A DNA stretch of 56,883 nt from Raillietiella orientalis (Eukaryota). This document shows positions 1 through 56,883 of this stretch, piece by piece. The notes under the pieces are model-generated. The model ran no database searches and was not told the origin of the DNA. It was given only the letters and a program-made list of their open reading frames with translations. Location: NCBI GenBank assembly GCA_036172245.1, contig JAYWIR010000156.1, forward strand, positions 1 to 56,883, in the 5' to 3' direction. The translations under genes and the position numbers were made by a program. The stretch's first letter is position 1. Every line of letters begins with the position of its first letter.

Positions 1-671
1 CATGCGTATTGGTTGTTTTCTGAGGGGCAGGAATTTGGCGAAGGGTTGTGTTGCCAACGTTTCCTTTGATATCGTTATAGTACATATTTCTGGCGTGAAG
101 AGGTTCTGAGGAAGTCAAGGACGTCCGGTTGCCATTGGCGTAGACAAAGTGAAGCCTTCGGGTTAGCTGCTGAGTCGTTTCTGTATACCCGGAAGCACTC
201 GTTGATAAAATTCATGTGTTTGAAGTAGGACTTGGTACGGTGTTCCAAGATCTACTTGTCAGGGTGTCCAAATCTGATGAGTTGGAGAATCTAAATGCAA
301 TAAATAAACAGTATGGTATGCAGGATTACCATTTTCTCGTAATTCTCCTCTGTTGGATTATCATCGAAGGCTCCGTGAGTCCAATGGTGCTCGTATTGCT
401 TCGAGCAGCATTGCAGGTTGGAGCTTGCTGATCCCTTGGCGCTCTCCAGAGGCTTCATGGAGTGAAAGGACGTCTCCGGAGTTGAGGAAGAGTTCTAGGT
501 TCTCAAGGATGCAGGCATCCTTGAATCTGGGGAGTTCCACGTTTCTCCCCTCTTCTCCGGCGAGTACGGCGAAGGAGCAGTGAATTGTGAACCATTTTCG
601 AGAAGTGCCGTGTGTTCGTGGATGCAGTTATTCAAAGTAACTCACCAGTGAGTGCAATAGGCATGAGGCAT
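1..671 (-). pseudogene. rep: Endogenous CRESS-DNA virus Rep (HUH endonuclease through SF3 helicase Walker A), decayed, runs off the window edge
   Basis: Manual minus-strand translation from ATG 671 gives motif I MPHAYCTHW*VTLNN, motif II GTPQIQGCLH (frameshifted), motif III LESAKGSASSNLQCCSKQYEHHWTHG, then LRQWQPDVLDFL and Walker A DIKGNVGNTT(F)AKFL. A GT-AG intron-like segment lies at 291-329. Stops and frameshifts throughout. Confidence 0.85.
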
Positions 672-728
672 CGTGGAGTAAGGCTGCGAAACAAGTAATG
701 GGCTGTGAGGTTTGCATACCTGCAAACT

Positions 729-765
729 GTGCAGTTTGGCAATCCTGGTATTACTCCGACTGCGC
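729..765 (+). other. Rolling-circle origin stem-loop with TGGTATTAC nonanucleotide
   Basis: GTGCAGTTTGG (729-739) pairs with CCGACTGCGC (756-765). The loop contains TGGTATTAC (746-754), one change from the canonical TAGTATTAC. It lies between a Rep 3' end and a Rep start codon. Confidence 0.75.
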
Positions 766-792
766 GTTGTCTGGGTTTCGTAGGAATTCCGC

Positions 793-1053
793 TATGGTAA
801 CGGCACAACGTCTGGAGTTTTCGCCGAGTGTGCGCACGTCGAGCACTCGCGGCGATCGGTGGTATTTTCATATTCGTCCATCGGAAAGGAGGTTTCCTTC
901 GGATGTAGACAGTTATGTCCAAGAAGTGCAAGCGGTCGCTTGGCACGTTTTGGTAGTCGGAGTCCCAGTTGCCCAATACGATGATGTGAAGTGTGTCGAA
1001 GTCATTGATGGATCCTTGTTATTTTCGATCGAAGATGCTCCCGTTGTTTAGGT
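793..1053 (-). pseudogene. rep: CRESS Rep C-terminal fragment (helicase motif C and Arg finger)
   Basis: LNNGSIFDRK*QGSINDFDTLHIIVLGNWDSDYQNVPSDRLHFLDI aligns by eye with LKNGILFDPTYQGSNEYYEAPHVIVFANREP at ~2850-2945 and with nanovirus/alphasatellite-type Rep C-termini. Confidence 0.75.
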
Positions 1054-1384
1054 GTCCTCTGAATGCACATTGGACCGCTGCATAGTTGCCACGTGTCATG
1101 TCGGTGAGTATATTCGTCCATCGTGAAGGCACTCTGCATGGACTTTCTTGCGGAATTGTAGTTCCATGGTTTGGCGCTTGATGAAGGAAATTGGAAAAGG
1201 TCTATTTGCGTCCGTTGCCTCCTTCGTCCTCCAGTGAAGAGTTTTCCGTTGTTTCGTGCCTTCAAGAAATGTATGTGCAATTCAAAGGAGCAGGAGATGG
1301 AATCCTTTAAGGAATAGCAATTCATTTGATTTCCAAAGGTTCCTTTCTACAATAGATGGTGGTAGTCTTGTTGGTTTGGTTGAG

Positions 1385-1750
1385 GAAGTGTACCATCGAT
1401 AAGCCGGAGCTCATTGCTCTGTAACCGAGATCCATTTTCGCCGACATAATGACGTGCGGAGACGGGTAGAGTTTGGTATTTTGTTGGGCAGGTGATTCGA
1501 TGCTTCATGGTGTCAAGGAGACCGTAGTTTATCATCCCCTGGGCATCGTTCGTGAGGTCGATTATGATGAGAGATGGTCCGCTATGCATATGAGCGCCAT
1601 CTTGTTTCTCGCAATTGTCTAGGTATACGGTGTTGCGCTTTAGGTAGATGTGTTCAGCCCACCCACGTTTCCCGGTGTTGACTTGGTAGCCTGCATACCA
1701 GCGTGTGTCTCTGTCGTTCGGCATTTCTTGCGTGTGTGCCGTTGCTGTGC
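1385..1750 (-). pseudogene. rep: CRESS Rep SF3 helicase fragment (divergent copy)
   Basis: Within ORF 1347..2036: PNDRDTRWYAGYQVNTGKRGWAEHIYL (Walker A remnant), SLIIIDL (Walker B), INYGLLDTMKHRITCPTKYQ, then frameshifted SPHVIMSAK (motif C). Confidence 0.75.
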
Positions 1751-1789
1751 CGTTCCATGTTTCATTGGATCTTCTATGGTCTTGAATTT

Positions 1790-2140
1790 TTCCAGTCCTC
1801 ACGTCGGAGGAAGAGAAACATGGCGAAGGTAGTTTTGCCTGCATTCCCTCTGGTGTTCTTGAGGGAAGAAATGCCTTTTGGATGCGGAGGTTTTCGTAAC
1901 ACGTCCACGATGCCCATTGACCGAGACGGAGCGATGCCATAGGGATCGTTGCTGTTTCGTTGCGGTGGACTCGGAAGCACTTCTTATGAAGTTGGTGTCC
2001 TTCGTTTAAAATTTGGTATGGTTTTCCAGAATGCATTTCTCGATATGCGCTGATCTGATAACTTGAAGTATCTGGATGTTTTGTGTTTGTACAGGATGAT
2101 TTGGTTTACCTTTTGTTTCTAGTCCTCTTTTGCTGAGTAA
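1790..2140 (-). pseudogene. rep: CRESS Rep central fragment (linker, intron, Walker A)
   Basis: AKED*KQK|ILQVIRSAHIEKCILENH...KCFRVHRN...LRLGQW...LRKPPHPKGISSLKNTRGNAGKTTFAMFL, homologous to the 1-671 copy. GT-AG segment at 2072-2109. Confidence 0.8.
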
Positions 2141-2829
2141 ATGGCGTCCTTGCCATTTTGTGTTTTTTTTTCCCGCGTTCAGGGCTGCCACGATTCCGAG
2201 GACGCACCAGGGAACTGTTAGGGACGTCGCCGGCTCCAGAGTTAAAGGCTCGAAAAGGCACTTCGAGATGTCTTTGGGGCCTCTCTCCGGGATTACCGGG
2301 ATCGTTTCGAGGCGATGCGAAATAGGTCGTAGGGTAAACCTGGGTTCCTTAACGTCGTCGACGAGTCCAGCCTTAATACCCAGCTCGCTCGTTCAGACGA
2401 GCGCCCTGCTATCAATGTCGAATGCAGGGCTGCCCACTTCCTGGGATAGGTCGACACGTTGTTCGCGTTGCGAGGATTGAGCATATTAGGGACCTTATCT
2501 TTGGACTCGAGAGCAGCAAGGACTTTGCATTCGTTGATGTCACCTTCCTCCGATGAAGATCTTCCTTAATCCCACTGGAGTGGGGTGAAGTTATTTCTCT
2601 TCACATTTACACTACATGTTTACTCGCTTTCTTACACAACAAAAAGGTCACTGTGAGGTCAGCTTCTTGGGGTTTCCCTGAGGTTATGCAAGTAGGGCAA
2701 TTGGGCGTTCCTTAAGCCTGGATCTTGACCACAATGCTCTGTAGGACGTATCGGTGTATCCTGACCGGCAATTCCGCAATTTCTAATGCTGATCTCCTTC
2801 GGGAGAAGACATTTCAAGATTTCCAATAA

Positions 2830-3165
2830 AAGTTTTTCGAAACTCTAGCTGGTTCCCTATTAGCGAAGACGATGACGTGTGGCGCTTCATAGTATTCGTT
2901 TGACCCTTGGTATGTAGGGTCGAAGAGAATTCCGTTTTTCAAGGATTCAATGAATGCGTACTCTACGAGTTGTGTCACGTCGCGGATGCATTCAACGACG
3001 ATGATGGGTTTGCCGTGGTAGAGAAGTGCTGAATCGGCCTTCTTGCAGCTTTGCATGTCTTCTGCAGAGGGAGAGGACGTTTGCAATGGTTGTATTCCCT
3101 GCATTTCCGTTGGTGTCCTGAATCCAGAATATGTTCCCTGGATGCGGAGGTTTTCGTAGCAGTTG
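2830..3165 (-). pseudogene. rep: CRESS Rep SF3 helicase fragment
   Basis: LRKPPHPGNIFWIQDTNGNAGNTTIANVL (ORF 2992..3174), then KKADSALLYHGKPIIVVECIRD...YAFIESLKNGILFDPTYQG...PHVIVFANREP (ORF 2814..3317). Confidence 0.85.
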
Positions 3166-3757
3166 TGAAGGCATTTTTCAGAAATCAAGTGATCACACAA
3201 AGGTGGTAAGACAGTGTGTGAAAGAATATGAGCACACATCTCACATGTGAGTCGAGGAAAAGATGGGGAAATTCTTGACAACGTCATGGCATCTTCACTT
3301 TTCCCAGCGGTGGACACTGGTTTGCTCTTTTCGTTTCCTATATCGTCTTCAACCCACCATGTGTTGCGTCGATGCTGACAAGGCGATGAGTGTATCGTCG
3401 CAGTGTTTTTAAGAGAAGAAAGTGGCTAGTAAAAAAATTGGCATGGTGCATAGGAAAACTTGGAATGTATGCATCACGCGTGGCAAAGGACCCAGATGAA
3501 GAAGAAGTAAATTCTTGAGGATGTATGCGTATTATGAGTCGCAGGGGAATCTGCTACACATTTTTGAGGTGTGCAATCTGCCAGATACGTGTCGTTATTT
3601 TCGATATGTGGAAACGGTGGGCGTACGTTGGAAGCTGGAATCGTTGACGTTGGGAATGTCTGGATCGACCATGGGTGAACACTTTGGTTTGAAGATATCG
3701 CACAGTAACTAAGTGTCGATGGATCCTGCGAATGCACCTGAAAGTGACGTTTTCTTC

Positions 3758-3963
3758 TCGGCGCGCTGCCGGGCGCTCTGGCCCCGGGGCGTTTCTGCCG
3801 GCATGCAGAGATCGACTTGGAAGTGGCACGGGAAAAGGGAATCCGTCTGTCTAATTAAGACAAAGCATCGCGATGGCCGTTGAAGCCACGTGAAGTCTGC
3901 CCAGTGCTCTGAATGTCAAAGTGAAGAGATTCAACCAACCGCGAGAAAACGGCGGGAGTAACT
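3758..3963 (+). rRNA. Degenerate 28S rRNA gene fragment ending just upstream of the R2 site
   Basis: GGGAATCCGTCTGTCTAATTAAGACAAAGCATCGCGATGG...CTGCCCAGTGCTCTGAATGTCAAAGTGAAGAGATTCAACCAA...AAACGGCGGGAGTAACT matches conserved LSU sequence, with substitutions and a deletion. Left edge approximate. Confidence 0.92.
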
Positions 3964-6900
3964 TTTTTTATTTCCATATGTCTAAAACTGGATAGGAGGC
4001 CCTAGGAGGGAAAGCGCACCAGGGATCAGCGTGTTGCGCTGATCTGGAATGTGTTTCGAAGGTTCACGAGTAGATGAATTGCTAGCAATCCGGAACCGAG
4101 GACACAATTCTTGGGGAAAAGTCGCATTTCTTTTGTGCGCATTCGGACCGATTACACTGTGCATGGGATTGGAGGACTTTTGAAAGTTCCGAGGGACTGA
4201 GTTCCTATATATTATGGATATGAGCACACGTTTCCTGGACGTGAAGTAGCCTTCATTTGTGGACAACCAGATCTTTTCATGTTCTCAAAGTCGAATCGGG
4301 ATCGGATGATCACTCGCAGTTGGATCAATTCCCTGAACGCGGCACTGCTCCAGGACACTTGTGGCACGGATGTCTCCCGCCAGGCGTAACGGGATGATGG
4401 TTTGGAGGTTACGTGAACAGAGTAAATGTTTGTGGCTGCTCGGATGACTGAGCACACGATTATCAAACAAATTGCCTTTCTTGGTGTGCATTCAGACCGA
4501 GGCAGCTGAAAACAGCGTTCGGATGCATAGCGATGCGACAGGGATCGTGTCCACTTGATCCTGGAATCCTTGATTCTGATAATCCCTGCCAGCGCCTGCA
4601 TATTTGTCGATCTTCTGGATCCTTGCGGTGTCCATTGATTCCTTCCGATTTTCGAATGGGATCGTAACGTCGAGAATGAGCATAGGTTGACCGTGCCAGG
4701 CAACGAAGTGTGGACGTATCGAACTGTTTCTAGATGGATCTGAGCGGTTAACTGGAATATTGCTCCCTTTGCGTCAGGCAAACCCCTCTAGAACGTTCAG
4801 GACTTTTTTGTGGCTTATCGGAATTGCAGCCCCAAAGTCCCTGGTGCAATGGCACAGCACGTGAACAAGCCTTTCCTTGGTATATAGGCAGTGACGACAC
4901 GCCTCGTGGAACCCCGGCCCCTTCCCGTTTTCATTTAGAAATAATTCATTGTGGCGGGCACGATGTATAAACAGCCAATGGCACGAACGATTAAGGTCTG
5001 GTCGTTCCATGAAGGACATGGATGGTGGATGAAGGGCAACGCAGTCTGTGATGCGTCCCTGATGTGGTTTGCCTCTAAGAGTATCGCTTCTGTTGAGTCT
5101 TTTGGGACCGCGAATTGATCGATCGACAATCTTTTGATCGGTTTCGCGAATTGTCTCGTCGTTACTTCATTGGAGATTTGACCAGCTCTGAGAGACCATT
5201 TTAGGTCAAGCCTTTTTGGGGCTTCCCGAGCACTGGTGCAGTAGTCGGCTGATGGAGAGCAGGGTTGTCGTTACCACGGTTATATCCTTCTATCAAGGTG
5301 TCGGTTGGTTGTTTACGCACTTTTCTGCGCACATTCCCTTCCAATGAGGCCCACGCCATTTCTTTAATGCTTGGAATAGCAAATGAAAGGATTTTGAGTG
5401 CAAAGTCTGCTGCCATTATGTTGTCTTCCTCTACAAATATCACAAAACCTAAACTACCTTTTGCTGAAGACACATGAGGTTATTCCGTGGATGATGCTTA
5501 AGTGAGCGGGAGAATTTCTTCCCTGAGGGCTTTCTTGATGGTTTCTTTCAGCCCAATCGAATAACTTCTGGGTTTTGACCCCATGCGCATGGCGTGGACG
5601 AACGATGGAAAGATGAACGTTTCGAGGTCATCAATTTTTAGCCATGGGTCGGAATGCTCCTCCAATGTTTTTCTCATGAGAGACTGGAAATTCGATTGCA
5701 GATCCTCGCTATGCATGGCATCAAACCCTATTGACCTTCCCAAGTGACTGTGGGTGCCAATTTCCGTGAGGGCAGGGAAGAGCTCAGCTGCCACTCGGAA
5801 TCGTCGGGTTCGTACCGTTCTTGGAGCACGTGGGTCGTATTCAAATGATGCCCACTTTTTAATTTTTATCGGTAATCCAAGTCTGCGGCAACTGCGCTAC
5901 GGCAATCGAGCGCGTTCTGGAGAATTTTTGCATCCTTGGTAAGGACCACTAAATCGTCAGCGTAGGCCAATTTGATTGCTTTTGGTATTTGGTAGTCTAT
6001 GGAAACACATAAAGGCTCCATAGTAATACTGAAGAGTAGCCCTGAGAGTGGGCACCCCTGTTTAACTCCCTTTGCAAGGGGTATGAATGATGGAAGACCT
6101 TTAGGGGTAACAATCTGCGTAGCATTTTCCGAGTACATGTGACAGATGAGCTCCGTGAAAGTGTCACCGGAGTTCGCACTGTAAAGTGTCCTTAGCTGCT
6201 GGGAATGAGGTACGGTGGCAAACGCATCTTTCAAATCAATCCATGCTATACTCAGTGCTTGGTGATGTCGCTTGCAATACTCCATTTGATGTCTGAGCAT
6301 GGTGTTATGCTTCAGTACTCCATCAAATGGTGAGAAGCGCTTTTGATGCGGGCCGAGGATGTTATTGGGTGTGATCGGAACTCGCAGGCTTCTGGCCAAG
6401 CACTTGGCAAAAATTTTGGCGATCGTCCTGCCGATAGCTATAGGGCGGAACTGCGAGGAGTCTTCTTCTTGCTCAGTTGATTTCTTGGGAATGTAAATTG
6501 TCGTGTACCCTTTCCACTCCTGTGGTGTACGGCGATGTGCTAAGCATATGTTTTATAGTGGTTAAGGGAATCGGCATTTAGGGTCCAACTTTTGAAGCGC
6601 GGAATAGGGGATACCGTCCGCTCCAGGGGCAGTGTCCTCGCACGATCGCAGGCATTCCATGCTTTCGCGGCTATCGAAGGTGGTCACATCCACCTGCATT
6701 TGGACAGATTCGTCGTCGGGATCCCATGATATTGGGTGAAAGTTTGAGCTCGCCATGAAAAGTGCAGTGAAGTGCTGCTCTGTTGCTTCCGGACTTGCAT
6801 TACACTTTACCGGATTGCCGTCAAGGATCAGTCTTATAGCTGGACGGCGGTTTCCATTGGAAAGTCTTTGCATAGATCTCACAGTCTTCCTTGAGTGCCG

Positions 6901-8135
6901 ATCGTTATTGGCGGCAAATCAAACCAGCGTAGCTTCAGAGTGCTTCTAATGAGGTCATCAGCTATGTTTAGCCCCATCATCGCCAGGCCCCAGCGTTGCT
7001 TCGAGTTTTTTCGAGATTTCCCAGTTTCCGAGTTGATTCTGCAAGCGGCTCGGCAATATTCATCGTAGGTCTCCTCTCAGCTCTCGGGTATGGTGTTTCA
7101 GCGCACGTGCGTCTCACCGGGGAGATTTTCTCTCTATCGGCAGAGTTTAGCTGCTCCTCAGCCATGAGAACATCATAGCGAGAGCTGAGAGCGAGGAAGG
7201 TGCTCATTTCAGGTAGGCTGTTTCGTTGAGATATCCTTTGGCGTAAGTCGCACGCATCGATATTTCGGTGACGTCGCAGAGAGACCGTTCGCCATTGGTT
7301 GTCGTGTTCGGGCGCCCTTGTCGGAGTGGTTTGAACGGGAGCCAGATTAAGGGTTCGCGAGTGGGAATGGGTGGGGTGTGGTTAAAAGCTTGCCTGCTGA
7401 CCTCGCAGGCCAAGCATGTAGTTTCTTTCGGCAGGTCTGGTTATGGTTTCGTGCCATCGAGCGTGATAAGCGGAGGCTTTTTGATCATGGAAGCGTTGGC
7501 CACAATTCTGTTCCTGGCCCAGTAGGGGTGCTGACACTGCGACAGGTATTCCTTTCGGTTCGCATCGATGTCCCCAAACCGGAATTTGCACCCGCGCGTT
7601 CCATCTTTTACACTCCAGCAGGGAGTCGCGTTGCGGAATCCAATGCGAGGTTCAGATATGTCGCCGCAAGGACCCACGCATGCTCTTCACCTGCTGAGTT
7701 GAGGTGCTCCATCTGCATCTGGGCAGCCTGCAGACCAAACAATTCGTCGTTGTCAGGTGCACTACCATGATAGCTGGTATTTCATCAGGTAACGGTTGTC
7801 CATGATCCTCTGCCGTCCTGTTTCCCTCGTTGTCAATGATGTCGGGTAAGGGCGTCACATTTCTCGGCACCGATGGTGCCACTTTGCAAGTGCTCGACCG
7901 TTTTCTGCGTGCAAGCGGACAGTCTAAACTAAAGTGATTACTTACTGAGTTAACAAATTGTAGACCTTTCCTATCCGTGGCGGCTGCTGCTTCTGCGGGT
8001 CGTAGGGTTTTCTGGGGTAAACACTTCTGTTTCTTCCGCCTTCCCTCCACCGATCGCACATATGCTAGGTGTACAGGGGGGAGAATGTGGCACTCCCACC
8101 GTTACTGTTTCTTCCGGGGAAAGCTGCTCGAGCGA
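3964..8135 (-). mobile_element. Utopia/NeSL-like RLE non-LTR retrotransposon, copy U1 (most complete, decayed)
   Basis: 3' end AATAAAAAAA abuts 28S. RLE LILDVTIPFENRKE..QKIDKY; CCHC CRHCLYTKERLVHVLCHC; RT WIDLKDAFATVPH, GVKQGCPLSGLLF, LAYADDL (ORF 5866..6399); domain 0 APGADGIPY; C2H2 zinc-finger remnants at 7440-7790. Many frameshifts. Confidence 0.9.
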
Positions 8136-8173
8136 ATTCATTTTTTTTTTTTTTTTTACATGGCGGGAATTAC

Positions 8174-11100
8174 TTTATTGTAACCAAGTTTACATGAATA
8201 TGTTCGAGTACAATATTCAAGTACACTGGAGGAGAGTGCACGAGGGATCAGCGCGTGGCGATCATCCGACAAGTAGTAATTATCGTCCGGTCAGACGATT
8301 CATGAGCGTAAGCTGACCTTTTATTTCGAGTGTGACTTCGGGGTTCAATGTTGGCACATTAGAGGCAGGCGAAGGAATCGTCTATGTTTAAAGCAGATGG
8401 CACTTAAATTCCGGTCTCACGAATTATGGGCCAAAAAGCCGCCTTTATTTTCGTTTGTCTTCAGAAGTCGCAAATATAAAGTTTTGCGAATAGATTGCAT
8501 TGCACATGAGTGTTTGAAATTAAAACGATAACTGGTCGCATGAGTTCTGTAGAAGAATTGGCTTCGAATTTACAGTTGGATCAAGTCTTGGCAAGCAGCT
8601 CGGCACCAAGGGGTGATCGGGACTGCTAGTGCACCATTGGGATTGATTGATGGTTTGACAGAAAGATGACTGGCATAAATGTTCCTGGCTGCACGATTGA
8701 CCGAGCACAGGAGTTTAGGAAGTAGTGCCTTTATTTCTCGGGCATTTACGCCTAAGCGACTCAAGACGGAATCATTTTTCGGGAACCAGCTGCCCAAGGA
8801 TCCGATGACAATTGCTTCTGTCTTACTTGGTAGCCCTGGTTCCGGTATTTGCCCTGTATTTCGACGTAGTTGTCGCTCTTCTGTTTTTTTGCCTCATCCA
8901 TGGACTCTTTGCGATTCTCGAAGGAAATCATTACGTCCACGATGAGCAGGCGCTGTCCATCCGAGGCGACGTCGTCCGGTCGGAGATTGCTGTTGATGGA
9001 AGGGTCCGACCGGTCAACCGTAAAGTGGCTCCATTTTGGGACGGCAGAACGCTCTATCATTTATAGTATTGCATCATGTTTCGCAGGGATTTGGGATCCT
9101 ACATGCTTTGTACAATGGCACAACACGTAGGCGAGTGTTTCCTTCAGTAAAGCGCAGTGCCGGCAAGCTTCATGGAATCCTGGTCGCTTGCTGTTTCCAT
9201 TTATGAACATTTGGCTCAGGCGAGCTTGATGAATGAATTTGCAGTCACAGTGACTGTTTAGATATGGTCTTCTCATGAAGGCCATGGACGCTGAGTGGAG
9301 GGCGACGCAGTCTATGGTGCTTCCCTGATCTGGTTTGGCTCTAAAAGTATCGCTTATCTTGAGTCTATTCAGACCGCGAATTGATGGAGCGACGATCCTT
9401 CGATCGGTTTCTCGTAATATCTTGTTCTTTACGTCAATGGAGATTTGGCCTGCTGTAACGGACCATTTCAGGTGCAGCCTTTTTGAGGCTTCTCGAGCTC
9501 TCGACCAATAGCCGTCTGGATCTCGCGACGGTTGATGGAAAGGAGGGTCCATGTTTCCGTGGATGCATGCTGCTATGAGAGTATCAGTTGGTTGCTTTCG
9601 CACTTTTGTGCGAAAAGTTTCCTTCAGTGAAGCCCAAGCCATTTCTCTCATGATCGGATCGGGGCATGAGAGAATTTTGAGTGCAGAGTCTACTGCCATT
9701 GTGTCGGCTTCCTCTGCTAGTATCACGAGAACTAAACTACTTTTTGCCAAAAACCCTTAAAGGAAGTCCGTGGAGGATGCTTGAGTAAGAGGAAAAATTT
9801 CTTCCTTCAGGGCTTTCTTGATGGTTTCCTCCAGCCCACTCGAATGACTTCTGGGTTTTGACCCCATGCGCATGGCGTGGACGAACGATGGAATGATGAA
9901 CGTTTTGAGGGCATCAATTTTTAGCTATGGGTCCGAATGCTCCTCCAATGTTTTTCTCATGAGAGACTGGATATTTAATTGCTGATCCTCGCTTTGCATG
10001 GCATCGAACCCTATTGACCTTCCCAAGTAACTGTGAGTGCCAATTTCCGTGAGGGCAGGGAAGAGCTCAGCTGCCATTCGGAATCGTTGGCTTCGGACCG
10101 TTCTTGGAGCACGTGGGTCGTATTGAAATGATGCCCACTTTTTGAATTTTATCGATAATCCAAGTCTACATACTCAGTGCTTGATGATATCGCTTTTAGT
10201 ACTTCATCTGGTATCTGAGCAGAAAATTATGCTCTGAAACTCCATCATACGGTTAAAAGCCCTTCTGATGCGAGCAGAGGTTACGCTTGCAGGTGATTCA
10301 GTCTTGTAGTCTTCTTGCCAAACCTTTTGCAAAGATCTTCGCGTACGTCTTGCTCATTGCTATCGGGCGGTACTGCAAGAGGTCTTTCATGTGTTCAGTT
10401 GTAGGTTTAGGAATGAGTATCGTCGTAGACACCTTCCACTCTATAGGAATGCGCCGCTGTGCTAAGCAAATGTTAAAATTAGATTTAAGGAATCGCCCTC
10501 CTTGAAGTAGGCCGACAGTTCGGCGGCCACGTCAAGAGACGCCGACGCAGCAACCTTCTTCCAAGCCCTCGCCGGAACGTCGGGGGCCGATTTGCTGATG
10601 GGGCATGAACCCACATCCACGGGATGGGAGACGAGGGTCTCTCGTCTTCGGTCGCAGGTTTTCCGGCTTCTTCCGGCATTTCTGCCGTCCAACGGCCGCC
10701 TTCCTACACACACTCAACTACTAGTTGGCTTCACTTGAAGGAGCTCGCGAAAAACGCGTGCGACCACCAGGCCGCCCTAATGAAGTGTCGGTTTAGAATG
10801 TGGCACAACCACTTCTAAGGTTACTTCAGGGGAGGGTTGATCGAAAAAATCCAACTCAATTTGCGTCGGAGACGCCACTGTGAGGGTCGAGTGGCTAGAA
10901 TTGCACGGGGAATGAGTTTCCGCGTGTATCGTCACAGGGAAGCTCACAGGTGGCAGGGGACGCAAAAGCTCCTCGAGTTCCATGCTCATTCTGCGATAGA
11001 GGAACCCCTGATTTTCTGGTAGCAATGGCACAGGTGGTTCATTCACGGTGGTCGGACTAAGGTGTACTGACGTGGGGGATAACACTGCTATCGTGCTCTT

Positions 11101-11785
11101 CGATTTCTTCGTCTAGCAGGGATTCAGTCAATGTCGAACTTCCTCCTGGTGGTGAAGCACTAGCACAGCTACGATTGAGGTCTACCTTAATGTTTCTGAC
11201 GCGGTTACTCACATCCGCGGCCGCAGTGGCAAAAACACATTTGACTAACGGCCACGGAACTGAAGCGTCAGTGACATGGGTCTGCCACAGTTCTCTTTCG
11301 GTTGAAATGAATCTTAGTGACGGTGGCATCGTTTAGCCACTTCAATATTACACATGCTTTAACTCGGTGGGAAAAGTACAGTACATAGTGGTTAATACCA
11401 TATCTGTTTCTGGGGAGTTTAGGGATTACCGGTTCGGGTCGTAATGCCTCCTTGCCACGTGGATGCGAATGGTTTATCGTACACATTAGCCATTAATTAC
11501 AGGTGGTTAATTCGACTACGGCGGCTTTGATTCCTCAACCAGGCCTCCAAGCAGGCGCTTTGCTTGTAGATTTGAGGTGCTCCATCTGCATCTGAATAAC
11601 GGGCAAATCAAACAACTCACCGTAGGCACTTACACTATTAGGATGTCCTCTTGGGTAAGGAGAGCTGATATTTCATCAGGAAGCGGTTGTCCATGATCCT
11701 CTGGCTTCCTGTTTCCCTCGATGTCTATCATGTTGGGTGGCGGCTTTACATTTCATGGCACCGATGGTGCCACTTTGCAAGTTCG
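8174..11785 (-). mobile_element. Utopia/NeSL-like element copy U2 (RT core deleted) plus rearranged N-terminal scraps
   Basis: RLE LRPDDVASDGQRLLIVDVMISFENRKE and GSWFPKND; KPDQG, FIHQARL and CRHCALLKETLAYVLCHC (ORF 9061..9750). The RT jumps at ~10165, omitting the QG and YADD motifs. The 3' end TTTATTGTAACC follows a 28S target remnant. Confidence 0.88.
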
Positions 11786-14450
11786 GTTTGGACCCATTCG
11801 TAGCGAGTGGATGAAGGAGGGAAATATGAAAGTTTTCGTGGCATCTATTTTTTGCCATGGAGCAAGGGTTGCATGGAGCACCTTTGCTACTCTGGTTGGA
11901 ATTTCCTCATCTAGGGAGTCACTCTGGATGGCGTCAAAGCCTACCGATCGCCCAAAGTATTTATACGTGCCGGCATCCGAGAGGGCAGGCATAGGTTCAC
12001 CCGCAACCCGAAATCGTTGCTTGTCGGCAGCACGAGGGGACCGGGCGTCTAGGTGGAGAGAAGCACACTTTTTCGGGTTAATTCTAAGCGCAAGACGGCT
12101 AGCTATCCCACTCGCACAGTCGAGCGTCCGTGGTAAAGTAGCCGGGTCTGCCGTCAAAGGAACGAGATCATCAGCATAGGCCAAGACATTGACGCCTGGA
12201 ATGTTCTGCTTGATTCACACACACAGCGGTTCCAGGGCAATGTTCAACAGGAGGCCAGACAGAGGTCAACCCTGCTTCACGCCCCTGGTGACCGCAATGG
12301 GGTCAGTTAGGTTTCCAGTGGTGACGATCTGGGTGCTGTTTTGAAAGTACATCTGGCAGATAAGCTCTAGGAGGCTATCGCCAGCACCAACACATTGGAG
12401 GGAGGAGAAGAGGTGGGATTGCGAGATTGAGGCAAAGGCGTCCTCCAAGTACAGCCAGTCAACGCACCATGTGCAACGATAACGCCTGCTGTAGTACATC
12501 TGTTGCCTCAGCATGAAATTGTGCTCGAAGACACCATCATAAGGAAGGAAGCCCTTTTGCTGTAGCCCCAATACCCGGATATCTTAGATCCACTACCGCA
12601 TTTGCCGTGCGAGGCGTTTGGAAGAAAGTTTTCGGATGGTGCGACTGATCTCAATCGGGCGAAATTGGGAGAGGTCCTCGAGGTGGGCATCCTGCTATTT
12701 TGGAATGAGGGTCGTGCGCGAGTTTTTCCATTCCGGCGGGATCCGGCGGTGTGCGAAGCAAATGTTGAAGATTGCAGTGAGGCAGCAGAGCTCGGGGTCG
12801 AGGCGGCGGAAAGCCGAGTAAGAGATGCCGTCTGCTCTCGGAGCAGTGTCTTCACATCACCGCAAGCAGCTGGCAATCCCCCTCGGGTCGAAGGGAGATA
12901 TGTCAATCGGCTCATAGTTCACAGAAAGTTCAGAGCTGCAGCTCAGTGGCTGGAACCCGGGCGTAGCCGCAAAGAGATGGGCGAAGTACGCCTGCGTTCC
13001 TTGCCGGTCAACATGACACTTAATCGGGGGACCATCCAGTATAAACGGTATTGTTCGGAGGCGGTTCTGATTGTACATCCTTTGGAGGGATCCAGGTGAC
13101 GTACTCGAGGGCCTCGCGTGTATCGTGGGCACAGAAAAGAAGCCTAGTCCATTAGCATCTCTGATTGTGCCATAGGAATAGCTAAGTGCACGAATAGAGA
13201 GGCCTCATCTGTCCACAGTTGGTGGGTGAGCCCCAATGTCTTCCACGAGTCTGTTTCTCTGAGGGGATCCGACCTCCTTCTCCTGAGCTCCCTTTGGCTC
13301 CCAGAGGCAGGTCACTGACGGGAAGGCGTTGCATGGCGAGCAGGGACAGCGTTGCTGTCGGGTGAACCTGTAAACTCTCCAATGTCCTCTTCCACCAGGA
13401 CAGCAAATCGAGAGTCGGGGGCAGGAATGGGAAGGCGGGTGGATTCACGCTCACTCGAGGTGATACTCATGTACGAATGGCCGGAACCAAGGGGCAGGGC
13501 TCCCAAGGCACTAGTAGTGCGTCTCCGACGGTTCGTCACGATCTGCTACTCCTGATTTGATGAGGAATCAGACAGTGGGACAGGCGGATCGCTCGTCTTG
13601 GAGTGTGCGAGGTGTCCTGCGGGAGCGAACGGACTGGTAACCGCGAGGGATACGCGGCTTGACGGTTCACTCTCAGAGGTGCTGAGGGTGCTTTTTGCCC
13701 TCGTAAGCCCTGCGTGTATCGCCTCTTCTCAGCCCTGCCCTGCGAATCATGACACAGTGCATGGTTTGAGAGAGCTTTGCGATTCAAGAGGTGTCTATCG
13801 CAGTTTCGCTCCGGGCAGGGGAATGGCGCCAGCTCAACGAACCGGATAGCTCGGGGACCGCAGCGGTGCCTCCAGACGCGAATTGGCACGTGCTCATTGC
13901 ACCGCCCACACACTCCGCCCACTCACCGTTATCCAAGGCGCCATCCTGAGGTGTCGGAGCAGCGACCCTTTGGTAGATTTGGCTTGCTGTGTTGTGGTCT
14001 TCCATCTACCTCGTGGAAGTGGGCAGGGCATGCTGGTGCTGGTTGGGAGGTATACCAGGAAAACGTCATCCTCAGTGAGGACCGACGGTGCAGCAGGTGT
14101 CGGTTGTCAACTAGTAGACGAGGAGGCGGTCTCTATCTCGGAAGGCAAAGGCGGTTCATTCACTCTCCGTGTGATCGGGATCGGATTCTCATGTGCTAAG
14201 GAGCGAGGACGCGGTGGTAATCTCCTTGGTGCACGCTCACTGGGTCGAAGATCTGAGTCTCGCATTACCAACTGTTTATTACGCGCCTGGGAGAGCCGCA
14301 TTTGACGTTGTAGCCGAGGGATGACCGGGCGCTGTTGTCTGCCTTTGGGATTTTTTCGCTCGACAGCACGAACATATGAGGGATGCACAGGACGAGCGGG
14401 TGGAGGAGAACGACGCACCAGTATTGTGGCTGAATCCCTCGGGGAGGTTT
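11786..14450 (-). mobile_element. Utopia/NeSL-like element copy U3 (N-terminus to RT thumb)
   Basis: LAYADDLVPL, INPKKCASLHL, LAPWQKIDATKTFIFP (ORF 11753..12184); QKGFLPYDGVFEHNF, GVKQG; zinc finger CPERNCDRHLLNRKALSNH. Confidence 0.88.
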
Positions 14451-14465
14451 GCTCAAGGAGTAACT

Positions 14466-16438
14466 TTATTGTAACCAAGCTTCACAGTGAATTCAGTGAA
14501 AGAAAACTGGTACAATGCTCGCACAATTCGATCCGTACACTAGGTGGAAACATAGAGAGGACCAGCGTGATGCTGATCTTTTCATGGGGACAAGATAGAT
14601 GTCTTAATTTCTTGGCCACGCGATTTTAGCGGGCAGGAATTTGCCTTTATTTCTCACGTAGCCAAGGGGTTACAAAGGTAATGAAAGAGTGTTTTGCGAC
14701 TCCGATGGTGCTAACACAACGTGGGTGCGAGCCGTTTGAAAAGTTCTTTTGACTTTACAGAGCGCAAGAGTTCGTGAAGTCCGTCCGTGCGTTTTTCCTC
14801 AGCCGACCTTCGCCTTTATTTCTCGCACGGTGCGGACTGACGTCATGGCACTCAGTGAGACTCATTTTCTATGTTTTTAGTGATGGGGATCATTCGGGAA
14901 AAAGACTGTACTCGTTTCATAGGCGTTTTATCCTTAGCTGTGTTTTGGGCGAAGTCCGTCCTTAAAGCTGGATTTAGTCCTGAAAGGCTGCACGGCACCA
15001 AGGAACGAACAGGGCTGTGTTTGCACTTCCGGTTGGGTGGGATGACACGTGGCTGGCGTAAATGTTGCTGGCTGCTCGGATCACTGAGCACACGAGCTTA
15101 CGGTGAATCGCCTTTATTTCGTGATTGCTCAGGCCCAGGCAGCTTAGAAGTGAGTCATTCTTTGGGTAACAGCTGCCTAGAGAAATTTTGGTGCCTCCAA
15201 AATTCTGGCATCGCTGGACTGGATGTCGGCTTCAAGCGCATCGCTGTGAATGGCATCGAACCCGACTGGCTTCCTGAAGTAGCTGTAGGTGCTGACGTCC
15301 GTGAGGGCGGGCAAGAGCTCACCCTCCTCTCGGAAACGTTGGCGTCTCACCTTTCTTAAGGTTCCGCGGTCGTATTGGAACGATGCCCATTTCCTGGCAT
15401 TTATCGACAGACCTAGTCGAGAGGCCATTGCGCAGGCACAGTCGAGCGCTTTCTGAAGGTCCGTTGCATCTTTTGTCAGGATGACTAAGTCGTCCGCATA
15501 GGCCAATAGGTTGGTCTCAGGCACCTGGCTTTTGGTGCACATGCACAAGGGTTCCATCGTGATGTTAAAAAGCAAGCCTGAGAGAGTCTGTATCCATCGT
15601 TTCCTTCCGGTTTTCGAAGGGGATGCATACATCCACGATGATCATGTGTTGTCCATCGGATGCGACCACATCAGGACGCAGGCTGCTATCAATAAATGAC
15701 TCTGTTCTATTGACAGAGAAGTGGCCCCATTTCGGTCGAGGAGAACCTTTGCTTGAGTCCCCTTTCGAGAGAAATGGGTGCTGACAGTGCTTCTTTGGCG
15801 ACGATTCGGGTGGTGTTCCCGGGTACATTTGTCAGACGAGCACCAGCGTTCGCGCTCTGCAGAGTGCTTAATAGCTGCGAATGAGGGATCGTTGCAAAGG
15901 CATCTTTCAAGTCGATTCAAGCTATATTTTGCGGCTGGTGGTGGCGCTTACAATAATCCATCTGGTTCCTGAACATGAAATCATGCTCCAGAACAGCGTC
16001 ATACGGAAGGAAGCCCTTCTGGTGCGGGCCAAGTATCCGATTCGCCGAAATCCAGTCGCGAAGTCTTCTGGATAGGCATTTGGCGAAAATCTTGCCAATA
16101 GTCCTGCTGATGGCTATCGGCCGAAAGTGCGCGAGGTCTTCCCTCCGTAGCGCAGAGCTCTTGGGTATCAGGGTCGTCCTCGACTCTCTCCATTCGTGGG
16201 GAATTCGGCGGGGCAACAGACAGATATTGAAGATTGCTTTCAGAAACCGACACTCTGGGTCAAGTTCCTGGAAGGCCGAATATTGGGTGCCATCCGAACC
16301 GGAGGCCGTATCTTCGCATTGGCGGAGACAGTTCGCGATCTCTCGGACGTCAAGGGGGGACATATCCACCTGTGCTTGTGTCGATCCGTCCACCGGGTCC
16401 CATGCTACGGGGTGAAAATCGGGACGTGCTTCAAACAT
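14466..16438 (-). mobile_element. Utopia/NeSL-like element copy U4 (internally deleted)
   Basis: FRPIAISRTIGKIFAKCL and QKGFLPYDAVLEH (ORF 15917..16438); LLAYADDLVIL (ORF 15177..15632); RLE C-terminal remnant; the 3' end TTTATTGTAACC follows GGAGTAAC. Confidence 0.88.
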
Positions 16439-17075
16439 AATACTGTACGATGCTCTCAGGGGGTGTCTGGCATTGCACTTGGTTACCGTCTAATATGTAC
16501 TTCCTCTACAGCTGGATCAGGTCTTGATAGGCGGCGCGGCACCACGGGACGGTCGGTGTTACGCTGATCTTGTCCGTCTTGGATGAGACGTGGTCGGCGT
16601 AGATATTCCTAGCTGTACGGATCACACAGAACACACAAGCTTAGGGCGAATCGCCTTTATTTCGTGGCTGCTCAGACCCATGCAGCTGAGGACCGAGTCG
16701 TTCTTGGGGTGCCAGCTGCCTAACGATCCAATCACAAAGGCTTCAACTTTGACGTTGTAGTCCTGTTTGTCGTATCTCCTGCGGAGCTCGGCATATTTTG
16801 CGAACTTGAGTTTTCTCGCTGTATCCATCGTTTCCTTCCGGTTTTCGAAGGGGATGCATACATCCACGATGATCATGTGTTGTCCATCGGATGCGACCAC
16901 ATCAGGACGCAGGCTGCTATCAATAAATGACTCTGTTCTATTGACAGAGAAGTGGCCCCATTTCGGTCGAGGAGAACGCTCTTGCATGGCTAAGACGGCA
17001 TTATGCCTGGCTGTGATTGCTGTTCCCAGATGTTTGGTGCAATGCCATAACACATGGGACAGTGTTTCCTTCGGG
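16439..17075 (-). mobile_element. Utopia/NeSL-like element 3' fragment U5 (RLE endonuclease plus 3' UTR)
   Basis: ORF 16622..17053 RHNAVL...LRPDVVASDGQHMIIVDVCIPFENRKE..RKLKFAKY...FVIGSLGSW is a PD-(D/E)xK RLE domain. Confidence 0.9.
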
Positions 17076-17079
17076 TAAG

Positions 17080-19160
17080 GGCAGTGATGAAGGAGATGGG
17101 AGGGCTCCCTTCCGGCGAACTGTCTTCGCGTTTTATCTTCTGTCTTATGTCGAAGGGGCCATCGCTACGGTGGCGACGTAGTGGGGCCGTGCGCTACGCG
17201 CTCGCGGGAGCGGGGAATGTAGCCGGCAGTTCATTCTTTCCAAGCGGTTTGTTGGCGTTCCTTCCGACTTCATCTTCAGCTTCTCGGTGTGGTGCCCTCG
17301 CGCATACGCTGGTTAACGCGCGTGAGGGCCCATCTCCGCTGGAGTTTTCTTGATCTCTCATATAAAGGGCATCATAACGGGAGCTGAGGGCGAGGGAGAG
17401 ATTCCTTCCTGGGAGGCCGTTTTCACGTGCTATCCTCTGTTTGCAGGTATTGGTGCCGTTGCTGCGGTAGCGCCGTGAAGGTACCGTGTGCCACTCGTTC
17501 GCGTGGTCGAAACTTGTTGAGAGGACCTCTTCTCGTGCGCGTGACTCAGGGGGGCTCGGCTGCGGATCGGTTCGATACGCATTCTCAGCCGTTTGTTGGC
17601 CCCGAAGACCACGCGTGTATCTTCTCTCAAAGGTCCTGTTGATGGCGTCTTGCCAAGGGGAGTGGTTCGCCACGGCCTTCTTGTTGAAGAAGGTGTGCCC
17701 ACAGTTCCGTTGCGAGCATAGAAGCGGGGCAGGTGGCGCGATCGGAGCAATCCTGCGCGCACATCGGTGGCGCCAGACTGGGTTCGGGATTGGTACATCA
17801 CACTTTCTGCACACTAGATGCACATCTTGCACGGGTATCCAGTGGGATATCCTAATGTGGGGCTTCAATGATCCGACTGTGCTCTTGGTCTGATGTGTCG
17901 AGGTGCTCCATCTGCACCTTGGTAGAGGGCAGGCTAAACAGTTTGACGTAGGGTAGTATACAATCAGCACGTCGTCTTGCGTCAACGTGGATTCTACGCA
18001 GTCAGGTGTTCGCGGCGCCAAGGGTGCGCGGTAGAGTGTTATCAGCCGAGCGCGGCCTTCTCGCTGCGGTTCTATTTGCTTAGAGTAAGCACTTACTACC
18101 GTTCCTCGAACGGGAGACTCTTTCTGCCACCGTTGGCTCCTGCTCTTGGTCGGTGGAGACTTCTCTGGCGCGGCTTCTTTCTCTTCGCGGCTACTTCCTC
18201 CACTACCGTCTCAGGTCGTAGGCACAATCGCTACGGTGGCGACGTAAGGGGACCGTACGCCACTCGCTCGCGTGGTCGGGGGATGTCTCCAGGAGACCTT
18301 CCCCTGCGTATGACTCAGGGTTGAGCGACTGCGGAGATGTTTGGCACGCGTTTTTAACTGTTTGCTGGCCCTGAAGGCCACGTGTGTATCTTCTTTCTAA
18401 GGTTTTATCGATGACGTCGTGCCAACGGGTGTGGTTCGCTAAGGCCTTCCGGTTGAGGAAGCTCTGCCCACAATTTCGTTCCGGGCAGAAGAGTGGGGCC
18501 GGTGGCGCGATTGGCGTAGTCTTGGGCCCGCATCGATGGCGCCAGACCGGGTTGGCAATTCGCTCGTCACATTTTCTGCCCACAAGGTGCGCGTCCTGCA
18601 CAACTATCCAATGGGATGTTCCGATGTGGCGCTCCAACGATCCAACCGTGCTCTTTGTTTGCTCCATTGAAGTGCTCCATCTACATCTTGGTAGTGGGCA
18701 GGCTAAGCAGTTTGGCGCGGGGTAATACACGATTGATACATCGTCTTGCGTTAACATAGAATTCACGCAGTCGGATGTTCGGGGAATGGAAGGTGCAAAT
18801 TCGAGTGTTTCCGGCCGGCCGTGGCCTTCTCGTTGTGAATTCGGGCTAAGAAAAGGACTTACTACACGTTCCTCGCCCGGGAGTTCCTTTCCGCCGACGT
18901 TGGCTCCTGTTTTCGTCCGGTGGGGACTTCTCTGGTGCAGTCTATTTCTCTTCGCGGGTCTTCCCTCCAATGAGCGGACGTACGCCGGGTGGACGAGGGG
19001 GGCGAGGGGGGAGAACGGGGAACAACCACCGCAATTGTTTCCACCATGGAAAGTTGGTCTAGCATATCCAATCCGATTTGCGTTGGCGACGCAACTGTAA
19101 GGGTTGAGTGGCTGGAGCCACACGGGTAGCGAATTCGAACATCTTTTACCACAGGGGAAC
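17080..19160 (-). mobile_element. Tandem N-terminal zinc-finger fragments of the Utopia/NeSL-like family
   Basis: ORFs 17194..18021 and 18203..19123 each carry CPLPRC..H..H, CRKC..HRC (second C-x2-C degenerate in one copy) and C..RNC..NH..WH fingers homologous to ORF 39089..41188. The copies join near 18203. Confidence 0.85.
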
Positions 19161-19775
19161 TTTTAAGGAAGCCAAATTCCTCGTCATCTAATTGCTGACG
19201 CCCATAAGTGGATTAACGAGATTCCCACTGTCCCACCCTACGATCTGGCGAAACCACAGCCAAGAGAATGGGCTTGGAAAAAACAGCAGGGAAGGAAGAC
19301 CCTGTTGACCTTGATTCTAATGTGGCATTGTGCAGAGACATGAGAGGTGTGGCATACGTATGAAGCTTTCCCGCTGGCCGTCTCCGTTTGTAGCCGCTGT
19401 CCGCTCCCTCGCTCCATCCGCGGCAGTCCGCCTCCGGGCGGGGCCTAGATGCTGCCACCGCCCCGTATAGTGTGGTAGGGCTCGCCTCGGTGGCTTGGTC
19501 GCGCTCTCTCTGGGCGCGCAGGCGCCGCGCAGTTTCCTTTTCCCCGGAGCGTGAGTGGTCGAGAGGCGGCGTGGCGGCGCCACGTCGTCCGTTTCGGTCG
19601 TGATCGTCCGACGGTGAAATACCACTCCTTTTATCGTTTCTTCACCAACTCGGTGAGTCGGAGAGCGAGCAGTGCTTCCTGACGTCGCCATGACGGCGGA
19701 CCGGTTCCCGTTTCTGGAACCGAGCGCAGGTGCCGAGCACCCGACCCATTCGATCGTCCCGATTGCCCCCGCGCT
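19161..19775 (+). rRNA. Degenerate 28S rRNA gene fragment starting at the R2 site
   Basis: TTAAGGAAGCCAAATTCCTCGTCATCTAATT...GGATTAACGAGATTCCCACTGTCCC...GAAGACCCTGTTGA...GGTGAAATACCACT, plus GC-rich expansion segments. Right edge approximate. Confidence 0.92.
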
Positions 19776-19779
19776 GTCC

Positions 19780-20275
19780 GAATTAGTCGCTCCAAGCCGC
19801 GGATAGAGAGAGCGACCATCTTGCGGTTTGCTTCGCGAATGGTCCTGTGGGCTATCTCAATGGAGATGTGGCCATATTCGGTCGACCATCTCAGTGTAAG
19901 CCTTTTTGAGGCTTCGCGGGCACGAGAATAATAATCAGCAGGATCTCCAGAGGGATGATTGAATGGGGAATCAGTGATTCCGCGAAGATAGCCAAAAATA
20001 TGGGCAGTTGTAGGCTTTTGTCGCACTTACCTGCGCACAGTTCCCTTTAAGGAAGCCTAAGCCATTCCTCGGATCACATGATCCGGGCAGGATAACGGTT
20101 TGAAGGCGGAGTCCATCGCCATAATATCGGCTTTCTCTGCTGGTAATACAGTTTCCAAACTGCCTCTTGATATTGTACCATACATGTACTCATATTTCCT
20201 TGTTTCTTCAGGATTGGCTTGACACCTTATTGGAAGACCATCTAGAATCAGACGAATAGCTGTACGGGGATTCCT
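19780..20275 (-). mobile_element. Utopia/NeSL-like thumb/linker scraps
   Basis: ADIMAMDSAFKPLSCPD, YYSRAREASKRL and RTAIRLILDG match the U1/U2 translations. Confidence 0.8.
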
Positions 20276-20560
20276 GGTGTGAGGCCACGTTATTGACCTG
20301 GGAGACATACTTTAAGTCTGAGGTTTGTTCACGGGGAGGCCATATGGTCGTAGCCGGAAGGTTGTCCGTATTTTGTCGTGTGCATAGTATGTTAGGGAAG
20401 CCGTACGACTATGTCGAAGCGCAGCTGGGAACCCAAGAGGAGGCCACTGGAGGGAGCATTTTGGGATGAAGCGTATGGAATGGTATACGAAAACAAGGTT
20501 GATTGAGACGTGAACCGTAAGTGGAGGATATGAGCAGTGCCAGTCGGTCACGCCGGGGCC

Positions 20561-23500
20561 TTCTTTGCGAAAGTTCGTAAATATGCGGTACTTGACCCCG
20601 CTACAGCCTATAGATCGTGGGGTCTAAAGGGAAGCCGCTGTGCAAATTGGCTTGACTCTCTTCGGCAGCGGAGGGGATTAAACAGAAAATTAAAATACAA
20701 ATAAAAAAGAATACAAAAAAAAATATACACTTGGGTTGGCTGGGAAGTGATCAGTGTCCGCTGGAAAAAGACAATATCCTTTCCAGGATGCCCTAGATGT
20801 CCCTCTGCAAAGCTTCCAGATGGGCATACTTGCTAATTCCCGCATGTCCCACAAGAAATGGGGTAGTTTCTATTTCCACTTGGATTGCTTTTCACCTCCA
20901 TTTTGTAGTATTTTCGCGAAATTTCTACACTTTTTGGTGCGTTCCTCACTGTCGATTCACGGACTTCATCCTCAATCCTCTTCAAGATGTATCGGCCCGT
21001 CCAAGCCTGGACTCTGCCGCACCTTCTAATGCCTATGTCCCTCTGGATGAGATCTTGCAAGATCTTCTTCGGGGATTCAACTTTTCTACCTTTCCTCCTC
21101 TTCCACCACCGCACTATAATCGCGGCGATGAAGAGGGCGATGGTTGTTCTCACCATAGGATTGTAGGACGTAACACTACCGGTCCCGTGGAACATCCCAG
21201 GAGGAATTTCCATTTACCGTTAGTCCCACGAAAAGTGGGATGAATTTAATGATCCCTTTTCCAATCACGTTACATTGGCTCAATCATTTACTAGGCACAT
21301 CGCTGCTTTCACCGTTCAATCCGTTTCTACAATTATAGAACGTTGGTTGACGTCATTGCCAGGGCGTCGTCTTTAATCCTCTTCCGGATATAGCGGTACG
21401 TCCAGGCCAGTAATCGTCCACAGTTCCTGATGCCAATTTCCTTTTGGATTAACCCTTTCAGGATTTCCATCGGAAAAGCGGTGATCTTTGGGACTTTCAT
21501 CTTCCACCACCGCACGAGTATAGCGTTGATGAAAAGGGCAATGGTCATCTTTACCATGGGATTCTCGCAGGGAACATTTCCATCTCAATAGAACATTTCG
21601 GTTAGCATTTCCGTTACCGAACTGGTTGTACGTCCTCATAATCCTTTTCAGGATCAGTCAGTTGCGGAGAGATGTGGGACAGATCAAGACCTGTAGTCTC
21701 GAATCAATGTCTCCATATGCCATGCAGTATTCGTTTTCACGTCTTCCCGTGTAGTACTTCATTCTGGACCTGCTCAGGATTCCTTCGTGGAAGAACATCA
21801 GGAGGTTGTCCAGAGTGACCAACTGTAGGTCACTCCTCCAGAGAGTCGTGCCGATCGCTAACAGGTTGATACTGTCGCTCCCGTAGCGATGGGCAGCTTC
21901 CTGGTGGGCACTGGTGTCTCTTTAGCCAGATTTTGGAGTTTCTGCTTCTTCACCTTGGAGGAGACAAAGTCCGTGTGCTTTTTACAATTCGCGTGTCCTA
22001 TAGGTGAATCTTCCCAGCATCATCTCTATATGCTAAAGTATGCGAGTGTGATGTAGGTATCCCCCTCTTCACAATTTCTGGATTGCTTGAATGGTAACTC
22101 TTGGCCACTGATATGTCCAGCTTCAGGTGTGCGAGTGCACCTGAAGCATCCAAGGGTTTCACAGGATGGATTCCACTTGCCGGAGTTCCGTACTTCTGGA
22201 AACGATCTTCAGTTGGTGCTTCCGCATCAGTTGTTGTTTCCTATTCCAGCTGGGGTCTATGCTGATCCATTCCCCTACTCGGCCTTGCAATGCCGTCATC
22301 AGGCCTTTATAGTTTTTTATCAAAATCGAGGAAGCCCTATGAGCTGCATAGTGCCAGTCATCCTAGTGGGCACCGATGTCCAGGATGTGTTGCCTATTTA
22401 TTGTTTCTATGGAATGTGCAAGCAACTTTATCTCGGAACTGCCCTGCTCCTTAGGACGACAAAGGCGTTTTAATCTCACTTTTAGTCGATATATTCCCCA
22501 TAAGGTCTTGCGTTTCAGGTTTTCAAATTCCTTTATGGAATTTCGGTTGTTTCTGGCAAAGCTCGCTTCAAAGAGTATCGTAGGAAGGAGTATTCCGAAC
22601 CAAAGGTTTTCCTTCTTCTTACTAAAGTCCACTGTGGTGTATTTTGCTGCTTTGTCCGCTGTTTTTTCTAGGATTTGTGTCCACAATAGTTTTGACGCCG
22701 TCTAGTCAATGATGTGGACTCTTATGTACTTGGCATTTCTAACCGTTCGAAATCTTCTTCCGGTGAGAGCAGAGATCTCCAGGGTTCCTACAGGTAAAAG
22801 TTGGCTTTCCTGTGCGTTGATCCTCAACCCCATCCTCTCTTCATACAGCTCCACCATATCCAGGAACGCATATCGATCTCGTTCTCCCTTGATAAAGAAC
22901 AGGAAATCGTCCCCGTATGCAAGATGGGTGAGCTTCTGGTCATCAATTCTTGGTGGAGACCGCGCCAGAGAAGTCTCCGGTCCCCTTACGTCGCCACCGT
23001 AGCGATTGTGTCTACGACCTGAGACGGTAGTGGAAGAAGTAGCCGCGAAGAGAAAGAAGCCGCGCCAGAGAAGCTTCTTTCTCTTCGCGGCTACTTTGGT
23101 GATTCCTTGGAGGCCTCCGTTTTTTTCTAAGATGGAAGATAGCGCCTCCGTGTAGATGGCAAACAGCATTGGACTTTGCGAGTTGCTCTGGCGGACTCCT
23201 TGTTCCATCTAAATGGATGCCGACTTTCCTTTATTAATCTTGATACGGAAGTACTGTTTCTGGAGTACCATCTCCACGAAGTTGCCGAAGTATTCCGAAA
23301 GGCCCAGATTTTCCAGAATCTCCAGCAGCTCCTCATGGTCGATGGTATGAGAAGCTTTCTCCATGTCGGTGAATTCCGGCATCAGGTTGTCGTCGATATG
23401 TCGACTTAGTCCCTTGATGGCCTCGGAGCATTAGTCATTGACCCACAAGCGGCGTCCGGGCACCGCACATGTCTGGACCGGAGAAATGAGTTTTGTCATG

Positions 23501-23590
23501 AGTCTGCCTACGCGGCTGGCCCAAATCTTTGCCAACCACTTGGCATAATAGTTGAGGACTGAGATTGGCCTCCATGGAGAGAGGTGCGTT
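20561..23590 (-). mobile_element. Tx1/L1-clade non-LTR retrotransposon T1 (RT to 3' end, decayed, duplicated C-terminus)
   Basis: WRPISVLN, DMEKAF, GVRQSNSQSPMLF, LAYGDDF, GLRINAQES. Two related C-termini (ORFs 20833..21213 and 21333..21557). U-rich 3' UTR at ~20680-20730. Confidence 0.85.
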
Positions 23591-23617
23591 AGGTTTTTCA
23601 CGCGGGTGAGCCGGGGC

Positions 23618-26420
23618 TTTTATTACTAAAATTTATTCACAATATAAGAATTCCATAATAAAGTCTTGATTTGTTAAATAAAGTTTTTTTTCCTTTCTTC
23701 AGTCGGGAAACGTGGCCCGACTGTCTTGAAGCACTTGTCCTTACCGACCCGAAGGCCGATAAGGTTCTCCACACTGCCACAGGGGAGGAAAAAACAAGAA
23801 TAAAACAAAAAAAAGAAAACGTCTGGGGGGGGGATGTTCTTTGAAAGGAAGGAGGGAAGAAGGGGATCACGGTACGCCGTGAGGAGGCCTTTGCATGTGG
23901 TTCCGGATGCGAACAACTGCCGGTAAATGGTGTCGAAGTCGGCGCCAACGGCAGGCCTTCTCCAAGGAGATGGCTGCCCAGTGCATGGCACTCCCACTGG
24001 TCCGTCCTCTCCTTGACGCGGTCCACTTATCCAGGATTCCGCGTATGCAACAGAGCACTGCTACACACCCGGAGGCTGGCATGGCGTCCTGCATCAGGAG
24101 GCGTCTGAATAAGTTTTTCGGGTCGCCGACCGGAATGTTCAGAATCGACAAGAGTCAGTCCCACATCTCCCGGAGGGCGACACACTCCTGAATCAGGTGG
24201 GGAAAAGTCTCCCGTTCCCCGAACTCTGTGCGGTTGGCATCCACACTCCCCGATGTCCAGTGAGAAAGGCGTGCTCTGCTTGAAAGTGTTCAATGGAGCA
24301 GAAGCAACTCCGTCTCCTGCCACTGCAGAGGAAGGGTAATGTTGTCCGAAGACACCGGGGACCACTTCATCTCCTGCGAAGGTATGTCGAGTAGCGCTCT
24401 CCAGCGTAAAAGTCCGTTCGGCGGGACACTCGGGGTACTAGCGTCTGCTAGTTCCCTTGACGTCCACGCCTTCAATAGTTTTTTCCTACCTCTGATGAGG
24501 CAGGACACTTCCCATGATGCCTCCTGCTGGCTGTCCCGAACTTCCCTAAGGGAGGGCAGCACGAGGGCAAGAAAGGTGAAGGACGCCCAGAGAAGTTTCC
24601 TTGGGTTGCATATGAGCTCCTGCAGTGGCTGACCAGCGTGCCTGCCTCTACGGAGGCAGGAAAAGTCGTCATCGCTGGAGCCGTTTATTTTGGCCCATGC
24701 GGAAATGTACTGCTGGAGCCAGGTAGTCGAGTCCGCAGGGATCCCAGGAAGATCCACGGATTATCTCTCAACAGGGCAACCATATCTCGCAGCTGAAACT
24801 TACAATGGTTCAGGCTGCGGTCGTTGGCTACTAGGATTGAGGTCAATCCTTGGCAGCCGGTTGCCCTGTGAACGAGGACTCTTGATGGTGCACACCAGGG
24901 TGCGGTCCAATACTTTGCCACAAGGGCAAGTTTTCGGTATTGGAGCTGTCGCTCCATGCTCTTTAACGTCAGGAGACCAAGTCCACGGTCCCTGCGTGGA
25001 GCGCACATGTCTTTTAGTCGGACGCGGGCCTCCGGCTGCTCCAGAGGGCTTTCCGTATGAGACCCCTTGTCCGTGTCCTAATTTGTATAAAGGTGGGGCA
25101 CACAAAAAGTAGGGGACGAAGGAGGGGGACCGCGAAAGCTTTCCACACCGCGGCCCGTTCCTGCAAGTAAAACTTGCCGTCCCGGAATGGGCCGATCGCC
25201 AACTCCACCTTTTAAAGACTGTCGGACCAGGTTCCTGCAGCGCAGAAGTTTCCCAACGGAACGCCAAGGTACTTAATGTACCTTGGCGTTCTGTTGCCCG
25301 TGGTTGCACGTGGGGATCCCCAAACGGAATTAGTCCGACCGTCCTGATTTTCCTGCTGGTTGATAGGAACGAGGCCACGAATGGTTGTTTTTACTTTCTT
25401 ACTTTTCTGGTTTTCCTTGAGCCAAGAGAAACCTCCTTCCTCCCAAAGGACGGAGGTTTTTTGCTTCCTGCATCGTCTTCTGTGCCGGGGAGGTCGGTGA
25501 TCTCTGTCCTTCATTCCGACTGGTCACTGCCACCGGTTGGAAGCTTCTCCAGGCTCACTCTCGCGCAGCACTCCGCTTTTATTTTTAGAAGCTTGTTCTC
25601 CAGCTTCTCACGGTGTGCAAACTCCACGGTCCTGTTGATGTCATCCTGGACTTCACACAAAATCGTCTTGCTCGTTCCCGCTCTTTCTAAACCTCCGATT
25701 TTTTCTCATTGCACATCTTCCGCTAACTTTTTCAGGACTTCCGTAACCTGCAGAGTTTCCTCCGTTAGCGTAACACTTTCTTTCTCTACACTCTCATTAT
25801 CTCCCTTTTCTGCCATTTGGTGTTCCTCCACTGCGTGCTTTACCTCTTGATTCTTTCCACAAACTTCCTGTTCCCTCGAGAGTCCCTTTCTCCCTTTCCT
25901 CCATACTTCCACAAAACCGTCCCCAGACTTCCTCGGGACTACGCCCTTCTTCTGCATCTCTCTGCAACTACCTTTTTTGGTTCCTCAATCGGTGTTTCGG
26001 CCCTTCCCCTGACGGGAGAAAACCTTCGCATACTTCGCCAATTTGCGAACTTCTAGCAGTCTCACTTCGCGTGGCACGGAGCCTTGCGAAAGGCGCACAC
26101 CGACGGCATCTCACACGTTCCAGCCTGATGGACTATTTTTTCACAACGGACACACCTAGACCGTGGACAAGTACTGACCCTATACCCAAAGTACTTGCAT
26201 CCCGTGAAGAAAATAGTCTGTTTCCGGTATCGAACATGGACCTCCTGGGAGTCGCTATCGATATGCGCCAACCCTGGGATCTGCGCCCCCTCCAACACTT
26301 TTCCGAAATAGTTCCTGAACTCTACGTCCTGGACTTCGCCATATTCGGATAGAAATCCAGAGTTTTCGATTTTGGATAAAATTATGCGGCACTGATGTTA
26401 CTCACTGCCTGGGCGGATAT
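23618..26420 (-). mobile_element. Tx1/L1-clade element T2 (ORF1 remnant joined to ORF2 C-terminus; APE/RT core deleted)
   Basis: YIKYLGVPLG, APRRDRGLGLL, LLLHW and a C-terminal Cys/His remnant; ORF1 zinc knuckles CKYFGYRVSTC/CVRCEKIVHQAGTC; AATAAA at the 3' end. Confidence 0.8.
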
Positions 26421-27059
26421 TGGGCAAAGTTTTCAACAAGGCATAATCACGGCTCTGTCGCCTTCTTCGCCTACGATACCGCCCATTCCAAAGGCTGCTT
26501 ACTATGATGTTTTCCGTGTTTCAGGTGGTTTTTCAGGTGTATTCATTTCCTTCAGGTCGGCCTATCGGATCGCAATTTGCAGGTAGCGACCCGCGTGTAC
26601 GATGGCGCCCCTATCGCTGCTTTCTGTGTTTGCTGCAGTCCACGCAGCCACACTCCCTCGGAGGCAGAAGAGCGCTGCCAGGATTGAGGCTGGTGGCAGG
26701 ACGTCTCGCAAGATGAGGAGTCGCACAACGTCTCTGGGGGGGGCGTCCGAGCGGCATCCAGAGGGTCGTAGCGTAACGTTGTCACAAGGGCCGAAGGGCA
26801 TCGGAGTCCACTAACAGGTGGGAGAGGCATTCCTTCCCCCCGCACATTGCACACTTGTCCGACCTTCCCCAACGTCCAGTGGTGGCTGCGCGCGTTGCAG
26901 GGAAGACCGTTGCGGCGTTTTTACAACTACTCAAGGACGTCGCGGCAGACCCTCAAAGCGTACCTATCTCTCACTAGCAGCGGTACCTCCACTCACACCT
27001 CCGTCTCTTTCACAGCTCACCCAATGCATCCGAGAAGCAGGAGAATTACCAGCGTCCTT

Positions 27060-28310
27060 CTACGGAAGTAGGATGAGATGGCTGTCGAAAAGAGGCGGTC
27101 GAACCAAGATCGCCAGCTGGAGGTCCATCGTGTACTCAACTCGGACGCCAAGTGGTTGGCAAAGATCTGGGCCAACCGCTTAGGCAAGGTCATACCGAAG
27201 CTGATCTCTCCATTCCACGCATGCGCGTTGCCCGAACGCAACATGTCGGTGATCGGGCCGCTGCCTGTTTTTACCCACATGGAGAAGGCTTTCGACTGCA
27301 TGGACCATGAGATGCTACTGAAGATTCCAGAAAAACTAGGCCTCCCGGAATACTTCAGCACCTCCGTGGAAAACATTCTTTCCAACAACACTTTTGGATT
27401 AAGATCAGTGGAGAAGAGCCATTGGTACGAAAACACCAGCTAAAGATCGTTGCAAGAAGCAGGGAAATCTGGTAGAAGGAATCAATCTAGGTGATCCCGT
27501 GGTTGCTTCGAGTGCCTTCGGACACGAAAGGCTGGGTCTACTAGCGCACCAATGTTATTCTCAACCGAATCATGGATGGAGAACAGGAGGACACCTACAC
27601 CATTCTCCTATACTCCGGTATATCAAGATGCTGTTAGGAAGATACACCCATAGGGACCACCAGGTGTGGAAAAACCAAAATAACTTCGCGTGGTCCAGGG
27701 TCGACATGGAAAACCTCCGGAAAATTATCAAAGATGAAAACAGAGACACGAGTGCCCTTCTACAAGCTGCCGATCGCCACGGAAGTAACAGGATCAAACT
27801 GTTGGCGATCGACACGACACTATGGTAGAGTGACACACCACCGGACATGCAGAAAGACCTCCTGATGTTATTTCATGAGGACTGCAGACCGTGTACAGGA
27901 TACTAGATTCCACAGAGAACGCGGAAGATGGCAACTGCGAGGCGTATGGCGACCCGGGAACAAGAATTTACGTCCTAACCTGTCCCGCAATCCATCAGGA
28001 CTGGCAGACCATGAGAAGCGTTATAGGAGTTCCCGACACCACCACCACGGGATTCCTAGCACGGATGTTTCAGGGGAACGTGAACGTTACCCTATACAGC
28101 CAGAGGGCCAGGACAAGGATCGCCCTCTTCATCCCCGCTATCCTGAAGCGACGGTGGAAGATGAAGAATGCCAGAGCGAGCGCACCCTCTATGGAGATCC
28201 TAAAAGAACTCGTGCAAGACGAAATTGGAACCCGGTACTACGGGAAAGTGCAAGCCTGGACATACGAGTGCATCCTGAGTAGGATAGAAGGTACTGTCCA
28301 GGCACAATCC
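27060..28310 (+). mobile_element. Tx1/L1-clade fragments (RT start and C-terminus), plus strand
   Basis: VLNSDAKWLAKIWANRLGKVIPKLISP and HMEKAFDCMDHE; the C-terminus RIALFIPAILKRRWK..EILKELVQDEIG is homologous to T1. Confidence 0.8.
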
Positions 28311-28459
28311 CACACGCAGTCCTGCCAAGTGCAGAATGAAGGTAGGCTTCGCCGCAGTGACTCCTCGAGTGAAAGTTCAGTGAAAAGCGATAAACTGAAG
28401 TTTATTCTTGTGAATGGGAATGTATTGTGGATGAAAATAATTTCACCACACCGTTTCTG

Positions 28460-29970
28460 AGTCTTGAGGGAGTTGGCGATCGCGAGAGAGGCTGTCTCTT
28501 CCTGATGGGAGGATTCACACGTTGCCTTTTCGACCGCTAGGGGCGCTGCTGCAGCGGTTGAGAACGCCTTAGCCGTTTTCTCAACGGCTGCGGTGGGCGC
28601 TGCTGACGCGCACGGGGTTTGTGGCCGTGCCGGCAGTTTCCCCGCGGCGGTCGGCGCCTGGGGCACCTCGGCCGCGGTGGGTTCAGACAACGCGGGGTTC
28701 TTTGCCCGCGGACGCGATTTTCCCGTGTCGGGAAAACGACTGCATTGCACGCCGTTGGCCGAGGCTTTGATGCGAGGCTTTTGGGTCACGATGGCGACAG
28801 TAGGAGACTTTTTGTCCTTCGGCACAATCGCTCGTGCTTTCTGAGGATCGCAGCCAGCCTTCAGGGAAGGGTCGAATCCTTCGCGAGCTTCCTTCGGCTC
28901 AGCAGCCTCAGGCATCTTCACGATGCGCTTTTTTGTTCTTGCCGTACCCTTTTGTGTAGGGAAAGAATTTTTTTTCTGCGCGAGCGCCTTCGCGGTCTTT
29001 TCGGCGCTTTCTGCATTTTCAATGTTTATTTTTTTCAAGCTGCGGCGTTTATTCGACGATTCGATAGCTGCTTCATTTCTGCGCTTCTAATTTTTTTCCA
29101 GGAGCTCCAGGCACGTTGGCTTAGTGTGCCCGGGCTCGCAGCAGTAAAGGCATGCGTCCGAGGGACAGTTGGCAATTCGGTGTCCCTGCCGCCCGCATTC
29201 CGCACAGGCACGCGTTTGCCCCGCAAACCACAGGAGCATGGTCGCTCCGTCCACCTGCAGTAGCGTCGACATTGTCTGGCGATCCACAAGGGTCATCCAC
29301 ACTCGCGCGAGCCCGCTGTGCTGGTCTTCCAAACCATCAGCAGGGTTCTGTAGCCTCTGCAGCACGTGGACGAATTTCTACAGGACCTCAACGACCTGCA
29401 GGCCCTGAAGGCACTTGGAAATTCCACTCAGCCGGACAACGAACGACTGGTCCGTAGTGAATGGGAGTATTTTCTGCCCACGAATGAGCAGCAGCGTGTG
29501 CAACAGACATTGCACGAGTGCGTCCTAACTGGAAACCCCCAGAAGCCGCACCCCCTCGTGGGCATGATGGACTCCAGCTGGCCTTTTGGAACTCCAATCC
29601 GTTGGAGTTCCTGGCCGAACTCGCGCTTAACCCGCTCAGGCATAAGGACACTTACCTTATACCTGACTGCAGGCGTGTGGCCATTTGCTACATACGCCTG
29701 AAGCTCAGGGCTGTCGGGCGAAGGTCCCATCGTAGCCGCGAGGGCAGCGACCTGGGCGAACGTCCTCGCCATCGGCGAGGACAGTGGCTCCTTGCTAGCA
29801 GCCGAAACCTCCATCTCAGGAGCAGGTACCTTTCCCTTCTTGCGGCTGATGGTCTTCCTTGCTCCCATTGCAGCAGAGCAGAACAAAAACACACAAGAGT
29901 CAGCGTACTGCGGAGCGACGCAAAAGCACGTCCGTACGCGGCCCGCACTGATGCGGGAACGCTGATGAGG
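28460..29970 (-). mobile_element. Tx1-like element A: 5' UTR and ORF1 (gag-like) only
   Basis: MGARK start at 29868; knuckles CAECGRQGHRIANC and CLYCCEPGHTKPTC; homologous to ORF1 of element B. Confidence 0.85.
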
Positions 29971-29994
29971 TTTGAACCCGGTTGCGTCGGGACG

Positions 29995-32900
29995 TTTATT
30001 TGTAAAAGCAAACCACAATCTTGAAGGGAAATTCATTCTTTCAAGACACAAGGAAAGCCCATACAGAAACTTCAGCCTGGAAGGATCACCATCACGCAGG
30101 TTGCCTTCCAAAAGAAAGAAACGGAGGGAGAGGTGTACAAAATAAACAAAAGATAAGAGAACAAACAAAAAAACAGTGAAGAATGGGGTCAGGGATCTTT
30201 GGTATTAAACGTTCCTCATCTTCCTAGAAGCGCTGTATGACGATGGCGACTTCCCTGGAGACTTTTCTGGGCAGATGAGGCCACCTGACGGCTCCCTTCA
30301 TAAGGTTCGCGTTTATCCTGGCGGCGTCCATTCGCTGCGAGCTCCTTGTAGCTCACGGCGGGCCGCTACGATGGCGCGGATGCAACAGATTGTTTCGATC
30401 ACAGCGCCTTTATCCAGTCCTTCTTCACTGAAGAAGCGTCGCAGCAGGTGAATGACAGTGTCCTGGGGACGACAAAGTGCCGAACCAAGTCTCCGCCATA
30501 ACTCCCGCAAGTCACTGCACTCAAGGAGAAGGTGCGTAAGCGATTCTATCGCCTTGCACCTGAGGCAGTTCGGGGAGGCGACTCCCTCGGAAACCAAGTG
30601 TCTGCGCTTATTGCACTGAAATCCCCAGTGCAGGAAGAGCAGAACATCCTGTTTCCATCGAAGCGGGAACACGGAGGTGTCCACACACAAGGAAGGGACC
30701 ACGAGATCTTCGGGGAGTAATCCAACAACCTCACTCCACCAAAGGAGTCTCTTTGCCGGGTAACGAGAGGTGGCAGCTTCTACCAACACGCTTGTGTTGC
30801 AGCCGCTCAGCAGTCTTTCCACTCCTGCAATGCTGCAGAAGAACTCCCACCTTGCCGGTTGGCTACTGTCGTTGTTTGCCCTGAGAGCAGACAGCGCTGC
30901 GGCGATGGGAGAGACGGCTGCCCGGGACCAAAGCGACCAGTCCTGTAGGATCACTCCTAGCGGTTTGCGTAAGAGGCCCTTTAGAAGCCGCAGTTGCTCT
31001 GGACGAACAAATAAAGTGGAAGTCCAGTGCTCCAGAGCTTCCTGCTGCCAAGGATTCCAGTTGGAGGGGCGGCAGGAAATCCAGGAATGGGCTAACAACG
31101 AGGACAGATGCCTCAGTGGGTAGCCAAATCCAGTTCTCCGGCGAAGGTTGCGCGGCAGCAACGAAGGCAATCCTGCACTGCCCACACAACGCTGGAGGAT
31201 GTGGCGAGCCGGAGCACACCAGTGACTAGACCACAATTTCCCACATAGGGATAGAAGCCGGAACTGCACTTGCAGTCCAATCTTCTGGATGGTCAGAATG
31301 CCCAGGCCTGCGTCCTGGCATGGCGCCACCAAATCATTAAGTCGAACCCTGGATCGTGCAGCGCCTCACAAGACCTTACGTAGGAGACGCTGCGCTTGGA
31401 GTTTAACCACATAGGGAGGAGGACAAACAAAAACTAAGGGGCGGAGGAGGGGCGCAAGAGAAGTGTTCCATATGCACGCCCTTTCCGGCAAGACGAACTT
31501 GCCTTCCAGGAACGGGCCTAGAGCCATCTCTGCCTTCTGAGGATAGGCCGACCACGCTTCAGACGAGCAAAAGTCGCCCAACGGAGCGCCAAGGTACTTA
31601 AAATACCTGACGGTAGGGATTCCCAGGCGGATCCAGTCGGCCTGCTCCTCCCACGACGCACCCACCGGCACGACGGAGCACTTCGCCCTGTTAACGCTCA
31701 TGCCCGCTCCACGACGGATCAGCTCGAAGAAGTCTTCGACCGAGTCCGGCGGAGTGGACATGGGCAACAGAAGCAGAAGGTCGTCTGCCTATGCTGCCGC
31801 GGACGGAGTGCACGGAGAGGCGCTGGGCAGGACGACCAGCGTTAGCTTGTATGCTTTCAGCATCAACTCAAAGTAGATGCTGAAGAGCAACAGGCTTAAT
31901 CTGTCGCCCTGTCTTATGCCTCTGCGCACGGCCACACCGTACACGCGGGAGCCACTGAAATGCAAGTTGATAAGCTCGTGGCTTCAGCAGGAGCGCAAGT
32001 ACAGGAGAAGTTGGTTCGGCAGCCGAAGACGCTCCAGGAGCTCCAAGAGGAGTTCCTGGTTGACGCAGTCGAATGCTTTATGCAAATCTACTGCTACTGC
32101 CAAGGCTCCCGGCCTTTCTCTCGTCCGTCCGCACTGGCGCTCGCAGTTGGCAGAAGGTCTTGCCGCTGTTCGGCTATCCGCCGCAACGCGCTCTTGCAGC
32201 TGCCATTAGGTGCGCGCCAAAAGAAGGTTAGCATCCATGGATCTTCTTAGTACAGCGTAAGACTGCTCCGGGCTTACCACGGACCTCGCGATCTTCCTTA
32301 GGCGCGTCACCCTCAGCTTCGAAAACAACTTGACGTCCGTATTCACTAACGCGATCGGACGTCAGTTGTTGAGATGGCGCAGATATCTTTCTTTCGGAAG
32401 GAGACGCACCCTCGCTGAGCGAGAGAAAGAAGGGACATCGCCCGTCACCCTCATCAGCGTCGAGAGCCTGAGCACCAGTGGGGCGAGTTCCGCCGCGAAG
32501 CTCTGATAGAACTCCGCGGGCAGCCCGTCCTTACCTGGCGTCTTCCGTTTCTTGAGTCCTGCGATGGCGGAAGACACTTCTTCCGCCGTTAAGGGCTCGT
32601 CGAGACGGGCGCGTTCCTCCTCGCCGATGCTGTGTGCACCCCGCGGCAGAAGCAGTTCCGAGAGGATTCTCTCCGTTGGGGATTTGGCGTAGAGCAAGGT
32701 GAAGTGACGCTTCAGTGTTCGCCTTACTTCGGCAGGAGCCGTGCATTCCCGGCCTCGGTCGTTGAGCAGAATAGCCGCTCCAGACTGCCTGACCTGGAGA
32801 TCGGCCCTCGCCTTGTACTCTGCGAGGTGCCGGACTTCCGCACGTCTAGAGAAGGTACGCGCCTGCAGAAATGCTCTGCTATTAGCCACGCCTTTCCCGA

Positions 32901-35900
32901 AGCCGCGTGGTAGCAGGTGCAGGGGGAACCGGTCGCAAAACTCGCGAACCGATCTTTTAAGATGGTCCCAGTCTGCGAGCTGCCGGATGGCAAAGCCGCG
33001 AAGGAACTGGCGAAGATGCTCCGCCGCCTCCGGATGACTGAGCCAATCCGCCGGCATCCTCCAAACATTGTTCGGAGGTCCCTTGCCCGGCGGGAGTAGC
33101 TCGAACTCCAGCCTATCATGGTCCCATAACGTGGACGGCGCCCTGCCTCTCCTTCTCGCTCGTGAGAGTAGGTGTTCATCGAGGTGAACGTGATCCACGC
33201 ACCTTTCCAGTCCAGGCTCGCCGGCTTTCAAGTTACGCGCGTGCACCGACGCGCATGCCTCTTTCACCCGCGACCGATCCGCCAGGGACCGCGTCTCGTT
33301 GGAAAGCAGGTGGACGTTGAAGTCCCTGCAGCGAGATGTGCCACTCTGTCTCCGGAGTTCCTGAGCCATTGGCTCTCCAGCACATCGAAGAACTCGATTC
33401 TTTCGGCGCGCAGATGACAGCCGCTCGGCGCGTAGACGTTCGTCAGGACGAGGTCGATTGAATCTGACCACTTGAGTACAAGTTGGCGTATTCGCCCTTC
33501 CTGGTCGAATCGAACGCTGCACACCGCTCCCGCCATCCTACTATTGACGAGAAAACCGACTTCGCACGATTGTGCAGAACCTTCTCGCCAGTACAGGGTG
33601 CCACCCGCGCGCTGTTTAATTCCGGCAACCTCCGCGTCGGAGATGTGATGCATCTCCTGAAGGATCGCCAAGTCGAAGTGTCGCAGGGTGTCTGACACGT
33701 GGCGCCTCTTTCCGTCCCTGCGCATCCCGTTGACGTTCCGACAGGCTACGCTGAACCCACGAAGAGAGGCGACTTCCTGCATTAAGGCTGGGAAGGTGAG
33801 CACAGGTTTCTCGCCTTGTCCGGTAAGTGGTCACGAGACAGAACAGCAGATTTTGGAGAGGGGGCATCTCCATTCTAAGCCGCCTTGCTTGTTGCCGGTA
33901 GCTCAGAGGTGAGGTCCATCCCCTCCTCTTTGCTCCCCGGCGACAGATCCTTTTCGGCAACCACGCACTTCCGGGTCTTCGGGAAGCGATTGCGCGGTTT
34001 CGGGCGGGTTTCGCGCTGTGTGCTCTTTCTGTCGGACTCTGGATCGGAATCCGACGGTCGAGCGCTTGCCAGGCGCTACTTCTGTTTCCCGGAATTGAAG
34101 AAATCATTTGCTGCCTGTTGCTTAGCGCTTTCTGCTACTGCGGATGGGACTTTCGTCCTTTTAGCCGCAGCAGCAGCTTCCCGTTCCATCCGCGAGAGGA
34201 CGACTGCACAGGTGGAAAGGATCGCAATCTTTTGGGGGGATGGTTTTGCGGGTTTCTTGCGTCCACTCACCTTCACACAGAGCTGCGAGGACCTTGACGG
34301 TTTTTTTTTAATTCTCTTTCTCACCTGCATGCAGCCGTCTTCCTTCGCGTCGCAGTTATGTTTACCCTCCTGAGATGGCGCTGCGTCCGCGGATGTAAGA
34401 GGCGCTGCCTTGGCTGCCTCTTGAAGTGCTGTCTCCGCGCAGGCGTAAGCGACTCCCTCAGCGATCGCGAGAGGCGCTGCCTCTTCCAGATCGGAGGGTT
34501 CGCGCGTTGCGTTTGCGACCGCTGGGAGCGCTGCTGTAGCGGTTGTGCTCGCCCTGGCAGTTTCTTCCTTGTCCGCAGTAGGCGCTGCGTTTGCGCGCGA
34601 GGGCTGCGGGTTTGCCGGCTGTTTCGTCGCGGCACTCGGCGCCTGGGGCACCGTGGCCGCTGCAGGTTTAGCCGGCACGGAGTTGTTTGCCCGCGGGCGC
34701 GATTTTCCCGCATCGGGCGAGCGACCGCATTCCTCGCCACTTGCTGGGGCCCTGATAGGAGGCTTCTTGCCCTTCGGCGCACTCTCTCCTGCACTGAAAA
34801 ATTCGTTGCGAGGTCTCGGTGAAAGGTCGCATTCTTCGTGAGCTTCCGTCGGCTCGGTAGCCTGAGGCTTCGCCGCGACGAGTTTTTTCATGTTTTTCTC
34901 CCCTTTTTTGTGGAGGGGAGAAAGAGTTTTCTGCGCATGCGCGCTCGCGGTTTTCGCAAGGCTCTCCGAACTTTTGAGGTTTTCTTCTCTCGATTCGCGG
35001 CGTTTATTTCGCGATGCGATACGCGCTTCGTTCTTTCGCTTTTCGTTTTTTAGAAGGAGCTCCGGGCACGTTTTTTTGTGTGCCCGGGCTCGTGGCAGTA
35101 ACGACCAACGGCCGAGGGACACTTCGTAAGGCGGTGACCCTCCTGCCCGCATTCCGCGCACGCAAGCGTTTGCCCGGCAAACCACAGGCGGACGGTCTCT
35201 CCGTCCACCTGCAGTCGCGTGGGCATTGCCCTCCGATCCTCCATCGTCACTCGCACCTGCGCGAGCCCGCTGTGGTGGTCTGCGAAGCCCTCAGCAGGGT
35301 TTGGCAACCTCCAAAGCGCGTGAACGGAGGCGAATCTTTCAAGGGCCTCCACGACCTGCCGTTCCGAAAGGCCCTTACACACTCCACTCAGCCGGACAAC
35401 GAACGACTGGTCCGTAGTCAATGGGAGTATTTCCTGTCCACGAATGAGCAGCAGCGTGTGCAACAGACATTGCACGAGTGCGTCCTAACTGGAAACCCCC
35501 AGTAGCCACACCCCATCGTGGGCATGATGGACTCCAGCTGGCCTTTTGGAACTCCAATCCGTTGGAGTTCCTGGCCGAACTGGCGCCCAACCCGCTCAGG
35601 CATAACGACACTTACCTTATACCTGACTGCAGGCGTGTGGCCATTTGCTACATACGCCTGCAGCTCAGGGCTCTCGGGCGAAGGTCCCATCGTAGCCGCG
35701 AGGGCAGCGACCTGGGCGAACGTCCTCGCCATCGGCGAGCACAGTGGCTCCTTGCTAGCAGCCGAAACCTCCATCTCAGGAGCAGGTACCTTTCCCTTCT
35801 TGCGGCTGATGGTCTTCCTTGCTCCCATTGCAGCAGAGCAGAACAAAAACACACAAGAGTCAGCGTACTGAGGAGCGACGCAAAAGCACGTCCGTGCACG

Positions 35901-35930
35901 GCCCGCACTGATGCGGGAACGCTGATGAGG
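29995..35930 (-). mobile_element. Near full-length (~5.9 kb) Tx1-like non-LTR retrotransposon B, pseudogenised
   Basis: ORF1 35828-34076 (zinc knuckles, Ala/Lys-rich tail). ORF2 ~33782-30313: APE (RNVNG, LAILQE, TNVYAP, DFN, DHDRL), RT (KTPGKDGLPAEFY, DLHKAFD, GIRQGD, A*ADD with TAG replacing Tyr) and CCHC CLRCKAIESLTHLLLEC. AATAAA at the 3' end. Confidence 0.93.
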
Positions 35931-37902
35931 GAATCCAGGAATGTCCCGTATTCCTTCCGCTCAGCGAATGTGCGCCTCCTGCCGAAAGGCGGTGACTTGC
36001 GCCGTCTTATCAACTGCCGTCCGATCACCCTGGTGAACTCGGACATCAAGTTGTTTTCCAATCTGCGGGTCGCGCGGTTAGGAGGTATGGAGGAATCCGA
36101 GGTGAGCCCGCAACAACCCTACACGGTTCCCGGGCGATCCATGGAGGCGAACATCCTTTTTGGGGGTATTTGGATGCAGCTGCAGGAAGTCGTGGCGAAG
36201 CGAATCCGGGCTTCGCCGAAGGTCGCAGCCGCACGTAAGAAGAGCACGCGCCGACGGCAGGAGGGAACGCCAGGAGCACTTCTTCGGCGTATTCTTCGAG
36301 TTGGTGTTGAGAGCGTACATCGTATTCTCACGGCGTATTCTTCGGCTGTCGCTGCCTCATTTGCCAATCTTACATTGCCGGAACGGACGGATATTTGGAA
36401 TACATTCGGGACCCCCTCCTCCGTTTCCAGTTTCTTGTTTTAAACCCCCATATTCAGCGTAAGAGCGGGCTAAACGCCTGCTTAGGTACGATGTCTGAGG
36501 ACCGGGGAAATCCGGATCCACCTTAATCGCTTGGGGGCTCCACGTCGTGATGCTGATTTGGGCATCCTGAGAATTGAGCGAATGGAACTGCAGGTGCAGT
36601 TCCGAGTGCTGGCACTGTGTGCCGAGGTGTGGACGTCCCCCCTACTGTGCCTGAACACATTATCCAGCGGATATCCGCCGGCAGCGGAGGACTGCTCTCT
36701 CCATTGCCGGTCACCCAATACAGGAAGCGAGGTTTCTTCTTTCCATTGAGGCAATTGGCCTCACTTTTTCAAGCCCACTTGCGGATCTCCTTCCGTCCAA
36801 TGAACTGCGACGCTTGGAGGCAGGAGTCTGTTGAATTTTCGGCGGAGTTCACCCTGAATTTCTTCGCTCCCAGCACCATCTTCTTCGGCGACCGTTGGAA
36901 GAGGTACTGAAGGACGAGGTGAAGTATTCCACCCTGGCCACCACGCCTCTCGCCGCAGCGCTCTCTGCCCTCGGGGCAAGAGACGACAGCTGCCAACCGG
37001 CTAGGTGGGAGGTTTCCTGCATAATAGCAGGAAGAACGAAACTCAGGGTTGCCCGGAAGGCCAGTGAGTTTGCAGACGCCGCCACTCCTCGTGCTAATGC
37101 GAAGGGACTCCTTCGATGGGGAGAAGAATCTGGAGTCACCCCCGAATTACTTGTAGTCCCTTCACAGTGTGTGGACAGTTCGCTGCTCCCCCTTGCTTGG
37201 AAACAAGCCGTGTGGCTCTTCGTTCACTGGCGTTTTCAGTGTAACGAGCGATGGCATCGTGTTTCCGGGGGGACTTGCTTCTGGACTGCGGTGTCCCACA
37301 AGGTGACCCTGGCGGAGGCTGGCAACAGCACCATCGCACCCGGAGGATACCGCAAGATACCTTCTGCAACGGTTCTTTACGCCTATCGGGCTGTCTACAA
37401 GCCAAAGGATTGCTACCGTCGGTTACATTCGCGCCATAGTTTCAGCCCGTCAGGCGCTGGTAATCAACGGGCAGCACAAAGAGGTAATCGGCAAAGCATC
37501 CTTCTACATGGGAGCGACCACCAGATGGCCTCATTTGACAGAGGAGTCAAGAAGGGATCTCGCCGAAATGTACCACCGGTTTACACACGCCCCGCAGCGG
37601 CGCTCCAGGTAACCCTTGCCCCTCCCTCCACGTATTTGTTTCTGTATTTTTTTTTTGCACTTTCATCCCCATAGGCTCCGTAACTTTCCAGGTGCTCCTT
37701 GTTGTAATCCTCGTGAGTACGGAGCCTCACCAAAGACCCGTTACCCTTCCCTCCAGTTGTCGTATTTTTGTTTTGTTTTCCCCTAACTCCTCCCATGTTG
37801 CGAGCGGTTGGTTTACCCGGCCTGGGTGTCGGTAACTTCTCTTTGTTCCTTGTCGTTTCGTTGGTTGGGGACATTGTCCCTGACCGGTTTATTATAAATA
37901 AA
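35931..37902 (+). mobile_element. Tx1-like element C, 3' half with internal deletions, plus strand
   Basis: LLPKGGDLRRLINCRPITLVNSDIKLFS, APRRDADLGIL, WLFVHWRFQCN; U-rich 3' UTR; AATAAA at 37897-37902. Confidence 0.85.
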
Positions 37903-37919
37903 CGCCCCGGCGTGACCTG

Positions 37920-38690
37920 TTGATAAACTTCATGAGGAAGGAACCACTGTTCCAAGACGCTAAGGGGCATTTCACCTCCTCCGGAGGTAGTCCGAGTAGC
38001 TCTCCCAAGGGTAGAAGGCCGTTGGGCGGCACACTGGGGGCTTGCGTGACGTCCGTCGGGCTGCCGAGATGTCCACGCCTTGATCAGTTGTGTTCCTGCG
38101 TCAGTGACGCAAGACCATTTCCACTTTCCCTGCTCTTTGCTGTCCCTAGAGTTCACAAGGGAGGGCAGCACTGAGACAAGGGGGGTAATCAATGGCCACA
38201 ACAGTTTGTCGTGGGATTGAGCAATCTCCTGCAGCCTCCAGCGAGCGTGCCTACGCAGGCAAGTGTTCTTCCTCCCGCTCGGGACGTGCATCTCATCCCA
38301 CGTGAATAGTGACTCCCGCAGCCATGCGTAGTAGTTCTCCAGGAGGCCGGAGATAAAAAGTCCCGCAGGAAATTTACCCACAACCTGTGGGTGCATCTTC
38401 CAGTTAGCATCTCGATGTACCGGAGTACTGCAGAGTGGTGATTGCATCCTCCACGTCTGCATTCTTGGATTCTACGCAAGGTAATCCTGGGTCGCTGGTA
38501 GATTTAGCTCCTCGTGTGAGAAGGCACTGCGAGCAACCACGGGATCACCAGGATTGCTTCTTCCTACCAGAGTTTTTGCTCCTCGGTACGATCTTCAGTT
38601 GGTCTTTTCGCACCAACCTCTTTCCATCTCTATGTTGGGTCGATGGTTAACCATTCTACTGCTCGGCCTAGCAACGCAGTCAAGAATATA
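37920..38690 (-). mobile_element. Tx1-like ORF2 C-terminal chimera
   Basis: HSAVLRYIEMLTGRCTH matches 27590-27650; VLPSL..RDSKEQGKW..IKAWTSR matches 24460-24600. Confidence 0.75.
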
Positions 38691-38889
38691 GACTGAGAAT
38701 GAAGAGTTATTTTATGTTTCGCGTTGCACGAGACCAGAGCAGGCAGACTGTTCCTGTGCCTGGTAGAGAAGCATGGAGCAAGGAAAGGCAATAAATTATT
38801 AATCGGTAGAGTCTTTATTGTTCTCTGGCTTACAAGAGGGCGGACACTTCCTTAGAGATCCATGAAGAAGTTCGTTTCTTTAGGCAGGT

Positions 38890-41443
38890 ACAGTCTCGGC
38901 CCGTGAGTCCCATGCAAAGTCCCGGAAAATGGGATCAGGACAGAAAAGGAACCTAAAGGCGGAGTCAGTCAACATAATGTCGGTTTCCTCGACTGACAAA
39001 ACTTGGGCATCCTGATGTCTAGCTTTTGCATTCCGGCGGTGTCAGGCAATGGCATCCTTTGCCTGCTGGGGCTCCTCTCCACGACTTTCTAGCCCGTTTC
39101 ATCACCAGAATGCGGTTCTCCACTCGTTTCACGTCTCGACTGTTCCCGGTTCATCAGACGGTCTGCCTGAAGGCGCCCCAAGTGCTGCACCCCTGTTATA
39201 GGGGTGGCATCCAGTCTTTTGACGAGATGTTGCGTAGGTGAAGCTTCTCGCTGGACCCCTTGTCTAGGGGTTTTATGCGAACGTCTGTGGTTGGAGAGAG
39301 CCTTCTGGTTTCGAAAGCGTTGCCCGCACTCTGGAACGGGGCAGATGAGATCTGGCTGGATGCTCGCAGGTCTGATTGGCCTCGGCCCACAATTGTGGTG
39401 CCAGACAGGAATGGTGATCCTGCCGCCGCACTGTCGGCAAAGAAGTCTGGTCTCCGTGATGGGAATCCAGTGAGCCGTGCGAATGTGGCGGCGAAGGGAG
39501 CCCAGGGTACGCTTAGTGTCCTTTCCAGACGAGAACCATCTGCAGCGCGGGAGAGGACACGGCACGCTTGACGGTGCCGGGAGATAGATGCTTAAGATAT
39601 CATCCTCTGAGAGTACCGTCGGCGGAGGAATATCGGACTGAGCACTCTTGCTTTGGTTGGAGGCCGTCGTAGGCTGAAGAAGTTGAATGCTCGGTTCTTC
39701 TGCTCGAGCTTGCGGATCTCTCGCTCTTGGTGACTGCGTTTTCGTCCCAAAAGATTCCTCGAATCCGAAGAAGGAGAGAAAAGTACGCATCCAATTTGGT
39801 CTCTCGGATTCAACAGCGCGAAGGCATGCCGGATGCAGCGGTGGTCCTTGTTGCGAAGGAGTTTCATCCCGAATTACTCGAGTGGGCTCAGGCGGAGGAG
39901 GAGAGCTCTCAAGGAATATATCCATCTCCGTCTGAGACGCTGAGGCTACGGGTAGCACTGAGCCCTGTGGGCTGGGCACAGCTTCTCGGTTGTCTGTTTG
40001 TAGCTGCGGGCAGAGTTCCACTGGTTGAGGGCTGCCGTGCATCAGGTGACCTATGTGCGATCGGGACAGCGGAGTCAGTAGCACTATGGGAGTTGCCATG
40101 AGGCGGCGATCGCGTATGAGCATTCGTGGGGTGGAGGAGAGTGGCAAAAGACACGAGGAGGAACCAGGAGTCCAGGCCCTGAAGGGTGATCTTGGGGGTG
40201 GAGGAAAGTCTTCGTCCAGCAGCAAGTGAGATGGTAGTCGGGTGGTGGACTGACTGTCTTGTTGCTCTGACTGTGGCTGATGGCTGTGTGTTCGGCGTGG
40301 TTCGCTTGGGCTGTTGCGGCTTAGCACATGCAACAGCTCGTATTTGCAGAATTGCATTCCACGGTTCGCTTCCTCTGGACGAACCAACCGATCCTCTGCT
40401 GAGTGCTGATCCGCAGCCATCTGCGTGGTGCACAGATGGGCCACTGAGCCTCTGCCTTGGTGGATCAGTCCTGGATTGGTCACAATGCGGTCGAAAACAT
40501 CCAAATTATCTGTAAGTGTCGGCTTTTGTAGAATGTCTTGATGAGCTTCGCGTGCCTCACCCTTGGGGTTATCCCCCGCATGTTTCTTGCGGAAATGCTG
40601 TTTCCTAAAATCCTTTTTGTCGAAGGATGATTCGCACAAAGCGCAAGGGTAGAGCAGGGATCTCAGCATTGCTGGTATTATCTTCAGCGAAGGGGAGTTC
40701 CGTTGATGAGGTACGCAGATGTGGCCGTCGAAGTCAGACGACCTGTTATCGTAACGACCGCAACCGCGGCAAAAGTATTTTGGGGTAGCACTGTGGGTGA
40801 CACCGTGAATTCGGGCAAGGTGTGTCTTTATGTTTTTTGCTCTGTTTTTGGCTTCCGTGGCCCCAATCGCAGCTGGGCAGTGTGGGATGGGGCAAGGACA
40901 CGGGGATGGGGCGTCAAAGGCTATGAAAAGCCGACGTTCGTCCGAGAGGAAACATGGCGGGCTCTGCATGGCTTCCACGCTAAAGTTCGTTATTTCGAAC
41001 TTGGGACAGCCAATCGGAGGCGACTCTGAACTCGCGGACCAATGAGCGCGCTCGGAAGGGGCACTGAGTTTCCCGCGCCTGCAGTAGAGGATTCTTTTCT
41101 CAGGTTCTTTCAGCCACCGAGGCCGTCTGTGCCACGCGTGACCGACTGTGGTTTGTTGCCACAGTTCTCGTTCGAGCTTACAGCACAAGTTCTTTCCACA
41201 GTCCCTCTTACCTCCCCGTGATGTCTACCTTCTGGCTCTCGCCATAGCTGAGGTTATGCAGGGGATGATTCTCGTCCATAGCAGCCACAGTTGTGGTGGC
41301 ACGCGGTCCAAAATTGGTGAGGATGTCCACCAAGTCAAGAAAATTCACAGAACGCAAAAATCACAAACTGTTGCAACGCGGAAATAGGAGAATTTCGCTG
41401 GCTAATGCTAACCTGTCCGGAGCTCACGGGGCGCGTCCGCACC
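38890..41443 (-). mobile_element. Utopia/NeSL-like element 5' end: 5' UTR plus 699-aa open N-terminal region with six zinc fingers, plus a thumb scrap
   Basis: ORF 39089..41188 has two CCHH/CCHC/CCHH triplets. The 5' end abuts 28S at 41444. 38890-39010 encodes ETDIMLTDSAFRFLFCPDP. Confidence 0.85.
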
Positions 41444-41522
41444 GACTCCCTTAAGATGGCCAAATGCCTCGTCATCTAATCAGTGACTCCCATGAAAGGG
41501 TTAACGAGATCCCTACTGCCCC
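41444..41522 (+). rRNA. Short degenerate 28S rRNA fragment spanning the R2 site
   Basis: GACTCCCTTAAGATGGCCAAATGCCTCGTCATCTAATCAGTGAC...TTAACGAGATCCC, versus conserved GACTCTCTTAAGGTAGCCAAATGCCTCGTCATCTAATTAGTGAC. Confidence 0.9.
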
Positions 41523-41939
41523 AACGTGCCATTGGGTTCAGATGGCTAGTGGATTTGAGGAAACCGTCGCAATTTTGATGCAAGTGATGTGTTTGCTGTA
41601 ATCCTCGAGTTTGGTATGATGCTGGAGGGTACATCTCCCGCCCTTGCCTGCATGGCCTGGTTGGAGTATCTGGAATGCAAGAATTTGTAGACCCAAAGGA
41701 GGAAGTACGAACGCAAATGAAATACCTTCTTTTCGTGATTGTCTGTGGACTGCTCGTTGTCCAGTATCCCGAAACCTCATCGTCTTGGATCCTGCTTGCT
41801 GCCGTACTGAAAGTCGCATTTTGCAGATCCCTAGACGTGTTCGAGATGAGAACGATGAGATGGAGGGCGCTGCATCTGTAGCGGTTGACCGATGCGCAGG
41901 CCGCTTAAACTGATATTCCAGAACGGGGAGGGACAAGGA

Positions 41940-42720
41940 TAAATCAAGTCAACGAGATTCGGTGGGAGGGGCAACGATCTTTATGTTGCTCCGTTTTCAG
42001 GAGTATAAAAAGAAAAGGATAAAAATGAAAACATCAAGAAATTAATAGAGCGAAAAGGGACAGGGGATTGAAAAATATATATTGAAAAATAAGGGGAGGA
42101 GGGGGCGTAGATCACCGGGTTCGCCGTTCCAAGCCATCCATTATCCAGCGCTGGATGGCCGTGATGTCCTCCTTGGCTTCCTCCTCCAGGTGACCTCTCT
42201 TCGCTGCGCGGTGATTTGTGGCACTAGTCGGGCTGAAGCGTTGGCACGAACGCAACCCACTTTTGCGACAACCGCCTGTCGAAAGGCCTCTCGGAGCAAA
42301 GAAGAGCGGCGGCACGCCTCCTGCAGTATCCCGCTGGTGCAGCACTGCTGCGGCGTGCCTCCGCCACAGTTGCTGGAGGCCAGTGCAGTCCAAAGGCGGG
42401 TGCGGCATTCTCTCCGCCGACCCGCATCTAGTAGGTGAAGGGCAGTACTGCCTGCTCCCAGGAAAGGGAGACCAACGAACCGTCCTCACAATGGGGAAAG
42501 ACCACAGGGTCTTCTGGAGGAACACTCAAAGGTTCGCCCACCCAAGGGGTCTCTTCGAAACAGCACGCGGAGTGCCAGCTTCCAGCAAATCACAAGCCTT
42601 CCAGCCAGCGTAGAGTTGAAGTCCACTGCTATCAAGCGCGCTCTCAGTACTGCTGCCACGGTCAGCCAAGGAGGCGAGCTGATCCTGTGATCTCGTTATA
42701 GATGCTGCATGTCCTGTTCT
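41940..42720 (-). mobile_element. Tx1-like 3' fragment
   Basis: CCHC remnant CPSPTRCGSAERMPHPPLDCTGLQQLWRR followed by a U-rich 3' UTR (A-rich on plus at 42000-42095). Confidence 0.6.
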
Positions 42721-42849
42721 TATGGAACACTTCCGAGCGGGCCCAACGATAGGGAAGACGGTCGCCAGAAGTGTATGTCGTGAAGAGACGCGCGGAGTTT
42801 CAACATGTTGGGTTCCCACAGTCGAAGAAGAGGTTCGTATTGCTCATCC

Positions 42850-44000
42850 AGGCGGGAGGAGCATTTTGGTTGTTCGCCCAGTTATAGCACGCCTAGGAAT
42901 TCACAGTGAGTACGTCCATGTCGAAGTTTTTTTTCCTCGTCTGGTGGCAACAGATGCGAGCAGATATTGCTGTTCTGATGAGAGTTTGGAAGAAACATCG
43001 ACGTCTTACTGAGTCTCCTCCGTAATGAGCGCATCTGATAAAGGTCCCGCCGTCGATTAGCTCACTTTCTCGTGTTTAATATGAAGTGATTAAGCCAAAC
43101 TGCGATTCATGAACTCTCGCGTCGTCACATCTGTAACTTTTACAATCTTCAAGGATGTGATCGGAGATTAGGTTGACGAAAGTATGCTTTACCTCATAAA
43201 GATGGTGCGCGGAGTGAAACTTTTATCGTTGATTCCACTCACTTGGAGATTCTGCAATTACTCTTTCGTTGGGCAAAATGCTCGTTCTGAGCCCAGCAAC
43301 TTCCTTGGTGGAAGACGGAACAGTCGATCGCCAGTGGCATCTTCTGTGAGGCTTCTGGGTAAATTCCAGTCCGTGCCGTGGCGTGATCCACTCTCCCAGT
43401 AGATCTTGCACAGTCGTGCATGGTCCTGCTTCCTGCTACTACTGGCGGGCATCGGTTCCTATAGAACGTGTGGTGTTGCTCACTTTGCCATACCACCCTT
43501 GGATACATCCATGCACCTTTCTAGAGAGGTCATTCTTGTGACCCCTGTTGAACAGTTTCCCAGATGAGTCCACTACATCTCCAAGGGAATGTTGTGTAGT
43601 AGTCGGTATTGGATTCAGGTAATCCTCTTGGGAGCTCCAGGTGCGCTCGTAGGAGAAGTGGTTAGTGGTTAATCGTTCTAGCTCCGTGAAGTTGGATTCA
43701 CCCTTGCTAATTTGTAAGCGGTCGCTAAGCATTGGAATATTGAACGAGGCGGCTGTCCCTCTAAGATTCTGCTCCGGAATGCGTCCATATTGCAGCAGTG
43801 GGCACGAAGAGATGCGCTTTCACATAGTATGAAAGCAAGGTGATATCTTTCCCCGGAGTTTCGGATCTGCAATGCATAGCTCCGAGAAGATCGCATCTCT
43901 CAGGTCTGGTAGTGCTTCACCAGTCGTGCAAATGTGAAGAAGTCCTCCATCGTTACCGAAGTGGATCGTTCCTATATTATGGCTCTTTTGGAGATAAGCC
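42850..44000 (-). pseudogene. Possible endogenous RNA-virus relic (rhabdovirus-like glycoprotein)
   Basis: One frame read through stops gives HGCIQGWYGKVSNTTRSI...GPCTTVQDL...KPHRRCHWRST...LEDCKSYRCDDARVH, which resembles the Cys pattern and C-x3-WYG fusion loop of rhabdovirus G. Motif impression only. Confidence 0.35.
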
Positions 44001-44227
44001 ACTGTCGACTGTAGGCGGCCTCATAGAGGGGAGGCCTTTCGGTCTGCGCCTGCACCTTCTTCGGCTCCTGCACTACGAGCATTTTCCTCCTTTCGCAGCT
44101 GCCGCGTCCGCATCGTTTGCTTCAATGTTTTCAGCTGCTGAGCTGATTGAGACAACTTCTACGACGTTTTTCACCCTTTTACTAAGCTTCCTCTTCGTCT
44201 CTATACAAAGTTTTTTTTTGACCAGGT

Positions 44228-44296
44228 AAATATATTAGAGAAAGTGTGAGGAATAGGGGGAGGATAATGGCTAATTCAATATCGAAGATTAAGAAT
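44228..44296 (-). pseudogene. nad3: nad3-like fragment (probable NUMT)
   Basis: Encodes FLIFDIELAIILPLFL, the conserved ND3/NuoA FLxFDxE motif, in ~70 nt unrelated to its flanks. Confidence 0.6.
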
Positions 44297-44469
44297 CTCA
44301 TCTGCATCCACGGAGAACGAGTGCAGCCACAGATGTTTCGCAGATGTGGGGAATGGTGTGTCACGCCTATGGTTTATTGTAGTCTGAGGTGTTCATCCGT
44401 CGGATTTTATGTGTTTTGGATAGTGTACACTGTGCTGTTCAGTACCGCGAGTGCTCAGTTGTATAGCAC

Positions 44470-45500
44470 GCTCAGTACCACGAGTCACTAAAGTCCACGG
44501 ATGTACAGCTTCAGTTGGAATCTGCCCGTGTTATCGGAGCGAAGGGATTGGTGCTCATTTTCGGAAGGGATAGTCGGCAGTGTGGTGTGGTGAGGTAGAT
44601 GTATGGGATGGGACCGTTGGGGGTGCGGGTATGTGACGTCAGGGGCATGATGTAACCTCATGGTGTTCACTTGTGAGAAAAGACAGGGAGAGCAGGAAGA
44701 GGGGGGACATGGTGTTACGTTCGGCGGGAGTTGGGCGTTTGCATTGATAATTCTCGATGCCTCGAGGGGGAATACGTTGCCCAAAGTATCGCAATACGAT
44801 TCGTTACCAGTACGTGTGGGAGGAAGAGGGGGTAGGGGGAAGAGGGGTCGTTTTGTGCAGTCTTTTTGTGCCAACGTCTGTGATTGTGTGATCCGCGAAT
44901 GACGAGGCCGTTGGGTACATCGCACGCGAATCTTCACGTTTCTGGAGGTGGTTGGGGCGGTGTGTTTCAAAGAGGGGTGATGATCTGTGGGGGCGGAGAC
45001 ATCCTCGTGATATTTCCGACATATGAGTTTACGTTTGTAGAAACCGAGATGACGAAAGTGTTTGAAATGACTTTTCAGGGAAGCCAACGTGCGTGTTGCA
45101 TAAGCTGTTTGCATTTGCCAGTGTCAAGTGGGGACTATGCAGCGTGGGGAGGGGGCGACGGGGAGCCCAAGGACTATAAGGACATTATCTGCGGTTAAAG
45201 TAACGTTCTCATTAGCGATTGCGTCGAGGGGCAGCGTAGAGATTGGTGGGGTGATGGGTTGCGGCGCTGTGGATTTGAGAGGAAACGCCAGCTCCTTACA
45301 TGGTTGATTACTGCCTGTTGATTACTATTTCCGCAATTACCTTACCGCCAAGATTTAGCAATATAGTGATTGTGGGAGACTCCCATCCTGGACCTTCCTA
45401 CACTGCCTCCGCATAGAGGATTGCGCGGCCAGGACGCTGCAGTGTTATATTCGCATGGGCGACAAGAAAAGTGGGTTTGTCCTTTGGGCGACTGTAGCGT
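44470..45500 (-). mobile_element. Divergent Utopia/NeSL-like N-terminal remnant
   Basis: LTADNVLIV...RTLASLKSHFKHFRH...KLICRKYH parallels LSEDDILSI...RTLGSLRRHIRTAH...LLCRQC of ORF 39089..41188. Confidence 0.55.
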
Positions 45501-45799
45501 GAATGTTTTGGCATAAATTCATCCCACCGCGAGTCCGACTGGGGAAAGGGGGCGACTGGGGTGTACTTATTGCTAGTTGAAAACTTCACCCATTACCCCG
45601 CTAAAGCAGCGTCAGATAACGCTGCCGTGGCAATTTTTGTGTGCCCCGAGTGGGCAAGCAAATTGCCTAAGCAGTAACCATCGGAACAGTGACGGCCCTC
45701 CAGTAAAGTGCAGTCACTGTAGCAGCTCCCAGGTGAAGTATTCGAACCCCCGGGCCACGGCGGAGCACTTATCGTCCGAATGGAAGATGCAGCACGCTG

Positions 45800-46860
45800 C
45801 GGAGATGTGGCCCGCGGCACCCTACCGGATGGAGGTGTCATCGGGCGGCAATGGTCCAGCCCGCGGCCATCTTACAAGGCGGCGGCGGCGCATCAGTCGC
45901 GAAAGGCGGTTCACCACGTGGAGGAGAGTGCAGACGTGGCGACGCCATCTTTTAACGCTGCTCCGACGCTGTCATTGTCCTATGCGGAGACAGCGGCCGC
46001 GAATACATTCGTACGGTCGGTACGAAACTACGGTACGAAAGCCACGTGTCTTGATCCTTCGGGATGTTCCAGACCTGATGGCAGCGGAAAAGTGGAGTGT
46101 GCGAATAGTCACGTTTAAAAGGGGACTGATTCGCGTGCACAGCATCCGCGAGGCCTACTTCTCGCCCAGCTGGGTGAACGTGGACTTTGACTGTGCGCAG
46201 TCCATAATTCATTGCGCGAGTGGATTCAGCATCCACACGGATGATGAAGTGGTGGCAGACTCCCTTCTCGAACAGGGAATCAATAATGATGAAGGAATTC
46301 CGCGCGGACTCGGCGACCTGTCCACCACGAGGGTCCACATCGCCGGGGTCAGCAGGTTGACTTCGCAACTCGAAGTGAGGAAATACCTCCAACAGTTTGG
46401 AGAGATCATGCAGGCGGCCTTCAGCAACATCGTGGAGAAAGTCTTCTCGTGCGAGGGCTTCGCAAAGATGAAGCTCAAGGAAGGTTTCCAAATTCCGGGA
46501 GTATATCATCTTGACGACCACTCCCGGGAAGTTATACTCCGGTTCAAAATGGAACCAGCGTTTCGTAACATACGCAAAACATTCGGGCAGCGGATATCAG
46601 CGCTGGTGCACCAAAGCGTGCTGCTACCGGTGCAGCAAAATTGGACATCTTGCACAACAGTGCTGTGTGCCGGAGGCGTGTTCCCTCGGCGATCTCCCTG
46701 GCCACGCCAAGTGGAACTGCGGAAGGCTGGGGGAGTGGCGTGCATTGCGGGGTCTCTCTCCCGTGCGGGAGGAACCACGAAAACAGGCTAAAGAGCCGAA
46801 GAAAAAAGGTGAGAAGAACCGTGAAAGTACCACTCGTGTCGGAGGATGCTCGCCAAGCAG
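45800..46860 (+). mobile_element. Tx1/L1-type ORF1 (RRM-like plus zinc knuckles), plus strand, frameshifted
   Basis: TRVHIAGVSRLTSQLEVRKYLQQFGEI (ORF 45577..46791); CYRCSKIGHLAQQC and CSLGDLPGHAKWNC (ORF 46511..46900). Confidence 0.75.
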
Positions 46861-47478
46861 CACCAATGCTTACCGGGGGCTGACTACCACGCTTGGGTGA
46901 GTGCGCAATGGGAGCAGTTTGCTTTGCTGTGTGGGATGATTGGCGCGGTGTTCTTCCAGGGGAAGGCATGCTGATGGGTGAAGGTGTTCCAGCAAGGATG
47001 TGTGGGAGAGCGTTAAGTGTTGTGCACGCGACCTTGTTGTTGGGGGGATGCGTTTAACGAGGACACGAGGCTGGCGCCGCGAACGAAGCTACGTGTGTTT
47101 CTTGCAGGGGAGGTGGCTGTGAGGTTGCTGAGGGTAGGATTCCCGCTAGAGGTTGGGAGGGTGTTGGCGCCTTGGAATCGGGAACTTCTGGCGGCAGGGC
47201 TTGTAAAGCGTCAAGGTTTTATTGGTATATGTATATCGCGTCATACTTGCGGTATCCGGGAATGCGGAATGCGGACGGAATTTACTCGGGAATGGATATC
47301 GGAGTAAGGCAATGGTTGAGTATGTAGGGATATTTCAGGGGGTGCGGTCAGAGGTTCTCCCGTTATTTGGTTTAAGGGATCCGATGAATTCAGAGGGAAG
47401 TGTCAGTTGCGGGGTTACACCATGGATACGAGCAAAGTGGTTTCCGTCATTACGGTTGTGACGTTTTTCAGTTCTCAA

Positions 47479-47651
47479 TGGGAGGCGTCCCGCTGGCCGT
47501 CTCGGCTGGCGGACGCTGTCCGTTGCCTCTCTCCGCCCACGGCCACCGCCTCGGGCCGGAGCCTTTCTTCCACTGCCTCTCCGTGGCGCGCGGGCGGACG
47601 CTCCCCGGAGGGCCCCCGCGCGGGGCTCGCAAGCGCGGCACGGTTTTCCCC
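47479..47651 (+). rRNA. 28S expansion-segment fragment
   Basis: TGGGAGGCGTCCCGCTGGCCGTCTC...GCTGTCCG...TTTTCCCC aligns by eye with 19365-19545 inside the larger 28S fragment. Confidence 0.65.
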
Positions 47652-47772
47652 GAAAATGATTGCAGGGAAGTGAGCGGATCCCTTCGAGGAAGCTGCGCCC
47701 TTCTGAATTTCGGAAGTGTCTCTTCGAGGTTCTCCTCAGAGGACGTGACCTGAACCCGGTCACGCCGGGACG

Positions 47773-48770
47773 TTTAATCAGAATAACAAACCGCAAACTT
47801 GAAGGGATATGTATCCCTTCATGACACAAGAAACGCCCATGAAAAAAGTACAACCCGGAAAACCACCGGCACGCATGCCCGCTGGCAGAAAGAAGGGAAC
47901 GGAGCGAGGGGACACAAAACAAACAAAAAAGAAGGGAGGGTGGGAACATGGATCTTTGGAATGAAACGTTCCTTTTCTTCTAGAAGCGGTGCTTGACGAT
48001 GGCGACCACACTGGCGACTTATCCAGGCAGATGAGGTCAGCTTGCAGCTGCCTCCAGAAATTTGGCGGCTATGCTGGTGGCGTTCTCTCGCTGCGAACTT
48101 CCTTGTAGCTTACGGCGGGCCGCCACGATGGCGCGGATGCAACTGATTGTCTTTCTTCAGTCCGTCTTCGCTGAAGAAGCGTCGCAGCCGCTTGATGGCT
48201 GTATGCTGGGACGACGAAGTGCCGAAGCAAATCTTCGCCTGAATTTCCGCAGGTCACGGAGGTCCAGAATCAGGTGCTGAAGCGAATTCATACACCCGCA
48301 CCGGCGACAGCTTGGTGAAGCAACTCCCCCGGGAGTCAGGTGTCTGCGCTTGTCGCACTGGAAGCCCCAGAGAAGGAATAGCAGAACACTCTCTTTGATT
48401 TTGTCCATCGTCAGGATGCCTAATCCGGCATCCTCTCGCGGCGCCATCAGATCTTTTGATGTGATCCGGGACCTCGCAACGGTCCACGACATATTACGTA
48501 GGAGGCGGTTCCTGCATACCTTGATTGCCAGAGAGGGTCGACAAAGAAAGAACATGGGTCGGGGGAACCGAGCTGTTCCAGACGGCCGCCCGTTCCGGCA
48601 AGAACAACTTACCACGAAGGAGTGGGCGAAGAGCACGGTTTGCCTTCTGAAGGCAGTATGACCACGCTCCTGCAGCGCAGAAGTCGCCCAACGGCATGCC
48701 AAGGTACTGGGACTACCTGCCCGTGGGGACTCCCAGGAGAATCCAGTTGGGCTGCCCTTCCCTGAATGAA
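47773..48770 (-). mobile_element. Tx1-like element F, 3' part with deletions
   Basis: APREDAGLGIL, LLFLLWGFQCDKRRHL and CRRCGCMNSLQHL; the 3' UTR is similar to that of element B (30000-30300). Confidence 0.85.
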
Positions 48771-51700
48771 GTGAATTTCGAACCAGCGATGGGGAACGAG
48801 GAAGGGTGTGAATGCAGAAGGTAAACGCGCATCAGAGGTGTCGTTTGTATGTCTCACATACGTGTTCGGCGCGGTTTGGGTTCGAATACTCCGAATGAAT
48901 CGACACAGTGCGCCGTGGGTTCCGAGTCCACCCCATAGGATGACGCTCGTTGGCCTGCATTCATCCGGGTGCAGCACTGGTAGCGGTTCATCCCGGTTGC
49001 TCTCGAGGAGGGCCGCGATAAATAAGAGTCGGCCTCTCCGTCCTTCCAGGAATCAAGGAGAGGGGGTTTCCCTCCGGTTGTGAAGGAGCTGCCCCTCTTT
49101 CCGGGTGGGACCCCTTCGCGTCAGAATGATGGAGTAGGTGTGTCTCCGGCACCTCTCCAGAGAGTGCAGGGAAGCTAGCCGATACCCTCGGGGAAGCTGC
49201 GCCCTTCTGAGTTTAGGAAGCGTCCCTTCTGAAGAGAAGCTCCAGAGGAGGAGAAACAAGATAATGACCGAAATAGAAGGAAGGAACAACAGCGCTAAAA
49301 AGAGATGGTGCTGGCTTGACCGGATGAGAAATCCAGGAAGAAGTGGAAATGAATAAGGAATTCATGAAAGAGAACTGGGTTTTAGAAGGATGAGGTGTAC
49401 GTATAAAGAAGGTACTTGTGCTGCAGGATGGGGAAAAGAATTGGCATGCACATTTATTGGTGAAAGGTATGAGACTGAGGGGGGCAGCAGAGAATAAGGA
49501 GGTGAGGCCAGGTATTGAGAAGTGCAATTTAGAAGATCGACAAGAGATCTATATGTAGTCAAAAGGAAACCTCGATTCTTGAAAATATCTTGGATGTACA
49601 GGATAAAATATTCAGGCGAAATGGTTTCGAAAATGCATCTTGTAGGTACAAGTGTCGTTACTAGGTAACAGTTTGAGCTAGTGAGGATGCGCAGCGTATG
49701 AAACCAAGTGCTGTTAAGGATGAAGAACTTTAAGAGCAGGTTTGAGAGGAAAAAGCGAGTGAGCGGAGTGTATTTAGCATAGTTGATGTGGAGAGCATCG
49801 CGAGGGAAGAGGTAGGCTAGTTCGGGAGGCCTGGACGGAAATCAGTAATCCTGGTTGTTTCCAAATGATGGGAGCAGAACGGCATGCGGCACTACAAAGG
49901 AAATGCAGGAGGTAAAGATAGGGCGCCTTGTTGGACTGTGGTACGGAGATTGTGTTCATAAGGAGTAAGTTCGTTTCGAGGCTTAGTTACTGCTTGAGGA
50001 ATCTCGTGGTGCGTTAACTGAAGAACAGCATGATCAAGTTGCAGCCAATGCTCACGTTTGGAAAGGATTTGCAGATCTGAAGAGGATGAGTTGGTATTGG
50101 TAGGTCTTTCTTCCTGGGTCAAGTCACATTAAAAGCCAAAGTTGCTTGGATTCCCGTTCGGGGATTCGAAGCAACACATCGGGATGAAAAAATTGCAAGT
50201 GGTGCTGCTTTTGATCTATGCCGTTTCGATCACAAACTGCAGGTTTTCCGTTCCCAAAACATACATCGTTAGTGATGTGTGAAGCGGCAACCATTGCTTA
50301 GGGTGATCTGAAGGCGTTCCTCGTGAGCGTCAAGAAGGCGGATGATAGGGGCAACATCCTTCCATGGAAAGAAGGTGTTTGCAGGTTCATGCTGATAGCA
50401 CGATGCAAGACATAAGGAGGCGGTGATCGAGTGGGGGAAGAAGCTGCAATGGCGTTTTCTACAGGAGAGGTAAAGAGAGGAGCATGGATATTGGAGCACG
50501 GCAGGATCAAAGGGGATGAGAATGCAAAACGTAGTTGCATACGAGCTCGAATGCGACGCGAGTTGAGTAAATAAGAGGGATGACGAACAAGGAGGAATCA
50601 GCGTGAAATCATGAGGTGAGCGAGAGAGGATCTAAAGTTCGATGGCGCGTCCCCAGCAAGGGGACCGAGGTGATTACTACGCGATAGGATCGACGGTGGT
50701 AGCAAAGCTCTTGGTTTAGGAAATGGTGAACTGGAAGTAACTTTCGGCATGAAGTAGGAACGGACGTGTTCTATCAGTCCTGTCAGCTGGAAAAGGAAAG
50801 TAGCATCAGGCGTGGATATGCGAACATCTTTTTGGAAGCTCAGAATGTGCATCACAGTGGATTTGGGGGATTAAGGAACACCTACGTTGCGTCGTCAGGA
50901 AATCTCCATGAGCTCAAAGGTGAGTTAATAACAGTATAGGAAAGATAGGCGACAGGAAAAGAGTAATTATGCGGAACTCGGCAGTGGCTCAGGTCTGTTA
51001 AGAGAGCGTGACGGTAAAGATCATTTAGAGAGAATGAAGGGTTGCTACGTAAATCGATGCTGCTTACGACTTGTCATTTTTCAGAATGATTAAACAAAGT
51101 TGCTTGGTAGCGATTAACGGGGATCTGAGTATTCGAATTACCGGGAGCCAAGTGTGAAATTCCTGAAATTCCTGTTGAACAGGAATCGTGTTGTGGGAGA
51201 GGAAAGATTAGGGGAGTGCGAATACTGCAGCCCTATCCTATGTAGCTGGATGTCAAATGACCAGGGCCGCAGGCTCTTCTTCTCGCGCCGATTGCTGATT
51301 TCCCATGGAGTCTATCTGATCGTCCACTAAGCCATCCGAGATCGGTAGTTCCAGTGGAACAGCAAACAGTGGACAATGGGTTTCGACGTTTCGGCAATGC
51401 GGTTTCATGGGAGAGACGACCCTGTTGCCAACGAAGAGCGAAAGACTCGGGAATAGATGGCTTCATACAGGGAAGACGAGGATTCAAGGAGTGAGTGAAG
51501 AGGGGGAAGGCTGCATCGGGGGATAAGTGGAGATCCGATCCTATCAGAGTGAGCAAAGGCTCATTAGCGGAAGACCAGCAGTCGTGTGGCGCGGAGTCTG
51601 ATAAGCAAAGAGTGGAGAGTTGTTCCATGGAGCACCACGGGAGAAACGATTTGCTTTTGAGGAGCCTCTTTCAAATTATCTTAAATGAAAGCCATGAAGT

Positions 51701-52970
51701 CGGTCAGATAAACTTGTGGATCACTGGAAAAGAGGAGCCAGGGAGACACCTGCGGCTGAGACGGGTCAATGGAACCGTAACACCACAACCACTTCAGTGC
51801 TCACAATCGCCAATGTAAAAAGCTATCCGACGATGTGCATTACGATGTTTCTTTTTGTTGTTTTTTAAAAAAAAACGAAATTGGTAATTCGGGGAAGTTT
51901 AACAAAGATTCCCATGCAGCCACATCTCATGACTTTTGTTTTTCTACTGAAACTTTGTTCCTTCCTCGCATAGTTCGGAAATTGAAGTTCAAGGACGGTG
52001 TTTTAGAGAGTAAAGGAAGAATGGAGTGCAAACCTGAAAGAGCAAGCACCACCCAGAACACATATGAAAAACAATTTCCACGCCTGAGGCGTTAAAGCAG
52101 GTTGCTGCAAGGCAATCCCTTATGCGTTAGAAAAGGCGGTGTGGAATATCTGCTACAACTATGAAAACATATTTCAGACACAGACTGTGTTTACTGTGCA
52201 ATGCAATCAAACTCTCAATACTACGATTTGGTAAATAAAAGTGCTTATGTAAGTTTTGTCTCCATGCATCTTTCAATTTGTGCTTCTACTCCTTGAAATG
52301 GTTGCCCACAGAGAAGGAAAGCTGAATTAAGAATTCATTGAAATCTTGCAAACTGCCCTGCAGGCAACTGGCAATTTAGAACACGTCTATTTCGGCTTCT
52401 ATGTGGTGCTGCAAAGTACAAACTCGTTGGGGATGCTCTCACCACATTTCAAAAGAAATCAAATTGCATTTCCTTAAATCATTATGTCTGCACAGTATGG
52501 ACGCACAGCAAAATGGAGAGATTTGGATTCTATTTCGGCCATTGCCATAATCTGAATCAAACGTCATACATAATTTCGAAAATTTGCCAACGTCACATCT
52601 GCCACGTTTTCATTCTCTCCCCAAACTCCAATGACTGTTTTCAGTCCTTTTTTTCAATCTTCGCCATCACCCTCTTTCTTACCAAACGTTCAGTTGATGT
52701 TATTTTTCCAAATTTGCATTATCAATAGACTGCAATTTCCTTTTTTACTTTATTCTCATTTTCCGAATTCATTCCAAAGTCATACTTTTCATGGAGAAGT
52801 CAAAGCAAGCATTTTACAATAGTGAATTATACATCCGAAAAGCCGCAAGAGTGGTTACACTACAGCAGCACTTAAATCGTTTAGCATTATGCGGAATGAA
52901 ACGACAGAATAAACGTAACTGTTAATTTCATATCAGCATTATGTCAATTAAAATAGCAGGGCACAATACT

Positions 52971-52976
52971 TTTATT
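52971..52976 (-). promoter_or_regulatory. Candidate polyadenylation signal of NDUFS7
   Basis: AATAAA on the minus strand ~365 nt after the stop codon. The context is AT-rich, so a chance match is possible. Confidence 0.3.
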
Positions 52977-53339
52977 TTTTGTTTTCATGCATTTCGGAAA
53001 GGTTCGAATCCCATCAAACTTCAACTAATGCATCATTTTCTTCTGAAATTGAACTGACAGTATCAGCTAATCCAATGGATGAAATTATGCAATATGCATC
53101 AATCGATGCATTCACATCAACAACTAGAATGCAGAAAACACTCTCAGGGCACTACATGGATATCCATTTTAACAAAGGATGGCTATTCGGTTAAAAGAAT
53201 CACATGAACTTGATCACTTTGCTGAAAGCAATAAAACAGTAATCACAATCTTGTCTGGAAACAGCATTTTTAAACACCGTTTCAATTCCTAGTGCATATT
53301 TACCATTACATCTAATTTGAGTGGAAATCTATATAAATT

Positions 53340-56165
53340 TCAAGTCCGATACCACAGCTGTGCTAGCTTCATTCTTTTGATTTTACTCTGAAGCAAAAGT
53401 AAGCCATACAGCAGAGCTTCAGCAGTTGGTGGACAACCTAAAAAATATGTGCATACAAATATACTCAATACATCCATACCTGGAACATATATGTCTACAG
53501 GAATTATGCGATCACATCCACGAACCACTGAATACGAGTAATGGTAGTAACCACCACCATTAGCACAGCTCCCCATCGATATGACCCACTTTGGATGTGG
53601 CATCTATGAACTGGAAGGTTACCCATCAAAACAAAGACACACTGAAGGCAAACCTGATCATATACTTTACGAAGAGCTGGTGCCATTTTGTTTGTGAGTG
53701 TTCCTGCAACTATGATGCAGTCCGCTTGTCTGGGGGAAGCACGAAAAACCATGCCAAGGCGATCCATATCATATCGTGGGGCTGCAATGTGCATCATTTC
53801 TACAGCACAACAAGCCAGTCCAAATGTGAGCGGCCAAAGTGAACCCTAATATAATCATAATGTACCTTAAATTTCGCTGTTAGTTTGTATCACGAATATT
53901 AAATGAAACAAATCTGTGATCATGATAATCATTGTAAACTACTATGCTTCACAACATGAATCTTTTGTAAAAAACTGTAATTTTGACAATTATGGCATGA
54001 AAACCATTATCAGCAAACATATTCAACCTTCTCAATTTACTGCGAAGCACTTCTAAAATCAATCGAATCCATCAATCTTCGAAATGCAAATTCAATAGTA
54101 AGTTTGAAAATTCATTCATCATCAAAATTCATTTCAATTCTACCACAAATAAATATATGGCTCAACAGCCATGATTTTGTTTATCATCTTCATGTGCAAT
54201 GACAGTATACAAACTAAGTTTCTTTTGTATTACTGATTATTTTATTTTTTTACGGTACTTTGTTGTATGCACGTAATGTACACAGGCCCATTCATCAGGC
54301 CACTCGACCATAGCTACGACACAACTTTTTAAGAAAAAGTTTTTTCAAAAGCTGTGTACTTTCACCCAATTTTTCTCAAACGATTTGCAATTACAAGTGC
54401 TAAATTATTTTTTGTATATCGCTCCTTCCAAGTAATCATAGAGTTTGGTAATAATTTCCTTCGTTTTTTTCTTCTTTCACTTCTAGTCACATATCCTGAG
54501 CATTTAAGGACACAAGTGTCAAAACTGATCATCAATTGTTCATGCATTTTGGCAAATGCATTATTAAAAAATGAACAGCAATGATTATTATAATTATTAA
54601 TTACTCATTTAGAAATCCGAATAAAATTCCCACCTATCATTGATAATTGAAATAATTTCTTTTCTTCATTTGATTCAAATTCCATAATCATACAGAATAC
54701 AAACGTTACATTACTATCCCTTGTCTTGAAAATATAAATTGTTTATATAGGAATTTCCTCATTTACATAACATCTACTGGAAGGAAACTCTGCTCATCAA
54801 AAGAAAGATCCAGAACCTATTCAAAAGAAGAACTGAAGCTATCAAAAAGTGCTTGTGATGCACAAGATTGAAATGAACATGCAAATACGAAATGCTAAAG
54901 AGAAGGGCCGGAACAAAATCAAAAACACATGTTGTATCAATAAGATGGGTTTCATCACTAACAATTATTTTGAAAAATTTGTTCTTCCAGCTTTAATACC
55001 TATGTCACTCTGCACCATAAAGTATGACTCTGGCATCCATTTTTTAATGGATAACATTTCTAGGAAAATGAGCTCTCTTGGAATATGATCACTTTTCAAC
55101 AACATGAATGGACAAAAATTAAAACTGCTTCTTTAGTTGTAGTATGCAACAAACAAAGATTCAACTGAAGCTGAACATTTACTCTATAGAAGCGAAGAAG
55201 AATCCTTACATAAAAGCACAGTGTGTAACAACACAATGTGTGCTATTATAAGATTTCACAGACTTGCGTTTTCGCTGAAGGAATAAAAATGACAATTTCC
55301 ATTCAACATTCTTTTTGGATGAATGACAAAATATGCTTCTTTCAATGTAGACGCACTTATGAAAATATTTATTCCACTTTTGTTCCTAACAACCAAGTAC
55401 TATTACTGCGGATAATACATTACTTAATTATAGAAACATTTTAAGATGAAACGATGTATGCTCTCAAAGCAATTCCAAAGAAGTTATTGGAATATACTCA
55501 GAAACATACCGAGTACACAAGCTTCATTTAAAACCGAATGAATCCAGAATTCATGTTGGACATTTACTTTCTCACTCATTAGAAAACTGTAAACGATAGT
55601 TTCATATTCAGAGTCATGCAGAAATCAAATACATCACATTGTGTTTGAAGAAATGCACACAGCAACAGTATTGCAACACACTCAACATACCTGTCTTGCC
55701 CAGTTCAAAACATCATCAATTCTTGCCAAAGCAAACTCAGCCACATTGGTGGCCTTTGGAAAGGGGCTATAAGGCCTAATTGTAGACTCTATAATAAATA
55801 CAAGTAAGAATATCACTAACGGAACAACATGATCAAATTAATTCAATATACTTGAAATTTTATTAAACGCTACACTTTCTTAAAACTGGAAGGTTCCATT
55901 TGGTGAAACGTTTTAAACGAATTCACTAATCAATGATATGATGACTGAATATAATCGCAAACAGGACAAGGAAAAATTGATTATCAAGCCCAACTCTGCT
56001 CAAAGTGATACCTGCTGGTTTTCCATCTGTAGGAGGCTGTGCATCTTTAGGTGCATCTACTTTGGTTGAATATGAATCCGTAAAAAGGCGAAAACTTGCA
56101 CATTTTATTGGGCATGGATACCTGAGCCCACATCTGTAAAGTTGCAAATACAATCCCAGATTCAT
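53340..56165 (-). CDS. NDUFS7: NADH dehydrogenase [ubiquinone] iron-sulfur protein 7 (complex I PSST/20 kDa subunit), 5 exons, 221 aa
   Basis: Exons 56165-56012, 55788-55691, 53845-53654, 53603-53480 and 53437-53340 join in frame across GT-AG introns (666 nt including the stop). Protein has [84 protein letters not shown] and an N-terminal transit-like peptide. Confidence 0.96.
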
Positions 56166-56883
56166 TTTGTCCCATACAATGAAATAAAACAGTTCATAAC
56201 GTTCGATCTTGAGTGGTCTACGACGAACTTTCGGGGGACCGCTTCACTGCAAATGTTAGAAATGACGGCGGCCCTCCTGTAGAAAACTCCATCACCTACC
56301 CAACCAAAACAAAATTCGAAAGTCAATGTTACCACTTTTTGCTTTCGTAGATTTTTGTTGGAATTTCAAATGAATTGAATATAGTGCTAGTCACAAAAGC
56401 ATCCCCTCAAAGGAATATCAAGATATAATTAAGCATTATAAAATTATTATTTAAAGTTTCGAAAGATCATGAAAAGAGAGTTTAAAATGAACCTCTCAAG
56501 TCAAGGAAATCCCTGGAGTCCGGAATTCTCCATGGATCAGTGGAAAACCCGGGCTTTTCTCTTTAGTGATGTCAGTTTATCTGTCGCATTTCGTCTTTGT
56601 TTTTGTTCTTTAAAAAAATCATTTCCGAGTTATCAGAATGCGTTTTGGTTTGCTTCATGTCATTACACGTGATACTTTGTTAATTTTTCCTTCATGAGCT
56701 GCCTGAAAAAAAAGAAAACAAGCTATTCTCATAATTGGTTGATTGCAATTCCTTGAAATTGGATCAAGGAATCGTGTAAAGAAAATTCTTCCTACATGCA
56801 GTGTAATGAATAGGATGTAAAAATTTTTAAATTTTTACATAGATTAGCATTGCGGTTAGCATTATCTCTTATTGGATAGTTAA

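What the first reader, a model, noticed from the sequence alone, without database searches (positions are those of the whole stretch)
1..51830. Strand-polarised archive of retroelement and virus fragments, resembling a uni-strand small-RNA master locus
Seen: about 52 kb (open to the left) of densely packed, broken pieces from unrelated parasites (CRESS Rep, RLE and APE retrotransposons, a possible RNA-virus gene, a nad3 scrap). All recognisable coding pieces lie on the minus strand except three Tx1 pieces (27060-28310, 35931-37902, 45800-46860). Pieces are butt-joined or internally deleted rather than cleanly nested. Known: flamenco-type piRNA clusters show this antisense bias and trap EVEs; clade I nematodes such as Trichinella and Trichuris lack Piwi/piRNAs. 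Inference: a plus-strand transcript would be antisense to nearly everything here, so this may be a sequence-memory defence locus. It would be especially notable if the host has no Piwi.
Basis: partly seen in the sequence, partly recalled or inferred. Interest (0 to 1): 0.9.

Follow-up and report, generated by a model that had tools for sequence, protein, structure and literature searches.

The report
Strand-biased pile of dead retrotransposons
A 52-kb stretch beside a mitochondrial complex-I gene is packed with broken jumping genes that mostly point the same way, and much of that shared direction comes from how they inserted, so a defence role is neither shown nor excluded.

Summary
The core observation holds. 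About 70% of 1-51830 is recognisable retroelement sequence, and 88% of those bases lie on the minus strand.

The viral and organellar parts do not hold. I found no CRESS Rep, no RNA-virus gene and no nad3 scrap.

Much of the polarity is mechanical:
- An orphan 28S fragment on the plus strand is split by a 15-kb head-to-tail array of at least six dead R2-superfamily copies, all antisense to the 28S. A remnant of the target lies between two of the copies.
- Copies of an ORF1-like element each follow a U4 pseudogene in that pseudogene's own orientation.
- Two L1/Tx1-like copies are butt-joined in tandem.

With the array counted once, the count is 13 of 16 units on minus (p=0.02). For the two families with no detected target (T and L) it is 8 of 10 (p=0.11), or 7 of 9 (p=0.18) if the butt-joined pair counts once.

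I could not test for a plus-strand transcript, small RNAs, host identity or Piwi status. My verdict is a retrotransposon graveyard with insertion-driven polarity. A uni-strand small-RNA cluster remains possible at about 0.25.

The parts
1350..3425 (-). Two related ORFs of unknown family, V1 (1350-2105) and V2 (2817-3425).
   Evidence: They match each other at BLASTP E 8e-8. Nothing else matched: Pfam, PDB, the 5.8-billion-protein search, the Atlas and IMG/VR. The AF2 model has pLDDT 36.
3830..3963 (+). Left half of an orphan 28S fragment (LSU model 2121-2264). It ends in GGCGGGAGTAACT.
   Evidence: Rfam scores of 94 bits; sequence.
3964..8140 (-). R-1, the most complete R2-superfamily (RLE) copy. 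Its poly(A), seen as T7 on the plus strand at 3963-3969, abuts the 28S left half. It carries frameshifts.
   Evidence: tblastn gives q348-1128 of P0014 in 3 frames. RVT_1 E 4.6e-24. R2 structures are the best PDB hits.
8141..8174 (.). T17 run followed by a 13-nt remnant of the 28S left half (GGCGGGAATTACT, 2 mismatches), lying between R-1 and R-2.
8175..10990 (-). R-2, an R2-like copy with internal deletions.
11540..14518 (-). R-3 (N-terminal fingers and RT, no 3' end) plus a stray N-terminal fragment at 11540-11801.
14953..17086 (-). A 5'-truncated, internally deleted R2-like copy (14953-16447) and a C-terminal nuclease fragment (16509-17086). A 159-bp stretch, 15588-15746, is 100% identical to 16819-16977.
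17104..19159 (-). Two tandem R2-like 5' parts (N-terminal zinc-finger region). The 5' end of the array is here.
19160..19390 (+). Right half of the orphan 28S fragment (LSU model about 2271-2482). It starts CTTTTAAGGAAGCCAAATTCC.
   Evidence: Rfam 158 bits; motif match.
19751..20191 (-). Isolated mid-element fragment of an R2-like copy.
20933..23616 (-). L-A, a second L1-like (APE-type) family.
   Evidence: RVT_1 E 2.6e-4; tblastn; tblastx.
24032..25364 (-). T-C, an ORF2 C-terminal piece of L1/Tx1-like family T.
25972..26496 (-). ORF1-like fragment (25972-26301) just downstream of a U4 snRNA pseudogene (26354-26496), in the same orientation.
   Evidence: Rfam U4 at 40.5 bits, E 9.5e-6, below the gathering score of 46; tblastx.
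26989..28316 (+). L-B, an inverted and internally deleted copy of family L. First plus-strand piece.
28466..29972 (-). T-B, the 5' 1.5 kb of family T. It is butt-joined to the 3' end of T-A with no poly(A).
   Evidence: 80% identical to 34461-35930; junction alignment.
29973..35932 (-). T-A, a full-length (5.96 kb) but dead L1/Tx1-like copy with an ORF1 region, APE, RT and zf-RVT.
   Evidence: 5 in-frame stops in 1074 codons. The APE N-terminus is in another frame. zf-RVT. L1 ORF2p is the best PDB hit.
35918..37582 (+). T-F, an inverted, 5'-truncated and internally deleted copy of family T, abutting the 5' end of T-A. Second plus-strand piece.
37939..38617 (-). Small pieces of family T (37939-38252) and family L (38383-38617).
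39092..41224 (-). An uninterrupted 711-codon frame: extra C2H2-like fingers, an S/P-rich linker, then the R2-like N-terminal finger region. It is cut off before the RT.
41448..41532 (+). Second 28S scrap (LSU model about 2269-2355), on the 5' side of the piece at 39092-41224.
   Evidence: Rfam 53.6 bits in a local search, missed in a wider one; motif match.
42184..42642 (-). Small piece of family T.
45521..46845 (+). U4 snRNA pseudogene (45521-45655) followed by a 404-codon ORF1-like frame (45577-46788). Third plus-strand piece.
   Evidence: Rfam U4 at 44.1 bits, E 1.1e-6, below the gathering score of 46. The Atlas suggests CCHC/ZCCHC3-like at 0.88, a lead only. Inverted homologue at 25972-26301.
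47710..48767 (-). T-D, a 3' piece of family T with an internal deletion.
49100..51850 (.). Unannotated tract with a purine-rich plus strand (GC skew up to +0.5). The block ends near 51850, where GC drops.
53346..55783 (-). NDUFS7 gene with short introns. It flanks the block and is not part of it.

Best explanation
The block is a gene-poor graveyard of dead non-LTR retrotransposons. Its strand polarity is largely a by-product of how these elements insert.

Shown:
- A roughly 375-bp orphan piece of 28S rDNA lies on the plus strand. It is split by a 15.2-kb head-to-tail array of at least six R2-superfamily copies, all antisense to the 28S.
- The most complete copy sits next to the nick site. A 13-nt remnant of the target lies between it and the next copy.

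Inferred:
- The same nick in the 28S top strand was used repeatedly for target-primed reverse transcription. Each new copy landed between the 28S left half and the older copies, so all of them share one orientation.

Also shown:
- A second 28S scrap in the same orientation sits beside another copy of this family.
- An ORF1-like element occurs twice, each time just downstream of a U4 pseudogene and in that pseudogene's orientation, once on each strand.
- Two L1/Tx1-like copies are joined tail to head with no poly(A).

Inferred:
- Later deletions and small local duplications produced the butt joints and internal gaps.

No defence function is needed to explain the pattern. None is excluded either.
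For: - 28S halves: 3830-3963 matches LSU model 2121-2264, and 19160-19390 matches about 2271-2482. Both are on plus.
- All R2-like pieces between the two halves are on minus and lie in head-to-tail order.
- The T7 tail abuts ...GGCGGGAGTAACT. A T17 run and then GGCGGGAATTACT sit at the next junction.
- No HDV-like ribozyme or R2 RNA family was reported at E up to 0.1. That fits an element that is not co-transcribed with 28S, though the evidence is weak.
- The second 28S scrap is on plus at 41448-41532.
- The pairing of U4 with the ORF1-like element is seen on both strands.
- The T-A/T-B joint is shown.
- Every copy is dead: stops and frameshifts appear.
- Only non-LTR families were found among 361 ORFs.
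- Once the coupled units are set aside, the bias is 8 of 10 or 7 of 9, p=0.11 to 0.18.
Against: - The families with no detected target still lean to minus, 8 of 10. Counted as 13 of 16 units the bias is nominally significant, p=0.021.
- Two separate 28S scraps and a stray R2-like fragment share one orientation over 22 kb. Serial insertion at one nick does not explain that on its own.
- R-3 lacks a 3' end, so the array is not a clean record of serial insertions. Unequal crossing-over or deletion must be added.
- 30% of the block is unannotated.
- The block keeps 47-59% GC and CpG o/e of 0.8-1.1, beside a flank at 32-38% GC with CpG o/e 0.57. This model does not explain that contrast.
- No expression data could be obtained, so a small-RNA role is simply untested.
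Confidence: 0.58

Rival explanations
1. The block is a uni-strand (flamenco-type) small-RNA source locus. A promoter left of the window drives a long plus-strand transcript that is antisense to most elements. It is processed into piRNAs or siRNAs, and selection keeps insertions in the antisense orientation.
For: 88% of annotated bases and 13 of 16 units are on one strand over at least 52 kb. The content is made of dead fragments of several families, with butt joints. Known uni-strand clusters look like this: in Aedes cluster 38, 73 TEs and 17 EVEs are almost all on one strand (PMC7161354, passages seen). The families with no detected target still lean 8 of 10.
Against: No transcript or small-RNA evidence could be obtained. 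A large share of the polarity has a mechanical cause. The virus-derived pieces were not confirmed. Only non-LTR families are present. The residual bias is not significant. The plus strand would run head-on into the 3' end of NDUFS7.
Confidence: 0.25
2. The block lies inside a long plus-strand host transcription unit, such as a giant intron. Selection against sense-oriented insertions, which carry poly(A) and splice signals, left mostly antisense copies.
For: The antisense bias of LINEs within genes is a general pattern; this is recalled, not from a call. The window is open on the left.
Against: No plus-strand ORF gave a credible family hit. The only gene on the right is on the minus strand. 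No exons were seen.
Confidence: 0.05
3. The join near 51.85 kb is an assembly chimera. The repeat block and the NDUFS7 flank would then not be neighbours, or not even from the same organism.
For: There is a sharp change at about 51.85 kb, from 47-59% GC with CpG o/e 0.8-1.1 to 32-38% GC with CpG o/e 0.57.
Against: Retroelements often differ in composition from their host; this is recalled. Nothing at the junction looks like an assembly artefact. There are no Ns.
Confidence: 0.05

Closest known systems
Uni-strand piRNA clusters: flamenco in Drosophila and cluster 38 in Aedes aegypti (PMC7161354, abstract and passages seen)
   Same: A long repeat-rich block with nearly all elements on one coding strand, made of fragments, lying next to ordinary genes.
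   Different: No transcript, small-RNA, promoter or PIWI evidence here. The content is only non-LTR elements, whereas the Aedes cluster holds Gypsy, Pao/Bel, Tc1, MITEs and 17 EVEs. No EVE was confirmed here. Much of the polarity is explained by target-fixed insertion.
R2 elements in 28S rDNA (PMC5035012, passages seen)
   Same: RT closest to solved R2 proteins. N-terminal C2H2 fingers and a C-terminal CCHC plus restriction-like nuclease region. Insertion in the same small region of 28S.
   Different: The copies are antisense to the 28S, whereas canonical R2 primes on the bottom strand and so lies in the sense orientation. The junctions are at model positions 2264 and about 2271, which by my recall is some 9-15 nt upstream of the classical site. 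The copies have poly(A) tails, sit in an orphan fragment of about 375 bp rather than an rDNA unit, and are stacked head to tail.
Non-LTR elements that target multicopy small-RNA genes, such as Utopia in U2 snRNA genes (PMC4640811, listing and abstract only)
   Same: An element copy lies beside an snRNA (U4) sequence in a fixed relative orientation, seen twice.
   Different: The U4 matches cover the whole model and are not split. The spacing between U4 and the homologous segment differs, 53 nt against 816 nt. A U4-LINE template-switch chimera is therefore an equally good reading. Target specificity is not shown.
Hebe, a subtelomeric non-LTR element of Adineta vaga (PMC2861651, listing and start of abstract only)
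   Same: Per that paper's title, copies are inactivated by internal deletions rather than 5' truncations. Several copies here look the same.
   Different: No sequence relationship was tested, and the host here is unknown.

Membership tests
Uni-strand (flamenco-type) piRNA cluster | Long repeat block with elements mostly on one strand | tested here: met
   88% of annotated bases and 13 of 16 units are on minus. A large part of this is mechanically coupled.
Uni-strand (flamenco-type) piRNA cluster | A single long precursor transcript antisense to the elements, from a promoter at one end | not testable with these tools
The left end of the block lies outside the window.
Uni-strand (flamenco-type) piRNA cluster | Abundant strand-specific small RNAs (1U, phased) bound by PIWI proteins | not testable with these tools
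   No reads and no genome to search for Piwi, Ago or RdRP.
Uni-strand (flamenco-type) piRNA cluster | A record of many unrelated parasites, including captured virus fragments | tested here: inconclusive
   Four non-LTR families were verified. No LTR, DNA-transposon or virus family appeared among 361 ORFs. 30% of the block is unannotated.
R2 superfamily (RLE non-LTR retrotransposons) | An R2-type reverse transcriptase | tested here: met
   RVT_1 at 85.7 bits. The best PDB hits are R2 proteins, 1.4e-19, ahead of L1 at 3.8e-11.
R2 superfamily (RLE non-LTR retrotransposons) | N-terminal C2H2 zinc finger(s), and a C-terminal CCHC motif plus restriction-like endonuclease | tested here: met
   tblastn covers q23-141 and q931-1171 of full-length homologues. 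The motifs can be read in the translations. phmmer against the PDB found nothing for the nuclease ORF.
R2 sensu stricto | Insertion at the canonical 28S site in the sense orientation (bottom-strand priming) | tested here: not met
   The elements are on minus and the 28S halves are on plus. The poly(A) tail is joined to the 28S top strand after GTAACT. The canonical rule comes from PMC5035012.
L1/Tx1-type APE non-LTR retrotransposons | APE, RT and a C-terminal zinc-binding domain, with an ORF1 upstream | tested here: met
   tblastn covers 30379-33761. zf-RVT E 1.6e-4, below the cut-off. L1 ORF2p is the best PDB hit. A weak zf-CCHC lies in the upstream ORF.
Tx1 clade specifically | Phylogenetic placement with Tx1 reference elements | not tested
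   No named Tx1 reference sequence was available. The nearest hits are unnamed, at 55% and 33% identity.
CRESS-DNA virus Rep (endogenous copy) | HUH endonuclease motifs and an SF3 helicase P-loop | tested here: not met
   No Rep or helicase family in 361 ORFs. None of the 3 Walker-A matches is in a Rep-like context. No HUH plus Y..K arrangement. ORFs V1 and V2 have no relatives anywhere searched.
Phlebovirus/tenuivirus nucleocapsid (endogenous copy) | A match to Tenui_N at Pfam's cut-off, or to solved N proteins | tested here: not met
   16 bits against a cut-off of 25, over 34 residues. No PDB match.

The most novel reading that the evidence does not exclude
The block is a true uni-strand sequence-memory locus. 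A plus-strand precursor antisense to nearly all its elements feeds a small-RNA pathway, in a host that lacks Piwi, so a flamenco-like architecture serves a non-piRNA (siRNA/RdRP) system. Orientation-fixed insertion into the orphan 28S and U4 scraps would then be the way the locus recruits new sequence.
Probability: 0.04. Interest if true: 0.85.

Novelty: new variant of a known kind. Interest (0 to 1): 0.35.

Why it matters
As a strand-polarised block, this is a cautionary case. Site-specific non-LTR elements can produce flamenco-like polarity with no selection at all, so orientation counts must allow for coupled insertions before a block is called a small-RNA cluster.

The more unusual item is the R2-superfamily lineage stacked antisense in a 28S fragment, a few bases from the classical R2 site. 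If the host's real rDNA shows the same, an rDNA-targeting element has flipped its priming strand. It would then have to supply its own promoter rather than ride on rRNA transcription. That bears on how target recognition evolves in R2-type proteins, which are now used for gene insertion.

My literature check was limited. Two searches listed 27 papers and none showed the phrase. The two reviews I opened say nothing about antisense insertion.

Tried and rejected
- Whole-frame translations with X at stops against Pfam. One call of 4 plus-strand frames ran and gave 0 families (15). I dropped the approach as too bulky.
- No genome is held, so I could make no genome-wide orientation background and no Piwi/Ago/RdRP search.
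- Host identification through NDUFS7 failed. 5517 hits were found and the best 120 listed. The nearest single-copy proteins are insects, an annelid and molluscs at about 76% over 191 aa. No near-identical protein appeared.
- The cluster look-up of the nearest family-T relatives gave no useful names.
- V1/V2 as a Rep-like helicase was a resemblance I saw by eye only. Nothing supported it: Pfam at E up to 5, PDB by sequence and by profile, the protein search, the Atlas and IMG/VR. The AF2 model was too poor (pLDDT 36) to send to a fold search.
- The ORF1-like frame at 45577-46788 shows no similarity to the frame I compared from the family-T ORF1 region.
- TRF found no tandem arrays.
- I fetched 80 metagenome loci with relatives of the R2-like RT, at 23-34% identity, to compare their orientation to 28S. 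0 of 80 held any of three 28S motifs, so there is no comparative evidence.
- The 13-mer of the 28S left half is not enriched window-wide: 13 matches against 11.4 expected. Only the match at the R-1/R-2 junction is meaningful, because of its position.
- Earlier findings of this scan: three look-ups returned nothing.

Full report
WHAT THE WINDOW IS

The window is 56883 bases with no Ns. From 1 to about 51.85 kb, GC is 47-59% and CpG o/e is 0.8-1.1. To the right, GC falls to 32-38% and CpG o/e to about 0.57. The right flank carries an NDUFS7 gene on the minus strand, with short introns, at 53346-55783. No genome is held for the window.

UNBIASED DOMAIN SCAN

I scanned all 361 stop-to-stop ORFs of 70 aa or more, in six frames, against Pfam.
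- 15 of 361 had some family at E up to 0.01.
- Eight of these are retroelement-type hits, and all eight are on minus-strand ORFs. They are RVT_1 at 5869-6552, 11756-12214, 15180-15641 and 22705-23208; zf-RVT at 30316-31365; two weak zf-CCHC; and a weak C2H2 set.
- Two are the NDUFS7 exons.
- Five are plainly spurious sub-threshold families: FPN1, Omega-toxin, WYL, Keratin_B2 and Tenui_N.
- No LTR, DNA-transposon, Rep, helicase or RNA-virus polymerase family appeared.

MAPPING THE ELEMENTS

I obtained full-length relatives of the RT at 5869-6552 (213 hits, the best at 38-40% identity). I also obtained relatives of the read-through ORF2 at 30316-33537 (19388 hits, the best at 55% and 33%). I laid both sets on the window by tblastn. 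Self-comparison by blastn and tblastx linked the non-coding parts.

This gives four verified families:
- R, an R2-superfamily family with a restriction-like endonuclease. Its best solved-structure matches are R2 proteins.
- T, an L1/Tx1-like family. It has one full-length but dead 5.96-kb copy at 29973-35932, with 5 in-frame stops and at least one frameshift.
- L, a second L1-like family.
- O, an ORF1-like element. The Atlas suggests CCHC/ZCCHC3-like at 0.88, which is a lead only.

The plus-strand pieces are 26989-28316 (L), 35918-37582 (T) and 45577-46845 (O). Everything else that can be oriented is on minus. My annotated pieces cover 36208 of 51830 bases, and 88% of those bases are on minus.

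WHAT WAS NOT FOUND

CRESS Rep:
- No Pfam hit.
- The 3 Walker-A matches in six frames are not in a Rep-like context.
- There is no HUH plus Y..K arrangement.

Two related minus ORFs, 1350-2105 and 2817-3425, match each other (E 8e-8). By eye they reminded me of an SF3 helicase core. Nothing supports that:
- Pfam at E up to 5.
- PDB by sequence and by profile.
- The 5.8-billion-protein search.
- The Atlas.
- IMG/VR.
- The AF2 model is unusable, with pLDDT 36.

The 'RNA-virus gene' has only a Tenui_N match of 16 bits against a cut-off of 25. That is what chance gives across 361 ORFs. For nad3, there is no ND3 core motif under five genetic codes and no AT-rich island.

THE KEY STRUCTURAL RESULT

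Targeted Rfam searches show a 28S fragment on the plus strand, split in two.
- The left half is 3830-3963, LSU model 2121-2264. It ends ...GGCGGGAGTAACT.
- The right half is 19160 to about 19390, model about 2271-2482.

Everything between the halves, 15.2 kb, is family R on the minus strand in head-to-tail order:
- R-1, nearly complete, 3964-8140.
- R-2, 8175-10990.
- R-3, 11787-14518.
- A 5'-truncated copy, 14953-16447.
- A nuclease fragment, 16509-17086.
- Two tandem 5' parts, 17104-19159.

R-1's poly(A), seen as T7 on plus, is joined directly to the 28S top strand. Between R-1 and R-2 lie a T17 run and a 13-nt remnant of the 28S left half with 2 mismatches.

Canonical R2 primes on the bottom strand and so lies in the sense orientation (PMC5035012, passage seen). 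These copies are antisense instead. By my recall of the classical site, they sit about 9-15 nt upstream of it.

The simplest reading is repeated target-primed insertion at one top-strand nick, with the youngest copy nearest the 28S left half, followed by deletions. R-3 lacks a 3' end, so serial insertion alone is not enough.

A second 28S scrap on plus, 41448-41532, lies on the 5' side of another family-R piece. That piece is a 711-codon open frame at 39092-41224 with extra N-terminal fingers.

OTHER COUPLED ARRANGEMENTS

Two U4 snRNA pseudogenes score just under Rfam's gathering threshold and are 72% identical to each other: 45521-45655 on plus and 26354-26496 on minus. Each lies immediately upstream of a family-O copy, in the same orientation as that copy. 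Family T copy T-B (28466-29972) is butt-joined to the 3' end of T-A with no poly(A).

STATISTICS

- Every fragment counted: 21 of 24 on minus, p=0.0003.
- The 28S-bounded array as one unit and V1/V2 as one unit: 13 of 16, p=0.021.
- As above without the unverified V unit: 12 of 15, p=0.035.
- As above, with T-A and T-B also as one unit: 11 of 14, p=0.057.
- Families T and L alone, with no detected target coupling: 8 of 10, p=0.11.
- T and L with T-A and T-B as one unit: 7 of 9, p=0.18.

So the polarity is real at the base level. Its statistical weight rests on copies whose orientation was fixed by their target or by tandem joining. The residue still leans the same way.

WHAT COULD NOT BE TESTED

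- A plus-strand transcript and small RNAs.
- Host identity. The NDUFS7 exons are at most about 76% identical over 191 aa to named proteins, mostly protostomes.
- Piwi, Ago and RdRP content, and the genome-wide orientation background.
- Comparative orientation of relatives. 0 of 80 metagenome loci carried 28S motifs.

COMPARISON WITH KNOWN SYSTEMS

Uni-strand piRNA clusters share the architecture. The Aedes example has 73 TEs and 17 EVEs, almost all on one strand, plus one antisense transcript and phased piRNAs (PMC7161354). Here only the architecture could be tested, and it has a simpler partial cause. Loss of piRNAs in several nematode lineages is documented (PMC4323106, listing and abstract), but nothing ties this window to a nematode.

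VERDICT

This is a graveyard of dead non-LTR retrotransposons with insertion-driven polarity (about 0.58). A genuine uni-strand small-RNA cluster remains possible (about 0.25). A Piwi-less memory locus is a long shot (about 0.04). The antisense 28S-targeting R2-like array is the most interesting concrete feature and needs the host's rDNA to confirm it.

Noticed in passing
3830-19390: R2-superfamily copies lie antisense to the 28S fragment they split. The 3' junction comes after ...GGCGGGAGTAACT and a 13-nt remnant of the target sits between two copies. Canonical R2 is in the sense orientation. Two literature searches and two reviews gave no mention of antisense rDNA-specific non-LTR elements.
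   Followed up: partly
45521-46845 (+) and 25972-26496 (-): A U4 snRNA pseudogene sits directly upstream of an ORF1-like element copy, in the same orientation, on both strands. This could be a U4-associated or U4-targeting element, or a U4-LINE template-switch chimera.
   Followed up: partly
39092-41224 (-): A 711-codon frame has no stop in a block of dead elements. It holds extra C2H2-like fingers and an S/P-rich linker ahead of the R2-like finger region, and is truncated before the RT.
   Followed up: partly
15588-15746 = 16819-16977; 18160-18255 vs 23073-22978: Short patches of 100% (159 bp, direct) and 98% (96 bp, inverted) identity lie among copies that are otherwise 66-80% alike. This suggests recent local gene conversion or template switching, or an assembly artefact.
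   Followed up: no
49100-51700: The plus strand is strongly purine-rich (GC skew +0.3 to +0.5, AT skew up to +0.3), with no recognisable element or tandem repeat.
   Followed up: no
about 51850: There is a sharp change in composition. The repeat block has 47-59% GC with undepleted CpG (o/e 0.8-1.1). The gene flank has 32-38% GC with CpG o/e about 0.57. Old dead copies have not drifted toward the flank's composition.
   Followed up: no
29972/29973: Two family-T copies are joined tail to head. There is no poly(A) and no intervening base, and family T ends without an A-tail.
   Followed up: partly

Follow-up and report, generated by a model that had tools for sequence, protein, structure and literature searches.

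The target of NeSL-1 is the spliced-leader gene. Published abstracts describe R2 as being co-transcribed with pre-rRNA. Among the hosts of Utopia elements, Kojima and Jurka (2015, PMC4640811, Table 1) list ticks and a spider, and the planarian elements LIN9_SM, LIN24_SM and LIN26_SM, which belong to the R5/LIN lineage of the NeSL clade, have 3' ends that join the antisense strand of 28S (PMC4640811, S6 Fig). Here, one window of DNA (56,883 nt) from Raillietiella orientalis (GCA_036172245.1 JAYWIR010000156.1) was analysed. The copies in this window show a 28S-site-specific family that is kin to R2 and points the opposite way. It is probable that these dead copies represent a site-specific non-LTR retrotransposon family with an antisense 28S target, propagated by the insertion cycle proposed below. 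We could not find in the literature a description of the 28S site GTAAC^TATGAC as one used by an RLE non-LTR family.

Two distinct 28S loci carry copies, at 3830-19640 and 41444-41532. At least four copies (A, B1, B2 and C) form a head-to-tail array within a single 28S site, and copy D adjoins the second 28S fragment. The array is bounded on one side by a decayed plus-strand fragment, Left (3830..3962, LSU model ~2121-2265), which ends in ACGGCGGGAGTAAC and lies within an Rfam LSU_rRNA_eukarya match over 3830-3975 (LSU 2121-2273, 91.9 bits, E 5.9e-22). Left is 133 nt long and we regard it as a pseudogene fragment, because one of its hairpins carries a ~10-nt gap and its core positions include mismatches; an Rfam search of 2300-3830 revealed no more 28S upstream. 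On the other side lies a decayed plus-strand fragment, Right (19160 to about 19640, LSU ~2273-2530), which starts with CTTTTAAGGAAGCC. Its Rfam match extends over 19100-20300 (LSU 2242-2589, 131 bits, E 5.9e-33), with true 28S from 19160, and 7 nt (TATGACT) are absent relative to Left. A second decayed Right fragment of 89 nt (41444..41532, plus strand), recognized by Rfam and direct reading, starts with GACTCCCTTAAG and lacks 3 nt (TAT) relative to the Left word (Rfam match over 41350-41532, 53.6 bits, E 1.7e-11, true 28S from 41444).

Read on the plus strand, the 3' junction of copy A consists of GGCGGGAGTAAC (3951-3962) followed by TTTTTTTATT, that of B1 of ATGGCGGGAATTAC (8160-8173) followed by TTTATTGTAACC, and that of C of GGAGTAAC (14457-14464) followed by the same TTTATTGTAACC. 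The last of these 28S words, 8 nt on the plus strand, separates B2 (5' end) from C (3' end) and was identified by direct reading and alignment. All three 3' ends halt at the same 28S nucleotide, and they share homologous terminal bases and a homologous hairpin in the 3' UTR. The 28S continuation meets the 5' ends of elements at 19160 (7-nt gap) and 41444 (3-nt gap). The target is thus GTAAC^TATGACTCTCTTAAGG^TAGCC, with the element nick 16 nt upstream of the R2 site and ambiguous by 1 nt because a T is shared; an earlier note on this DNA, made from the sequence alone, had given ~15 nt. The five junctions listed in that note were found to within a base by direct reading, alignment and Rfam. Its description of an RLE retrotransposon lying antisense at one nucleotide position of 28S also holds, since the minus strand carries the RT and RLE frames and the plus strand the Rfam LSU matches. 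The three 3' ends that it took to be separate, however, belong to one tandem array, not to three loci.

The 28S 12-mer is not enriched in the window (seven matches with ≤2 mismatches versus 3.4 expected, a count reached by 3 of 100 shuffles). The evidential weight lies in the adjacency of the 28S word to element ends, not in the number of words. Homology among the element ends fixes the junction positions independently, and simple arithmetic puts the chance of meeting the 28S word with ≤2 mismatches in the adjoining 12 nt at ~4e-5, and that of an exact match over the adjoining 8 nt at ~1.5e-5.

All copies are on the minus strand, all are broken by stops, deletions or rearrangements, and none sits in a working rDNA unit. 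Copy A (3963..8140, ~4.2 kb) is the most complete, with a 5' UTR, one three-zinc-finger module, RT, linker, CCHC plus RLE, and a ~630-nt 3' UTR ending in GGAAATAAAAAAA. Its RT was detected on the ORF at 5869-6552 (RVT_1, E 4.6e-24), it matches solved R2 structures (E 1.4e-19), and tblastn with P0008/P0010 places residues 395-1226 on 6879-4597; the RT stretch has two stops in 350 codons. The 5' end of copy A begins ~95 nt inside that of C and B1. At the B1-A junction (8141..8173, minus strand) the order is AATAAA (8179-8174), the 16-nt antisense 28S tag GTAATTCCCGCCATGT (8173-8158, with 4 of 16 positions mismatching the 28S consensus), A17 (8157-8141) and the 5' end of copy A; the corresponding plus-strand T run at 8141-8157 is 17 long, a correction to the earlier note. 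The spacing between AATAAA and the tag fits a cleavage and polyadenylation site, and the arrangement suggests a fossil mRNA 3' end derived from a polyadenylated read-through transcript.

Copy B1 (8174..10941), delimited by tblastn, is complete at the 5' end (TTCCCTGTGAC...), where it is homologous to C, and has internal deletions; its 3' end (...CTTGGTTACAATAAA) aligns with that of C. It holds KPDQG, FIHQARL and CCHC, and its 5' flank, from 10942 on, is non-28S sequence. The segment between B2 and B1 (10942..11797, minus strand) gave no protein-level match by tblastn over 10942-11546, and its part at 11547-11782 resembles the N-terminal region of copy A (73.7% identity to 7674-7891, blastn). 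Copy B2 (11798..14456) retains the 5' end, one zinc-finger module and the RT up to the LAPWQKI thumb motif, with the 3' side cut off (tblastn residues 393-893 on 13099-11798, RVT_1 on 11756-12214, six stops in 434 codons). Its start, TTGAGCAAACC, aligns with that of copy A, and the starts of these two downstream members of internal junctions differ by no more than ~6 nt, which a defined RNA 5' end would predict. Copy C (14465..19159) is a composite, ordered on the minus strand as 5' UTR, two zinc-finger modules (18969-18230 and 18202-17461, 74% identical), an RLE piece (17083-16572), a 5'-cut RT (16402-15198, with RVT_1 on 15180-15641) and a 3' UTR ending in CTTGGTTACAATAAA; its RLE aligns to solved R2 structures (E 3e-10). 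An isolated fragment of the same family (19787..20191, minus strand) covers the linker region, P0010 residues ~855-989 (tblastn E 1.5e-10). Copy D (39092..41443) comprises the 5' part only, a 711-codon open frame with two diverged three-zinc-finger modules (tblastn with the P0010 N-terminus, E 1.8e-8; weak zf-C2H2 match, E 0.0013), and neither RT after the open frame nor a 3' end was found. The region is rearranged, with a 159-nt stretch repeated at 100% identity.

These features support the assignment of the element to the RLE-bearing non-LTR retrotransposons. RVT_1 matches three minus-strand ORFs of the array (E 4.6e-24 in copy A, 1.3e-10 and 3.8e-5), identifying a LINE-type RT that also matches LINE-1 structures besides R2. 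The ORF at 16625-17164 matches the R2 endonuclease region (E 3e-10) with RPD, IVDV and K...KY in register, B1 has a CRHC...H....C knuckle, and no APE-type domain (Exo_endo_phos) was detected among 140 ORFs. No Myb match was obtained at E ≤5 in seven N-terminal ORFs of copies A, B2, C and D, in which decay could mask a weak domain; Myb was likewise missing from eight proteins of the window's clade and present in 3 of 16 scanned proteins of another. Searches of the window ORFs for Ulp1 or Peptidase_C48 gave no match, nor did Rfam at E ≤1 for an HDV-type ribozyme or other family at the 5' ends; the copies are decayed, and ribozymes of this type are difficult to detect. U2 snRNA had no Rfam match anywhere in the window, the flanks being 28S.

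Arthropod relatives have the three-zinc-finger module in conserved form, and in the RT tree the window copies fall with an arthropod clade with strong support. The tree was anchored with oomycete Utopia-type, Ulp1-bearing NeSL-like and Myb-bearing R2-like proteins and does not resolve the position of the clade relative to these anchors. FastTree placed the Ulp1-bearing proteins and the window's clade within one 98-row group (support 86, unstarred), a grouping that dissolves in the mixture-model tree; the oomycete RNase H-RT anchors (P0259, P0221) do not group with the window's clade, and the deep nodes are weakly settled. Among the motifs named in the earlier note, LAPWQKI, KPDQG and PFENR are exact, whereas FIHRAR occurs only as FIHQAR. 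As relaxed patterns, three of them occur in the window's clade and in one other Myb-less clade, in none of the eight Ulp1-bearing or five oomycete Utopia-type proteins, and in no Myb-bearing protein except for F-I-H-K/R-A-R in two of seven; FEN occurs in all clades and is hence uninformative. The label 'Utopia/NeSL-like' given earlier is therefore only partly sustained: Myb is lacking, but the deep RT tree is indecisive.

From these observations an insertion cycle can be proposed. Each element would encode a protein with three N-terminal zinc fingers and no Myb, RT, a CCHC knuckle and a PD-(D/E)xK RLE, and its target would be 28S between GTAAC and TATGAC, antisense to rRNA. Transcription would start from the element's own promoter, because an antisense element in rDNA cannot ride the Pol I pre-rRNA as R2 does. 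Judging from the B1-A junction, AAUAAA may form the last bases of the element, with cleavage and polyadenylation ~16 nt beyond, in antisense 28S, so that every mRNA would bear a short tag complementary to the target; tags differ (8 versus 16 nt) and only one has poly(A), and the mRNA-tag model thus rests on a single fossil. The zinc fingers would mediate binding of the protein to 28S. The junctions imply a first nick by the RLE in the 28S sense strand, directly behind GTAAC, base pairing of the exposed 3' end with the tag so that reverse transcription is primed precisely at the element's last A, and a second-strand cut at a distance of 3-7 nt that leaves small deletions in the target. Arrays may arise by template jumping, with the RT passing from the 5' end of one RNA onto the 3' end of a second, or, alternatively, by repeated insertion at the Left junction.

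The divergence of the copies bears on whether the junctions reflect specificity at all. A single chance insertion in a 28S pseudogene, followed by segmental or tandem duplication, would make them uninformative, and the location of three 3' junctions in one array, <11 kb apart, in a region with rearrangements such as the 159-nt perfect repeat, would suit it. However, the copies share only 66-76% nucleotide identity, and in seven pairwise comparisons of RT codons pN was 0.22-0.34 versus a pS of 0.62-0.87. Neutral decay predicts pN ~ pS, whereas pN/pS is ~0.27-0.39 with synonymous sites saturated, which indicates that purifying selection acted on the diverging copies before they died and that they retained one site, as separate lineages and not duplicates of one accident. 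Outside the termini and a single hairpin the UTRs can hardly be aligned, duplication would require breakpoints that coincide exactly with element ends three times, and copy D lies at another 28S fragment 22 kb off. We therefore disfavour this explanation as very improbable. A somewhat better, still improbable, account is that the 28S words belong to transcripts: RNAs of one or a few source copies resident in 28S, produced by read-through or by upstream initiation, would have taken 28S flanks along (3' and 5' transduction) and entered other places with a weak or different target preference, so that the family would not be strictly 28S-specific. The array neighbours the single-copy gene NDUFS7, outside the rDNA array (NDUFS7 exons and unrelated LINE fragments are also within the window), Left measures merely 133 nt and the Right of D merely 89 nt, B1 is joined at its 5' end to non-28S sequence, the poly(A) after its tag shows that flank-carrying RNAs existed, and Utopia families range from strict to weak specificity (PMC4640811, abstract and section 6). 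Against this, the Left and Right that bracket the A-C array join up as a single 28S stretch (LSU 2121-2265 and 2273-2530), the pattern of insertion into one 28S copy and not of separate transductions; no poly(A) follows Left on the element strand, and the same junction nucleotide is common to four diverged lineages. We propose instead that rDNA fragments with inserts came to lie outside the rDNA array and then decayed. Exclusive 28S specificity cannot be claimed from ~6 pieces.

A different question is how the array was built once 28S specificity is accepted. Successive independent insertions at the Left/element junction would dispense with template jumping if Left alone were recognized and the second strand were cut 8-16 nt leftward, making a target-site duplication. 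Short Left words (8 and 14-16 nt) do stand at each internal junction like target-site duplications, and tandem insertion of Utopia-1_NVit in U2 genes is reported (PMC4640811, section 6). Yet a target-site duplication leaves the A17 between tag and next element unexplained, the duplicated lengths are unequal, and at both junctions with an intact Right the second cut is rightward, with 3- and 7-nt deletions and not duplications. Taken jointly, these propositions are unlikely, though less so than the two preceding explanations.

The family of 28S-targeting elements described here is like R2, including R2Bm, R2Tg and other solved structures, in its single ORF, RT, CCHC knuckle and C-terminal PD-(D/E)xK endonuclease, in its use of the same conserved 28S stretch 16 nt away, and in a precise 3' junction with a variable 5' junction and small target deletions. 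In contrast to R2, which inserts in sense orientation at AAGG^TAGC, the window copies have the opposite orientation, so that the first nick would fall on the 28S sense strand; they are without a Myb domain or an HDV-like ribozyme match and have a 3'-terminal AATAAA with fossil poly(A). They resemble NeSL-1-type elements in being RLE-bearing and Myb-less, but differ in the lack of Ulp1 or Peptidase_C48 in their ORFs and in their 28S target. The Utopia plan of one to three N-terminal zinc fingers, RT, zinc finger plus RLE and no Myb fits them, as do 3' boundaries that are precise, 5' boundaries that vary and tandem insertion in some cases (PMC4640811, sections 6 and 9); Utopia, however, targets U2 snRNA genes, while the window flanks are 28S, and the oomycete RNase H-bearing anchor falls outside the window's clade. 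LIN24 and LIN26 use the same 28S stretch, ~80 nt from the window site. In the junction figures of PMC4640811, LIN9, LIN24 and LIN26 differ in nucleotide position, in their platyhelminth hosts and in oligo(T)-type tails versus AATAAA. Antisense insertion in 28S, an orientation that the earlier note did not recognize from described families, is thus already known from these planarian elements at other sites.

All five junctions between element and 28S sequence described in the earlier note were found on direct reading of the window. On the plus strand, the three 3′ junctions read GGCGGGAGTAAC (3951–3962), ATGGCGGGAATTAC (8160–8173) and GGAGTAAC (14457–14464), each followed directly by TTT(T)ATT..., the reverse complement of the element terminus ...AATAAA, and the 28S continuation begins at 41444 (GACTCCCTTAAG...) and at 19160 (CTTTTAAGGAAGCC...). 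The 28S fragment on the left of the array (Left) terminates in ...GGGAGTAAC. The fragment on the right side (Right) of copy D begins at GAC, with TAT absent, and that of copy C begins at CTCTTAAGG (here CTTTTAAGG), with TATGACT absent. These ends therefore place the priming nick on the 28S sense strand after GTAAC, the position being ambiguous between this point and the one after the following T. The nick site, GTAAC^TATGAC, lies 16 nt upstream of the AAGG^TAGC of R2, and the second-strand break falls 3–7 nt to the right of the priming nick. The junction 12-mer is not over-represented in the window (7 matches versus 3.4 expected, with 3 of 100 shuffles equally high); the argument for the site rests on adjacency to element ends defined by homology, not on the frequency of the 12-mer. 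There is good support for antisense, site-specific insertion at GTAAC^TATGAC.

The 28S-flanked array lies outside any rDNA array. Three plus-strand LSU rRNA matches were obtained with Rfam, at 3830–3975 (eukaryotic LSU, model positions 2121–2273, 91.9 bits, E 5.9e-22), across 19100–20300 (model positions 2242–2589, 131 bits, the alignment before 19160 being uncertain) and at 41350–41532 (eukaryotic LSU, 53.6 bits). The first alone passed the gathering score in the scan of the whole window, and all three are pseudogene fragments, since each has mismatches or gaps in core positions. An Rfam search of 2300–3830 revealed no more 28S. The whole-window alignment continued to 4031, into the 3′ UTR of copy A, where a hairpin at 4013–4031 (GCGCACCAGGGATCAGCG) was aligned with 28S GCGCAUGAAUGGAUUAACG; with 13 of 19 nt alike, this extension was treated as chance, and it is probably not a captured piece of 28S.

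Between the two 28S-flanked sites lie unrelated APE-type LINE RT fragments, on the minus strand at 22783–23616 and 31159–32844 and on the plus strand at 26986–27410 and 35898–36368. Two repeat pairs were also found, 28476–29970 with 34461–35930 (80% identity) and 29973–30654 with 47751–48396 (73% identity). Full-length U4 snRNA matches at 45521–45655 (plus strand, 44.1 bits, E 1e-6) and 26354–26496 (minus strand, 40.5 bits, E 1e-5), slightly below the Rfam gathering score of 46, may be pseudogenes or diverged genes in this repeat-rich region. Exons of the nuclear gene NDUFS7 (NADH dehydrogenase 20 kDa subunit) occupy 53340–53845 on the minus strand, within a low-GC stretch (32–38% GC from ∼52 kb), so the window runs from piled-up transposons into genic sequence. 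NDUFS7 is strongly conserved, its best matches of ordinary length being 94–95% identical and coming from several arthropod orders.

A scan for stop-to-stop ORFs of at least 110 codons yielded 140, and RVT_1 was detected in four, all on the minus strand. Three of them belong to the array: 5869–6552 (copy A), 11756–12214 (copy B2) and 15180–15641 (copy C). The best solved-structure match of the copy A RT was R2 (E 1.4e-19), with LINE-1 behind, and in the match of the ORF at 16625–17164 to the R2 endonuclease region (E 3e-10) the RPD, IVDV and K motifs line up. The anatomy of the copies was established by tblastn mapping of full-length relatives and by comparison of ends. Read along the minus strand, the array consists of Right 28S, copy C (composite), an 8-nt 28S word, B2, a gap piece (10942–11797), B1, a 16-nt 28S tag with A17, copy A and Left 28S. 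Copy D (39092–41443) is a separate 5′ portion at the second Right 28S fragment (41444–41532), 22 kb off.

The ends of the copies are partly shared. B1 and C have the same terminal 15 nt, CTTGGTTACAATAAA, and the same 5′ start, TTCCC(C)TGTG; A and B2 start ∼95 nt further inside, at most ∼6 nt from one another. A short hairpin is common to all three 3′ UTRs, with compensatory changes in 4 of 12 pairs among these three sequences only. The N-terminal module shared by the window copies and their arthropod relatives comprises a C2H2 finger, a CX2C...HXC finger and a second C2H2 finger. It is present once in A and in B2 and twice in C (74% identical), and the single open frame of 711 codons in copy D (39092–41224, minus strand) holds two diverged modules, that is, six fingers; the pattern suggests repeated duplication of the DNA-binding module. 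A 159-nt stretch is 100% identical at 15588–15746 and 16819–16977, within copies otherwise 25–35% diverged; one occurrence belongs to the endonuclease region, and its counterpart breaks up the RT of copy C. Either a recent event, conversion or duplication, or an artefact of the assembly would account for the identity.

All copies seen in the window are dead, with 2 stops in 350, 6 in 434, 1 in 218 and 0 in 129 codons of their RT stretches. Nucleotide identity among them is 66–76%. In seven pairwise comparisons of RT codons (Nei–Gojobori counts, stops left out, 92–331 codons), the non-synonymous difference was 0.22–0.34 and the synonymous difference, which is saturated, 0.62–0.87. The resulting ratio of ∼0.27–0.39, against ∼1 for dead duplicates, indicates that the lineages diverged under selection, and the stops would therefore have been gained by each copy afterwards. 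Four diverged lineages at one 28S nucleotide, with a fifth copy at another fragment, constitute strong evidence for an inherited site specificity.

Relatives of the copy A RT were collected by a full HMMER search with its 228 residues against 1.84 billion representatives, which returned 13,156 matches at E ≤ 1e-3; the best 150 of the 13,156 were 25–42% identical. Spiders, ticks, a springtail and a crayfish are among the named hosts of the nearest relatives. The RT reference was matched in blastp by 263 proteins, of which 198 covered at least 330 residues; four proteins were added by hand (three APE outgroups and P0156), and thinning at 62% identity left 132 rows, to which three window rows were added. 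FastTree grouped the three window copies together (100) as sister to 45 arthropod proteins (99), within a wider group that includes Ulp1-bearing proteins and has weak support (86). In a quick IQ-TREE search under a mixture model, on 65 rows picked from the FastTree clades, the window clade was recovered again (100), as was its grouping with arthropod proteins, here 19 of them (98). This tree did not resolve the position relative to the anchors, which were Ulp1-bearing, Myb-bearing and of the oomycete RNase H–RT (Utopia) type. The element had been called Utopia/NeSL-like in the earlier note, with a possible target switch to rDNA; its RT finds a firm place in the arthropod clade (FastTree 99, IQ-TREE 98), and the deeper affinity to these anchors is not settled by either tree.

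Clade labels were based on 16 Pfam-scanned proteins and on precomputed Pfam annotation. Myb was found in three scanned proteins of another clade; none was detected in the window ORFs at E ≤ 5, nor in the eight scanned members of the window's clade. Against solved R2, one Myb-bearing protein scored 267 bits and the tick relative 187 bits. Three motifs previously read as Utopia-like were tested as relaxed patterns. xPWQK, KPxQG and F-I-H-K/R-A-R occurred in 12, 4 and 10 of 19 proteins of the window's clade, and in 6, 4 and 6 of 10 proteins of a second Myb-less clade, which may be Utopia or R4-like and includes tortoise, nematode, scorpion and thrips proteins. The first two patterns were absent from all proteins tested of the Ulp1 clade (0/8), the Myb clade (0/7), the oomycete type (0/5) and the basal group (0/5), where the third was present in 2/8, 2/7, 0/5 and 0/5, respectively.

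Outside the window, the junction word AAAGTTACTCCCGCCGTT was found in 26 stretches of metagenome contigs, representing 25 loci. These were rejected as insertions, the flanks being native rRNA variants, bacterial chance matches or short 28S-like fragments; L022, for example, encodes bacterial-looking membrane proteins. A tblastn search of the 25 loci with nine relatives gave no match, and no rRNA was detected by Rfam at the gathering score in L022, L016, L012 and L006. The word also occurs at eight loci in prokaryote genome contigs, none with an RT or RLE. One metagenome contig (L016, 1263 nt) contains, at ∼1010–1055, an antisense 28S piece of ∼45 nt that begins precisely with GTTACTCCCGCC..., with ...ACGACGAAA just before it, inside GC-rich, CAG-repeat-bearing non-rDNA; it may have been left behind by a similar insertion or may represent a transduced tag, in either case in a eukaryote. 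Stretches of ∼20–40 nt identical to antisense 28S near the site were also seen inside otherwise unrelated repeats in Bathymodiolus symbiont assemblies (L026, L029 and L032) and in L001, L009 and L011, the last with three copies in tandem-like units.

The junction between B1 and A reads, on the element strand, ...GGTTACAATAAA | GTAATTCCCGCCATGT | A17 | TGAATTCGCTCGAG..., where AATAAA at the B1 terminus precedes a 16-nt piece of antisense 28S, matching the consensus at 12 of 16 positions, and then the poly(A) run. AATAAA and the poly(A) are spaced as expected where an mRNA is cleaved and polyadenylated, and from this single junction we infer that an mRNA 3′ end was reverse-transcribed. Transcription of an element inserted antisense in rDNA would have run past the element's end, the RNA would have been cut ∼16 nt into the flank and polyadenylated, and this RNA would have been copied once the RT had followed the A template to its 5′ end. 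Alternatively, the copies could have been inserted successively, each with a target-site duplication and with no template switch by the RT. The tag at the C–B2 junction is only 8 nt long and carries no poly(A); the A17 run at B1–A is less well explained by successive insertion.

We also offer a wider reading tentatively, as possible rather than probable: an arthropod-wide, Myb-less RLE lineage specialised on a previously undescribed antisense 28S site, with its own Pol II unit, an mRNA-borne target guide, coexisting lineages and mixed tandem arrays built by template jumping. The Pol II unit would answer the transcription problem posed by the antisense orientation. As the poly(A) signal is formed by the last six bases of the element, cleavage would occur ∼16 nt into the flanking rDNA, and a guide complementary to the nicked target would thereby be built into each mRNA. 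At the site, several lineages would have persisted side by side, as R2 lineages do at theirs, and jumping between their mRNAs would generate the mixed arrays.

Site-specific RLE retrotransposons serve as the model of target-primed reverse transcription, and work is under way to adapt them for safe-harbour insertion of genes into rDNA. A family reading another 28S word on the opposite strand would add a natural second target beside that of R2, a compact three-zinc-finger recognition module comparable with the zinc-finger and Myb domains of R2, and a case of an rDNA parasite forced to do without Pol I co-transcription. Among the details of the find, the polyadenylated target-tag fossil is the most instructive; the junction, if typical, would offer a direct view of read-through target sequence placing the primer. 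On the wider reading, should the conserved three-zinc-finger module of the whole clade recognise this 28S sequence, the same target may be used by many of the relatives in ticks, spiders, crustaceans and springtails. R2, the Pokey transposon and the homing endonuclease I-PpoI all use this part of 28S, and our results show at least one further colonisation of it.

Utopia is defined by U2 flanks and by a zinc finger–RT–zinc finger/RLE plan, and its hosts include Ixodes and Parasteatoda (PMC4640811, Kojima and Jurka 2015). The 3′ terminus of Utopia-1_IS ends in AATAAAAAA like the window elements and is otherwise unlike them (PMC4640811, S1 Fig), a likeness that is uninformative. An inventory of site-specific elements by Fell et al. 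2025 is mentioned in a 2026 RNA review (PMC13580325), and the portions consulted of PMC10946416 and PMC3160391 contain nothing bearing on this 28S site. The literature covered holds no description of this site or orientation except for planarian LIN families, and the family may already be catalogued in Repbase or Dfam. Among known systems, Myb is regarded as the hallmark of R2 (PMC13580325), and the families of R2 whose 5′ junctions are shifted and whose 3′ UTRs resemble 28S all lie in sense orientation (PMC5035012, Kojima et al. 2016). Tandem insertion has been reported for Utopia (PMC4640811), and the orientation, thought unfamiliar in the earlier note, has a precedent in the planarian LIN9_SM, LIN24_SM and LIN26_SM, which are joined to antisense 28S at other positions (PMC4640811, S6 Fig).
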